Part shown: positions 1 to 64,000 of the stretch, in pieces
Numbering within the stretch: position 1 is the first letter of the stretch
How the letters are laid out: each line of letters begins with the position of its first letter
Origin: Bugula neritina
Taxonomy: Eukaryota; Animalia; Bryozoa
Length of the DNA: 64,000 bases
Assembly (NCBI GenBank): GCA_964035545.1
Contig: OZ037770.1
Span: forward strand, 5,590,729-5,654,728
Reading direction: 5' to 3'
Notes under the pieces: model-generated
Seen by the model: the letters and a program-made list of their open reading frames with translations, nothing else
What the model was told of the DNA's origin: nothing
The model's database searches: none
Translations under genes and position numbers: made by a program

Positions 1-1560
1 ACATACTAGCAATGATGTGGGTTAAAGATTAGCATATTTTCTAGGCTATAAATAAGACTGAGAATTAATTAGTCATGTGACTAGCAGGAATAATGAACTA
101 AATAAGTTGGACTAGTGGCTCAGCCTGCTGCGTTTAGAGTTTAGACTATAATTCCATTGTGACTACAGATCGGGTGCAGGTTTGACTCCCCTCCCTGAAT
201 AGGCTATTTCTAGAAATACAGAGTCATGTTCTGCTAATACCAGTGTAGAAGAGATTTCATAACCTCTTTAAATTTGTTTCATTATTATATCCTATTAAAT
301 GACATTGTATGACACAATCTAACACACAAAAATGAAATGATCGCTCAAATTGTTATGCAATTTATGTTCAAGTTTGTAATTTTGTGTTTGTAATTTTGTG
401 TTTGTAATAATATACCTGGCTACTTGACTCCTACAGGATTAGCAGCCTATCTAATACAGGGTTAGTCTCAATACCTTACAACAAGTCTCAATACCTTACA
501 ACAAAGACCATACTTCATAGTAGGAATCATAGCACTAAGGCTAAACAGTGTGAACTGTAGAGTGCAGACAGCATAGAGCAATCAATAATAAAGGAATAAA
601 CAACCAGGTTTTGTGAAAGAATATTCAATGCTCAGTTCATGATATGCAATTAATAACACTTCAATATGCTAACAAGATTCAGTAATAAATGCAGCTGACA
701 GGTGAGTTATAATTAGCTCATCAAACTCAAACCGAGTCACCAAAAATCATCTTCAATAAGAGAATAGATACCTTTTCTAGTTATACACAAGGGAAGAAAA
801 CTCCAAATAATAATTGGAATCAAACGAGGCTTACACAACAAACACATGATTGGAGATGCAATCTGAAGACGTGCTAGTTACTAATAACTACCTTGTTGTG
901 AGATATGGGAGTAGATTTAGAGAGAGATAGTAGGACCTTATCTGACATGACTCAGTAAATTGTTCCTTTCCATGTCAGTAACCATGTGAATCCAACTGTA
1001 TGCTAATTTAGACACATCAACATCTCAAACTGCTTTCTATCTTGTCATTAGCATAAACCTCTCACGAGGACATGATATATTTCTAAAAGTTGTTTTTATT
1101 TCTTTTGGCTTAAAAGTGAGTGAGTTTGAATAATGTGTAACTGTGTGTACCTAGAGGTGCACCTAATAAGATTAAAGGTAGATGAAGTTGGGGAAAGCCT
1201 GTGTTCTAGCAGAGAAAAGTAGCAAGTCATCTTATTAGTAAAATTTCAACCAGCGCCCCAAAATAAAAGTTATTGAAAAATTAAAGAATCTAGATTGTTG
1301 GAACTGTTCTTACTGCACGTAACTAGGAGAGGGGTTTATGGAGAATTCAAGTTTTAGATGATGCCTATTATCCAATATTAACTTCTGGGTTTTGAATAAA
1401 GATGTTTAACTTCTACCGTAAAACAAGAGACACAACCCCAATATAATAAATACAGTAACACTGTGCTTGCATATGAACCCAAGTACTACTTAACTTGACG
1501 TCAGGTTATACTTTAGCTTAATTCCAAGTACTACTTGATACCAGGTACGATATAACTTAC

Positions 1561-2163
1561 CACTTTGCGTTCCATCGTGTGTAAAGTAATTCAAGTCATT
1601 CTGGGGGTAGTCCAGGTTGTCACTGTGATACGGCGGAGTCATGCTATGAGCTGAAGGTGACGGGTTTTTTAAAACTGAAGGCAGCGGCGCCTTGTTACTG
1701 ACATGCTTTGATTTCTTGGATGATTTTCCAGATTTCTTTAATCCATTTCCAAGATAATCCAAACGCCTATCCTGCTCTAACGTCGCGGCGAACGTTACTT
1801 TATTGCCACTTCCCCCTGAGCGTTTATCCATAGTAATATATCCGTTGTGAGTCGAGTCATCGGCTGACAGCCTTTTGCCTTGTTGGTTTTTCAACGCTGC
1901 CGGGTTTGAAGGTGGACTCGGCGGGGGTTCAAGCTCCCGAGGGAGTTTGCTACTGTGCCTCCTTATCAACTTCTTGAAGCCCTTCTCCTTAGTTAAGGGC
2001 CTTCTTGTGATTAACTTGGGCGGTTGAATTGTATCATTGTGAGAATTGTTACTCAGAAATACCTCGTCTTCATCAAACATCGGTGGAGGAGCAGGGAACC
2101 CCTCGTCAGACTTTTGTGGATTGTTAGGGGACGACTTTTGTCCACCCTTAAAGAAAGGCATTG
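1561..2163 (-). CDS. SHANK: Large Pro/Ser/Lys-rich SHANK exon between SH3 and PDZ (alternative first exon or symmetric cassette)
   Basis: Open frame of 200 codons from ATG 2161, GC-richer than flanks. Ends at a strong phase-1 donor G|gtaagt (1560). A possible phase-1 acceptor ccccatag|CA lies just before the ATG. Confidence 0.65.
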
Positions 2164-3926
2164 CTATGGGGAGCTAAATCAACCACTGGAAAATTATACC
2201 ACCAGAAGCTCAATGACTATGACCAAAGCGTGACATGAGTAACACAACTCGGTTATGTGACTTCCAACAAAGGCTTCAGTTTGACCTAAGCTCCAGGTTC
2301 CGCTACTTCTTTCACATAACTTGAGGGTGTCAATATACCCCCGCAGTGCAACTTCTCCTGTTCTCGGAAGTATATCTGTAGCTGCTCAAAACCGAAACCT
2401 CCTTCGATATTTTAAACTGATTCCAAGTGCAATATCCAAGTCTATCAGATTTATCACCTGAGCTCCTTCAAATAACGATTTGCATCTCAACTCCCACTTT
2501 CTACTCTAGTCGCTAAGTCAGGCTCAGTGCAAGAGAGTGTAATGTGACGAATACTAGTAGTAGTTGAATGAAGATATGAATCTTGTAACAACGCAGGAGC
2601 AGGTCTATGTTATGGATGTTACCTCAGGAGACTAAACAGCTCGAGTAGTGTTAACCTGCTAGTAATGAATCTGTCACGATCCTTATGTTATGCATAAATC
2701 ACTGAGGTTGGTTTATACCTGGTGTGAGCTGTGATAGAATGCAGCCAAGTGTGACCAGAGACTGTTCAATGCTACACTACAGTCAGAGGAGAAGATCTAG
2801 GAGCAACACAACCACTCAATCTGACTTCTACCACCTTTTTATATCTGCTTTGAGTTGAAAAGAACTTTGATTTTGGAAGATAACTACATATGCTGATCAT
2901 ATTTATTCCCAACTGATATTAATTTAATGTTTCAAGAGAAATTAAATTTAAATCCCAATATTATATATAAGTAAATTATTGACCAGTCTTTACCTATGAT
3001 GTGATGTATTGAGTTTATTAGACTCATTTAGAACATAATATAACAATTACACGTATTCAAGTTAGGGGACACTCACTACCTACTATCTGCTTATAATAAA
3101 CTCTCTAAGATAGGTATTGTTATTCCCACCCTTTCCCTGGGGGAACCCCTGATGGTAAGGGAGTTTTAGGCAAGTTATTCATATGAAGCCTAGGAGCAAG
3201 ATTTGTTCTATAAGCAGCTCCGAGTTAGGTGTGAATGAGTGCAGTAGGGGATTCTCTAGTTTGGAGTTTCAATAAACTTCAACTCCAAACTCAAATTACT
3301 GCACTCATTCACCCCCAGCTCAGAGCTGCTTATAGACCAATAGCCGTTCTGATTGGATGCTTTTCGTGACACCACCAATGTTCCCCCTATCCCGTACGGG
3401 ATTCACACCCATGACCTTGAGCTTGCTAACAACTCTAACCACTAGACCACTGACGCTCCCTTATGGAACCTAGGCCATCACTACATAAATTACTCCAATA
3501 GGAGTCAGGCTTACTAATTAAAATAAACAAACAACTTAAGTTAACATTATCAACTGCCTTATTTAACTTGACACACATAACTTTACTATAACATATAACA
3601 TCTCTCACAAAGATAACTAGATTCAGTAAATCTTGATAATCTTTAAAAAAAATCTAGGTGGCCAGAAATCTTCCACACGGTTACTATGTTTTATATTACC
3701 AGTTAATTACCATTAACTATATAAATCAATAAAATTCACACACTACTTCGCTGAGTGGATTAAAGTTATTAAAAAACCGCAGCTAATAATCCATGGGATA
3801 AATCTAACTTTGAGGTTTTTAAGTTCCTTTTTATATTTTAATCAATTTCTCGCTTCGTGTTTACTTAAACCTTGTTTTTATTTTACAATACCTATATACT
3901 TTATCTATGTCATGCCTCAAGTTTGT

Positions 3927-3978
<52 letters not shown>

Positions 3979-6900
3979 GCATAATGCATAATATATAATG
4001 AGATAGGCTATCAATATAATGCAATAAAAATATAGATCAACTCACAACCATCAATGCAGAGCTGTGTTGTCACAAGTTATTATTACATTATTGTTACCTA
4101 GCAACTAGAAATTCATCACTTAAATATTGCAGCTGCACACTACTTTTGCATGTAGTTGATAAGGGCAGATGTTACAATTAATAGATATTTCAGCATGTAA
4201 ATAAATTATCTAGCTTAATGTATAAAATACCATAATATTTTATAGCAGGTGACACACCAAATGATATATTATAAAACATAGAAACCCCAACAATAAAGAT
4301 ATAAGTTAACATAGAACGTACATAGATACACAATAATATATCTGTAATCTGTAACATGATATCACACAGAATATACAATATATAATACAACACTATAAAA
4401 TATATTATAACATATAATATAATGTCATATAGTTAACTTAACAAATGTAAGAGTTTCTATACATTCTGTTTTATAAACTATTCTAAATAAACATGCTGCA
4501 TGTAGAATTTCTAGAGTTCAACCCTACCAAACACTGCAATGCATTGTTTTCATTGATCATCATATGTCCTGTTAAAACTGTATAATAATATTTCAATACT
4601 TTATAACATGTTAGTAATAATCAGATATTGATAATCAGTTGCATTGAAATTTAAAAAAATCTTAAAAATAATTTAAGATAACTATACCATAATACTATAT
4701 TCCAATAAACACAGGTCACTCAACTAATAGCACTAACTATAAATTCACACTGCAGTCTCCTTCAATGTTGACAGACATAAAAACAATTTATCAGTATTTG
4801 GTGAACATAACTTTTAAGAATTGTTTTCTAAGGAATGCTATTTGAGTCAATGGAAAGATTTTACCTTAAAGTATGTTAAATATAAACCACACATACCACC
4901 CAGCCTACAACCTATGCAAATATACTGATGAAAGATGAGAAATTCTCAATAACAAAAAACTTATTTATTTTAAATATTTTATTCCAACATATTTTCATAT
5001 TTTAGTTCTTGTGGTATTTAGCTCTAAACTAATAGACACGGTATCTATTGGTGGGAGTATATATACAAATACAAGCAAACAGGGAAAATTAAAATACATT
5101 TTCCTAAGGAATAAGCTATCAGCCAATAACATACAGTAATGTAATGTTTACACAATGAACACAATACACTAATTGTTTGATATGCTAAACTATTGTGTAC
5201 TGGGAGATAGGAAGAGCACTTCGCATATACAGCTAATTGGGTGCTACATAAATCAGTAATAGGCATTCCAAATAGATAATTATTCTTCAAAGAGCCCTAC
5301 TATGGTTGTGTTAGTCCACTATTATAGTTATGGTACTCTATCATTATAGTTATGGTACTCTAATATTACAGTTATGGTACTCTAATATTATAGTTATAGT
5401 ATTCTAATATTATAGTTATGGTACTCTAATATTACAGTTATGGTACTCTAATATTATAGTTATAGTATTCTAATATTATAGTTATGGTACTCTAATATTA
5501 TAGTTATGATACTCTAATATTACATATTTCTCAGTTAAATATTTCAGGCCTCTAAACTTGCTAAATTTTTATTCTCAGACATGAATTTCTAATCCCCAAG
5601 CCTTTCAACTGCTCAGCCAATATTTTACCCCAACACCTCTACGCATTACTAGTAATACATGAGTATTACCTACATAGCTATAACCACTAGACCACCTGTG
5701 AATGGTTCATATATAATGTGTAATTCATAATTCAATTTGTTAATTATGGTCATTATTTAATTAGAAAGACATGAAATAAAATCTATAACGCAAGTTTAAC
5801 AGGAAGCTCTCAGCTATTGCATGATGGGACAGTGAACATACCCATCATGGTGATTCAGTCATTAGTATGCACAATACTATAAACTTACATCTCCACTGCC
5901 TACACAGTTCAAAGCTCCAATAAACATCATAATTTTAAACTAAATCTTCAACTAAAATAGGTTAATGTAAAAACCACAGCTAAAGGGTGACTTCATTAAC
6001 CCCCCTATCCCACCTAAGACGCCCTAGAGACAAGGCTAAGATTGATAGCAGTGATAAATCTGTATATTACAGTTCAGTGCCACTGTTTGAGATTATTAAG
6101 AATTAATGTATCATCCTTTGCCACAGCCATTAATCTGGTTACACAAGTGTGTGGAATATTAGTTAGTAGCAGGAAAGAGAGGTGCAGATGGTGCGTAGAT
6201 CTACCCAACCATCCTGTTTACTCCATCCGCATCTAATACTATATAATACACCATCAAGTAGCAATGTAGTCACTGTGGGTGATGCGGCTATTGTGTTTTT
6301 AATTTTATTCACTAATAAAGTGGAGTTGCCAGTTACGAAGTCAGTTGCCAATTTGTCTTACCGGCAATAGTGTTAATTTAAAGTTGCCAGTTATGTGTGC
6401 ATTGCCAAATTGGCTCTAAATATACACTATTGTTTGCATATGGGTTGGTGAGACATGAGAGAACTTAGCCAAGTGGAAAATGTTTACCTGCCATTTACCT
6501 GCAGCCTATAACACTACCTGCACTCTATATTCTAAACTGTAGTCTATAACACTACCTGCAGCCTATAACACTCCCTGCAATTTATATATGTTAAAAGAAC
6601 CCCCAATACGTAACAGAATCGCTACACCTAATAAGAGCTAACAAGCCTGCCATAACTCCAAAACAGAAGTTGTCTGTTCAAAGTTGACTCTACAAATTAC
6701 AACTGCTGGTAGCACGTGCACCTGTGTTATGATGCTATATATAGATTCTTTTATGTTGCTACGTTTTTTTTCCACGAATAAATAGCAAACAGTTTAAAGG
6801 TTGGAGCTAAATGATTTGATTGTGAGCCAAAATATGTGTTTGACAAATATAGCTGAAACTCTTGACTTACCATTAGTCTGTCTCTTCACTTCAGCCACGT

Positions 6901-9900
6901 GGTCGGGAGAAAACCACCCTTCCTTATCACCAACTTTCCCTTCCCACAAGCCACCATCTCCGACAGTCAAAACTACACAAACATACAGACACACAATGCA
7001 ATTAGCTGAATACACATCTAACTAAAAGCTTAAACTTTGTAGAAAAATCTCTTAGGGCAGGTGTACATTTTTAACTGCATTGATACTTAATTTAACTCCG
7101 ATTGGTTGTCTCATCACAATATCAGGTTATAATTATTCTAAGATTTGTTAAATTAAAAGTGACACACGAAAACCTACACAGAACAATAATTACAAACAGA
7201 TGACAATGAAATAATACTTCTAGAAAAAACTCAGCATTTTTCATTTGACAGAATTAAAAGCTATCAAATCACACAAACACTTTTCCCTATTGAAGTAATT
7301 TGCATATCTCCTAGACAACGATAGTAATGGTAAGTGCGGCGTAGTAAAGTATCAATGTAGACCAAGAAATCCTTATGCACTCGAAGAAATTAATAAGATT
7401 TATGCTACTTTAGAAGATAAAAAACCTTACAGTTGTTTTTGTAAACTAGTTGAGTAGAAATGAAACTTATACAAGTACATGATTGAAGCAGCTGCTTAAG
7501 TTTCATCTCGGAGTTGACAAGATGCCAAAACAATTAAAGAATTAAGTTTGCTGCATATGTGTATACTGCAGTATTAGTTGTGTATATATAATCACAAGGT
7601 GGAAGCAGTGCATATATTATGTTAGTCACAAACAGCATATATACTTTATATTACAGGGCAAAAGTAATGCATGTAGATCTACTTTGCAGAGCAAATCAAT
7701 TTGATATGTTAGTTAAACGTACATATACTTTATATTAGTAAGTAGAAGTAGTTCATGTATATCATAGTTCAATATATTATAGTTTGTAAAGCAAGCCAAT
7801 TTAGGTAAGGTTAGGGTCTCTTTTCTTAAGTTCACTTCCTTTGTAAAATATAGCTAATCTTGCTTCCCTATATCATAAGGGAGCGAAAGATTATATGGTG
7901 TGATGTAGGCCTATACCTACAGGTTTCATTGGCATATCATTGCTGTATAATCTGAGAGGTATCTGCAGATTAACCCCATAGGGTCAAATCTGCAGCAAAT
8001 CCTCTGTATGATGAACTATGAGTCAATACCAGTAGTTAAGGTAGTGTATTATCTCTACTGCTTGTATCACCTAATCTATGGGGACTATCTTACTTCCCTT
8101 AAAGATTCCTATTATGTTACATTGTTAAATAATGATAGCATATGTAACATGTGATTCTGTATTCCCAGCATTCTAACACTCTTGTTATTGGTTAACGACT
8201 TCTTAATTATGACATATCCATTCTTTATAAAGTATTTACTAGAGTTGAACAATAGAGAAACCTGTCTAATCATGTCACTGTGAACCTGAGCTTGCTATTT
8301 TGACCTTGTTAAGGATGTCGTTTCCATATAATTTGTATTTATCTCATCACTATATAACTTACTACAACCACTTGCTAGCACCACATGCAGCATGCCATAA
8401 CTTATGCCATGATTTCATGTCACACACTGGAGTCAGAATAGCTATTGTATCACAAGCCCTTAGTGACCCATAATAATACACATTTTATTTATGATGTTCA
8501 TATCTAATGCAGTTTTTATGTGATGGGATAATAAAGAAAGATTATTGTCCCAATTGCAATTTAAAACAGAAATATTATATATACATGATTTCCAGACGAA
8601 TTTACCATTCAACAATTTTCAGCTGCAACGCCCTACCCAGCTCCACTCCATACAAAATACTAAGAATTAATGCTAGAAACATCCGTTGCTATTCACTTTG
8701 CTTAATGCAAATTAGTGTAACTGAGTGGGAGTGAGAAAACAGTTTTCCAAGTTTTAAAAAAGACAACTCCGATTAAACTAAAGGTTTTCATAATCATTGT
8801 TTTTTAGAACAGAAAAGTTTAGTATATTTTATTTAATGGCTTTTAGGGTAAATAATTTACACAATGTTATATAAACAGGCTTATAGAATATTGTATATAC
8901 TTGGTGTATATATAACTACATGGTATATACATGATAGTATATTATACACATGTGTACAGTTATATACACCTGCATATACATGCATAAAATATGATGAAAA
9001 AGAAAACAAAGAAGATCTATTACTTTGCTTTTGTTTTCATGATTAACATGATTCATGTATTACAAAATGATTATATCAACAAACACTGACTAAGACTTTC
9101 GCATTCACTTTGCTTACTTGATCGGCCATCGAACTAGGTATAAATACGTTACAATATAAATACATTAACAAATACATTACAGTATAAATATGTTACAATA
9201 TATACCCATTGAGAACTACATTACAGTATAAATATGTTACAATATATACCCATTAAAACCAACATTACCAACACATTACCTAGTAAGTATGCTACATTAT
9301 TGCTCATTACAGAGTATAGATGGTAGAGTTAGAGCTGGTCTTACCCAGTAACTTATTCTCACACTCTCTGAAGCTGTACATAATACAGATATCACATGAT
9401 AAGCAAATCTTGTGTACAGCCTTCCTCTTTTACTGCGTATATCAACACCTACACTGACTAACACAGATAATGTGCACAAGTCAGTGTAATGCATCTCAGT
9501 AATTACTTCATTACGTTCAAGTGGAGGTTATGCATTGATGAAGCATGTATTCATTTAACATCATATTACTTTACATTCCTCACATTTACTCTCTGTAAAA
9601 CAATTACTGGACTAGAGATTAGTTGAACATCTGCCAGGTTATTTATAAAACAAGTTTTAGGCAGTGAAGTTGCCTTTCCTTTGAATTCTGGGAGGGGGGA
9701 ATAAGTGTGTGGTGAAGGATGTAAAGACAAACACATGTTAAAATGCCAAACTTTAACACCATTTATATTTATACAAAAGACACAAATATTTTTCACTTGA
9801 GTGTTTAAATGTAAAGTTTGAGTTCTTAACTTATTTTTTTGGTAAGAACAGTTTTAATTATTAAATGAGTTGACTCAACACAAATGCACCAATCAATGAG

Positions 9901-12900
9901 GAGTTTGTAAAACCTAGACTAATCACAACTACAGTGAGTGATTCTACAGAGAGAATTTTAATTATATCTAACTTTCAACAACATTTTTGTTTCACTCGAG
10001 ACTGATGGAATTTAAAAACATGTTTCTGAGGAAGTATAAATTTTGTGATAGAGAAAAGCAAAAGAAGTTCTCTACCTAATCTTATATGACACCTTTTTGA
10101 CACCTCCATGACACAACAGACAACCTCCATGTTGTTTAAACACAAACCAATCTGCTAAATAAACTCACAAGCCTCAACTTCACCAAAAAAAACACACAAG
10201 AATTATTACATACCACTAGCAGACTTTTTTAAAACCTTTTTCTTTTCTCTTGTCATTCTCGTAACTTACTGGTAAGTACACCAGTGTACCGATTGACTTA
10301 CACTTACTGATTGCTCAGTGACATTGTCTGTTGATAGAAATACTGTGAACCATAGCTTTATCAGTTATTCCTAACCCTAAATCCTAACTAAATTTAAACA
10401 GGATTCTTGGCTATTCTTCAGTCACACAAAGCGAGTTGCACGACCGTGTAACGCAGACTATCTGGTGATAAGAGTGTAAAAATACATTTTGATAAGATGT
10501 TACTTTGTCCATTGTTTTAATAACATATGAGTTTGATAAGCAAAGCTGTTTTATTATATTACTGTATAATAGCACTATCGTCTAATTGATAGAACAAATA
10601 ATACAATTGATAAATTACTACAATCCATAATATTATGTCACTTATCAATGATGAAACCTATACCACACATATGGCAGCTTAGTTTATAGATTCACATTGA
10701 AGTAAATATGTTACTAACTGTTTTCAATCATCAATTCAGCAAACTTTTCCACATTCAAATTGATGACGGTTAATAAACATAAATATTAACATAAATACAC
10801 ATGTTGTGTAATATAGTAATATATAATATGTTTATAAGATAAGTATTTATCCTAAAATATAAATAAATGTGTGATATATAATAAATATGATACAATATTG
10901 TAATATTAACTAAACATGCAGTAAATAAAGTTGACTTTTTCTGTCATCTGTAAGCAATATGCTATAATATATTAAGATTATTAAATTATAATACATGACT
11001 GTAAATAAACTATGGAAGCACCGTGAATTGTTAGTTACAATAAAATTAGCATACAGTATGTAATACACTGCAAAGACTGGTGGTCACAGTGATGGTTTAG
11101 TAAATGCCAGGTTGAGGGTTTGGATCCTGGCAAGACTGTTAGTGATGTCATAACTCCTCCTAGACTGCCTACAGAACCCCCATCCCAAAAAGCTAAGGTG
11201 TGAGCGTCAAGCCCCTCACCACCAGAAAACCCCACAGGAGTGGAGACTTGAGACAAAACATTGGATTGTGTATTGAAATACAGCATATAACTAACCTGTT
11301 ACCAGATCGCCCTTGGAGAGTCTAAGGTGACCGTTTGCATCGGAGTTATACTCTCTTGTACAAATAAAGGTTTTCCCAGGCACCGTATTCGGCAAGTGGA
11401 AACTTGCAGCTGGGCGTAGGGAGGTAACTCTAGTGAGAGCTGAGTGACCGAGTGTGAGAGAATCGTGGAATCCTGAAATATAAATTATATAACATATAAT
11501 ACATACAATATATATAATATAATATAATATATAGTATATATAATAAATATGCTTATGTTTATACTGTATATGTATATTCATTTAATTGAAAATATAATAA
11601 AAAAAATAAAAATTATCTGCTTCAAATTTAAATTTAGCCAACAAAAACAGAGTGCAAAGTAAAAACAAGTTTTATAACCGACAGATGAAATATGACATAT
11701 TGTCTAGGATGTAACACTTTCTGTCATAAAACCCACTGTATTCCTCCAAGTTGTCAAAATGTCATGCGTTGATCACATGATGCAATTCATATTTTTATAA
11801 AATAAACTGAAATGAAATTGCAGCGAAACAAAAATGACGTCAAATAATTTGAGTTTCAAAATAGTTAGCTATAAACAAGGCTAAATATAGGCGTACCATC
11901 AGCATACTGCAACTATTAACGTTCTCATTGCAACTACATGGACAAGTTTTCCATAACGACCATTTGCAGAGGGGCAGACAACTCAAATATGCAGTCAAAG
12001 ATATTTCTGACCAAATGCACAGTTGGCAAGTCTAGTTGGTTATGTTAAAATTACACTTTCTGTTTGACAGGTGTCAGCAAGTAGTATAGAGTTGCATATA
12101 GCTACTCTTTTAGTTTCACTAGCTTCACTTTAAGAATCAAAATAATTTTGCAATATCTGCTGTAACTGCCAATATGGCTACCAATGTTGTAAATAGGTAA
12201 ACAAATAATTGCATAATAAATTTAAAAAAAATAAAAACAAGACACAAAATAAACAAATAAATAAATCATAACACTTAGGGTAATTAACAATATTAATTCA
12301 TACTAATAAATACAAGGCATGTACAGACAGGCATTTAGCTGGTAGAAACACAAAATCTCAGTAAAATGAAACGAATATCACGGCAACAACAATATAACTA
12401 CTACTCTACATATTATTGAGGATATTGGGAGTTACCTCCCAGAGCACTGGCTAAACTCAATCTTGATCTGGGCAAGTATAGTCCTAGAAATACAGCTTAG
12501 CAGGTTATTTAATTGAATTAACATAGTATGCGAAATTAAAATACGGTTGTTTAATTAGAGAAGAAAATAGCTTTACAGTATATATCCTAATGATCATGAA
12601 TATCAATTGCTGGTAGAAATATATCTACACTACATGTATCAACAATTATTAAATAACTTAAGCTTTAGTAATTGATGCATAATCAAGCGTTTTGATTAAC
12701 TCTAAGTATGAGCAGCGACAATCAATTTTAAATTAATCACCACAACAATAGCAATCCAACATATTGCTCATCTGTGAGAAAAATTTGTATTATAAATTCA
12801 TCGGATCATCAAAGTTTTTAGAGCAGCGATAAGACTAACTGGCATACGAATTAAAACCATACGAGTGTCAACAGGTTTTGATGATGACATGAAGGGCGTG

Positions 12901-15900
12901 TGTGTGTGTTAGTTCCTAAATCTAAGAATAGATTGGAAATATGTGCTAACTTTCTATGTTGTGAAGGCAACTCCAAAATAATCAAATAGCAGCTTGTATT
13001 TGATAATCTTTACAAGAAACCAGGAAAACCAACCAGTGATGAAAGACTGTGTGCCTCACTATTCTGATAATTACATGAGTTATGCTGAGCAGTTGAGCCT
13101 TTCCTATTGTAAGCCAGTGAGCGTCTGTTAGGATTTCATCATGTCTAGAGACTTCACCCTAGACCAGCTCTCTAACCACTCATGACTAACCATTAGTGAC
13201 TAACCACTGACTGGCTTGTTATGACTGTAGAGTAAAGGGTGACTCACCAAGATGGCCGAGGTCAGACCTAATCATGCTGTCGGTTTTACTAGTCCTGCTG
13301 CTGAGAATCACATTGTCCAGAGAGGAGAGGTTCATAACTGAAGCCGACATGTTTATTCTGGGATCACTTTTAGAGAGAAGTTTCATAGCCTCTAAGTTAG
13401 CTCCTGCTAGCCGCCGGTTGGTGTTGTACATCGGGGGCTCCTCAAAAGGCACTAAATTATAGATAGTAGATCTCAACTGTAATTTCTTTATAACTGAGTT
13501 AGTATAACTCACCTACTAAGTAGTATAACTCACCTACTAATTAGTATAACTCACCTACCAAGTAGTATAACCCACCTACTAAGTTATTATAACCCACCTA
13601 CTAAGTTATTATAACCCACCTACTAAGTAGTATAACTCACCTACTAAGTAGTATAACCCACCTACTAAGTAGTATAAATCACCTACTAAGTAGTATAACT
13701 CACCTACTAAGTAGTATAACTCACCTACTAAGTAGTATAACCCACCTACTAAGTTAGCATAACTCACCTACTAAGTAGTATAACCCACCTACTAAGTTAA
13801 TATAACCCACCTACTAAGTTAGTATAACCCACCTACTAAGTTAGTATAACTCACCTACTAAGTTAGTATAACCCACCTACTAACTAGTATAACCCACCTA
13901 CTAACTAGTATAACCCACATACTAAGTAGTAAAACTCACCTACTAATTAGTATAACTCACCTACTAAGTAGTATAACTCACCTACTAAGTTAGCATAGCC
14001 CACCTACTAAGTAGTATAACTCACCTACTAAGTAGTATAACTCACCTACTAAGTAGCATAACTCACCTACTAAGTAGTATAACTCACCTACTAAGTAGTA
14101 TAACCCACCTACTAAGTTAGTATAACCCACCTACTAAGTAGTAGAACCCACCTACTAAAAGTGCATCGTGTGTGCTAAGTATATTAGCAGCGTCCTTGTG
14201 TGATGAGATGTTTGCCACGTCATACGCCGTCTGCTTAGCATTGTTGGTGACGTTCTTATCAGCGCCCCTCACCAACAGCGTTTGAAGGCACCTCAACTAA
14301 AGAAAAATTTCTATAATGCTAACTTCCAACACCGATTATGTTTAGTGGCCAGTTAAAAGTCCCTATGTATTATATAGGGATACAGCATTTCAAATTAACC
14401 GATGGTAATATTTTAAAGGTTAACACTTTAGAACGCATTATAAATATCAACTGTCATTTTCTAAAATAGTACTCTGCTATCAACACAAGAACGTATACAT
14501 ATGAATGGTGAAGAGGTACCTCGTTATTGAAAGCACTGATGTGCAGTGGAGTGGCCCCGGAGCCATTTTGATAATCCAGCTCGGCACCGTAAAATATTAG
14601 CATCTCCGCAACTTTGTAGTTCCCTATCTTACACGCCTGTATCAATACAAAACGTTATGACTTTCAGAAATGCAACTTAAAAAAAATAAATTGAGAAGGC
14701 AATGACCCAGCATATAATATAGGAGGGGCCACACGGAAATTAATGAGGACATTTATAAGAAAGGGGGCAACTCTAACAGACAATGTGACCAAACAAATAA
14801 ATATCCTGTAATAGCTGAACAAGTCACCAAATACCCTAATTATCTGCTAAATCATAGAGTCTATGAGTCGCACATGTATCAAACACCAACAATTAAAACC
14901 TATAAAACTATGAAAATCAGAATAATTCAATACCCTGTATCAGGGAGTCATTGATTAGAGACCTAACATGACACAAGTGTGCTATATTACGGGTTTGAAA
15001 CCCCGTACGGGCTGTTAATCACCCAACCACTCCTATGTTAAGACCTAACACTACGCTGCAGCATGACAAGAAGCACATCCTTGCCATTTACTGTCTCACA
15101 GGAAGTGTAACTGTAAACAAGCACACAGATACCTGATGGAGCTCGGTGTTTCCCTGCTCGTCCTTCACCCCGAGCCTAGCGTAGTCCCTCAACAGAAGTT
15201 CTGCACACAAAGCCGGGGAGTTCTTCTTCTTACACAGGTGAAAGAGAGGAGTCAAACCCATACTGTCCTTGTAGTTCGGACTGGCACCCAACTCTAGCAG
15301 TGCCTGTCATATAGCAGTGGGTAGAGTTTCAGTAACATGCATTACTACTATGCTGTACAGGTTCATTTTATACAATAAAAATTTTATTCTCATTTCACAT
15401 TATTTATTATATACTAATGAAGTATTACCAAAACAAAAACAAGAGTTTGTTAAATTTATAAGCATAGTGATTTTAGGGTATTCTGATTTCAAGTGTTGAG
15501 AAAAAAATGACTGCAAGGGGTTTTAAATAAATAATGGATAATGTCTACAATACAGGCAAAGTAAAAATTATAAGTTTTAAAACATAGAATTTTGATGGTA
15601 AACCGTAACCCTAAGACTAGGCATGTAAGCTGAACCCAAACAATAACTTGTCGGGCTGTAGGTAGACTGGTTAAAAGTAAAGCTGTAATACTTCCTTCAG
15701 CTAACTCTTATAGCCTTGCCCAATATGCATTTATATACTACTACTATGAGTGATACTAACACTTTGATAAAATAATCAATAATAATAAACTAACCAACAA
15801 TTTATTAAAAGTATACGAAAAAAGTTGATGTAAAGAGTTTACAGAGCTATAATAGTGCTTTTTACACTTTTTGCATCAATTATTTTAAGTAGTTGTTTTA

Positions 15901-18900
15901 CACTTAAACTTATGGGCAGACAACTCTAACTTATCCCTCCTACAAGTGAAATAAACTTTGACAGGGCAATAATTTAAATGCTATAAAATATTGCTATGCA
16001 AGGGTTTATTTTGGTTGTAGGAGGGATAAGTTAGAGTTGTCTGCCCATAAGTTCAAGTGTAGATCGACTACCTTCAACATTTACACTCTACAACTCATGA
16101 CAAACGTTTCCATTATCAATCTCAAGTGAATTACTCAACAGTTAACCTTCAACTGACCTTGATAGCCTCAGCGTTCCCATTTATAGCTGCTGTATGCACC
16201 GGGGTGAGAGACCGGTGGTTTCTAAAATCCAAGTGTGCCCCGCCGCTGACCAGTTGAAGGATCAAATTGCGGCAGCGGACTACTTTAGTGGCTATTGTCA
16301 GCGGAGTTTCTACAACAAAGAGAGAATCGCATGTCATAGAATTTTGCTAGTAGGAGAGTTGCTCATCAGTATAAAGAAGACAACTCCTGAGTATTATCAG
16401 GTGGTTTGAAGGTACACAAGTGGTGACAAGGTAGGTGCAGTAATGGAGAAATTGAGAAAAGCCCGTGTTCTAGATTCAAAATGTAGCAAAAGAAGTTATG
16501 CAACCCGCACCCCAAACCAAAATTTCGTATTAAAAGAACTTAGGCCATCTCACTTCCTCCACTACTGCTCCTGAGTGGCGTGGGCATACTACTACAGTTA
16601 CTACAGCATGAAGTATGAAAAACAACGTAAACAAATACTTAGCCAATAGTTTATATAATTCTAAAAGAGTAAATCAGATACAGTTGTCTAGTCTAATGGT
16701 TTTCAATGGCATAGTGTTTTAAATACAGCTCTATAAATAGCAAACAGGTAACTGTGTGGTTTCACTGCAGTCTCCAGTGATACATGACATTGCCATGGTG
16801 CATCTCACTAGGCATGACCAATTAGGGGTGGGAGTGAAACACACTCATCAGTGTGATTAACAGAAAAACAACAATTTGCAGCAAAAGATTAGATCAACTA
16901 TAGTAACGAGTACACCTTCATGCTATATTAATTATTTAATACTTTAAAAAAAAACTTGGACCAGAATTACATTAAATATATATCTATGTAGTTAATACTC
17001 TAGTATCTATGTCTATGTAGTTAATACTCTAGTATCTATATCTATGTAGATAATACTCTAGAGTCTAGTATATATGTCTATGTAGTTAAAACTCTAGTAT
17101 ATATGTCTATGTAGTTAATACTCTAGTATATATGTCTATGTAGTTAATACTCTAGTATATATGTCTATGTAGTTAATACTCTAGTATATATGTCTATGTA
17201 GTTAATACTCTAGTATATATGTCTATGTAGTTATTACTCTAGTATATATGTCTATGTAGTTAATACTCTAGTATATATGTCTATGTAGTTAATACCCTAG
17301 TATCTATGTCTATGTAGTTAATACTTTAGTATCTATGTCTATGCAGTTAATACTCTAGTATCTATGTCTATGTAGTTAATACTCTAGTATCTATGTCTAT
17401 GTAGTTAATACTCTAGTATATATGTCTATGTAAGTAATACTCTAGTATCTATGTCTATGTAGTTAATACTCTAGTATATATGTCTATGTAAGTAATACTC
17501 TAGTATCTATGTCTATGTAGTTAATACTCTAGTATCTATGTCTATGTAGTTAATACTCTAGTATATATGTCTATGTAGTTAATACTCTAGTATCTATGCC
17601 TATGTAGTTATTACTCACCCCCAGTACCGATGTCTATGAAGTTGGGGTCCAAGCCCTTTTCAACAAACCGGTTGGATTTCTCAACACTATTTCCTCTAAC
17701 TACGTCAAAGAAATGCTTGAGTGTACTCTGAAATTTTATAGCATATAAATTTATAGTTTTACAAATTCCGGGTAATTGCAATACGGGGATTCCAAACTGT
17801 TATCCGCTTACATTCAATTATTATTCAATTCACATTTTTGCTGAACTGAAGCTGCGCAGGTTAGTTCTGAAATTAAGTTTAGTAAAATAACAAATAAAAA
17901 TACTCATGGATATTTTTGACCAGCTAGCCTGCATTTATAATATGAATAAATACAAAAATATAATATATTTTACAAATCCATAAAATTGTCTTCCTGTACA
18001 AGTTAGACTTGTATAGAAAACTCCTCTTTCACCAAAAAATCTGCATAAGACATTATAACACCAGACTGCTTAAAGGTCAAAGGTTGAGCCACTCACCTAA
18101 TCATGTTATCCACAATAATATATTCAACACATCAAGAAAATAGGTTTTGGAATACAGTCATTATGCATGACTGGTTGACCACTAGACTAGTTTTTTGTTT
18201 ACCTACAGATTGTTTTTCAAAACAATCTCATTTAGTCATGGAATTTCTGTGATGAAAGAGCTACTGTAAGTCCACTAGACAAGCTGCAGTAAGGGGCGTA
18301 TACTGTGTACATACAATCCCCCCTCCCCCCTCTATCTCCTGGTGTCTTACCTTGTTGTGTAGCTGTCGGAGTTTCCGGAAGTTTATTTGCGACATCCTGT
18401 ATACTCGTCTCTTGTATTTGAACTCCAGCTGTCCAATGGGCCCTAAAGCAAGATGCAACACGTATGTCACATGACCTCACACGTCAAATAACTACACATG
18501 TCACATGACTAAGAGATTATTTCAGATCACGACTTGCTAAAGTATTACGTTTGATCACATAATTATAATAAGACAACTACTATTTTGTCAAATGATTACA
18601 CTTCATCACATGATCACACTATGTCACATGCCCACACTATGTCACATGGTCACAGTATGTCACATGACAGCCACACCAACTTCTCTATACCTGCTAATTT
18701 GTAGTCATCCAACGGCCGCTCCTCGTCAAGGAACTTGCCGGCCCGGCCACTCTGCGCTGACAGATAGAAGCCGTAGTTGAGAGAGTCAGCCAGCTGCTCG
18801 CTGAACTCATGCAGCACCAACCTCTTCGCCTCCCAGACATTCTCATCCGGGTCAAAGGTGAAACATTTCTAAACAAACATTACACATGTTTCAAGTACTA

Positions 18901-20793
18901 CACCCTCTGCCTTAGTTTACAAATTATCAGCATATTCAACAAAACAAAAAAACCTCTCCAAGAGTCTAAACAATATCTACAGTTGATGTTATTTTCAACA
19001 ATAAATTGTCAAATTAAATATCAATAACTCTGTCTTAATTAATATCTGTATTTAGTGAATCACATAACCAAATGTTGAACTAAGCATGTGTAGGAATATT
19101 ATGTATATTTATTTACATAATATTGTATTTAGTTTATATATTATGTATTCTAGTTTTCAATCAACAGATGAATTCAAAAGCTAAAATTAATTATCTCAAG
19201 CAATGTATACTGTACTATATTATTCACTGCAAACAGTTCAACTGGAAGAGAAAGTTGAAGCAGGTCCTTGTTATTTACCATTGACAATATTCAGCAGGAG
19301 TTAAGAGCTCTTCAGGTTTAGACAAGAAGGAAATATTACTACTATAATTCATCATCATTATTTCATTCACATAATCCCCTGCCCAGATCCTACTGTGTTA
19401 TGCAGATTAAAGGCTATTTATCTTCATAAAGTTCTGCAGTCTGAATATTATATGCTTTGTTTACTGCAACTGTCACTGTAGCCCTAGTAATATTACTGAA
19501 TAGTAAAGTAGCTGTGAGTACCAAGTGTGAGTACTGAGTAAGTACTGAGTGAGTACTGAATGAGTACTCACTCAGTACTGAATAAGTACCAAGTGTGAGT
19601 ACTGAGTACTGAGTGTGAGTATTGAGTACCTAGTGTGAGTATTGAATATGGACAGTAATAAATATAGCCTAGTTCCTCATAATATAAAGCTTCATATTAT
19701 TGCTGACTTTTCCAGAGAGTGAAAATCTAGTTTCTCTAAGTTAACAAGACAGGCTTGGCGGGTGACAATACTGGAAATGGCATGTGACAGGTGAGGCGAG
19801 GTGTGTGACAAGACAAGCAAGGTATGACAGGTGACGCAAGGTGTGTGGCAAAACATGTGTAGTCTATGACAAGACAAACATATTGTGTGACAGGTGATGC
19901 AAGGTATGTGACAGGTGATGCAAGGTGTGTGACAAGACATGTGTGGTATGTGACAGGTGAGGTGTGGTGTGTGATATGAAAGGTATGGCATGTGCAATAT
20001 CAAATGTGAAAAGGTAATGAATGAAAATTATTTCACACCAAAAGTTTGGCACAAAATTACTTGCTTTAGTATGAAGTTTAATTATTGAAATGTCACATGA
20101 AATGGCCTACTATTTAACTCAAAGGAATGGTGCACTATTGTATCTTCTGGTAATTATAATTCAAACCTGTTAACCAAACAGGCGGAATCTAATTCAACAA
20201 TCTAAATTTCAAATTCAGATTTTAATTATTTTGGCAAGAAGTCAAGATATTCGACTTGAATCAAAATAGAACAAATGGTTACAATTATAACCCAGCATTC
20301 TTAGCTATTCCACATCACCTGCTAGGTGTTGTCTATAGGGGCACCTGAGTGGAAATCATGTCACCTGCTAGGTGGCACTTGTATGAGTAACTCCCAAGTA
20401 AAGGCCTGTTGATTATAGTACACCATATGGTGAACTGAAGTACAACTAATGTATAACTATGACATAGTACCACAATGACATAGCTAAGAAATAATGTAGT
20501 ATAAATTTATGGTATAGCCATAGTATAACTATTCATTACAACTACACTATAACTATAATATCGCTGTGGTACCGCTATAGTATTACTATAGTATAGTGGT
20601 GTAGCTATGGTATAATATATAGCTGTCAACCTGCACTTACCTGCACATTAAAATCAGGGAAGAACACATTGACTTTGATATTGCCTTGCTCATCCTGAAC
20701 TAGGGGGGCAGGGCCCAGGGCACCCTCAAGGCTTGACATTATTATCTCCCCTGTAGCAGTTTCTGTAACTCTCTGCTGGCTTGGAGATACCAT
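1561..20793 (-). CDS. SHANK: SHANK/ProSAP-family scaffold protein (SH3 and multiple ankyrin repeat domains), multi-exon, 3' part beyond the window start
   Basis: Manually spliced exons 20793-20641, 18868-18691, 18442-18351, 17727-17619, 16309-16158, 15303-15133, 14636-14520, 14296-14152, 13451-13248, (12483-12436), 11472-11296, 6972-6871, (2163-1561). All have GT-AG ends and compatible phases. Translation gives hallmark Shank motifs LNYGFY...GRAGKFLDEER, LEFKYKRRVY, GLDPNF, GAHLDFR, LGASPNYKD, VPFEEPP.Y..RR and a split SH3. Confidence 0.95.
3125..3460 (-). mobile_element. Diverged SINE of the same superfamily, interrupted by a MITE
   Basis: Head gggagcgtcagtggtctagtggttagag and body ggtggtgtcacgaaaagcatcc. 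It resumes after the insert as ttgctcctaggc...ccatcaggggtt. Confidence 0.7.
3203..3340. mobile_element. Palindromic MITE (~45-bp arms ttgttctataagcagctc...)
   Basis: Long terminal inverted repeats. A second diverged copy lies at 54711-54838. Confidence 0.8.
3929..3976. repeat. (TA)n microsatellite
   Basis: Direct reading. Confidence 0.95.
5318..5523. repeat. Minisatellite, 22-bp unit (tattatagttatggtactctaa), ~9 copies
   Basis: Direct reading of the sequence. Confidence 0.9.
6871..6972 (-). CDS. SHANK: SHANK exon, second half of SH3 domain
   Basis: VLTVGDGGLWEGKVGDKEGWFSPDHVAEVKRQTN|gtaag. Confidence 0.92.
11296..11472 (-). CDS. SHANK: SHANK exon, first half of SH3 domain
   Basis: ...NTVPGKTFICTREYNSDANGHLRLSKGDLVT|gttag. 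Confidence 0.9.
12436..12483 (-). CDS. SHANK: Candidate 48-nt symmetric SHANK cassette exon
   Basis: tttctag|GA CTA TAC TTG CCC AGA TCA AGA TTG AGT TTA GCC AGT GCT CTG GGA G|gtaac (GLYLPRSRLSLASALG). Phase 1-1 and open. Confidence 0.5.
13248..13451 (-). CDS. SHANK: SHANK exon, post-ankyrin linker
   Basis: VPFEEPPMYNTNRRL...DLGHL|gtgagt. Matches the Shank VPFRETP.Y..RRR motif. Confidence 0.88.
13498..14158 (-). repeat. Minisatellite (21/22-bp unit TTAGTAGGTGRGTTATACTA[A]C, ~31 copies) derived from the SHANK exon/intron junction
   Basis: The first unit overlaps the exon end and donor at 14152/14151. The array fills most of the intron. Confidence 0.95.
14152..14296 (-). CDS. SHANK: SHANK exon, last ankyrin repeat
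   Basis: LRCLQTLLVRGADKNVTNNAKQTAYDVANISSHKDAANILSTHDALLV|gtgggt. Confidence 0.9.
14520..14636 (-). CDS. SHANK: SHANK exon, ankyrin repeats
   Basis: ACKIGNYKVAEMLIFYGAELDYQNGSGATPLHISAFNNE. Confidence 0.93.
15133..15303 (-). CDS. SHANK: SHANK exon, ankyrin repeats
   Basis: ALLELGASPNYKDSMGLTPLFHLC...CAELLLRDYARLGVKDEQGNTELHQ. Confidence 0.93.
15889..16071. mobile_element. Foldback MITE with ~57-bp near-perfect inverted arms
   Basis: tacacttaaacttatgggcagacaactctaacttatccctcctacaa versus ttgtaggagggataagttagagttgtctgcccataagttcaagtgta. TTAA-like flanks. Confidence 0.85.
16158..16309 (-). CDS. SHANK: SHANK exon, ankyrin repeats
   Basis: ETPLTIATKVVRCRNLILQLVSGGAHLDFRNHRSLTPVHTAAINGNAEAIK. 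Confidence 0.93.
16433..16572 (+). mobile_element. Short MITE family (TIR AGGTGCAGTAATGGAG); other copies ~1150-1300, 24145-24300(-), 26480-26615, 30785-30878, 45192-45275
   Basis: Shared core gtgttctaga...aatgtagca...cgcaccccaaa...aaagaacttaggc with ~16-bp imperfect terminal inverted repeats. Confidence 0.7.
16980..17618. repeat. Minisatellite, 29-bp unit (tatgtagttaatactctagtat[c/a]tatgtc), ~21 copies
   Basis: Tandem array abutting the SHANK donor site at 17618. Confidence 0.95.
17619..17727 (-). CDS. SHANK: SHANK exon, ankyrin region
   Basis: STLKHFFDVVRGNSVEKSNRFVEKGLDPNFIDIGTG|gtgagt. Confidence 0.92.
18351..18442 (-). CDS. SHANK: SHANK exon, end of SPN domain/linker
   Basis: GPIGQLEFKYKRRVYRMSQINFRKLRQLHNK|gtaag, phase 1 to 0. 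Confidence 0.93.
18691..18868 (-). CDS. SHANK: SHANK exon, SPN domain
   Basis: KCFTFDPDENVWEAKRLVLHEFSEQLADSLNYGFYLSAQSGRAGKFLDEERPLDDYKLA, phase 0 to 1. Confidence 0.93.
19510..20000. repeat. Two degenerate short-period arrays (gagtact-type 19510-19650; tgtgaca-type 19780-20000)
   Basis: Direct reading. These arrays generate the spurious His/Cys-rich ORFs at 19692-20052. Confidence 0.8.
20641..20793 (-). CDS. SHANK: SHANK first coding exon (start of SPN/FERM-N domain)
   Basis: MVSPSQQ...GNIKVNVFFPDFNVQ|gtaag. Acceptor ttgcag precedes 20835. Aligns to Shank VVRVGIPDLQQT. Confidence 0.8.
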
Positions 20794-22960
20794 GAATACA
20801 CTCGACTCACTCAGCTTCTATGGCAGGGGAACCGTCTGCAAGAATAAGACACATGCAAGAACTGACAATGGGTGTCATGCAGATCTGACACTGTGAACTT
20901 CTAACCACCAATTTCTGTGTGTAAACCAAATACAAAACCTAAAAGGGAAAAATTTAATTTTGCTATTGCAACACATTTCATAGCAATAAACGAAGAATTT
21001 TTATAATTATTCACTACCAAAGCTTATACCCATATTACAGAATAGAAATAAGCTTAACAAACCTAATAAATGCAAATGTTTTGTCCAAGCAGGTATAATA
21101 TAATTATGAATTTTGAAAGTGTTTCCCAACTAATAGATCAGCAGATGGAAGCTGCACTCCGTCAGCTTGATGATTCAATTACAAGTTACACTTATTATTA
21201 GCCTCCCTATAGCGGAGTAGAGAACCCCTTGGGAGTAGCTGTATAATATTGTGAACCCTCAACAACTCTCAGTCTCACATAATCAATTGTCACAGTCTAA
21301 GTGCATACTGCCATCACACTGTAAAGCCAGTATACCTATAGGGTAATATGTATACCTAGTATAGTATAAGTAACCAAAATAATTATGAATATGAGAAAAA
21401 CTAATATTAAGATAAATGCAAGTCTCATGTGTAATATTCTAATTTGGTAGGCCTGCCATTACCTACTACCTTTTAAAGTATAATTTTGTTACAAAAATTA
21501 TATTTGATGGTAAGTTTTAAAACTGTTAGTCACAGATGGTTTTAACTTAGAATTATTATACCTGGTGGCTATCTAAAACCTTATGGTAATCTCTCACCAC
21601 TCTTTAACACTGAAGCAAGTAAATAGATTAAGAAAAATTGTTTTTATTCAAGAAAAAGTTACAAAAAGTGATTAAAACTTACACTTTCACCAAAAATTCC
21701 ATTCCATACCAACATAATCAGACTTGTACAATGCAGACACTTTCTCTGTGCAATACAAGTTGATTCATAGAACAATAAAATAATTGTAAAGTATTACAAT
21801 ATGTGCATTGTGAGTCACTAGTGAGGGCTGCGTGATGCATTTCCTGTTAAATCATACTGTTAGGATACTAGAACTGCTCTATGGCTGGCGAAGCATAGCA
21901 GACATTTATTGCAGCACAAGGTAATGTAACCAAGAAATCCTTTGTGTTCAACAGAATGCCATATGATGCCTTTATAATGATAGATATTCTGAATTAGACA
22001 TCAAAAAGGTTGCCTCTAAAATTTTAGAAATAAATTAGAGATTTTCAAAATAATAATAATATAGAAAAGATAGGGAGTCTACAGTTATCAGAGCTCTAGA
22101 ATAGAACAGGTGAGAGTCTGATATGTTTACATCTGATAAAATGTCTTTCAAATAGCCCATTAATCATAATAATCACTTCTCAATACACTAGTTGATTACC
22201 CATCAGGAGCACATATTAGCCTGCAGTAAATTACAGCCTGAAGTTATCAAATCTCACTCTAAACTATAATAAAGCTTTACATTTTATGACTATGTAGTCA
22301 CTTTGCTGTATTATTATTATAAATTGTGGCTTGTATTTATTATAATAGCTCTGTTGTGAAAACACAGTTGTGGATGAAGCTATTATGTCATGGTCCTAAG
22401 TCTATATATAGAAGTGGTGAATAAGACACTGAGCTCTACAGGGTTAAATGATGTCACAATTGACTTCTTCATTTGAAGCCATCAATATCTTATTGATGAA
22501 TAATAAAGATATGCAACCTGGCAGATTTTATGTGGGAGGTTTATTCAACACCCTACCCCCCCCCCAACAATTAGCAATAAATAGAAGCTCTGGATCAAAG
22601 ACTATGACTAATGGCTGCCACCCTTAGAAACAGTAGGAGTGAGTTTAGACTGAGATTCTAAAGTTTAAATTATGAACCAAGAATTGAATCTAATTTTAGA
22701 TTTCAGATATTTGAAGCTTGTTATTTTCTAAATCAGAAAAGTTAATCAAAATACCTCAGTCTAGTAAATACATCACAGAATCAATTTGCGAAATCAAGTG
22801 CAGGAAATGTGAACTAGAAAGTTATTTTAAGACGAAAGTAATGAACTTTATAGAAATTCTCTAAATATGAGTAATGAATTAAATCTCAAAATCAAACCTT
22901 CAACTAAAAGCTAACAACTTAAACTAAGTCCTATCTACTCCTTACCACACTGACTGCATA

Positions 22961-23170
22961 ACTCACGCAAGTTTATAGTCATTATCCCTGTGAGAAACCC
23001 CTGGTGAAAGGGTTTATCAAAGCAGGCTAAGGACTTATTCAAATGGGGCACAGGAGCAATTATGACTGGATGCTCCTCCTAACATCACCAATGACCTTTG
23101 TAGGGTTCGAACCCATGATTTCGTGCTTACTAAGCCAAACACTGTAATCCCTATAGACCACTGCTTCTCC
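22961..23170 (-). mobile_element. tRNA-derived SINE, same family
   Basis: Colinear with 52551-52763. Confidence 0.88.
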
Positions 23171-26100
23171 TTATATTGCCCCACCTATTGATGAGTCAGA
23201 TTTCATGGTAAATCAGCTGTTGTGACATAAGCCTATGCTAACACTCTGGTAGCTGCTATGTGTTGACATGAAGCAGGGGTTACAACATGAACTGCTGTGA
23301 TGCACTCAAGTTTCAGCTAAATTAGCCTTCATCCAGCTAGTTGCATAGATTAGGAGATTCAGGTGGTCATTGTCAACTTGGGTGGTGCATACCAATTACT
23401 ATTCCTGTGGGTTAGTGTTATGTAATGATTCAAGCACCAGGTGAATACCCAATGCCCATTTCTACATAGGAATTTCAACCCTTTCTATTTAAGGTTTGCG
23501 AGTTTTAGTGACTTTTGTGAATATTGGTTTCAGTTATCTTTTAGAAAATGCAAAACTATGTACAAATAACTGTAGGTCTAAAAGTTAAATTCAGAGTGAG
23601 AAGAATATATCCCAATTAATTATACACTAACTAGTTCAGATAAATTCAATTGGATCTGGTAATCACCTACAGATCACATTACAAAGTGCTCATGTATTAC
23701 AAGTAGCTAAAAAAAATTTTAGTTGTACTAAAATGGTAAAAGAGACTCAACAACAAATGCAATCTTTGACTACAGAGCGACAGTTATACATGGAAAATTT
23801 TGATTTTGAAAGACAAAAATAGTAATGTAATGTTGAATTCTTAGTAGTAATAGGTACTGCTTCAAAACTATTTAACGTTTAAGTCTACTGTTGGTTTAAT
23901 AGCAACCTTTGAGCTCCATTGATTGCTATTAATGTTTCCCATCTGGGAATAATTTGCAACTATTTAAATTTAGTGCAGATTAGTTTTATCAATTTTCTTT
24001 TTGAAAAGTTCAAAAGAAAATTACACCAAAACAACATTGTTTATATGATCATCAAATTGAAACTGATTATACTCTATCGTATACGTTGCATTTTAAACTA
24101 GTGAGGAAATAAATTAATAGTCTATAGTTATTCCAGTGTGTTACATAGTGGAGAGATTTCAATAGCCTAAGTTCTTTAATTTTCTTTAAAAAATTTAGTT
24201 TGGGGCGTGGGTTGATATTCTCACAAGAACATAGCTTATTTTGCTACATTTCTAATCTAGAACACATGATTTTCCAAATCCCTCTATTGATGCACCTATA
24301 CCACATTACTAAGGCCACTTGAAATACAATGCTATTAATTGTTACACAGTAACATAAATATAATTTCATATTATTTTGTTGATTAAACATCTTCTAAAGT
24401 GACAATATATCCACTTAAATATCTTGCAGATGAAATATACAATGAATGTATTGGGAGATGTTTCAACATATAAGAAGATTTTAAAGTCGAGAAACCTTTT
24501 CATATTATTGTGTAGGTTCAACCTTGCATGTGGCTGTCTAGCTTTTAGCAGGTGAAACTGCTAAGAAATGAGATCTTTAAAAGTGCAGCAGCAAAAACAT
24601 GTCCTTAAAGAGTAATTACCCACTGCAGTTATGAAGTTGTACTGATTTATATTCATTGGAATATATTATTCGAATTTGCGTATGAGTCTAGTGGTTTTTG
24701 TGTAGTCTGTAGTATATTAAGTAGTATACTTTAGGTAGTGTAGTTTATTGTATATTATGTAGTAGGCCTACATTGCATTCTGTGTAGTCTATTGTAATCT
24801 GTGTAATATACTGTGGGCTGCCTGAGGGGAGTTAGCTGTTGATTGAATTTCCCAGCCAAATCTTTTGGAAGTATTTCTAAATATCAAGCTGTGCTAAATA
24901 CAGGTACTGAGGGAACCCTTTGCGATCATTTACATGAAGCTAGGAATAATATAATACTTCGCCTACTGACTAACACACAGTTCATGATCTTCAATACTAT
25001 AGAGAATTATAGATGAAAAACCACTAAATAGCAAGCTGATTGTTGCGACAAACTACATATGCATAGCTTGTATTCCACTAGCCTGCTTTGTATGCTGAAG
25101 TAGTTGGTGTTTTGTACTGCTAAAACAATGGAAGAGAGAATGGAGATGCAGTAGGATATCATTTAGGCAGATCTCTTTGTTTGATTGTCTGATATTTATC
25201 TTTCTTGTGGAGCAAATCTGAGATATTCCATAGCAACTGTCTCACTAACTATACTCTACCTGTATACTCCCTACCTGTACATGTACTTTCTACCTGCATA
25301 CCCTCTTTACATGTATATTCTACCTGTATGCTATATTTACCTGTATACTCTCTATACTGAAAGGTGTTAACCTTTAGATACCTGTTGCAGTATTTAGTTT
25401 AATCATATGCAGCACATATGTCATACATATTACATAATATTTTGATTCTAGTTTGAACTACTGGCAGTCAGATTATGAAATGTTGATGACATTTTGGTAA
25501 TGAATTCACAAGTATCATGCAAACATCTATTAAATGAGAAAACTAGTGCATGCTTTCTTTTATTAACCATAATCTTGCTTATCTATTAAGCAGCTATTAT
25601 CAATTAGACTCGTGATAATAAAACTTGCATAAAGCTAAATTTCTGAAAACTTTAGTTAAATAGGTCTACAGTTTTAATTAATTAACCACAATTGTTAATA
25701 TATATTACTTTAAATATTTACACTGCGTTATAATTATGTTTTCATTTATTAAAATGGTTGCCAACATTGTGTGAATCTTTTTTAGAATACCTTTAGCCTA
25801 AAATGTTGTATTTCTGCTGAAACTGGTTTCTAAGGAAACTGTTGTTCCATACTTAATATTCAGTTAGAATTTTATTCAATCAGGAGTGCAAGTATATCGA
25901 TATATTCAGTAAGCAGTAGTTTAGGGAGATGGTGTCAAGTGTGTTATTATAATATAATATTCTGTCACCATAGCAGCAACAGAGGCACAAGTTGAAATGG
26001 AAATGAAGCAAATCCCTCTCCATTAATATACAGGAGTCAGAAGATAATAATGAGTGCAGACTGCTTACTAACAGAAAACAAAAGTCACTAAGTGCAAGTT

Positions 26101-27252
26101 GCCAGATCAAAACTACATTCTGATAGCACACCCACTACCACCTGTAGCTGCATGCATCAATACAAGTTAGGAATATATTATCATTCAACAACCTTTGATG
26201 TAATCCAAGAACAAACAATAGAAAAGGAAATATTTGGACTTCTCAAACCTAAAACTCACTATATAGTGGAATTCTGACAAGAATTTTAGCTAAACCATAG
26301 GTTAAACATGAAATTGAGCAAGTCCAAGCCTTTTTCATGACGTTGAACTATGTTTTAATGTTTTTAGGATTTCAAAAAGTTAAATAGTTGCATCGATTCA
26401 TAGACATAAACTTCTTTATAAAATCTACAGTAAAAAAATTAAAATAATTGGAGTAGCTAAAAGAAACGGGCTGCATCAAGGTTGTGTGTTCTAAATGAGA
26501 AATATCCCGAAAGCAGCTGTAATATTATGAATTGATGTTCAAACTGAACTCTAAACCACACATCACAAAAGCAATTAAAAGAATTAGGTTATTGAAACTA
26601 CTCAATTACTACACCTAGATACTTATTAAAATTTCCTATTCAGCTGAGTGAATCAGTGACTGTGAGTCTTCTTCATGACAGATAAAATACTTTAGTAAGT
26701 GTAGCAGCTAGTAAAATCTTTTTTTTCATTCAGGTTCATGATTAGTATTAGTGATAGTATTACTATAAAATTAAATTAATAACAAATACAATAAGTATAA
26801 CCAGACATTCAAATGAGCAACTTCATTTCAGATTTTTTAGCAATAACTTCAACTATAAGTAATACTATTAGGTTACATTAGTGATTCGATTTATTCTACT
26901 TATTTAAAAACGTGATGATGTTACATCAATAAAAAAACACTACTTTTAATTTAAGAATAATTATTATAAATTATAATAATTATGATAACAATAATCATGG
27001 AATTGATCACCTACAGACTACGATCAGTCCAACCTTCAAGACTAGACCAAAGCTCAAAACTTTAAAACTAAATCAAGTTCATGAATTATGAAAAAACAGA
27101 CTGAGAATTAAGTATAAACTATAATTAATAATAATAGTAATACTTTGTTCAACGAGTACGACTTTCAGTTATAACTGTTTACCATGGGCATAGCTACTAG
27201 AACTAATTACCTAATTTTATTTTCCTACAAAAATTAAAGTTTAAAAGCTTAC

Positions 27253-27720
27253 CATTTTGTAGTGTTGCACTTAGTTGATCAATAATAATCCTATAGAAAA
27301 AACACAAAAAATCCAGAATCCAATCGCGAAATCCTAGTCTTGTTGAAGTAAACAGTCTGAAACGTGGTGCAGTGCAATGAACCGTATTGATTATAGCTGG
27401 TCGTATGTTTACATTGGCAGTCGAGCAATCAAATACTTGTGCCCCAAAGACCTCTAATTGGCGTGAACAACATGTGGAGTGTGCTAATATTGGCTGGCAT
27501 ACAGCCCCGCGGAATACTTTATCCAATTATCTTCAGCCAATAATCTGTAACTCAGTAAGCGGAATATGATTTATTTTTCAGCCGGTAGTTTTGGTTACCA
27601 AATAAATATTCGAGGCGATGCAGAGGCACCCGGCTTGTTAGTAAAGTAGGATTTCGTTTTCAGTTACGCAGGTCGTGTGAGCTGCAGATAAAATCTGTCC
27701 AATCAAATCTCGCTAGAACT
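27253..27720 (-). promoter_or_regulatory. Probable SHANK promoter and first (largely non-coding) exon
   Basis: Locally CpG-rich stretch. Donor ATG|gtaagc at 27252. CCAAT at 27699-27703 and TCTCGCTAGA (one mismatch to TCTCGCGAGA) at 27708-27717. Confidence 0.45.
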
Positions 27721-28510
27721 GTGGGAATTAAAAAATGTAAACTAGCAATAATATTACTGAAAGTTATTGATTAATGGAAGAGATTAGGGCATGACCACAG
27801 CAATGTCATTAGGATGTGATGAAAATCGGTCGGTTAAATAAAAAGGTGCTTTATAACGGGATTATTATTAAAGGGAGCTGTATGCAGTTGACAATGGCAT
27901 ACTTTGTCTATATATATAGCATATGTTAGGTTGGGTAGACAACTCCGGAAAAGGCTTTTAATAATAGTTTTCTGGCAGCTTAAACGGTGACAACCCATTG
28001 CAAAAACCTTGTCAGCTGACATATTCAAGGATTTGCATTATAGTAGTTATAGTTTTATATTAAAAGTAAGAAGAAAGTACTGAACTATATTTGTTAAGAC
28101 AACTGACCAAGTTTTTAGTTCTTGCAGCTCTTGTTTAACATGAAGAACACGAACACGTACACACAAACTTTTTTATATTTATATTATATTTATAGAGTTA
28201 TAATCAATTACATATACCTGCATGTAATGCACCACTGACTATATTCCTAAAAACTTTCATTGTTGAAGAATTTAAAAATTAAAACTATTAGTGCGATAAC
28301 CGGATATAATATATAAAAAACAATGTTGTACATGCAGGCTATAATAATAGCGTATCAGCACCCAGATTTTGATACGTTGGCCAATGTTGAGAGAAGCATT
28401 GCATGGTGAAATTATAACTGCTTTGTGGTAAAGATATTTTCCAAAATTTGAGATGTTTACCTACTTAACATTGCTGGTTGGAGTGTAACACATGAATTGC
28501 TCTAATAAAT

Positions 28511-28837
28511 CAGGGGTGTCCAACCTTTTGGGTGTGAAGGTCACTATATGCAAAATTTAGGTTGAGCTGGGGGCCACGGCATCAGCATTTTTCAAACTAC
28601 TTTATTCAAAATTCCTATATTAGTCATTGCAAACTGAAGCCCCCAAAAACGCTGCAGGCTGCATGTTTTGTTGCATGCATGTATATTTATAAATGAGGCA
28701 TTGAAAAGATGGTTTTCCCACTGTGTGTGCGAAATAAGTTTATTTGTCATGCCTTTGATGGCCACATAAATATAGGCTGAGGAGTGAGGACCACATCCAG
28801 CCCTGGCCCCCCCCCCCCCCCCTGTTGGACAGCCCAA
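28511..28837. mobile_element. hAT (Charlie-like) non-autonomous element
   Basis: TIRs caggggtgtccaac / gttggacagccc. Flanks ctctaa(taa)at and ctctaaat resemble an 8-bp TSD. Confidence 0.75.
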
Positions 28838-29343
28838 CTCTAAATAGTCTCAAATAGCACCTATATATTGCATCAAAGAGTATATAGCTTGTTTTTATTT
28901 AGGTGCATGCAGTAGCAATTAGGGATTCCATTAATCTCAGTTCTTTATAATATACTAGTATATCTTTCTGTATGCTTAGAGTTTTAGTTGACCTAGCTTC
29001 TATAGCTCCTGTTTTCTGACATAGTTCAACCTGTAGGTCCCAGAATTTAGTATAATTTTTCTTTATTTCCATATTACATGCAGCACCATGCAATACTTCT
29101 TTTTTCACCTTCAAAATAATTTATAATGTTGAAAATAGAATATATATGTTGCCAGTCAATGCCACCTGGTGAGATCTCTACAATATAATACTATTTTGTC
29201 ACCTTATATATTGCAAGCTTGCGGCACTATAAGCCAGCAAGTTTGTATAATCTGATGATGATTGGGGCTCTAAATCACTGTTTCAACACATAAAATTTGC
29301 AAATGCCTTAAAAAAATTCTAAATGTAAGAAAAACCATTGATC

Positions 29344-29626
29344 TTTTCATTAATAACTTTCTGAGTCAATGGCCCTCTGGAAGATAATGAACCATGTGCA
29401 TCAAATATAGAGGGGCATGGGGCAGAGATAGCTTCTTGCGACATCCTGTAAATACTTTAAATGAGCTTCTATTTTAAAAAATCCAACAGAGTTTTGACTT
29501 ATCTTTTGCTTTCATTTTTGTTCATGCCTACTTATATTATAACTAGTTTTTATAACACTGAATTTCATAACGTGTTGTCATGTCTATGTCATGTCTGTGA
29601 TATGCAACCAACCAACCAATCAATCA
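29344..29626 (+). mobile_element. 5'-truncated copy of the same LINE family
   Basis: Near-identical to 34238-34490 (ttcat.aataactttctgagtcaatg...ggggcatggggcagagatagcttcttgcgacatc...gagcttctattttaa). Ends in a (CAAC/CAAT)n tail. Confidence 0.9.
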
Positions 29627-31385
29627 GTATATTATATGACTCAGGATCTTTAAATACCTGCATGAGTGTTCAATCTTGACAAAATCTAACTCATTTCTCT
29701 GCCACGAATAATTGATCGATTTATTCAGACTTATTTTAAAAATATATCTTTATCATATTGCAACACAATGCACTAGGTGCATGCTCAGTTTTATTCCAGA
29801 GTTTATTATACTAAACTATAAACTTTATATAATATAATATTATTATAATCACTTAACTTGTTGCTATATAGCAATGAAAATTATCTCTAATTTGTAAATT
29901 ATTTCAAAATGTATTTTTGTTGATGCTATTCCATACATATAAAGCAGAAATACTAATATAATTATTATCCCCGAGTACCCAACAACTCTTTGTGAGGGCA
30001 CAACTCCCAGTACATCAGTATACCAGAGGCAAACATTGAGTAGCATTCTTGCAACTGGTTTTACTCCCTTACTTATACTAAAGCTTAATTATTTCCTTAA
30101 ATGTACTCATGCCTGGCAGCAGAAATGTTCTCTCACCAATAATAATATCTCCTTAATGCATCACAACTTCCATGGAGATTTGCTGTTGAGATGATTTCAA
30201 TGCCATTGGAATTATTATGAGATTGATAGCCTAATTTTAATAATAAAACACAGCATAAAACAAGAACTAAGCATGGAACAAAACAAATTGAATCAAATTT
30301 CCTTGAAATTAAAACATTATCTTGAATAAAATAATAACGCGAATGTAGATATTCAATTTATGAGCTACAAAATATTAGCATTCTGATGCGCAAAGCTTTT
30401 AACATAGCATTAACTCTATTTATCCTTAAAACTACACATTAGCGTACCTCAACTTTTGCTGCAAACTAAAAATCATCCACCCAAAATACTTTAAAGAATG
30501 AAAGGATAATAAGAATATGGTAATCTACTATTATACAGACTGCATATCGCAACTCAAAGCGTAAATACGACTAGAAACTAGGTTTCAGTCCAGATAGATG
30601 ACATCCAGTTGGATGGCCAATAATTAATATATCATTTTACTTAGACAACTCTAAACTTAGCAACTTCCATCTAAACGACTTTATTTAAAAACATTAGAAA
30701 TTGAAAAAAATCATATTATATTTGATACTAAAAATTGCATTTATTTTGACTTCATGTGAATCTATGTGCACATGCAGGTAGGTTATAGATGTAGTAATGG
30801 AGAAATTAAGAGAAGCCTCTGTTCTAGGTCAGAAATGTAGCATAAGGAGTTATATTCTCCTGAGACTTTCAACCAGTGTATAATAGTCTCTCAATAGTAT
30901 AATGTATAATGATCGAATATCATGACTATTCATTAGTAACAACAGCAGAGTGTTTTGTATGATGCATAAAATGGCAAAGCTATAAACTCACCAGATGTAT
31001 ATATGGGGGGGGGTTCATCCCACTTAGATGATATTTATAGGTTTTATTGTAATATATGTGTTTTATGCTATTATTCAGCACATAATAGAAAGCAAAGAAG
31101 CCACCAGCAAGCCACTTACAGTAACAATGCTTCTATAAGTAGCTATCTTATAAGCGCGAATCCTAAACTTTTAGGTAAACGATAAACAAAATATAATAAG
31201 AAAAAGTTGTAATATAGCAGCATGTGATATACCATGATATGCATTTGTGCATTTTGTTCTGTTATTCTAAATAAAATAGACTATAGCTAAATTAGTATGG
31301 AGTTAAAGCAAATAGCTGGCTTGGTAGCTTTTTCCATGTTTAGCTGTAAATGCAACAGTTATATTTGTATATTACTATATATATT

Positions 31386-34300
31386 GTACCAGTTTGGCAG
31401 TTGGCTCTCGCAGAGGGAGGTTGTGTTTTCAATGCTCTCTGTATTCTAGTACTTAGTTTTAATGCTTTTACTGTTGACATTGTGGCGCAGTTATTGCAGC
31501 CTTTGTTTATGCTGGCTTATAATCACCCTCATTTACAAGCCAAGAGGAGTGAAAGGCCTTGAACATATTATTATGGATTATCAAGCTCTGTTGGATATTA
31601 AAAGCTCTATGACTCGACATCAGCTGAAAGATATTTGGAACACTAACTACAAACACGCAGTAAAGGATATTGATCCGAGACTTCTTCGATCTAGAAAGAG
31701 GGGCAAGCGTGGCGGAGTTAGAGTCAACCACAGTACTAAAACTGGTAAAGTACCATTACCTGCAGTTGTGCTCACTAATGCACAATCTGTAAGAAATAAA
31801 CTCGACGAACTCCATGGTCTCCTTAAAACTAAAAGACTTAGTAACCAATCTCAGCTTATTTGTATAACGGAATCCTGGCTTACTCCAGATGTGCTACATT
31901 CAAGAACTGAGCTTGAAGGTTATGAGCAGTTCCGTATGGACAGACTTCCAGATGCTAGCGGTAAAACCTGTGGAGGAGGCATTCTAGTCTATATTGACAA
32001 CAAATGGTCAACAAATAACAATCTTATATTCAGCTATATGGACAATCACTGTGAAATTATGACAATTAAATCAAGACCTCACTGGCTTCCAAGAGAGTTT
32101 ACTTCAATTATCACTGTTTCATGCTATACTCCCTTCACCGGTGCTTCTAGACTAAAGCAAAATGCTTCATCCACAGCTAAAACAATATCAACACATGTTA
32201 AAGAACTAGAAAAAAAGCACCCTGATTCTTGCATTTTTGTAATGGGGGACTTTAATCAGCTTCCGATTAAACTTGATGGATACTATCAAACAGTCAAAAC
32301 ACCTACCCGCAACAATAAAATTCTTGATAAATGCTATATCAGAATCAAAGATGCCTTCAAACAATGCCATCAACTTGCAAAGCTTGGTGGGTCAGATCAC
32401 TTTATAACACATCTCATACCAACCTACACACCATTATCTAAATACAAACCAACTCGAGTCACCAGACGTATATATTCTGAAGAGAACTGTGAAAAGCTGA
32501 AAGCAGCATTGGACATTACTATCTGGAATAATCTGCTCTCTGATGATGATAACATCCATCAACAAACTGAAATTGTAACAGACTATATAAACTTCTGCAC
32601 AGATATCTGCATACCTTCGAAAAGCTTCAGAACATGTACCAATCAGAAACCTTGGATTACTAAACATATTACAGAAATGATCTATCAAAAACAAGTAGCC
32701 CACAAAGATGGAAACCATAAACTATATAATAAGCTCAAACGTGACATCACCAGATCTATAACCAACAGCAAAGTTAATTACTCTAAGAAAATTCAACTAC
32801 AATTAGCAAATCAACCAGCCAAAGCATGGATTGATATAAAGAAAATAAGTGGTCTACCACACAGCAAGACAACTACTGCTAAAGCTAACCCATTTACACC
32901 TGATGACCTAAATACCTTCTTCACCCGATATGAAAAGCCTATATCTCATCAGCCTGTTTTTGATAGAAACATTATCAGTGCACCTCCATTGGAAATATCA
33001 GAAGACGCTGTTCTCAAACAGCTAAAGGGACTAAACTCACGAAAAGGTGCAGGTCCTGATGGTCTCATTCCGAAAGTTTTAAAAATCTGCTGCTATCAAC
33101 TAGCACCTGTCTTTACAAAACTGTTTACTTTCTCCATCCAATCTAAGACAACTCCAAATTCATGGAAATCTGCAATGATCAAGCCACTTCCTAAAGTCAA
33201 AAATCCTGAACTACTTAAACAATATCGTCCAATTGCTCTCACAAGCTGTATATGCAAAATGCTGGAAAGGCTCATCAAACACTACATTATAACTCATACA
33301 CCTATGGACAAATATCAGTTCGCATATCGTACAAATCGGTCTACACAAGATGCCCTGTTATGTCTAACTACTACTGTGACAAGTTTCATTGATAAGAAAG
33401 CATCCAATTACGCAAGGTGCCTCTTTCTAGACTTCTCTTCTGCATTCAATACTATATCTATTCCAGACCTCATTACGCAACTAACTCATCTTGACTCCAA
33501 TGTTACTGAGTGGATTTACAGCTTTCTTACAAACAGAGTACAGCGCACAGTAGTGGATGGCATAACATCAAATCCAATCATAACTAACACAGGAACTCCC
33601 CAAGGGTGCTGTTTATCTCCACTATTGTTTTCTATCTACACTAATAGGATTACCTCAAGCCAGAGCAACATCACTGTAGTTAAATATGCAGATGACACTT
33701 GCATTATTGGCTGCATTGGCAAACACTCTGATCTAAATATTTACTTTGACGAGATTAAAAGAATTTCTAAGCAATGTGACGATTTAAATCTATTATTAAA
33801 CCCTAGCAAGACCCAAGAAATGATGTTCTCAACCCAACGTGCGAAACCTCATACCCCTACTCTTGTATTGAATGAAACAAACATTGTATTGTCTGAAAAA
33901 GTGAGATATCTTGGTGTGTTAGTGGATCAAAATTTGAGATTTCATGAACATGTACAATCAGTAGTAACAACAGTATCAAGAAGAATGTATATTGTGAAGA
34001 ATTTTGCGAATCATAGCTCTAAACCTCTAGCAAATATGTTATTCAAAAGTTTCATCATGTCCCGCATCGCCTATTGTCTACCTACTATTTTTACTTGTAT
34101 CTATGCCAGTGATAAAAAGGCTATTCGAAGAATTCTCAAAGATTGCTCAAAACTCGGAATTGAGTATCTAAACATTGATTTGCACATTCAGAAACTCACT
34201 AAAGAACTTGCCATCAAATATATAATAGACAATGACCATTTCATCAATAACTTTCTGAGTCAATGCCCTTCTGGAAGATATCGAACCATCAAATATAGAG

Positions 34301-34500
34301 GGGCATGGGGCAGAGATAGCTTCTTGCGACATCTTGTAAATACTTTAAATGAGCTTCTATTTTAAATAATCCAACAGAGTTTTGATTTTTTTCTCTTATT
34401 TTTGTTCATTCCTACTTATTATAGCCAGTATTTACACTGAATTTTGCAACGTGTTGTCATGTTCGTGATATGTAATAAATCAATCAATCAAAAATAAAAA
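31386..34500 (+). mobile_element. Non-LTR retrotransposon (LINE), Rex1/Babar-like, apparently full length
   Basis: Single long ORF with APE endonuclease and RT, short 3' UTR, AATAAA followed by a (TCAA)n/A-rich tail. The N-terminal LLDIK...RKRGKRGG...PLP.V.L.N.QS..NKLDEL signature is typical of Rex1/Babar. The 5' boundary is approximate. Confidence 0.88.
31462..34365 (+). CDS. LINE endonuclease/reverse transcriptase polyprotein (967 aa, uninterrupted)
   Basis: APE motifs LTNAQS, ICITESWL, GGGILVYI, MGDFN, LDKCY, SDH. RT motifs YRPIALTS, QFAYR, LDFSSAFNTI, GTPQGCCLSPLLF, KYADD. Confidence 0.95.
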   Translation: MLLLLTLWRSYCSLCLCWLIITLIYKPRGVKGLEHIIMDYQALLDIKSSMTRHQLKDIWNTNYKHAVKDIDPRLLRSRKRGKRGGVRVNHSTKTGKVPLPAVVLTNAQSVRNKLDELHGLLKTKRLSNQSQLICITESWLTPDVLHSRTELEGYEQFRMDRLPDASGKTCGGGILVYIDNKWSTNNNLIFSYMDNHCEIMTIKSRPHWLPREFTSIITVSCYTPFTGASRLKQNASSTAKTISTHVKELEKKHPDSCIFVMGDFNQLPIKLDGYYQTVKTPTRNNKILDKCYIRIKDAFKQCHQLAKLGGSDHFITHLIPTYTPLSKYKPTRVTRRIYSEENCEKLKAALDITIWNNLLSDDDNIHQQTEIVTDYINFCTDICIPSKSFRTCTNQKPWITKHITEMIYQKQVAHKDGNHKLYNKLKRDITRSITNSKVNYSKKIQLQLANQPAKAWIDIKKISGLPHSKTTTAKANPFTPDDLNTFFTRYEKPISHQPVFDRNIISAPPLEISEDAVLKQLKGLNSRKGAGPDGLIPKVLKICCYQLAPVFTKLFTFSIQSKTTPNSWKSAMIKPLPKVKNPELLKQYRPIALTSCICKMLERLIKHYIITHTPMDKYQFAYRTNRSTQDALLCLTTTVTSFIDKKASNYARCLFLDFSSAFNTISIPDLITQLTHLDSNVTEWIYSFLTNRVQRTVVDGITSNPIITNTGTPQGCCLSPLLFSIYTNRITSSQSNITVVKYADDTCIIGCIGKHSDLNIYFDEIKRISKQCDDLNLLLNPSKTQEMMFSTQRAKPHTPTLVLNETNIVLSEKVRYLGVLVDQNLRFHEHVQSVVTTVSRRMYIVKNFANHSSKPLANMLFKSFIMSRIAYCLPTIFTCIYASDKKAIRRILKDCSKLGIEYLNIDLHIQKLTKELAIKYIIDNDHFINNFLSQCPSGRYRTIKYRGAWGRDSFLRHLVNTLNELLF

Positions 34501-35079
34501 ATAATATAACTGGGAATTGTCTAAGTGGGATGAAACCATTGAAGGAGCTTCACCAATTGTAGTTTGTTAATCTTACCATGATGTCTTTGATATTTTACAA
34601 AAAAGTCAGAGATGGCTATATCTATAGATTTCATAAACATTTAACTAAATTTTCAGGCAAACAAACTAATAACGGTCATCAGGATGAAATGGTCAGGTGG
34701 CCCATTGTGCCCCATGTAGCCAAGTTAAAAACTAATGTGGCTCAAGTAAAATTTATTTTAGAGTTTGCTATTATACTATAGTTAAGCAATGTAAACAGGC
34801 AATGGCATCAACATTAGTAAAATCTAAGCTTGCTACCTTTGAGTGTAAAAAAGTTTTAAAGCTTTAACCACATCTTAAAAAATTTACAAAAAATAGGTAA
34901 AAACAGGTTTTGACTTGCCTTTTCAACATGTATGCTTCGCAAGTGTTGAAACTACAATGGCTGAATAATTATGTCAATAGCTTTATGTAATAAAAGTCAC
35001 AACTTCAAGTCAAAAAATTCTTTAACAATTTGACCGTCTTTTTTGTTCTTTCATGCATAACTGTTGTGCCCTATATTAA

Positions 35080-35296
35080 GTAGCAGCCTTGGTCTAGGTG
35101 CTAAAGCATTTGCTTAGAAAACACGATGCCATGGGTTCAAGCTTGGACAAATGCCATTGGTGATGTTAGGAAGAGCATTCATGCAGTCATAATTGCACCT
35201 AGGTGCCTCATTTAAATATGTCCTCAGCTGACTTTAACAAAAACCCTTTCCATCAGAGGTTTCTCATAGGAATAGCGTTTATAAACTTGCGTGAGT
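35080..35296 (+). mobile_element. tRNA-derived SINE, same family
   Basis: gtagcagccttggtctaggtg...gggttcaagc...ggtgatgttaggaagagcatt...ataaacttgcgtgag. Confidence 0.88.
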
Positions 35297-36330
35297 TTTT
35301 TTTTATTATATACATAATATATTATTTGTCATACCAATATTTGGATTTTGGCTAAATATGGACATTTTTATAAGTTGAACTCATTTTATATTTTTTTCGT
35401 TATAAACACGATTTGTTAAAGAAGGAGGGAGGGGGGGGGGGGGGGTTAAGGAGAGCAGAATATACAATAATGTTTTACAGCAATTCACAAGAATAGAACA
35501 AAGTAAACTTTTAATTTATTTGTATTTTTATCTTATTTTAAAAATAATATAGCTACTAAATCTGGAATAGTCTTTTCAGATATTTTGCCCAAAGTATAGC
35601 TTTATTTCCTCCAGGTAGCTAACAGCCAACTTTACAACAGCTGAAGGGTGATTTTTGAATACAAAAAGCTATCAAATGTATTTAATGTTTATTCTCTACT
35701 TTTTACAACCTAAAGTATAAAACTTTGCTTCAATTTAAAGTAGTTCCAATTTAGCTGCTCGTCCAAGTGAACGCAACTGCCTTGCACTCTATACATATAG
35801 CTTATTTTAACACATATTTTAGTTATAAAACCTTTGCTTTTTATTGAGTAAGAAGTGTGACTGGGTGAAACAGTTTGGTGCCAATGGTAAGTGATAACAC
35901 ATATCTTATTTTCTGCAGCACAGGCTAGTAAATATGCATGAACGCTGTATGAGTTAGGCTATCATGGAAGTAGTGTTAGCTACCAAACAGTCCTAATCTG
36001 CAATTGCCCAAGTTTATATTAACTTATTTTCGACCCGGTCGAGCTCACACCCAACTGGGCCGTATCATTTGTGAAATGTCATTTTTAGAAATGTCTTTTC
36101 TAAAATTCAATTTATTAATTATCGATTTGGGAATTGTCAATTTGGGAATTGTCTTTTTCGAAATAGGTGTTTTTGAATTGTCATTTGTGAAATGTCTCGG
36201 ATTCTAACTCATCACCTTATAGCAGGTTAACTTAATTTATATACTGTTACATAATGAAGTTTGACTTATTAGAGCTATAAGTGATATAACTGGCATTGAC
36301 CTACACAGCAATAAGCCATAGGTTGTGATA

Positions 36331-36550
36331 CCTGCACTCCCCTGCACTCCCCTGCACTCCCCTGCACTCCCCTGCACTCTCCTGCAAGCCCCTGCATGCT
36401 CCTGCAAGCCCCTGCATGCTCCTGCAAGCCCCTGCATGCTCCTGCACTCCCCTGCATTCTCCCTGCATGCATGTCCCTGCAATCCCCTGCAATCCCCTGC
36501 AATCCCCTGCTCTTCCCTGCACTCCCCTGCACTCCCCTGCACTCCCCTGC
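36331..36550. repeat. (CCTGCACTCC)n-type 10-bp tandem repeat
   Basis: Direct reading. It explains the cluster of overlapping ORFs at 36237-36635. Confidence 0.92.
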
Positions 36551-36882
36551 CGGCTCATTAGCTCATGTGACCTCATGTGACTACTCAAATCAAATAATTG
36601 CCAGCATGGCGAAAGGTGAAATTAATTTTGCATAAAAAGACTTGGAGCTGTATGATGGATAAGTTAAGCACTTGTAACACTGGTACAGATAAAATGTATT
36701 ATTGCTGGCTATTAAATCTCAAAACCGCAGAGTATGAAGTTGAAAAGAACTATTACTCTTATCTATCACCAGCTTTAAATTCTATGACATGTAAATTAAA
36801 TTTGCTTTATAAAAAAAATTGTAATATCTATAGCATTAAATAGAGCATTAAATACTTGTATCTCATCTGATTTTAGTATAGC

Positions 36883-38925
36883 ATGTGGCTCCAAGATGAA
36901 ATGGATGGTTTGAGCACTAGCGATGTCGAAGATGACATCAATATTAGAGACACTTCGGTAAATGGAGCTAGATTGTTTTCACTTTTGCTGAGTGGACAGG
37001 AGCAAATCTTAGAAGTAGTAGCTGACTTAGATTTAGAAATTGAACAACTCATAACAGAGGCTGAAAGGAAGATAAAGAAAATGAAGAAAGAACCCAGAAC
37101 CCATTATTCAATATTTGAGCCATTCGAAGATAGCAGTGACAGTGACAGTGACTACGGTCATTCAGAGTTTGATGTGATCGGTGCAACTGTGCGATTGGCA
37201 CAGGGAAATAATTTCTTTCAACAGGCCTTGCATCAGCTTCATGAAGCCGCACAAGGAATAATAAACATTAGAGAAGCAACCAACACACAGGAACGTGAAG
37301 TGCAGCAGCTTTCCTTTGACTTGCTATATTTAAACCCAGGAACTGTAATCGAAGAAGAATCTTTTAGTGATGAAAATGTAAGTTGCCCAACAGAATCATC
37401 AACCACATCTCAGCGGACTTCAGAAAGTGATGACGACATTTCATTTGGTATACATGTGGAAGCAGATAACACTCTTTGGGATGTATCTCAACAATCTCTA
37501 GACCTGCTTCAACTAGATGTAGACAATGTTCAACCAACTTTAGACATGCTTCCATCACCTCCAGACATACTTCAACAACCTCTTCACATGCTTCAACAAC
37601 CTCAACACATACCCCAACAATTTACAGGAAACGTACTCCAAATATCACTGGATGTTGGGAGAGTTATTGATGCAATTCTAAATATGTTTCAACTTACAAG
37701 AAGTATTTTATATAGACGTTTGCTATCACTATCTATTCAAAACAGACCTCACAGAGATTACGATATTTCAAATGTCAGCCATAATATCCAAAGTAGGTCC
37801 CTGCTGTTAATAAATTCTCAAGGTTTACCTTTGTTAACTTTTCCCGAAAGAAGTTTGCATGTACTACTTGATAGGTTTTTGTTTATACAATTACCAAATA
37901 TCATAAGCACACATCATATATCCACAACTGTCAGGAACAGACCAGGCCAATCAGGCTTAATAGGCCCATCAGCTCTCTCACAACTCGCTGCAGGAGTGTT
38001 TACAGTTCACCAAGTCTCAGATTTAGTTTCTTCAGATCTGATTGCAGAGATTTTACCAGCTGCTGAAGAAATAGCAAGAAGAGTCAGGCGCTGCTCAGAG
38101 CAAATGAGCGAGGCGATTCTGGCTGTAAGTAATTTGCTGAGAAGACTAAGATCTCTGGCTAACCCGGATCATCAACAACAACAACGAAGAGACAATACTT
38201 GGCGTGAGACACAAAACGATTCTCCACAATTTGATTTTGCAAATAGATCTATTCGACAGTTACAATCTACTTTGGAAAAAGTACGGTCAATTAAAAGAAG
38301 GATACAGAACATTTATCAATCAGCTATTCAAATAAGAATTGAAATGTTGGAAATTAGACAAAAAGTAAATGCTTGTATAGAAAGACAATTAGAACAAGGA
38401 ACATCTCAAGTAGCTGGAAATGTTCTTATAAGGGCAGTGTCAACATTTTCAGAACAGAACAATTTACCACTTCAGTTACCCGTCTTCCCAACATTGCGTA
38501 TGATAGATGATGTGGTTCAAGCAATGCGTGAAGGAGCTTATGTTACTCCACCAACAGAAGCTTCTATCTCTCAGGATAGAGTTGTCTCCTATACACCTGG
38601 TACAGTTCAATTTATTCTTAGCACATCAGACTTGCCAGTCTATGAGCAATGGTTGAATATTGATTATGTTCATAATGGGTTCCTGGAGCAGATGTTTCCT
38701 CAAGAGCTGGTGACAGCTTTAGCTCTTGATCAGCCAGAGGCAACCGGAAGTCATTTCAAAATTCTGGTCAGACTTCAAGTGACTTATCCAATGCTAAATG
38801 CGCAGTCACTCCTGCTACCTAATCACACACTTAATGGACTACTCTCAAGTCTAACACCTCTACAATTAGAAGCCCATTGCAAAATAGCCTTGTCGTATTT
38901 TATATACAAAGAAACTTCACTGTAA
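36883..38925 (+). CDS. Intronless 680-aa ORF, unknown function (acidic/Ser-rich segments, predicted coiled coils, C-terminal ETSL)
   Basis: A 2-kb stop-free frame in AT-rich DNA is unlikely by chance. Acceptor-like ttttagtatag directly precedes the ATG. AATAAA at 39311. No domain recognised. Confidence 0.75.
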   Translation: MWLQDEMDGLSTSDVEDDINIRDTSVNGARLFSLLLSGQEQILEVVADLDLEIEQLITEAERKIKKMKKEPRTHYSIFEPFEDSSDSDSDYGHSEFDVIGATVRLAQGNNFFQQALHQLHEAAQGIINIREATNTQEREVQQLSFDLLYLNPGTVIEEESFSDENVSCPTESSTTSQRTSESDDDISFGIHVEADNTLWDVSQQSLDLLQLDVDNVQPTLDMLPSPPDILQQPLHMLQQPQHIPQQFTGNVLQISLDVGRVIDAILNMFQLTRSILYRRLLSLSIQNRPHRDYDISNVSHNIQSRSLLLINSQGLPLLTFPERSLHVLLDRFLFIQLPNIISTHHISTTVRNRPGQSGLIGPSALSQLAAGVFTVHQVSDLVSSDLIAEILPAAEEIARRVRRCSEQMSEAILAVSNLLRRLRSLANPDHQQQQRRDNTWRETQNDSPQFDFANRSIRQLQSTLEKVRSIKRRIQNIYQSAIQIRIEMLEIRQKVNACIERQLEQGTSQVAGNVLIRAVSTFSEQNNLPLQLPVFPTLRMIDDVVQAMREGAYVTPPTEASISQDRVVSYTPGTVQFILSTSDLPVYEQWLNIDYVHNGFLEQMFPQELVTALALDQPEATGSHFKILVRLQVTYPMLNAQSLLLPNHTLNGLLSSLTPLQLEAHCKIALSYFIYKETSL

Positions 38926-39908
38926 GGGCTAAGAGAGAGAGATGGTATAACTTGTCAAACATCAAGACTATCCATATATATATATATGATTACACATACA
39001 GTAGATTAATGCATCTTATGATTGTCTGCGTTTTTTAGAATGATTAGTGATCTAGCATTTATATAATTTTTATTAATTCAAACCTTTAATGATTTTATTG
39101 ATATTTTTAAAGCCTTCTAGTAGAAAGAGAATATACTAATTTATTACAAAAACAAAGTTTAGTTTAATTTCAAAACAAGCTTGTTCAGCAAGAACATAAA
39201 TCTTAAAATATTGCACGGTTGAAACACATAAATTATATTATTTGCTAAATTGTTGAATTTCCAGTTGGCTGTTCTAGTTTTGTTACTCAGTGTATAAGTA
39301 CATCCCACTCAATAAAGAGCTCCACAGCTACAGGTTTCTGTAAACTTTAAGCTTACCATGTTTTATAGTTGCTCTAAATGCAAATATCTGACCAGATATG
39401 CCACAAGTATTTCTACTATTTATTAATAACTCTAAAAGTTTAAAATAATCAAATTGCAATTTAGTCTCTATGCTTTTCAAGTTTTGGCATTTGTTATAGA
39501 TTTAAATGACACAGAGATAAATATAAAATGAGGCCTAATAATTTAATAATTTTCCTTTTTTTTTTCGATCTGAATGAGAGAGTTCAGCATATGAAATTTA
39601 TCAGTGCGCTTTGAAATTGTAAGACTATTTTATTTTTGTTCAAATGAAAATGGTTTATGGTATAAAAAGGTTTAACTATTTGTTACAACAGTGTATAGCA
39701 TAAGGTCTTATCAGAGATAGATGAGATACGTTATAGATCTCAATTGAATTTTTATTTCAGAAACTGATTCTCTTTTAACTATAATCATAATATTATTCAA
39801 ATGCACTAGTCTAGGTTTCAGTAAACAATAAAGCAATAAAAACATTAGTAGAAATTAGCATTTAAATGTCTTTAGTTACATCTAAAACTCTCTGTTGTTC
39901 ATTCTGTT

Positions 39909-42900
39909 TTAGTCATCTGTATTATTATTTGGGGTACCAATATTTTCTGGTGTGTTTAGGTCACTATAATCTGAGTTAACAGATATGCTCTCTGGTGAAA
40001 AATCACTCATGTTATCTAGATCAGTCAAACTTTCATCTAGATATTGTGGAGGCAACGCTTCTGCAATGGCGTCCTGGAGACTGAAGCCTACAGTTTTAAA
40101 TGGCTCTCTTTCATCAACAAAACTTCTCAGGACATCTTGTTGTGTGTTGAGGCACCTGTAGAAGTCATCTAAGCAGTAATCAGCTTCATTTTCTCTTAGG
40201 GTCTCTGGAAACTCCTGGGAAAGAAGGAGGTTTTCTTGTGCTAATATTTCGTTCAAATCCGTCAAGTCTTGGGTCAAAGGGTCCTGACATAAAGATTCAC
40301 CTACAGAGCCTTGTTGAAAAACATTTGGTTGTATTTGTTGATTTGGATGACTGATTGTTCTTGGTTGGACTGTAATAGAGCTTTGACTGCCATATGCTCC
40401 GCTAAAAGGTGTTGCTCCAAAACTTCGAAGTCTAAATTTCAGTTTGCTTATTTCCAGTTGTTGCTGAGGGGTAAGAGTTTGATGACCAGTCTGAAATGCA
40501 TTGCTGCTACTGACGCTCTTTCTTACCAAAGTTTGTGATTGCAATTTATATGGATGAGACTTTCTTCCTATGAAAGTGCCTTGGCTAACTGGGTTTAGAA
40601 TATGTATTGAACTAAGATGTTTCAATGCCTCAGAAGCCAAATAAAACCCTAAATATGTGCTTTTCATATCTGTTATACTAACTGGAGCTGTTTGAGTCAT
40701 TTGTGCAGATGAAAAAGTGTGTGCTTCTTGAACTTCTTCTTGCTGTCCTAATTCAAGTTGGGTTTCCAGGTTTGAGCTTTGGGTAAGCAAAGTTTCAATG
40801 GGTGGAAGCTAAACAACAACATGATAAATTGAAGATTCTGTTATGTAACTAGTAAAACAATATTTCTACAGTCAGACCTATTGCAAGTGGGTAAAACTCC
40901 ATAATTGACCAGTGATAAACTTTGTCTAACTATACTAACTAGCAATGTATATAATGTGCCACAACAAATTTCTATAGGTCATGGGTTAACACATAGCAAT
41001 GGGTAGTCTTTCTTGAGTAGCTTCACTCTAAGAATCAAAATAATTTAATGTGTTAGACACTGGTACAAGTTAAACCCTGTGCTACAGATATGCTGCACTT
41101 ACCGAAATTGTATGAGCCCCTAATGCAGATGAAGAGGTTTGTGTTTCTTCCTGTCCAGAATTAGATTGAGCTTCTGATCTTGAACATTGGATAAGTAAAC
41201 TTACAATAGTTGGAAACTGAAAAGAGCACAATAAGATGAAGATTTTACAATGCAGTTGCAGCAAAAAATAAGAAAACTAAATTCTTGCTGGTGGAAACTG
41301 CAGTGTTGAAGTTGTAACTAGAGCTATTTTTCAAGATGAGTTTAGTCGAGCAGTTTTGACGGTTGATTTACACAAAATTTCACAACTAATAGAGTTGATA
41401 GGAACATCTAAATACTCACAAGTAGTTAAATAAAATTTTTAAAATGACCAGAATTGTTTTTAGCTTAGTTTATAAGTTTTGTGTAATAAATGTTTGCTAT
41501 TCTATTTTAACACTCTTATGCCATCACCGACTTACCATAAAACTAATAAATTCTGAAACTGTACATAATATTAAAAAGTCATTAATGGCAAGAGTTATTA
41601 ACTTTACTGTTTTTGTGCAGAGAAAAATGCTCATAAAAGATTTTAGACATCATGGGTACAAACTAAAGTCAGTACTACAGATATATGTTAAACTGACTAC
41701 AGTAGTCTGAGTCGTCAGTGCTGCAGATGGAGAAGTTAGTGTTCCATAAACTTGTTCTTGCTCTCCTGATCCAGGTTGGGTTTCTGGGTTTGAGATTTGG
41801 GTGAGCAAAGTTTCAACGGGTGGAAGCTAACAGAAAAACAGAAGCAAATAAAAATTTTCTAGTGCAACTATAATACATTGCAGTACATAAGTTTTTGTTA
41901 TATTAGTAAAACCAGCTTTGAACACCCAATAGTACAATTAGATACATTTTATATTAACTTTAATTAAATAATTTTTCAGTGTGGAATAGCTTCAACACTT
42001 CCACACTGAAATCCAAAGTCTTTTTATTGTTTTTATAGACACTGTGAAGAGCTCAAAAAATCAGTACTACAGATATGTTACACCAACTGGAGTTGTATGA
42101 GCCCTCTGTGCAGATAGAGAAGTTAGTGTTCCATGAACTTGTTCTTGCCATGCTGGTGCAGGTTGAATCTCTGAGTTTGAGCTTTGGGTAAGCAAACTCA
42201 CAATAGCTGGAAACTGAAAAAAGACAAGAGATGGTTATATGAACAGATAATTCTAGAGGAGTCATGCTGTAAGCTCTATTTTTAAGTCAAAATTGGTAAG
42301 AATTCAAGTTCATGTTTTCCTTAACATAATGATGATACTGTTTAGTTTGATAGAATTAGATTCGACAAAACTCGCTATTTTACTGTCAAAAAAATTATAT
42401 CATCTTCATTGTTGGTGGCAGCACTATATTTTTCCTATAATTTTTTTCAAGCAAAAGTTTCCATCAGCGAATTTTGTCATGGCAAAGTTACCTGTTGATT
42501 TGTCTGACTTGTGTTTTGCACGTAGGAGGAAGGGAAACTGTGACTTGTTGTGGCTTTGACAGTACCGTTTCCATCACTGGTCAGTGTCTGAAATTTTGTC
42601 AATTTGATTCAAATATATATAAATATATTTTCCGACAATAAAGCTCAACAAATTAAATTATTTTGATATAACAAGCCCTAGATTATTTTTCTAAAATTAG
42701 AAATCAAATTTCTGTTTAAAAAAAATTACATACTTCACTACTAACAGAAATATCTATGCTACAAATTACTTTTATTGTACCTACACATGAAGAGTGTATA
42801 TAATATACCTGTCGGGATGTTTCCACGACCAGATCAGCACCTGGAGTTGCCCACTTTTTACCTGCAGAATTAGCCTGCCTCTTGGCAAACCCCTCGCCAA

Positions 42901-45480
42901 AGTGATCCTTCAAGAAACACATTGCACATCATTTCATTAGGTCTGCTTAACATAATATTATACAATGTTAGGATAAACAGTTTTGCTTCAGATTTGAGTA
43001 CTCAGAATTCATAATTTTATTTAAAAATATATAACTCTTTGAAGCATAATTGCCACACACATAAATATTGTACCAAGTAAAAACCAAGCTTTATGAAAGT
43101 AAATTGTCACACAGCAAAAATTCAAAGTGACAAAGCATCGATACCTCAAAAAGGCAAGTCTAGACTACTAACACAAATAGTTTGTAACTTTTGTATAGCT
43201 ACTCACCCAATTCCAACTGCCTCTGTTACCGTCTAAATTAGATGCGGCCGTCTGGAAAATCTCCACGAAAAGGTCAAGTGCTGTTGCTCTGCTTTCTAAA
43301 TCTCTAACTCGATCAGCAACCCTTTGTAAAAGATCTCGAACCAACTGCAGATACTGTTGACAGGAAGTAAACCAATATGCTTAATAGATACTAATTTTGT
43401 GTATCAATGCATTGTTAGAAAAATGTGTCAATAAGAGTCAGCAAATCATAGGTCAAGTTGAGACATTCGGCAAATAACAAATTGAAGGATGCATGAAACA
43501 CTGCAAGCTGTTTATAGTAAAAGCCAATTTGTGAAATGGAAAATGCTTTTACTTGATAGATTCATGAGTACTTTCAAACTGCTTTACATTGCACTCATGT
43601 TTTGAAATCTAAATTTATAAATAAATAGGCAATGTAAGCAGACTGTTAAACTAGATGCGATTGCACTTGAAGTTTATATTTTAGTTGATAATTTTCTCAT
43701 ACTTCATCAAAATAAGTTCAAATATTCTCATATAGAATGCTGTAGACAATTCTAGTTAATCACAAGCAATATGAAGCAAATATCTTTTTAAATCTTAAGT
43801 GATAAGCAGCCTTGTCACTAATGGTGACTGCGAATGATACAAAACGTATGTAGATATGATAAATATGATGTGGAACTAACTCTGCACAGGCTTTTCCAAG
43901 GGATTGAATTGTTGGCTTTACGCAGTTCTTCACTTTCAGGCCTTGCATTCAGCCACTGTATTACTTGGCCATTTGCCAAGTCTAACCGCGGCAATGAAGA
44001 GCCACTGTCCAGCAATGAGACTGATAAATTGAAAGGTGAAGTTGAGAAGCAAAGGGTATATTTCAAAGTTGGAATAACATTCTCTTGGTAGCTCATGTAC
44101 ACATACTCCTACACACATTTAGAAAAAGAGTCACCTTTACAGGTGTAAACCTACGCTCAAAAGTAAATACCTAAACTTATTAAACAATATAAACTGCAGT
44201 TAATAGCAGGCAGTTGAAATTTTTATCAAAATTTAGGTGACTAAACAAATGACTTCTGAATTGGGCTAAAACTTACTCACATTGAGGAAAAACTGCAACT
44301 GTGCTTCTGTATGTCAACTAACAATCACACTTCTTAGAACTAATAGCTGTTTTAATTTTTTTAATAACAAAAATATAACTGTATTGTTTTATAATTGTAT
44401 TACCATTGTACTACCAAGGTGTCAAGAATTTAATGGCTAAAATGACAAGTATAGTGAGGTATATATAACATTACGTACTGGCTCTTTCTATTCGATCCGT
44501 TATATGTTTGTATTGGCGAACACGAGCTATGTTGGTGTAACTAAACGTACTCTCTGGAACCTGATTGGCTAAGAACTGGTTTCCCAGATGTCCATCAAGA
44601 ATGGAGACTCTGTAAGACAGAATGAGCAGATCAGCGCATGATTGGATGAGCATGCTTCATTAATCACAGCTGTAAACTAACAGCTAATAATATATATCTA
44701 ACATGCAACTGAGTTTTTTTAGTTTCTCGAACTAAAATTGGTTTAAAGACTTGGCAAATTGTGAAGATATGCATTAGGTTTCACATTAGTTTTGAATAAA
44801 TGACGAGCCTGCTTTTTGATACAGCTTTTCCAACTAAACAATGTGCACTCATCCAAGAAGAGTTACTAAGTCCTTATGTTTCAGTTAGGCTGTGAATATT
44901 ATTTATTTAGTACCCAATATTGGGGGCCAACTCAGACTCGTACCTATTTTTATGACCAAATATAGCTTAAGAAAACTCACACTTCAATGACAGTGAGAAG
45001 AAGGATATCTTCAGAGGTTGGAGGCTTGTTTCTGTCAATAAGCTCCTGCTCCTTAAAACTTGCATCTTGAGACTAAAATAAATGATGATGATTAATACTT
45101 ATAGGAAAGCATATATTTGATCAATAAATAGAAGTAATTTTTTCAGCTTGAAAACATTTCCACTCAGATGGTTTGTCACCAACAATTATTTTAGTAGTAG
45201 AGGAATTAAAACAGCATTTAGTTCTAGATGTCATATGTAGCAAAGGGCTTCTATCCTACACCCCAATAAAAATGTTTAACATGAAATTAGAAAACATGGA
45301 CAGATGAAAGGCTTTTGTTACTCCATATCTAAAAGTGACACATGTAAATGTCACAAAATTCATTGTAAAATATAACAATTTGATCATGATGACAAACACA
45401 ACTTTAAAACTAAGTAAGGCAGCAAAACATTCCCCACATAAAAACTATCAATTAATAGATTATAAATAAATTTTTACCAT
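39909..45480 (-). CDS. Paralogue B of an unrecognised tandem gene family (N-terminal 'WxW' domain + low-complexity tail)
   Basis: Exons: ATG 45480-45478|gt, 45072-44981 (92 nt), 44609-44479 (131), 44020-43881 (140), 43353-43207 (147), 42907-42809, 42587-42492, 42213-42088, 41826-41698, 41216-41103, 40808-39909 (terminal). Phases are compatible. N-terminus MSQDASFKEQ...DILLLTVIE...VIQWLNARPE...YLQLVRDLLQRV...LFVEIFQTAASNLDGNRGSWNW. Confidence 0.8.
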
Positions 45481-46256
45481 TTTTCTTCAGATCAGCACCT
45501 TTTAGCATCAGAAGTCGGTTCTCTTTTAAAATAATGATAATTTTTCCTCTAAAATAGCTTTCTAACAAACTCTGCTTTAAGCTACCATTCTTGTCAGCTT
45601 TTTGTAATTATAGCTTAGAAAAATTATTTTGCAAATGTTTGGTATCTTTTATTTTTACAGCTTTACAGATAAAAAAGCTTGGCTCTATCAAAAGTATAAT
45701 ATACTACTTTTAATAAATGTACTACCTAAGCAGTTTGAAACAGTTGATTAAAGTATAACAGTATTGCTTCAACATGATACCATTTATGTTTGTCTATTTT
45801 TTCTATTACTCACATTTAAATTGTCCTATATGCCATTAGAAGGGAAAAGCTAAAACCAATTATGTGTAGTAAATCAGGTGGCTGCTATACTGCTAATACT
45901 AGCATATAGTACTTGGTACCATCTAAAGTCACTTCAGTATGCATGATTATTGGTGCTCACATTGAAATAAACTTTAATTTTAAAAACTTTTTTGCAGCTT
46001 TAAAAATTTTTGTAATTTGTAAAACAAAGTTTCACATCACTAAAAAGTAAAATCAATCTTATTATAAAAGTGCAAAGAACTTTTGTTTTCTCTAATTTTT
46101 ATGGAAAACACATTTCAAACAAAATTTAATATCTAACTAATTTTATCTGTCTGTAATTGTTTTTGTTTTATAATTGTTCTATACTAAACTGAATTATGCT
46201 TATAATTTTCCCTTAATGGCCTTGCATGCATTTTTGGGTAGATAAATATATAAACA

Positions 46257-46461
46257 ACTCACGCAAGTTTATTGTAGATGCTATACATGTGAGAAACACC
46301 CGATAGAAAGGGTTTATGTTAAAGTGGGCTAAGGAATTATTTAAATGAGAAGCAAGAGCAATTATAACTGGATTCTATTTCTAACATCACCAATGGCCTT
46401 TGTTCGGGCACTACCTCCTGTTTACTAAGCAAACCCTTTAACCCTCTAAACCCTCTGCTCC
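46257..46461 (-). mobile_element. tRNA-derived SINE, same family (diverged)
   Basis: actcacgcaagtttat...ctaacatcaccaatgg...ctgctcc, colinear with the other copies. Confidence 0.8.
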
Positions 46462-47009
46462 TTTTAGATAAATACACAAGGTGATATTTTAATTTCTAAA
46501 AGGACTAGATAAAAATTTAATGATGCATCTTTGTTTGAGATAGCAAAGCTACTGATCTCTAAACAGAAAACTCAGCAAATTAAAGAGTAGCTGAAAACTG
46601 CCGCTTTTGATGTATTCTCAAGTATTATGATCATCTTACAAACTATTATATAACAAAACTGGTTAAATAGTTTGAAAGATAGAATTTTCTAAACTCCTTT
46701 AAAAGAATTAATATTTTTATGGGAACTGCTAAGCTTATTTTGAAATTAATTGGACATTTTTTTGTACAAATGAACAGAAGCTGTTAGAGTATGCAGTAAA
46801 CAATAACAACATAAAACTGAATGTAAATAATTTTTACTAAAAGCTATTTATTTTAAACTATTGATAACATTTTATACACAAATAAACCTGCTACTCTTTT
46901 TTAAAAGTTTTTGAACATAAGTTAGATGTCACAAAAGTGTAAAATTTATCATACAAAAGCATGCAGATCGCTGCAATTATTATGATATTTCTTTGGGACA
47001 GAAAGTCTA

Positions 47010-49138
47010 CTAATAATGCTGGCTGTCTTCTGGCACCTGTTCCTCTGAACTGTCAGAATCTTGCAACTCTCCAAATGGCTGACTGACTGTTGGTGGCCTG
47101 AATGATGGCTCTGAAGTTTGGACAACACTAGGATGCTGTTCGGGTAGTTGCTGGTAGAGTTGTCTTGCTGGCAGGGTCTGTAAAGGACCGACTACTTGTG
47201 CAGAGGTTTGAAGCCCTGGGCGAGCTTGCCTGTAGGATAAATCTGCCCCTATATTTGGTAACATCCTTCTGTTGGTATATCTTTGCTGTGGATTTACTTC
47301 TGCTAGAGCCTCTGGTTGATAAAGCTGGTTTGGAGGTATTTGGTATAAGTTATCATTGTTTTCTCTACGTTGCAGATTGCCATGTCTGGTATCTACTATT
47401 GATTGAATATCTGAGAAAGGTGCTGGTCTTGTGGGTTCGAAGGCTGAAAGATATTGCTGTGTGGTTGGTTGCTCAGACATATATATGTTGGCAACAGGAC
47501 AATAAACATTTAACCTTCTGTCACTTTGTGCATGAGGCATTTGCTGTTGAGGGAGAAATACTGGTCGCTCTTCTTGTTGATGTATTTGCCTCTCTGGCAT
47601 GTGCCTGTAAGGTGGTTGCCTCTCTGACATGTGTGTGTAAAGTGGTTGCCTCTCTGACATCTGTGTGTAAGGTGACTGCCTCTCTGGCATGTGCCTGCAA
47701 GGTGGTTGCCTCCTTGACATGTTTGTGTAAGGTGATGGCATCTCTGACACGTGTGTGTAAGGTGATTGCCTCTCTACCATGTGTGTGTAAGGTGGTTGCC
47801 CCTCTGACACGTGTGTGGAAGGTGGTTGTCTCTCTGACATGTGTGTGTAAAGTGGTTGCCTCTCTGACATGTGTGTGTAAGGTGATTGCCTCTCTGGCAT
47901 GTGCCTGTAAGGTGGTTGCCCCTCTGACATGTTTGTGAAAGGTGGTGGCATCTCTGACATGTGTGTGTAAGGTGGTTGCCTCTCTGACATGTGTGTGTAA
48001 GGTGGTTGCCTCTCTGACATGTTTGTGAAAGGTGGTGGCATCTCTAACATGTGTGTGTAAGATGGTTGCCTCTCTGACATGTTTGTGAAAGGTGGTGGCA
48101 TCTCTGACATGTGTGTGTAAGGTGGTTGCCTCTCTGACATGTGTGTGTAAGGTGGTTGCCTCTCTGACATGTGTGTGTAAGGTGGTTGCCTCTCTGACAT
48201 GTTTGTGAAAGGTGGTGGCATCTCTAACATGTGTGTGTAAGATGGTTGCCTCTCTGACATGTGTGTGTAAGGTGGTTGCCTCTCTAACATGTGTGTGTAA
48301 GGTGGTTGCCCTTCTGACACGTGTGTGCGAGATGGTTGGTTTCCTGACAAATGGGAATATGGAAAATCAAACCTCTGTGTCTGGGGTATACTTTGCTCAC
48401 CTCGATTATATTCCATCCGATAATGATTAGGCTTACCAGGAGTCTGAAAAATATACATTAAAAATTGAATTTTAAAATTTAATATATAAAATTGAAAAAG
48501 GGGCAGAAATTGATATTTAAATTTGCTTACCGATATTTATAAAGACATGTGCTACCACTATATCTGCAATTGGTTGATTTTAATGTGACTCATTATTACT
48601 TTTGTTGGGTGAGACCAAGTACTAAATAATTTCTTGTAAAACTTATTAGTTAAATAAAACAAAAACAAATGCAATCAAAAAATATCCCAAAAATAGTTCT
48701 CAAGAAAAGATTTACTTACTCTGATGATAAAAACGTTTCTTATTGAAACCAGAATCTAATTTAAATATTGATACTATATAAACTTAATTGAGCTAAAGTC
48801 AACTTATTATGCCACCTAGTTGAAGGTTTTCACTTGAAATTAGACTTAATATAATTGTCTGTTTCCTTGAAACATAAATGTTGATTCCTAACACAAGTGT
48901 ATATAAATAGTTTAAGCAAAGATCATGTGGTAATCACCTGTGCTGCCTTCTTCTTTTTAGTCTTCCTATATTCTTTTTGCTGATCCTTAGTAAGAAAACC
49001 CTTCAATGATTGTATTGAAAATATTACTCAAATAATGCAGTCAACTTTACTACTCTGAAGATGGGTACAGTGGTACCCGAAATATCAGTGTAATTACTTT
49101 ACCTAATAAAGTAATAAATAACAATGTTTCTCGTATAC

Positions 49139-49177
<39 letters not shown>

Positions 49178-49178
49178 C

Positions 49179-49222
<44 letters not shown>

Positions 49223-52200
49223 TGTGTATATATATATGTATATATGTATATGTATATATATATGTATATATATATTTATATTTACATAATATGATGATAT
49301 AAAATATATATAAGCTAATTATTTAAATAATTTATTTACTTTTCTGACATTACCTTTCTTTTGGAAAATTTTCTAGTTTCCTGAATTTTCTCAGTATTCC
49401 TTGGAATTGCCTTCACTTCATCAGATGTAACAATCTATATATATGCAATACATTTTATAGTATATGTATACCAAATATAAAAAGAATACAATATATATTA
49501 TTATTATATATAAACAATGCATATATACATTATGTCTGTACATATTATATACATAATTAGGTTGGATATATATTATCTATTGTTTTGTATTGGAAGTTCC
49601 TTGCAAAGAGTTTTGGATTTTGGGACTTTTGTTAGCGTTGTTTGGAGTTTTCTTTCCTCCATCAGATGCAAGATGCTGATTATACAAGTAACACGCACAT
49701 TTAAGCATTTTTGCTTATAAAAGCTGTAAAAATTCTACCTAATCAGTCAAACAACTAAAATGTGTGAATAACTCATATGGAACATTTGCAACTTACACAG
49801 TCATCTTGCTGTTTAGATTCGGGTGACAAAGTAACCCTTTCTACTTCATTATCATCTTCCTGGTGGGGTATCTTTATTCTTAAAACATAGGAAGTGCTTG
49901 GCCGCTGCAAATAAAGAAAATTTGCTCGTATAAAGGTACTTGTAGTTGCTATGAAATAGGAGTGTGATTTTAGTTAATGCAAGCTCTGCACATTAAGTTC
50001 CGTTAAAATTCTGTTTAGCTCAAAATCTCTACTCTACTAATAATCTCTGACTGCAATAGTTTTTTAAGACTAAGTATACTGTTTAAGGGCTATACTTTAG
50101 CAAGCTGTGTAGGTTGATTTTGGTTTAACCTATAATAAATCAAAGTCGGTTTTAAAACTTCTGGTTCATGAAGTTTGAAAAAACATTATCAAACTTATTT
50201 CTAATTTGAAACAGCATAAGTAGAAATACTAAACTGTGACTTAGATATTCAGAGCAGTTGAATTTAGGTACTTTGTAACAATATCAAGTAAATAATATGC
50301 TAGCACCAAGAAGCTGTGCAGTAGAGCAGCCCACAGAACAGTATGTGAAAGTCACTACCACAATTTACAACTTGCTTTTAGGTAAGCATTGCAGTTATAA
50401 AATACAAACAACCAGCTCAATTAAAGTGTAATATATTTTAACTGCAATTAAACCAGCATATCTTTGGGTTTTCAAAGTGTGTCTTTTTAAAATATTGTTG
50501 ACATGTATTTGATAGTAATTACCATTGCCTTTTGTTCTAGTTTCTGAGTTAGAGATGCTTGTCTAGCTTCTTCAATACCCTGCGAAGTTTTCACCTTTTT
50601 ATCAGCTGTGGTGTTCTATTTGAACAGAAATAACTTATCTCAATATCTTTAGACAAATCACCGGTTACTGTCTAGTGTGCATGCATTTCATTATAAGCTA
50701 AACTTTGGAATGAAAAGTAATGACTTAAGGAGAGATATTGACCATAAATGTTACATTAAGGGTTTTCATCAAAAGAGCATGATCAAGGGAACTTTTAAAT
50801 CGACAATAAAATTGCATATTTTTTCACAAAAAAACTTTTTTTCTTAAGATTAGTAGACATAAAGTTTGATTTCACAGACCACTCAGAATGCACTAACCAA
50901 TTACACCACAGAGGCTACTAGGTACACGCACCACTACACTTATCTTAATTTTTCAAGAGGATTTTGATGTATTATCTATTTATAAAGTATATTATTGTTT
51001 AATAGTAAAAAAACAAGGCCATGGAAATGAAGCTGCTTTTTACAGCTTTATAGAGCTTTTGATAAAGCTGACATTGCCTGCAGCATTGGATTACTCACAC
51101 ACTCTACTTCCTGTTGAAGAGAATCTTCTGGTACAGCAATCAATTGATTCTCTTTTTTGTCTCCTCCTGGTTGTTCTGGTTGCAAGAGAGTGACAAGGTT
51201 TGGAAACTGAAAATAAAAACATGCAAAAACTTCGTGACCAATAGCATTTTCAATATAGCTTATGTGCTTAGCTCCTATGCATATTTAATGATAATGAAAG
51301 AACAAATGTTATCAGTGTAATTTAACTTTTAAAAATATTCTTAGCTTTGTCAGCTATGTTTCCAAGTGTTTACTTATACATTCAGGTATTGGAAACTAGC
51401 TTATACTGGTAAAATATGTATAGCCAAAATTGATAAAAAATTAATAATGTACTATAACTTGATAAAAATATTTCTTTAGTGCAAAATCTACCCAACACTC
51501 AAAATAAGCTGCAGGTCAAAAGTAATAATTTTTTGAATAAATGAGGTAAAAGCAACACCATTTACAATCCGCTAATTTTTACAATCTTTAAATTTTATGT
51601 CTGCTGAAGTGACAGTCAAATATTGTTTACTTCTAATTTTGCAATTTCCACAATTTGAAGTTTCTTATATCTCTATAACTACTAATTCACAAGACATAAC
51701 ATGTATATATAGCATGGTGGGACGTTATACCAATGCTAACTAAACTGTTTTATTCATTGCTAAAACGTAACGCTCCATGACTAATGGTGAATAGTCAGCA
51801 TAGCTGTATAGCTGTATTACCTGCTCTGCTGTTTGAAAAGTTCTCTGTTTAGGATCTGCAACTTGAGATGGTGACTCATCACTTGTAACTTCAAAAGGGC
51901 TGTTTGTGACTTCAGAGGAACTGGTGGTGATTTCAGAGAGAGTGGTTGTGACTTCAGGGGGGCTGTTTGTGACTTCAGAGGAACTGGTGGTGATTTCAGA
52001 GAGAGTGGTTGTGACTTCAGGGGGGCTGTTTGGGACTTCAGGGGGGCTGTTTGTGACATCAGAGGGGCTGGTTGTGACATCAGAGGGGCTGGTTGTGACA
52101 TCAGAGGGGCTGGTTGTGACTTCAGGGGGGCTGGTTGTGACATCAGAGGAAGTGGTTGTGATTTTAGAGGAACTGGTTGTGACATCAGAGGGGCTGCTTG

Positions 52201-55200
52201 TGACTTCTGGGGGGCTGTTTGTGACTTCAGAGGAGCTGGTTGTGACATCAGAGGAGCTGGTTGTGACTTCATCAGCAGAAACACTCTAAAATCCAGCAGA
52301 CTAGTAGTTAAAGCAAAGTGGTTTAAAGAAGTACTCTCACTACATCCCCCTGGGTTCGTTTATCCTCAAAGACATCATCCTATCATGACATCCCATTAGA
52401 TTTAATAGCTATTTCAAAATTGTAATTAAGTAGTGAAAAGTTCAGCATAAAGCTAGCGACAAAGCTGCATGATCTGCTAAAACCCAAAACCAATGGATTG
52501 CTAATATTATAGTCATTGTCACTCTTTATCTTCAAATTTGAGAAATCTCTCACTCACGCAAGTTTATAGTCGCTATCCCTGTGAGAAACCCCTGATGGAA
52601 AGGGTTTTTGTTAGAACGGGCTAAGGACATGTTCAAATGAGGCACAGGAGCAATTATGACTGGATGCTCTTCCTAACATCACCAATGGTCTTTGTCGGGG
52701 CTTGAACCCACAACTTCGTGCTCACAAAGCGGACGCTCTAACCCCTAGACCACGGCTGCTCCCTACCCTGCCTAATTTTTTCCAAGTTTTATGTGCCATT
52801 TAGTTATGTTGTATTATTACTGCATATATTCACTCACACGCTGTGTTCCGTCCTGCTGTTCAATAGCATCAGGTGAAAATGTTACTAGCACCTCTTCACA
52901 TCCTTGTGACTCAAGTAGCAGAAAGGAGCCGATGCCTGGAAGCTGGAAAATGACCGAATAAAAGTTTATCCTCTAAACAGCTATAATCTATACAAACTGA
53001 TCTTTAGCTAGTCAAGTAAAAACTTTATATTTTGACATAACAATAAGTTTTGCTATAAATCTCATATATGACTTGACCACCACTTTTGAGAAAATTTCTA
53101 TAGATTTGAGGTGATGATTGACATAGGCACATAGCATATTTACATTTGAAGCTGGAAGTTACTTCACAGAAATCTAATTAAAACTAGTAAAAATTCTACT
53201 ACCTATAACAAATTTTACCATTTTTTTAACTGTCTGGATTTGCTAAACTATGTGCAGGGCTCTTTAGCTATAAAAACTTAAACAATAATTATTAAAATAG
53301 ATAAAAAATTTTGCACCTTTTGCACTGTTTGTAAGGTTTGTTGTTCAGAGACCTGAGCTGTTTGGTCACATGATTCACTATTCTCTAAAGTTATATCCAC
53401 TTCACCAGCTGAGACATTCTAAATATATGCAAACAAAACCTTCATCTACAGATCTTTTTTTGTAATTCTAATACTAAGTTACAACATTTCCCCCTACAGC
53501 TCTAAGTAAAGTTTTTCATTAATAACATGAAACTCACCTGCCCTGCGTCAGACTGCTGGCCAGAGTCAGCTGATGGGACAATCAGCTCCGCCTCTTCATC
53601 ACGTGCTGTCTGCTGCGACAATACATAAAAAATGTCAACTATTTTCACCAAAAGCAGTAATTTTAAACTAATACCAATAATTCAAAATTAAGCATAAACC
53701 AATAAACTATTATGAACTTAACAGTAAAACATGAACTATAAAAAGAAAAGCTTTAATAATTGTTTCATTCATCAAACTTTTGCATTGCTGTTAAATGTGA
53801 TAGCTTTTAAGATAAAAACTTTTAAAAAGATGTTAAAAAGCAATTGCACACTAAATTTGATTTTAATTATTTTTCAATAAAAAAAAAAAATTGTAGGTAA
53901 TTACAGCAACAGGAAAATTGGCACTTTATTTATAACATTTATGTTGTCGCTACTCTATAGTAATAACCATGAGATGCCCACACAAAGTACCTGAGGCTCT
54001 GGAATAACATCAAGTTCCTTCTCATCACAGCTGCTTTGTAATGGTTCTAATTGTGGAGGGGAGGTGACAACACTCTGGTGCTAAAATAGAGAAAATAATA
54101 ATGCTAATATGATTGAGTTTCACAATAATTAAAAAAATGCAACATTTTAACTAAAATATCAATTATAAAAGTATTTAGTCCAAAGTTTTTCAAATAAATG
54201 ATGAATACATGACACATGCAAAGTAATAATAACTTTTATTGCCCAACATGCTGCTTTAGAGTTGTCTTCTCTTTATCTCACGTGTTTAATAATTACCCAC
54301 AATGCATTATATTACTTTGCTTTATACCTGCTAACCAGCCTTGTTTATATGTAAAATAGAAATGCCAAAATAAAACCATAGATTCTATAATGGGTGATTT
54401 TTATCAGAGTTGTCATGCAAAAATAATCAAAGAAATGCGTAACTAAAACGACATTCTGCAAGCAGGTTGAAAGAAGCAAAATTACTTTAATTAATCACAT
54501 TACCTGCTTTGCCGTCTGAAAATTTCTCTGTTCAGAATTTTCAATTTGGGACGGTGATTCATCTGTCTCAGTTTCACTTAAGCTGGTTGGGTTTTCTGTA
54601 GCAGCAACACTCTGAAATACAGGAAAATACTACAATTATTTATTATATGAAACACAACCCTGCTGTAAAATAATTACCCTTACCAAATTCAAAAATGAAA
54701 CTTTTAAATTTTTTCTATATGAGGCTCTGAGCTGGGGATGAATGAGTTCAGTATTGTGAGTTCTCAAATTTGAAGTTAAAGGTCTAATTTTAAACTATTG
54801 CACTCAGTCACTCCAACTCAAAGCTGCTTATAGAACAATTTAAACTTTCAATTTTCAAGCCAGTGTTCCTCCCAATACACAATGGGAGGGAGGGGGGGGG
54901 GCTAAAAGAATATATCAACACTAGATTTAACTTAGTTCTCTAAAGCTACACTAACTCTGTCAATTCTTAAACTTCACTGGTTCTTCATGTCCCTAAGAGT
55001 AGTGTAACACTACACCCATGGCCAAACAGTTTGTAGAGAATGCTGCCAGCAGCGGAATCGAGACTAAACCACAGTGTTTCAACTTGCAAGCTAGCTACTT
55101 ATTACCCTACAGGGCTGTAATTCAATGTTTAACTCTATTTACTGTATAATATTCACTCACAAGCTGTGTTTTATCCTGCTGTTGAATAGAGTCAGAGGAG

Positions 55201-58200
55201 AGATTTACTTCCTGTTCCTCCTCATCACATCTCTGTTGTAATGAATCAGGTGACAGAAAGGGGTTGATGCCTGGAAGCTGGATAATGACCAAACAACAGT
55301 TTAACTTTTCAACAGCTACAATCTATTGTAGTGTTGTGTTTCCCCCAATAGCCTCCGTGGTGTAATGGTAGCACACTTGCTTGCAAGCCAGAAGACTCAG
55401 GTTCCATTCCATGCCACCACTGGGAATCGAATCCGAGTCTTCTGGCTTGCAAGCAAGTTTGCTACCATTATACCACGGAGGCCACTGAGTAAACTCAACA
55501 CTACATCTCTTTTCCACTGAAATGGTTTTGAGTTGAAAACATAACTTCATGTTTTTGTAGCACCAATAAGCTATTTTTGTTTTACACCATTTTAAAAATC
55601 CCTTACATAACAGCTAAAATATGTAAAGCACTTCTAAGACACTTTAGCTAAGAATTCATATAAAGCAACTAAATTTCCGTGGAACAGAAAAATGTAACTT
55701 AAAAACAGATTAACAAAACTTTTGAAAGCAATTACTATTTAATAGAGTTTGTCATGTTTATGGTATTTAAGTGAACTCTGACAATGAAATAGCTGAATTA
55801 AATGGGTGGAGCTACATGCATTACAAAGAAGTTACCAAAAATTTTGAACATTTTTTTCAGCTTACCTTTTGCACTGTTTGTACGGTTTGTTGTTCAGAGG
55901 GCTGAAGTGTTTGATCACATGATTCAGTATTCTCTGGATTTATCTCCACTTCACCATGTGAGACATTCTAAATAATATAAACAAAACTTCCATCAACAGA
56001 TCTGTGCTTAGCAATAGAAAGTAGCAAGAACTGCCACCTACTCTGTTTGCATGTGGAGTTGAATCTGTTCAAAATTGGCTATATGAGTCACTCACTATTT
56101 CATGGTGTTTTCCAAATTAATTTAAAGAAGCTTAACTTATGAAAAAAACATAATGCTCACTTTAAATTGCAATTTCGTAATATTTGAGTGTTTAGTGTTC
56201 TCTCTACTCACAGATTGAATGTTGCCTTGATATTGATTTGAGCTAACTAATTTTATCAAAATTTTTTTCTCGGATGTAGACTTTAGCTATAAAAAGCCAA
56301 CATTCAATTTAAGCAAAAAACAGCAAAAAATTATAGCTTTGTAACTAATGCATACTGTGTACATGTATTTGAGTTGGATAGAAAAATGTTAACTTGCTAT
56401 TCTTAGGATCAAGTTACAATCGATTGTCTCTAAATTGACACCTGAATACTCACACACAGTGTCTCAACTTCTGACTGAGGTAGATCAGATGGTAAAGTCA
56501 TTGACTGTTTCCCCTCATTATCATTTGATTGAAATACTTCTGGTTGCAAGGCAGTAAGGCTGCTTGGTGGCTAAAAACCGATAATCTAACTTTAAACATT
56601 ATCGCAGCTAAAGGATCCATCATATTCTTGTTGAAATAACTATCTAAGAATATTTTTTACTAGATAAATGGTAATTGTAAATTATTTTAGCTATTTTATT
56701 TCTGATGAATTTAAAAGTATTATAATTTTTTCCAGTAAATTTTGGTCTCTGGTGTTTTTAAAAACGCTCAGAATACCTTGTCTGTTGTTTGTGAAGTTCC
56801 CTGGTCCGCCATTATCATCTGAAAGGGCTGAACAGTTTCTCTTCTACTTCTTGATATCAATGTAACTTCAACGGAGGACAGACTCTGAATGAATAAAGAC
56901 AACCACAATTAAAGCTGGTTAAAGATAAGTTTGGTCAACTAAAGAGTCAAGACTGGTGTTATTATTGCCTATAGGCTCCTGTAACTTATAACCTCTGGTT
57001 CTTGAATGAATTCAGGTGACAGAGTAATTACTTCTGTTTCTTTGTCTCTTTGTTCAGGACTTAGTGGCAAGAGAGTGAAAATGCCAGGAAGCTAAAATTG
57101 AAAATACTTTGTTTATTTTCAGGTGAATATAAAACATTCATAAGTTCTATCTCATAGTGTGCAGCTATACATTAATATAAGTACAAAAGTTTGTCATATA
57201 ATTCTCAATGAAGCAGGTAAAGAGTGCACAAGGAAGAATTAAATACTGTGTGTAACAAAAGATAAAACAACTGAAACTTTCCTTCTTTTCTCACATAACA
57301 ATTTGACAAGTAGCCATATACTATGGAGTATATTATGTTGACCATTCAATCTAGCCAAGTTTACAAATTTGTACCAGGTCTAATAATTTACATACTGCAA
57401 TGTATATCTTATAATATTACTGATTGATCCGTTTGTGAAGATGTTTGCGATTGGTCAGACTTTTGTTGGTATATCAGTGAAAGGGTGTCTGATTTTTTTG
57501 CTTGAGAGGTAATTTGTGGTCTGATCTGTAAACTGGTCTGTGATTGGTCTCTTTCTTCATCAGGATTAACTATCTTGTGCGTTCGCTTACTCTCTTTAGC
57601 TCTTTCCGATTTTATGAAGGTATCATCATGGAAAACACTCTATATAAAATAGAAGACAACTTCTATAATTGTATGACATTACACAATAAAAAAGTGGTAA
57701 AAGAAAAAATTAACTAAACTTTATGCTCTGGAAAAAATTTAACAATGTTGCATTTTGCAAGAATACTAGCTTCATGATATATATAAAGTGACTTGAATTT
57801 AATTAAATTTAATCAGCTGGTGAATATACTGTATTTTACATAAGCAACTGAACTCACACATATCTTAGCTATGTTTATAAAACTATGAAATACCAATCAT
57901 CTGGTTGGTTGTAAATATTATAGAAGTTTTGTAAATGTCTTATTGTTATATATATGGTAAAAACACTCAGCCAGCAGTAGTTGCTGGTACCTCACTGTGT
58001 AAAGATTTGTAGGAATTTAGAATAAGGTTATTTGAAAAACACTGATACCGATTGGTCCCCAATTGGTCTCCTAGTGGTCCCCCCTCAAACTGCATTTTAC
58101 CATGTGGCCCAAGTTATGAAACTTTTTATTTCAGTGACCCTCACTTTAAAAAAATTGGACACCACAGGAGATATAAATTTATTGAATAAATATTGTTATT

Positions 58201-60725
58201 TAACGAGCTTTGCATTCAATGTATTACAATATGTCATGGGTGACTTCAATTAAAAAAATAATTAAATTTCAGCTATCACGTCAAAAAATTCTAGCAATGC
58301 ATTGTGATGATGAGCTCACCCAGTCCCAGGCTACTCTGTAACCTCCCGCATTATCAAAGTTTCTTGCTGCAGCCCTAAACACTTCAGTGAAAAGAGTTAC
58401 CACTTCCTCTTCATTTTCTTCTGTCACTTCTATCTGGGCAATTCTGTCTAAGAGAGCTTTGGTCAGACTCAAATACTGAAAGATAGAATATTAGGATAAA
58501 CCTTTAATAACATAGTGTGCAAATAGTGGCCATCCAGTATAGTTTTCTTTTGTTGGAACAGGTTTATCAGCCAACTCTCTTGGAAAATGGAACAGCAACT
58601 AATTGTTACCACAACTTGTAAGTAATAAATCTAACAGATGGTGATACAATGTAGCACTTTGTATTGTAATTACATGGTATAGCCATTATCTTCATAGAGC
58701 ATATCATTATGTACAAAATAATGAATGGTATTACAGATTATTTAAACAGGTTACAATTTAAATGTTTCTTTCAAGTTGGTACTTGTTTACTCTATTTTAC
58801 CTCTCAACATCATTTTCGTTTTCAGAAGAAATGTTTAAAGCTTTGTAATTATTGAGAAATTTTGACAGAATGAAAGTTGGCCAAATTAAAATAAAGTTTA
58901 ACAAAAAACAAGCAAAGTACTTGAGAGTTTATAAAAAAATTAGAAAATAATTTTCATGCTAGCAGCTTTTATAGTTACTTTTTGATTGTACTTCTCTTTA
59001 TGAAACAATAATAGCTTGTGTCCAGCAGTCTACTTGGTTCGAACTTTCATTAATAAGTTTTTATTTAATATCAACAAGTACCAAATTGGGTAATCTATAA
59101 TTGCTTTTTTTAAAGAAATATAAATTAAAACTGTGGTATCTTGTAAAGTTAGACCACATGCTCTTACCTCACAAACAGTTGCCTGTGAAATTATGATTGT
59201 CTGGTCTAGCAGGCTCATCGTCTCTGGACATCCATTCAGCCACTGAATCACAGTTTCCACTCCATCAAACAAGTTTAGTCCATTAAATGATGGCTGGCTT
59301 GGTAGAGTGGAAACTGAAAATATAATGTAATTTAACTAAGAGCATCCAGTCACAATTGCTTTTTCCTCTAACTTAAATAAGTGTTTATAGCCGGCTTTAA
59401 CAATAACCATTTCCATAAGGTGTTTTCTCACATGGACAGTGACTGTAAACTTTGATATGTTTTTTTAAGCAAATCCAATAATTAATTGTATATAAATAAA
59501 TAATACAAAACATCATAACTGTAACTATGATTATTCTGGTCTAAAAGTTTGAGTTCCTGTAACACAAATTTAATGAATTTAAATCTTGACTGTTTATGAT
59601 GTCATGTAACTGAAGCTGTTGTTTGATAAATGTCCAAAAAACCCTTGTGTCCAGCAATTAAATTGAGATAAACATTATTAGCTCAGTTGAAAGTGTTTGT
59701 CCTATTATACACACTTCCCAAAGGACAATTTGTGAAAAATTTACTCAAGTGGACCAGGTAAAAGGAAGAGGCTATACAACTGTGCAAACCATTAAAATAA
59801 CATCATCACTTCTGAGGGATGAAAGCAGTAAAATAAACTCAGTATTATTTATTAGACAGACTTCACTCAATTAAAGACCAGGCAATGCTATATATATATA
59901 CTCTACATACTGATTTCTTCGATACAGTCCACCAAGTGTCTGTGTCTCTCTGCTTCTGGTGTGATGCTTTGACTAAAGATATCTGCATGAGTAGGGCTGA
60001 TCCAGAGAGACGATCTTATGCTATGCTCAAGGTGGCCAATACTATAATTAACAGGTGTGTAATATTATAGTGCTTTATATATATAAATAAATATATATAT
60101 ATATATATATATACATATATATAGAAATACATATATATATAACTATAAAAATACACATATGTACTCTATGCTCTATACAATTATATACACGGTATGCACC
60201 TAGTACCTACACATGTATAATTATACACCCACCCACACACACCTGCACACTTACCTGTCCAGCACCAGCAGCAAGATGATGTCTGTAGCTGTAGCCTCAG
60301 AGTCAGAAGTTCCATCAAGAGTCGCTTTAAAGTAGGTTCCTTGTGACTGTATAAAGAATATAAAGTAAAGTTCCCATCTAATATAAAATACTAACATAAT
60401 AAGCTTTTTGTTATGATATAGCAGGGGTTATCTTCTCATATAACAAATACTACAACAGCATATGACAAGACTATATGCAGCATTATATAACAGATATTAT
60501 TATCATGCTTCAACATTATAATATTATATCAAGAAATATATTACATACTGTATTATGGTAGGTAATATACTAAGTATAATGGGACACATACTATGATGTG
60601 TATTTTGTTGCAGGAAAAACAATATAACATTATTTTCCAAAGAATATACTAGAATATAACTATAATACATTGATATATTTAATACTACAGTGCATTGGCT
60701 ACTAGTTATAGTAATGAGTTACCAT
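47010..60725 (-). CDS. Paralogue A of the same family, with a long array of symmetric exons and a repeat-rich terminal exon
   Basis: Exons: ATG 60725-60723|gt, 60346-60255 (92 nt), 60041-59911 (131), 59313-59168 (146), 58475-58320 (156). Then phase-0 exons 57639-57421, 57091-56993, 56884-56777, 56570-56454, 55967-55866, 55277-55161, 54611-54504, 54080-53991, 53612-53538, 53418-53317, 52942-52838, 52285-51821, 51206-51099, 50615-50523, 49904-49797, 49434-49354, 48985-48938, and terminal 48443-47010. N-terminus MSQGTYFK...DIILLLVLD...[10 protein letters not shown]...[12 protein letters not shown]...[14 protein letters not shown]...AWDW. Confidence 0.8.
47587..48340 (-). repeat. Coding 33-bp (11-aa) tandem repeat, consensus [10 protein letters not shown].
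   Basis: About 23 units of ggtggttgcctctctgacatgtgtgtgtaa-type sequence inside the terminal exon of paralogue A. Confidence 0.95.
49144..49280. repeat. Compound (TA)n/(TATG)n microsatellite
   Basis: Direct reading. Confidence 0.9.
49577..49675 (-). pseudogene. Decayed (pseudo)exon in the paralogue A exon array
   Basis: Has an acceptor and an open frame [12 protein letters not shown]...NTKQ, but ends TAG|ataat where sister exons end (C/A)AG|gtaat. Confidence 0.5.
51900..52270 (-). repeat. Coding 21-bp (7-aa) tandem repeat, mucin-like (E/D)VTTSPS
   Basis: Units of gaagtcacaaccagcccctct type within exon 52285-51821, read in the phase-0 frame. Confidence 0.9.
52551..52763 (-). mobile_element. 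tRNA-derived SINE (best-preserved copy)
   Basis: Head GGGAGCAGCCGTGGTCTAGGGGTTAGAGCG with A box, B box GGTTCAAGCCC, body GGTGATGTTAGGAAGAGCATCCAGTC, tail ...TATAAACTTGCGTGAGTGAG. Multiple copies in the window. Confidence 0.9.
54711..54838. mobile_element. Diverged copy of the 3203-3340 MITE
   Basis: gctctgagctggggatgaatgagttcagta...tgcactcagtcactccaactcaaagctgcttatagaacaa. Confidence 0.7.
55327..55505. mobile_element. Palindromic element composed of two inverted tRNA-like units, TG...CA termini, ~5-bp TSD
   Basis: tgtagtgttg...gcctccgtggtgtaatggtagca.acttgcttgcaagccagaagactc followed by its reverse complement ending caacactaca. Flanks tctat/tctct. Confidence 0.8.
59337..59453 (+). mobile_element. 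5'-truncated SINE, same family
   Basis: aagagcatccagtcacaattgct...tttctcacatggacagtgactgtaaactt. Confidence 0.7.
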
Positions 60726-61936
60726 GTTTTCTCCTTTAACTAAGACTTGACTCAATTAATCAGACTGATGTATCGCATCCCAAACTTGGTATAGACTAGC
60801 TCTAGGCAGCAGAGTCTGTATTGGAGTGAATATGCTGCTATAAGTGCAAGCTTTCTCAAAATAGAGTGAAAGCTTTTCCTAGGCTTTCCTCGGTATTTAA
60901 AGCATCTCTATTTATACTTCTGCACCAATTTTAAACTCTAATAAATAATAATAAAAAGTACTGCAGAAAGATGAGTTTAATTGTCTCCACCTACATCTTG
61001 ATGGGCTCACTTTGCTATGTTCTGTAGTATATACTAAATATAATATGTGTCTGTATATAGGTTATAATATATATTGCATAATGTATTACACTATATATAT
61101 ATTTTAGATGTGCCATGTAATATAATCTATATATACACCTTACATGTTATACTATATATGTATGTTTTGACTAATTGAGCACAGATCAATGTTTGATTCT
61201 ATTGTTTATTCAGGCCTGGCCTTATCATACCAGCAACAAACAATAACTAAAGTCAGCCCTACTGCAACATATTATAATACTTGTCTAATGGAGCTTCAGT
61301 TATATATTATGCTGATTAATTATACTATTAAAAGTAAGGCTGTAGTCCATGTAAAGCAGCCAAATGTGAAATAGCCAGCCAAACTTTACCAGCTTGATTC
61401 AGCTCAGTCTGTCAATTCTCTCAACATTATAATAATAAATGGTTTTGGTTCTGGGTTGATGGTAAGAGAATCAGTGGGGGAGGGGGTTTTGTTGCAGTTA
61501 TCAACTGCTTTTCCATACATACACTTACCTATCTGCATAAATATACTAACACTAAGTATATCTTTTGTCTCCTAAACCTTTGGTAAAGATTACTTGCACA
61601 TGGTTCATTTAGTTATGCTAAACTTTATTTTATTATGTAAATACAATCTAAAGCATTGGAAACTTACAAGTCAAAAAAGAAATTATAATTGTCATATTGA
61701 AAAACCTGGCTATTGATATATACATAATAATGGACTTCTATTGAACCCTGACAGATGAACAAAAAGTATTTAAAGTAGAAAACAGATGCATTTTTTATAT
61801 AGATAATTAAATTTATGCATATTGTTTAAAGTTATTAATGAGGTGGAGCAGAAATTGGAAGAATAATTTTGATTACTTAGTCAATTATCAAAAAACTCAA
61901 TGAAAAAACTTTTTTAACAAATGTACAGAAACTGTC

Positions 61937-64000
61937 TTAAATCAGGCCAATTTTTGGTAGATAAACTTCGAACTCTGAAGGATCCACGGTTCGTTCACGG
62001 AGGTCTACCAAGGCTTCATAAGTGGGGCCTAGATAATTTTGTAGTTCTCTCTCCAGAGGGTCTGCTGTAGCCTGTGCTGAAAGTGAACCTAAAGTTAAAA
62101 GTGGAATCGATGGCTCTATGATGTTTGGATCAGACCGGCCTGGTGGCTTGCTAGAGGTTAGAACTGGTCTCCAAGAGCTCAGAGGTGGTAGCACTGTTTG
62201 AGCAGGCTGCACACTCATAACTCGTTGATCAAAGGCTAATGGGTTATAGCCATTTGTCACTGTCTGTTGCAGCTGATATGGAGAAGGTTCCGTCTTGACT
62301 TGTGATGAAAGATCACTCATGTTACCTTCAAGATTCCTGGAGTTCTTTGAACTCCGAACTTGCTGAAGTCTTCCTTCTGTACTTTCAAGAGATTGCAGCT
62401 GTTGATTTGGCAGACCAGGTGATGGTGAAGAGCGTGCCAGATAGAATGGGCTTGACTCCACTAAACTAGCATTTTCTGGTTTCTGTAAGAGGATCACTTA
62501 AGTTTACACTTCATACCATCTTATTTATTGAGAATGTTATCTTTTCAGCAATAAAAGTTTCGCAGATGGTAAAATTTAAAACACAGAATAACTCTTTTAG
62601 CTGTGATACTTTGCCCAGTCAAGCCAGATATAATTTTATAGAAAATCATTTAAATTCTTTTTGGAATTTTATGAAAATGTGTCTGACAGAAACTATTTTC
62701 AAACATGCTTATATAGTTAACAAACTGTGAGATTGTTGAAATCGATTAGAACATATCTATGCTTTAAATGTTCACAGAAAAAGTAATTTTGCCTGTTTTT
62801 CCTGTTACACATATTGGTAACGTAATGTTTTTAAATCTGTTTTCTAATGACACCAAAAAATAAAATAGCGTTGCATACATTCAGGGTACTTGACATTTGG
62901 TGACTGACTTTTTGGAAGGACTTGAACATGTTGCTGAGTCGAAGAGACGAGCCATCCTTTGGGGTAGGCAGATTTATTATTTTTGCCACATTACCACTCT
63001 TGAACATATTCTACAAGTATCACAAACTTCTTTTAAAAGCACTCATCATAAAATGGAATAATTTTACAAAGTTACAGAAGTTGCTATAATTTTAGTTGAA
63101 GCTTTATACAAATTCAACTTTTTTTTGCACTGCTGCAGAATGTCTTAGCTGCAGGTTAAACATGCAGTAGATAATTTTCAATCGTCTTTAAAATGTTTTG
63201 CTAAACTTATTACTTTAACACAAAATCCTTCAAATCACTAACAATATATTTTAGTGAATACTTGTAATATGGTAATATCCTTAATGCTGGACACTAGAGA
63301 TAGGTTGCAAATAATATTTTTATGCCCTTTAAAAATTGAGTGATTAAATCAAACAACCTCTTTTCAAACTGATGAAACAAATACAGCAATCTAATTGTAA
63401 TAAAATTTCATATTACTTACCCAGTTCCATGAAGACTGATAGCCATGGGTTTGATCTAATGTCTTGACAGCATGTTCAAATACATGGCAGTAGAAATCGT
63501 ACCTTTTGGAGTCATCCCAGCCATTTGCTGCCTGACAGCAGACTCTGTGCAGCACCTCTTTCATAAGCGCTAGATACTAGCAAATATACAAGCAAATTTA
63601 GCACACAGGAAAAATAATTTCCCTCTCCCCTGTAGTGATAAGTTTACCCAGTTGTCCTCGCCATGTAATTGTTATCACACTTGTAATGCAACAGTTTTAT
63701 CTTTCGCACAAAACTCAAACTGAAACAATTATCTGGACAGTAAAGTTTAAGTTACCTGCATCTTTACCAAAAAAAAAACTTGAGTTATACTGACTCAAAA
63801 ACTACCAATAAAAGCTATTGCAAAGACTTTTTTGGAAAGATTTCATCACACAATACTTTTACTAAAGCTACAACACAAATTTCCTGCAACAATGATTACC
63901 ATAAGTTGGCTGAAATAAAGTTGAACTCACAGCACACACTGGAAGAAATGGGTATGACTCTTTACACTCCCTTAGTGCGAGATATTGGGGCTGAACAGTG
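61937..64000 (-). CDS. Paralogue C of the same family (5' part beyond the window end)
   Basis: Exons >64000-63931 (...QPQYLALRECKESYPFLPVCA), 63576-63421 (156 nt, YLALMKEVLHRVC...VFEHAVKTLDQTHGYQSSWNW), 63010-62879, and terminal 62482-61937 (KPENASL...LPKIGLI*). Confidence 0.78.

Follow-up and report, generated by a model that had tools for sequence, protein, structure and literature searches.

Three tandem genes of a bryozoan with a constrained N-terminal head and fast-changing, motif-bearing tails: a possible intracellular scaffold or co-regulator family

The stretch of DNA analyzed here (64,000 nucleotides, referred to below as the window) carries three genes, all on the minus strand: A at 60725-47010, B at 45480-39909, and C from the window end to 61937. 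The initial annotation had proposed three same-strand genes with a common exon architecture, and our recomputation of the exon coordinates reproduced the lengths, the AG/GT boundaries and the phases. The N-terminal part, called the head, is encoded by four exons (e2-e5) of 92/131/146/156 nt in A and 92/131/140/147 nt in B, with identical phases and with AG/GT at all boundaries. The motifs ascribed to the head, namely DI.LL.V, VIQWLN..PE, LF.E[IV]F..AA.N[LF]D, [LV]C./YL.L (the slash marks the junction) and a W-x-W at a donor, were all located, and the W-x-W of A, B and C lies immediately 5' of a phase-0 donor. Individual features are listed in Table 1.

Table 1. Features of genes A, B and C by position in the window; L numbers are Bugula neritina loci and P numbers are database proteins.
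Feature	Positions	Strand	Remarks
A start codon, last 3 bases of exon 1	60723-60725	-	ATG then GTAACT
A head e2, 92 nt, phase 2 at end	60255-60346	-	AG/GT; DI.LL.V present
A head e3, 131 nt	59911-60041	-	AG/GT
A head e4, 146 nt, VIQWLN..PE	59168-59313	-	AG/GT
A head e5, 156 nt, W-D-W at GT donor	58320-58475	-	AG/GT; tblastn to B e5
A e6, 219 nt, phase 0-0, basic/acidic linker 3' of head	57421-57639	-	AG/GT, open frame; also on L006, L002
A tail motif exon 1, starts LPGIFTLL	56993-57091	-	AG/GT; motif abuts AG acceptor; L006 orthologous exon
A tail motif exon 2, starts LPGINPFL	55161-55277	-	motif abuts AG acceptor
A tail motif exon 3, starts LPGIGSFL	52838-52942	-	motif abuts AG acceptor
A repeat exon, 465 nt, phase 0-0	51821-52285	-	AG acceptor, GT donor; 21-nt tandem repeats, S/T/E/V/P-rich frame
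A tail motif exon 4, starts FPNLVTLL	51099-51206	-	motif abuts AG acceptor
A last exon with stop codon	47010-48443	-	acceptor, ORF; 30-nt repeats x25, P/Q/S/E-rich; collinear with L005/L006
B start codon, last 3 bases of exon 1	45478-45480	-	ATG/GTAAAA
B head e2, 92 nt	44981-45072	-	AG/GT
B head e3, 131 nt	44479-44609	-	AG/GT
B head e4, 140 nt	43881-44020	-	AG/GT
B head e5, 147 nt, W-N-W at donor	43207-43353	-	AG/GT
B tail e6	42907-42809	-	boundaries read and checked
B tail e7	42587-42492	-	boundaries read; absent from B. neritina scaffold
B tail e8, motif-initial	42213-42082	-	boundaries read and checked
B tail e9, motif-initial	41826-41701	-	boundaries read; partly different on B. neritina scaffold
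B tail e10, motif-initial	41216-41103	-	boundaries read and checked
B tail e11, motif-initial, with stop	40808-39909	-	boundaries read and checked
C head e4, partial, cut at window end	63931-64000	-	full 146-nt exon at L010 8836-8981
C head e5, 156 nt, W-N-W at donor	63421-63576	-	AG/GT; L010 orthologue
C e6, 132 nt, phase 0-0, possible cassette exon	62879-63010	-	AG/GT kept in L010
C last exon with stop	61937-62482	-	orthologues P0010, P0011

The copies have been compared by a six-frame search of the whole 64-kb window, in which e5 gave E=9e-8 between A and B and E=5e-6 for both A/C and B/C, and e4 gave E=2e-3 with 39% identity between A and B. The A/B match of e2 (33% identical) was the top non-self match but had E=0.9, and that of e3 (16% identity) was not significant on its own. 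No fourth copy was found in the window by this search. Judged by these matches, the similarity among A, B and C is above chance.

The tails of A and B had been described as unrelated, a description that has to be corrected: in each of the two genes four exons start with [FL]P.[ILV]..[LF]L. The eight copies all abut an AG acceptor, no other copy occurs on either strand of the 64 kb, and B. neritina has retained every one of the eight, the motif definition being post hoc in that it was drawn up from these same exons. The four motif exons of A have AG/GT boundaries and orthologous exons in L006. The core of the motif is hydrophobic-x-x-L-L (IVSLL, IETLL, IFTLL and LVTLL), or over all eight copies I/V/L-x-x-L/F-L. 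The tails measure from ~225 to well over 1000 residues, of which 24-29% are hydrophobic, and their termini are acidic or polar; disorder-promoting residues, counted exon by exon, amount to 66-69% in tails and 45-59% in heads. By composition, the tails are probably long, hydrophilic and disordered. In A, the 3' part of the repeat exon at 51821-52285 resembles an exon beginning near 54629.

A human origin of the window was rejected. The window is collinear with the published B. neritina scaffold VXIV02002487.1 at ~78-88% nucleotide identity, and the orthologues of A, B and C are syntenic, the loci L005, L006 and L010 being collinear with the window. For B, the start ATG and its donor are kept at L005 4315-4317, e2 is indel-free with AG/GT kept (4719-4810), and e3, e4 and e5 show 93% (5153-5283), 93% (5744-5883) and 90% (6475-6621) amino acid identity. 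For C, e5 has 94% amino acid identity with L010 9989-10144, and L010 holds a complete head of 89/107/146/156 nt with the same phases and AG/GT throughout, preceded by an ATG/GTAAGT first exon in the same purine-rich context. C e6 keeps AG/GT in L010, where it differs by a single in-frame indel of 3 nt, and the KAF6025181.1 model of B. neritina skips it. For A, the start context and donor are kept at L006 268-270, and e2-e5 are missing from VXIV02002487.1, which has a (TA)n run in their place; on L001, the e3 orthologue (348-476) is indel-free with 84% amino acid identity, and e4 has 94%. At least one further A-like member (L002/L003) is probably present in B. neritina. Tail exons are 74-80% identical in amino acids to the VXIV02002487.1 models, and all are open and in phase in this comparison.

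The heads had been reported as hidden from the ORF track, and they are absent from the ORF lists; the published B. neritina annotation likewise contains, at this locus, only tail ORFs and most of C e5. Four hypothetical proteins in it, EB796_016492 (KAF6025181.1, 229 aa), EB796_016495 (KAF6025184.1, 177 aa) and a pair of unnamed models of 192 and 285 aa that lie between these two, correspond to C, B and A as orthologues, with order and orientation preserved; they are fragmentary, lack e2-e4 of any head, and carry no assigned function or domain. KAF6025181.1 includes 48 residues of C e5, uses its W-N-W donor, and is the sole independent model with one of these junctions; it was produced by AUGUSTUS with transcriptome hints (PMC7576161) and may be ab initio. 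Since the conserved part of three to four genes is absent from the published gene set, and for A from the assembly too, the family escapes protein databases. Bryozoa are among the least annotated animal phyla.

Values of dN/dS were summed and compared exon by exon. Those of the heads were 0.17 in B (p=7e-8), 0.12 in C (p=3e-4) and 0.39 in A (p=0.008), and those of the tails were 0.60, 0.53 and 0.81, respectively. Against the second A-like copy the A head gave 0.67, which is not significant, and by these substitution counts the A head is weakly constrained. The idea of a conserved head on freely evolving tails, for which a head-versus-tail dN/dS comparison had been proposed, is borne out by the two ranges (0.12-0.39 and 0.53-0.81): the heads are under purifying selection, and the tails change far more quickly, by substitution, indels and exon loss. 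If the models were artefacts or decaying pseudogenes, with the exons being stretches of duplicated non-coding sequence that are open by chance, tail values as high as 0.53-0.81 would be expected, and the background nucleotide identity between the window and B. neritina, ~83%, makes conservation alone weak evidence. However, head dN/dS is far under 1 with p down to 7e-8, no head exon has an indel whereas the B introns contain 1236 gap columns, splice sites are kept in every head exon present on both sides of the comparison (all of B and C e5) together with the ATG/GT of the A and B starts, and no tail exon has lost its open frame or phase. We consider such an origin scarcely credible. As far as genome comparison can tell, the trio are genuine genes that code for protein, duplicated in tandem in a bryozoan close to B. 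neritina.

Searches and folding covered the head, ~170 residues in full, as single exons of 23-52 aa. When ten window and seven B. neritina head exons and two window tail exons were compared with Pfam-A by hmmscan, nothing reached the gathering cut-off; the only matches on exons were DUF7104 (E=1.4) and bDLD3, the latter on B e4 only (12.8 and 13.9 bits, E of 0.12 and 0.054, cut-off 27.1). No Pfam match was obtained for tail ORFs and the database proteins P0011 and P0005, and no Rfam match for the whole window. Sequence-profile searches of PDB with the e5, e4 and e3 alignments gave chance-level matches only, e.g. to TPR-like designs and, over 11 residues, to the CH domain of IQGAP1. The e5 profile, searched against 1.84 billion cluster representatives, found one Bugula fragment and two false matches; a match to a repeat protein was spurious, and one to an ankyrin protein had only 'LLDRV' in common. 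Word searches returned Bugula sequences only, and when the e5 and e4 alignments were used to scan JGI metagenome contigs, in two runs, the outcome was pattern matches, none of which was confirmed. Resemblances to the STAT N-domain, SAM, IRF and CH were dropped for want of profile support. Searched exon by exon, the head has no match to catalogued families.

A 52-residue e5 profile needs ~40+ bits for E<=0.001, and KAF6025181.1 was missed among the 1.84 billion representatives because the representative of its 90% cluster lacks e5, as is presumably also the case at the 50% level that was searched. Since the profile is short and relatives can be hidden behind cluster representatives, absence outside the lineage is weak evidence. 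The head had also been thought to be all-helical; AlphaFold2 supports this for e5 with moderate confidence (two helices, pLDDT 77, from a 7-sequence exon alignment), and the e4 model (single-exon alignment, pLDDT 52) is unreliable and lends it no support. Foldseek of the 52-residue e5 hairpin against PDB gave nothing below E=2.5, as expected at that length, and a match to MCL-1 at E=6 was set aside as meaningless.

With queries of 23-52 aa search sensitivity is low, and the head might belong, in strongly diverged form, to a helical domain or fold already described (Bcl-2-like, death-fold or some other bundle of helices) that exon-sized queries have missed. The overlooking of a relative, KAF6025181.1, speaks for this, as does the faint bDLD3 match on B e4, but the latter occurs in one gene and far under its cut-off. 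In Bcl-2 genes an intron splits BH2 directly after its Trp; the heads may be like this family in size and in being helical, and the phase-0 intron near their end, right after a conserved Trp and followed by x-x-F, may correspond to that BH2 intron; 'LF.DG...W' in A e4 may be reminiscent of BH1. Against Bcl-2, exon-by-exon searches gave no PF00452 match at E<=10, no Bcl-2 or death-domain model appeared in Pfam even at E=10 on the A or C exons, and no Bcl-2 family chain was among the PDB profile matches at E<=10. Where Bcl-2 proteins have the signatures NWGR and W..GGW, the e4 alignment shows VIQWLN and that of e5 G-x(3-6)-W-x-W; NWGR is absent, the motif spacing does not fit, there is no C-terminal membrane anchor, and the tails are long. 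A diverged known fold is a possibility that we take seriously while holding it to be rather unlikely. If it were the case, the claim of a new domain would fall but not the reality of the gene family, and the locus would keep its use as an instance of multivalent, rapidly evolving tails attached to a conserved domain. We are more doubtful of a head that is wholly new, both as a sequence family and in having a fold not seen before, that is restricted to bryozoans or Bugulidae, and that nucleates a family of multivalent proteins whose tails grow as phase-0 exons with the docking motif [FL]P-x-hydrophobic-x-x-L-L are duplicated. Such a new fold would provide a clade-specific domain and a clear case of tail growth by exon-module duplication, in a scaffold system that would have arisen and expanded inside a single phylum.

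A constrained head without a catalogued match in exon-by-exon searches, together with fast and apparently disordered tails, points to a real but modest, probably lineage-restricted family. Our preferred explanation, to which we give a probability of roughly 0.55, is that these tandem genes encode intracellular multivalent scaffolds or co-regulators with a folded head and a motif-bearing tail. A compact N-terminal domain of ~170 residues, spread over four short exons after an ATG-only coding start, would give a fixed interaction, either self-association or targeting. The tail would be assembled from phase-0 exon modules, with rapid change through substitutions, growing repeats and exons that are gained or lost, and would display many short docking motifs among acidic and Q/S/T/P-rich spacers. 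Repetitive, P/S/T/Q-rich tails with rapidly changing repeats would also suit secreted or structural low-complexity proteins (e.g. adhesive or matrix proteins), but the N-termini consist of M-S-Q and polar residues without a hydrophobic signal-peptide core, no signal peptide being evident there by eye, and constraint falls on the N-terminal helical domain, not on the repeats. We hold such a secreted or structural role to be very improbable. Whichever fold the head has, what the locus offers in practice is an annotation put right and a motif that can be tested, with no bearing on a long-standing open question.

Some known systems resemble such proteins. Like epsin/AP180 endocytic adaptors, A, B and C combine a compact, putatively helical head with a multivalent, presumably disordered tail carrying repeated short motifs; the tail motifs here, however, are not DPW, NPF or clathrin boxes, and no exon matched ENTH, ANTH or VHS in Pfam. 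A further likeness is to the multi-LxxLL co-regulators p160/SRC and RIP140 and to acidic activation domains carrying a hydrophobic-x-x-hydrophobic-hydrophobic motif, in that A and B have tails that are long, probably disordered, rich in Q, S and acidic residues, and furnished with multiple hydrophobic-x-x-L-L cores; a role in transcription may be suggested by this analogy. No HLH or PAS match, as would mark a bHLH-PAS or other known head of the p160/SRC type, was found by Pfam on any head exon. In contrast to the motif of LxxLL coactivators, that of A and B follows an invariable [FL]P, is always exon-initial, and has I, V or L, not strictly L, at its first position.

The exons proposed in the initial annotation for A (60725-47010), B (45480-39909) and C (from beyond the window end to 61937), three neighbouring genes on the minus strand, are all present with an AG acceptor and a GT donor, and their lengths and phases proved correct on recomputation; the start ATG is the final triplet of its exon in A as in B. 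The following exons, e2-e5, encode an N-terminal head of about 170 residues, in which A and B are 33, 16, 39 and 41% identical in e2, e3, e4 and e5, respectively, and A and C 27% identical in e5. In searches against a six-frame translation of the whole window, e5 matched its paralogues (E=9e-8 for A/B, and E=5e-6 for A/C and B/C), as did e4 of A and B (E=2e-3); for e2 the paralogue was the top non-self match and nothing more, the similarity of e3 alone was not significant, and a fourth family copy was not found in the window.

Orthologues of B, A and C lie on three stretches (L005, L006 and L010, respectively) of the B. neritina scaffold VXIV02002487.1, and these confirm the gene models. The B orthologue has the ATG/GT start junction and e2-e5 at L005 4315-6621, and the B head keeps all splice sites with 0 indels between the window and L005, against 1236 gap columns in the B introns. 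C, cut by the window end, shows a full head in L010 with the exon phases of A and B, and the sole ATGGT[AG] within 3 kb upstream of it, at L010 6967, has a purine-rich context as at the A and B starts. Since C e4 has V-L-H-W as the equivalent of VIQWLN and C e2 has D-I-L-L, the whole head is common to A, B and C, and the proposal of three paralogues with a common head stands.

The window is eukaryotic DNA, with a GC content of 28-40%, spliced genes and an intact retrotransposon ORF of the non-LTR type, but it is not of human origin. The last exons of B and C, used as queries in word searches, hit clusters containing the Bugula neritina proteins KAF6025184.1 and KAF6025181.1. Window 34-64 kb is collinear with the three scaffold stretches at about 78-88% nucleotide identity, counting introns and intergenic DNA, while B. 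neritina's own reads differ from the scaffold by only about 2%. The window thus comes from a different population, that of a close relative or cryptic sibling species of the scaffold's B. neritina.

A e2-e5 are absent from the scaffold: a (TA)n run of about 270 bp (L006 690-955) occupies the position of the 2.6 kb bearing these exons in the window. They are found on a JGI metagenome contig (L001), whose alignment to the window spans exons and introns and which meets L006 again at the TA run; their loss from the NCBI scaffold is likely due to the assembly having collapsed between two TA runs. The same B. neritina samples contain a second, more diverged A-like head (e3-e6; L002 1-2655 and L003 1-1219) with 62-72% amino acid identity to window A. 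Because its e6 region shows only 76% nucleotide identity to L006, the A locus of the scaffold, this sequence is either another copy, and so a fourth family member, or a highly divergent haplotype.

A constrained head on fast-changing tails (exons from e6 on) had also been proposed, and this holds, most strongly in B and C. With Nei-Gojobori counts made exon by exon and then summed, dN/dS of the head was 0.17 in B (dS 0.26; Fisher p=7e-8), 0.12 in C (p=3e-4; part of e4 plus e5), and in A 0.39 against L001 (p=0.008) and 0.67 against L002 (not significant); the tails gave 0.60, 0.53 and 0.81 (the last from seven of the exons and not significant), respectively. B e7 (42492-42587, 96 nt, in frame) has no counterpart in B. 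neritina, where about 190 bp are missing, so that tail exon content varies among close relatives, and B e9 differs there.

The tails had been regarded as unrelated, which is wrong for A and B. On its minus strand, the region has eight copies of the motif [FL]P.[ILV]..[LF]L, each immediately 3' of an AG acceptor, with no further occurrence on either strand of the window, and all eight exons are retained in B. neritina. Although the pattern was defined post hoc from these exons, 8/8 copies at acceptors and 0 elsewhere are not due to chance. As the motif begins exons in both genes, the A and B tails have descended from one common phase-0 exon module; the C tail is without this module. In the A repeat exon (52285-51821), a 21-nt tandem repeat with three open frames, two of them minus-strand and one plus-strand, the acceptor-to-donor frame is S/T/E/V/P-rich, contrary to the ORF list, which gives the 'SQPAPLK' frame. 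Secondary blastn matches and near-identical exon translations also reveal an internal segmental duplication of an exon block in the A tail.

Database and structure searches of the head used single exons as queries. Each head exon singly gave nothing over noise in Pfam, and PDB profile searches with single-exon alignments gave no credible match. A word search with e5 yielded one match, a 68-aa ORF fragment, and an e5 profile of only 52 positions, compared with 1.84 billion cluster representatives, yielded another fragment from Bugula along with two false positives. The profile missed KAF6025181.1, which carries 48 residues of C e5, because its 90% cluster representative, and presumably that of its 50% cluster, lacks e5; given this miss and the short profile, the absence of database relatives is weak evidence. 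AlphaFold2 predicted two helices from the e5 alignment (pLDDT 77) and an unreliable helical model from that of e4 (pLDDT 52), and Foldseek with the e5 hairpin was uninformative. On these exon-sized queries, the head is at most a candidate new domain.

Bcl-2 genes have an intron splitting BH2. The phase-0 intron of the head genes, right behind a conserved Trp and followed by x-x-F, is reminiscent of it, and 'LF.DG...W' in A e4 is reminiscent of BH1. Bcl-2 membership is, however, unsupported by profile or PDB results, and is opposed by the spacing and by the lack of NWGR and of a membrane anchor.

The head is compact and mostly hydrophobic-cored, the tails are hydrophilic with 66-69% disorder-promoting residues and repeated docking-type motifs, and no signal peptide is evident at the N-terminus. 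On these features, the favoured reading is that of a multivalent scaffold or co-regulator inside the cell: the head would supply one fixed interaction and the tail would supply valency through its docking-type motifs. Multi-LxxLL co-regulators are an analogy for the tails, and epsin-type adaptors for the head-plus-tail design, but the family qualifies as a member of neither group. The published B. neritina models at the locus are tail fragments (AUGUSTUS with transcriptome hints), and the family is unannotated, with no described counterpart found; the Ensembl annotation of the chromosome-level B. neritina assembly (PMC11480708) may already model these genes. The family is apparently lineage-restricted, with a general design already familiar.

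Coordinates of features in the window and in L010
Feature	Sequence	Position	Strand	Remark
Motif exon starts, A	window	57091, 55277, 52942, 51206	minus	
Motif exon starts, B	window	42213, 41826, 41216, 40808	minus	
Duplicated block, A tail	window	52826-52991 vs 55133-55327; 53281-53418 vs 55863-56020		
C head e2	L010	7989-8077		89 nt
C head e3	L010	8329-8435		107 nt
C head e4	L010	8836-8981		146 nt
C head e5	L010	9989-10144		156 nt
SHANK-like gene	window	1-20800	minus	
SPN-type N-terminal exon	window	18653-18868	minus	SHANK-like gene
Ankyrin-repeat exons	window	about 14120-17799	minus	SHANK-like gene
SH3 exons	window	11294-11581, 6797-7021	minus	SHANK-like gene
Pro/Ser-rich ORF	window	1490-2161	minus	223 aa, within SHANK-like gene span
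Minisatellite arrays	window	13500-14158, 16976-17616, 5320-5522		21 bp x31, 29 bp x22, 22 bp x9
Non-LTR retrotransposon	window	31462-34365	plus	intact 967-aa ORF
Single-exon ORF	window	36883-38925	plus	680 aa

The SHANK-like gene and its parts were recognised by eye in ORF translations, and its introns hold the long minisatellite arrays. The retrotransposon ORF has endonuclease/exonuclease/phosphatase and reverse transcriptase (RVT_1, E=3.5e-33) domains. The single-exon ORF, convergent with B and without a Pfam match, has as its counterpart an annotated 688-aa B. neritina gene (L005 11273-13339), and this stretch, with about 88% nucleotide identity to B. neritina, shows the highest conservation in the locus.
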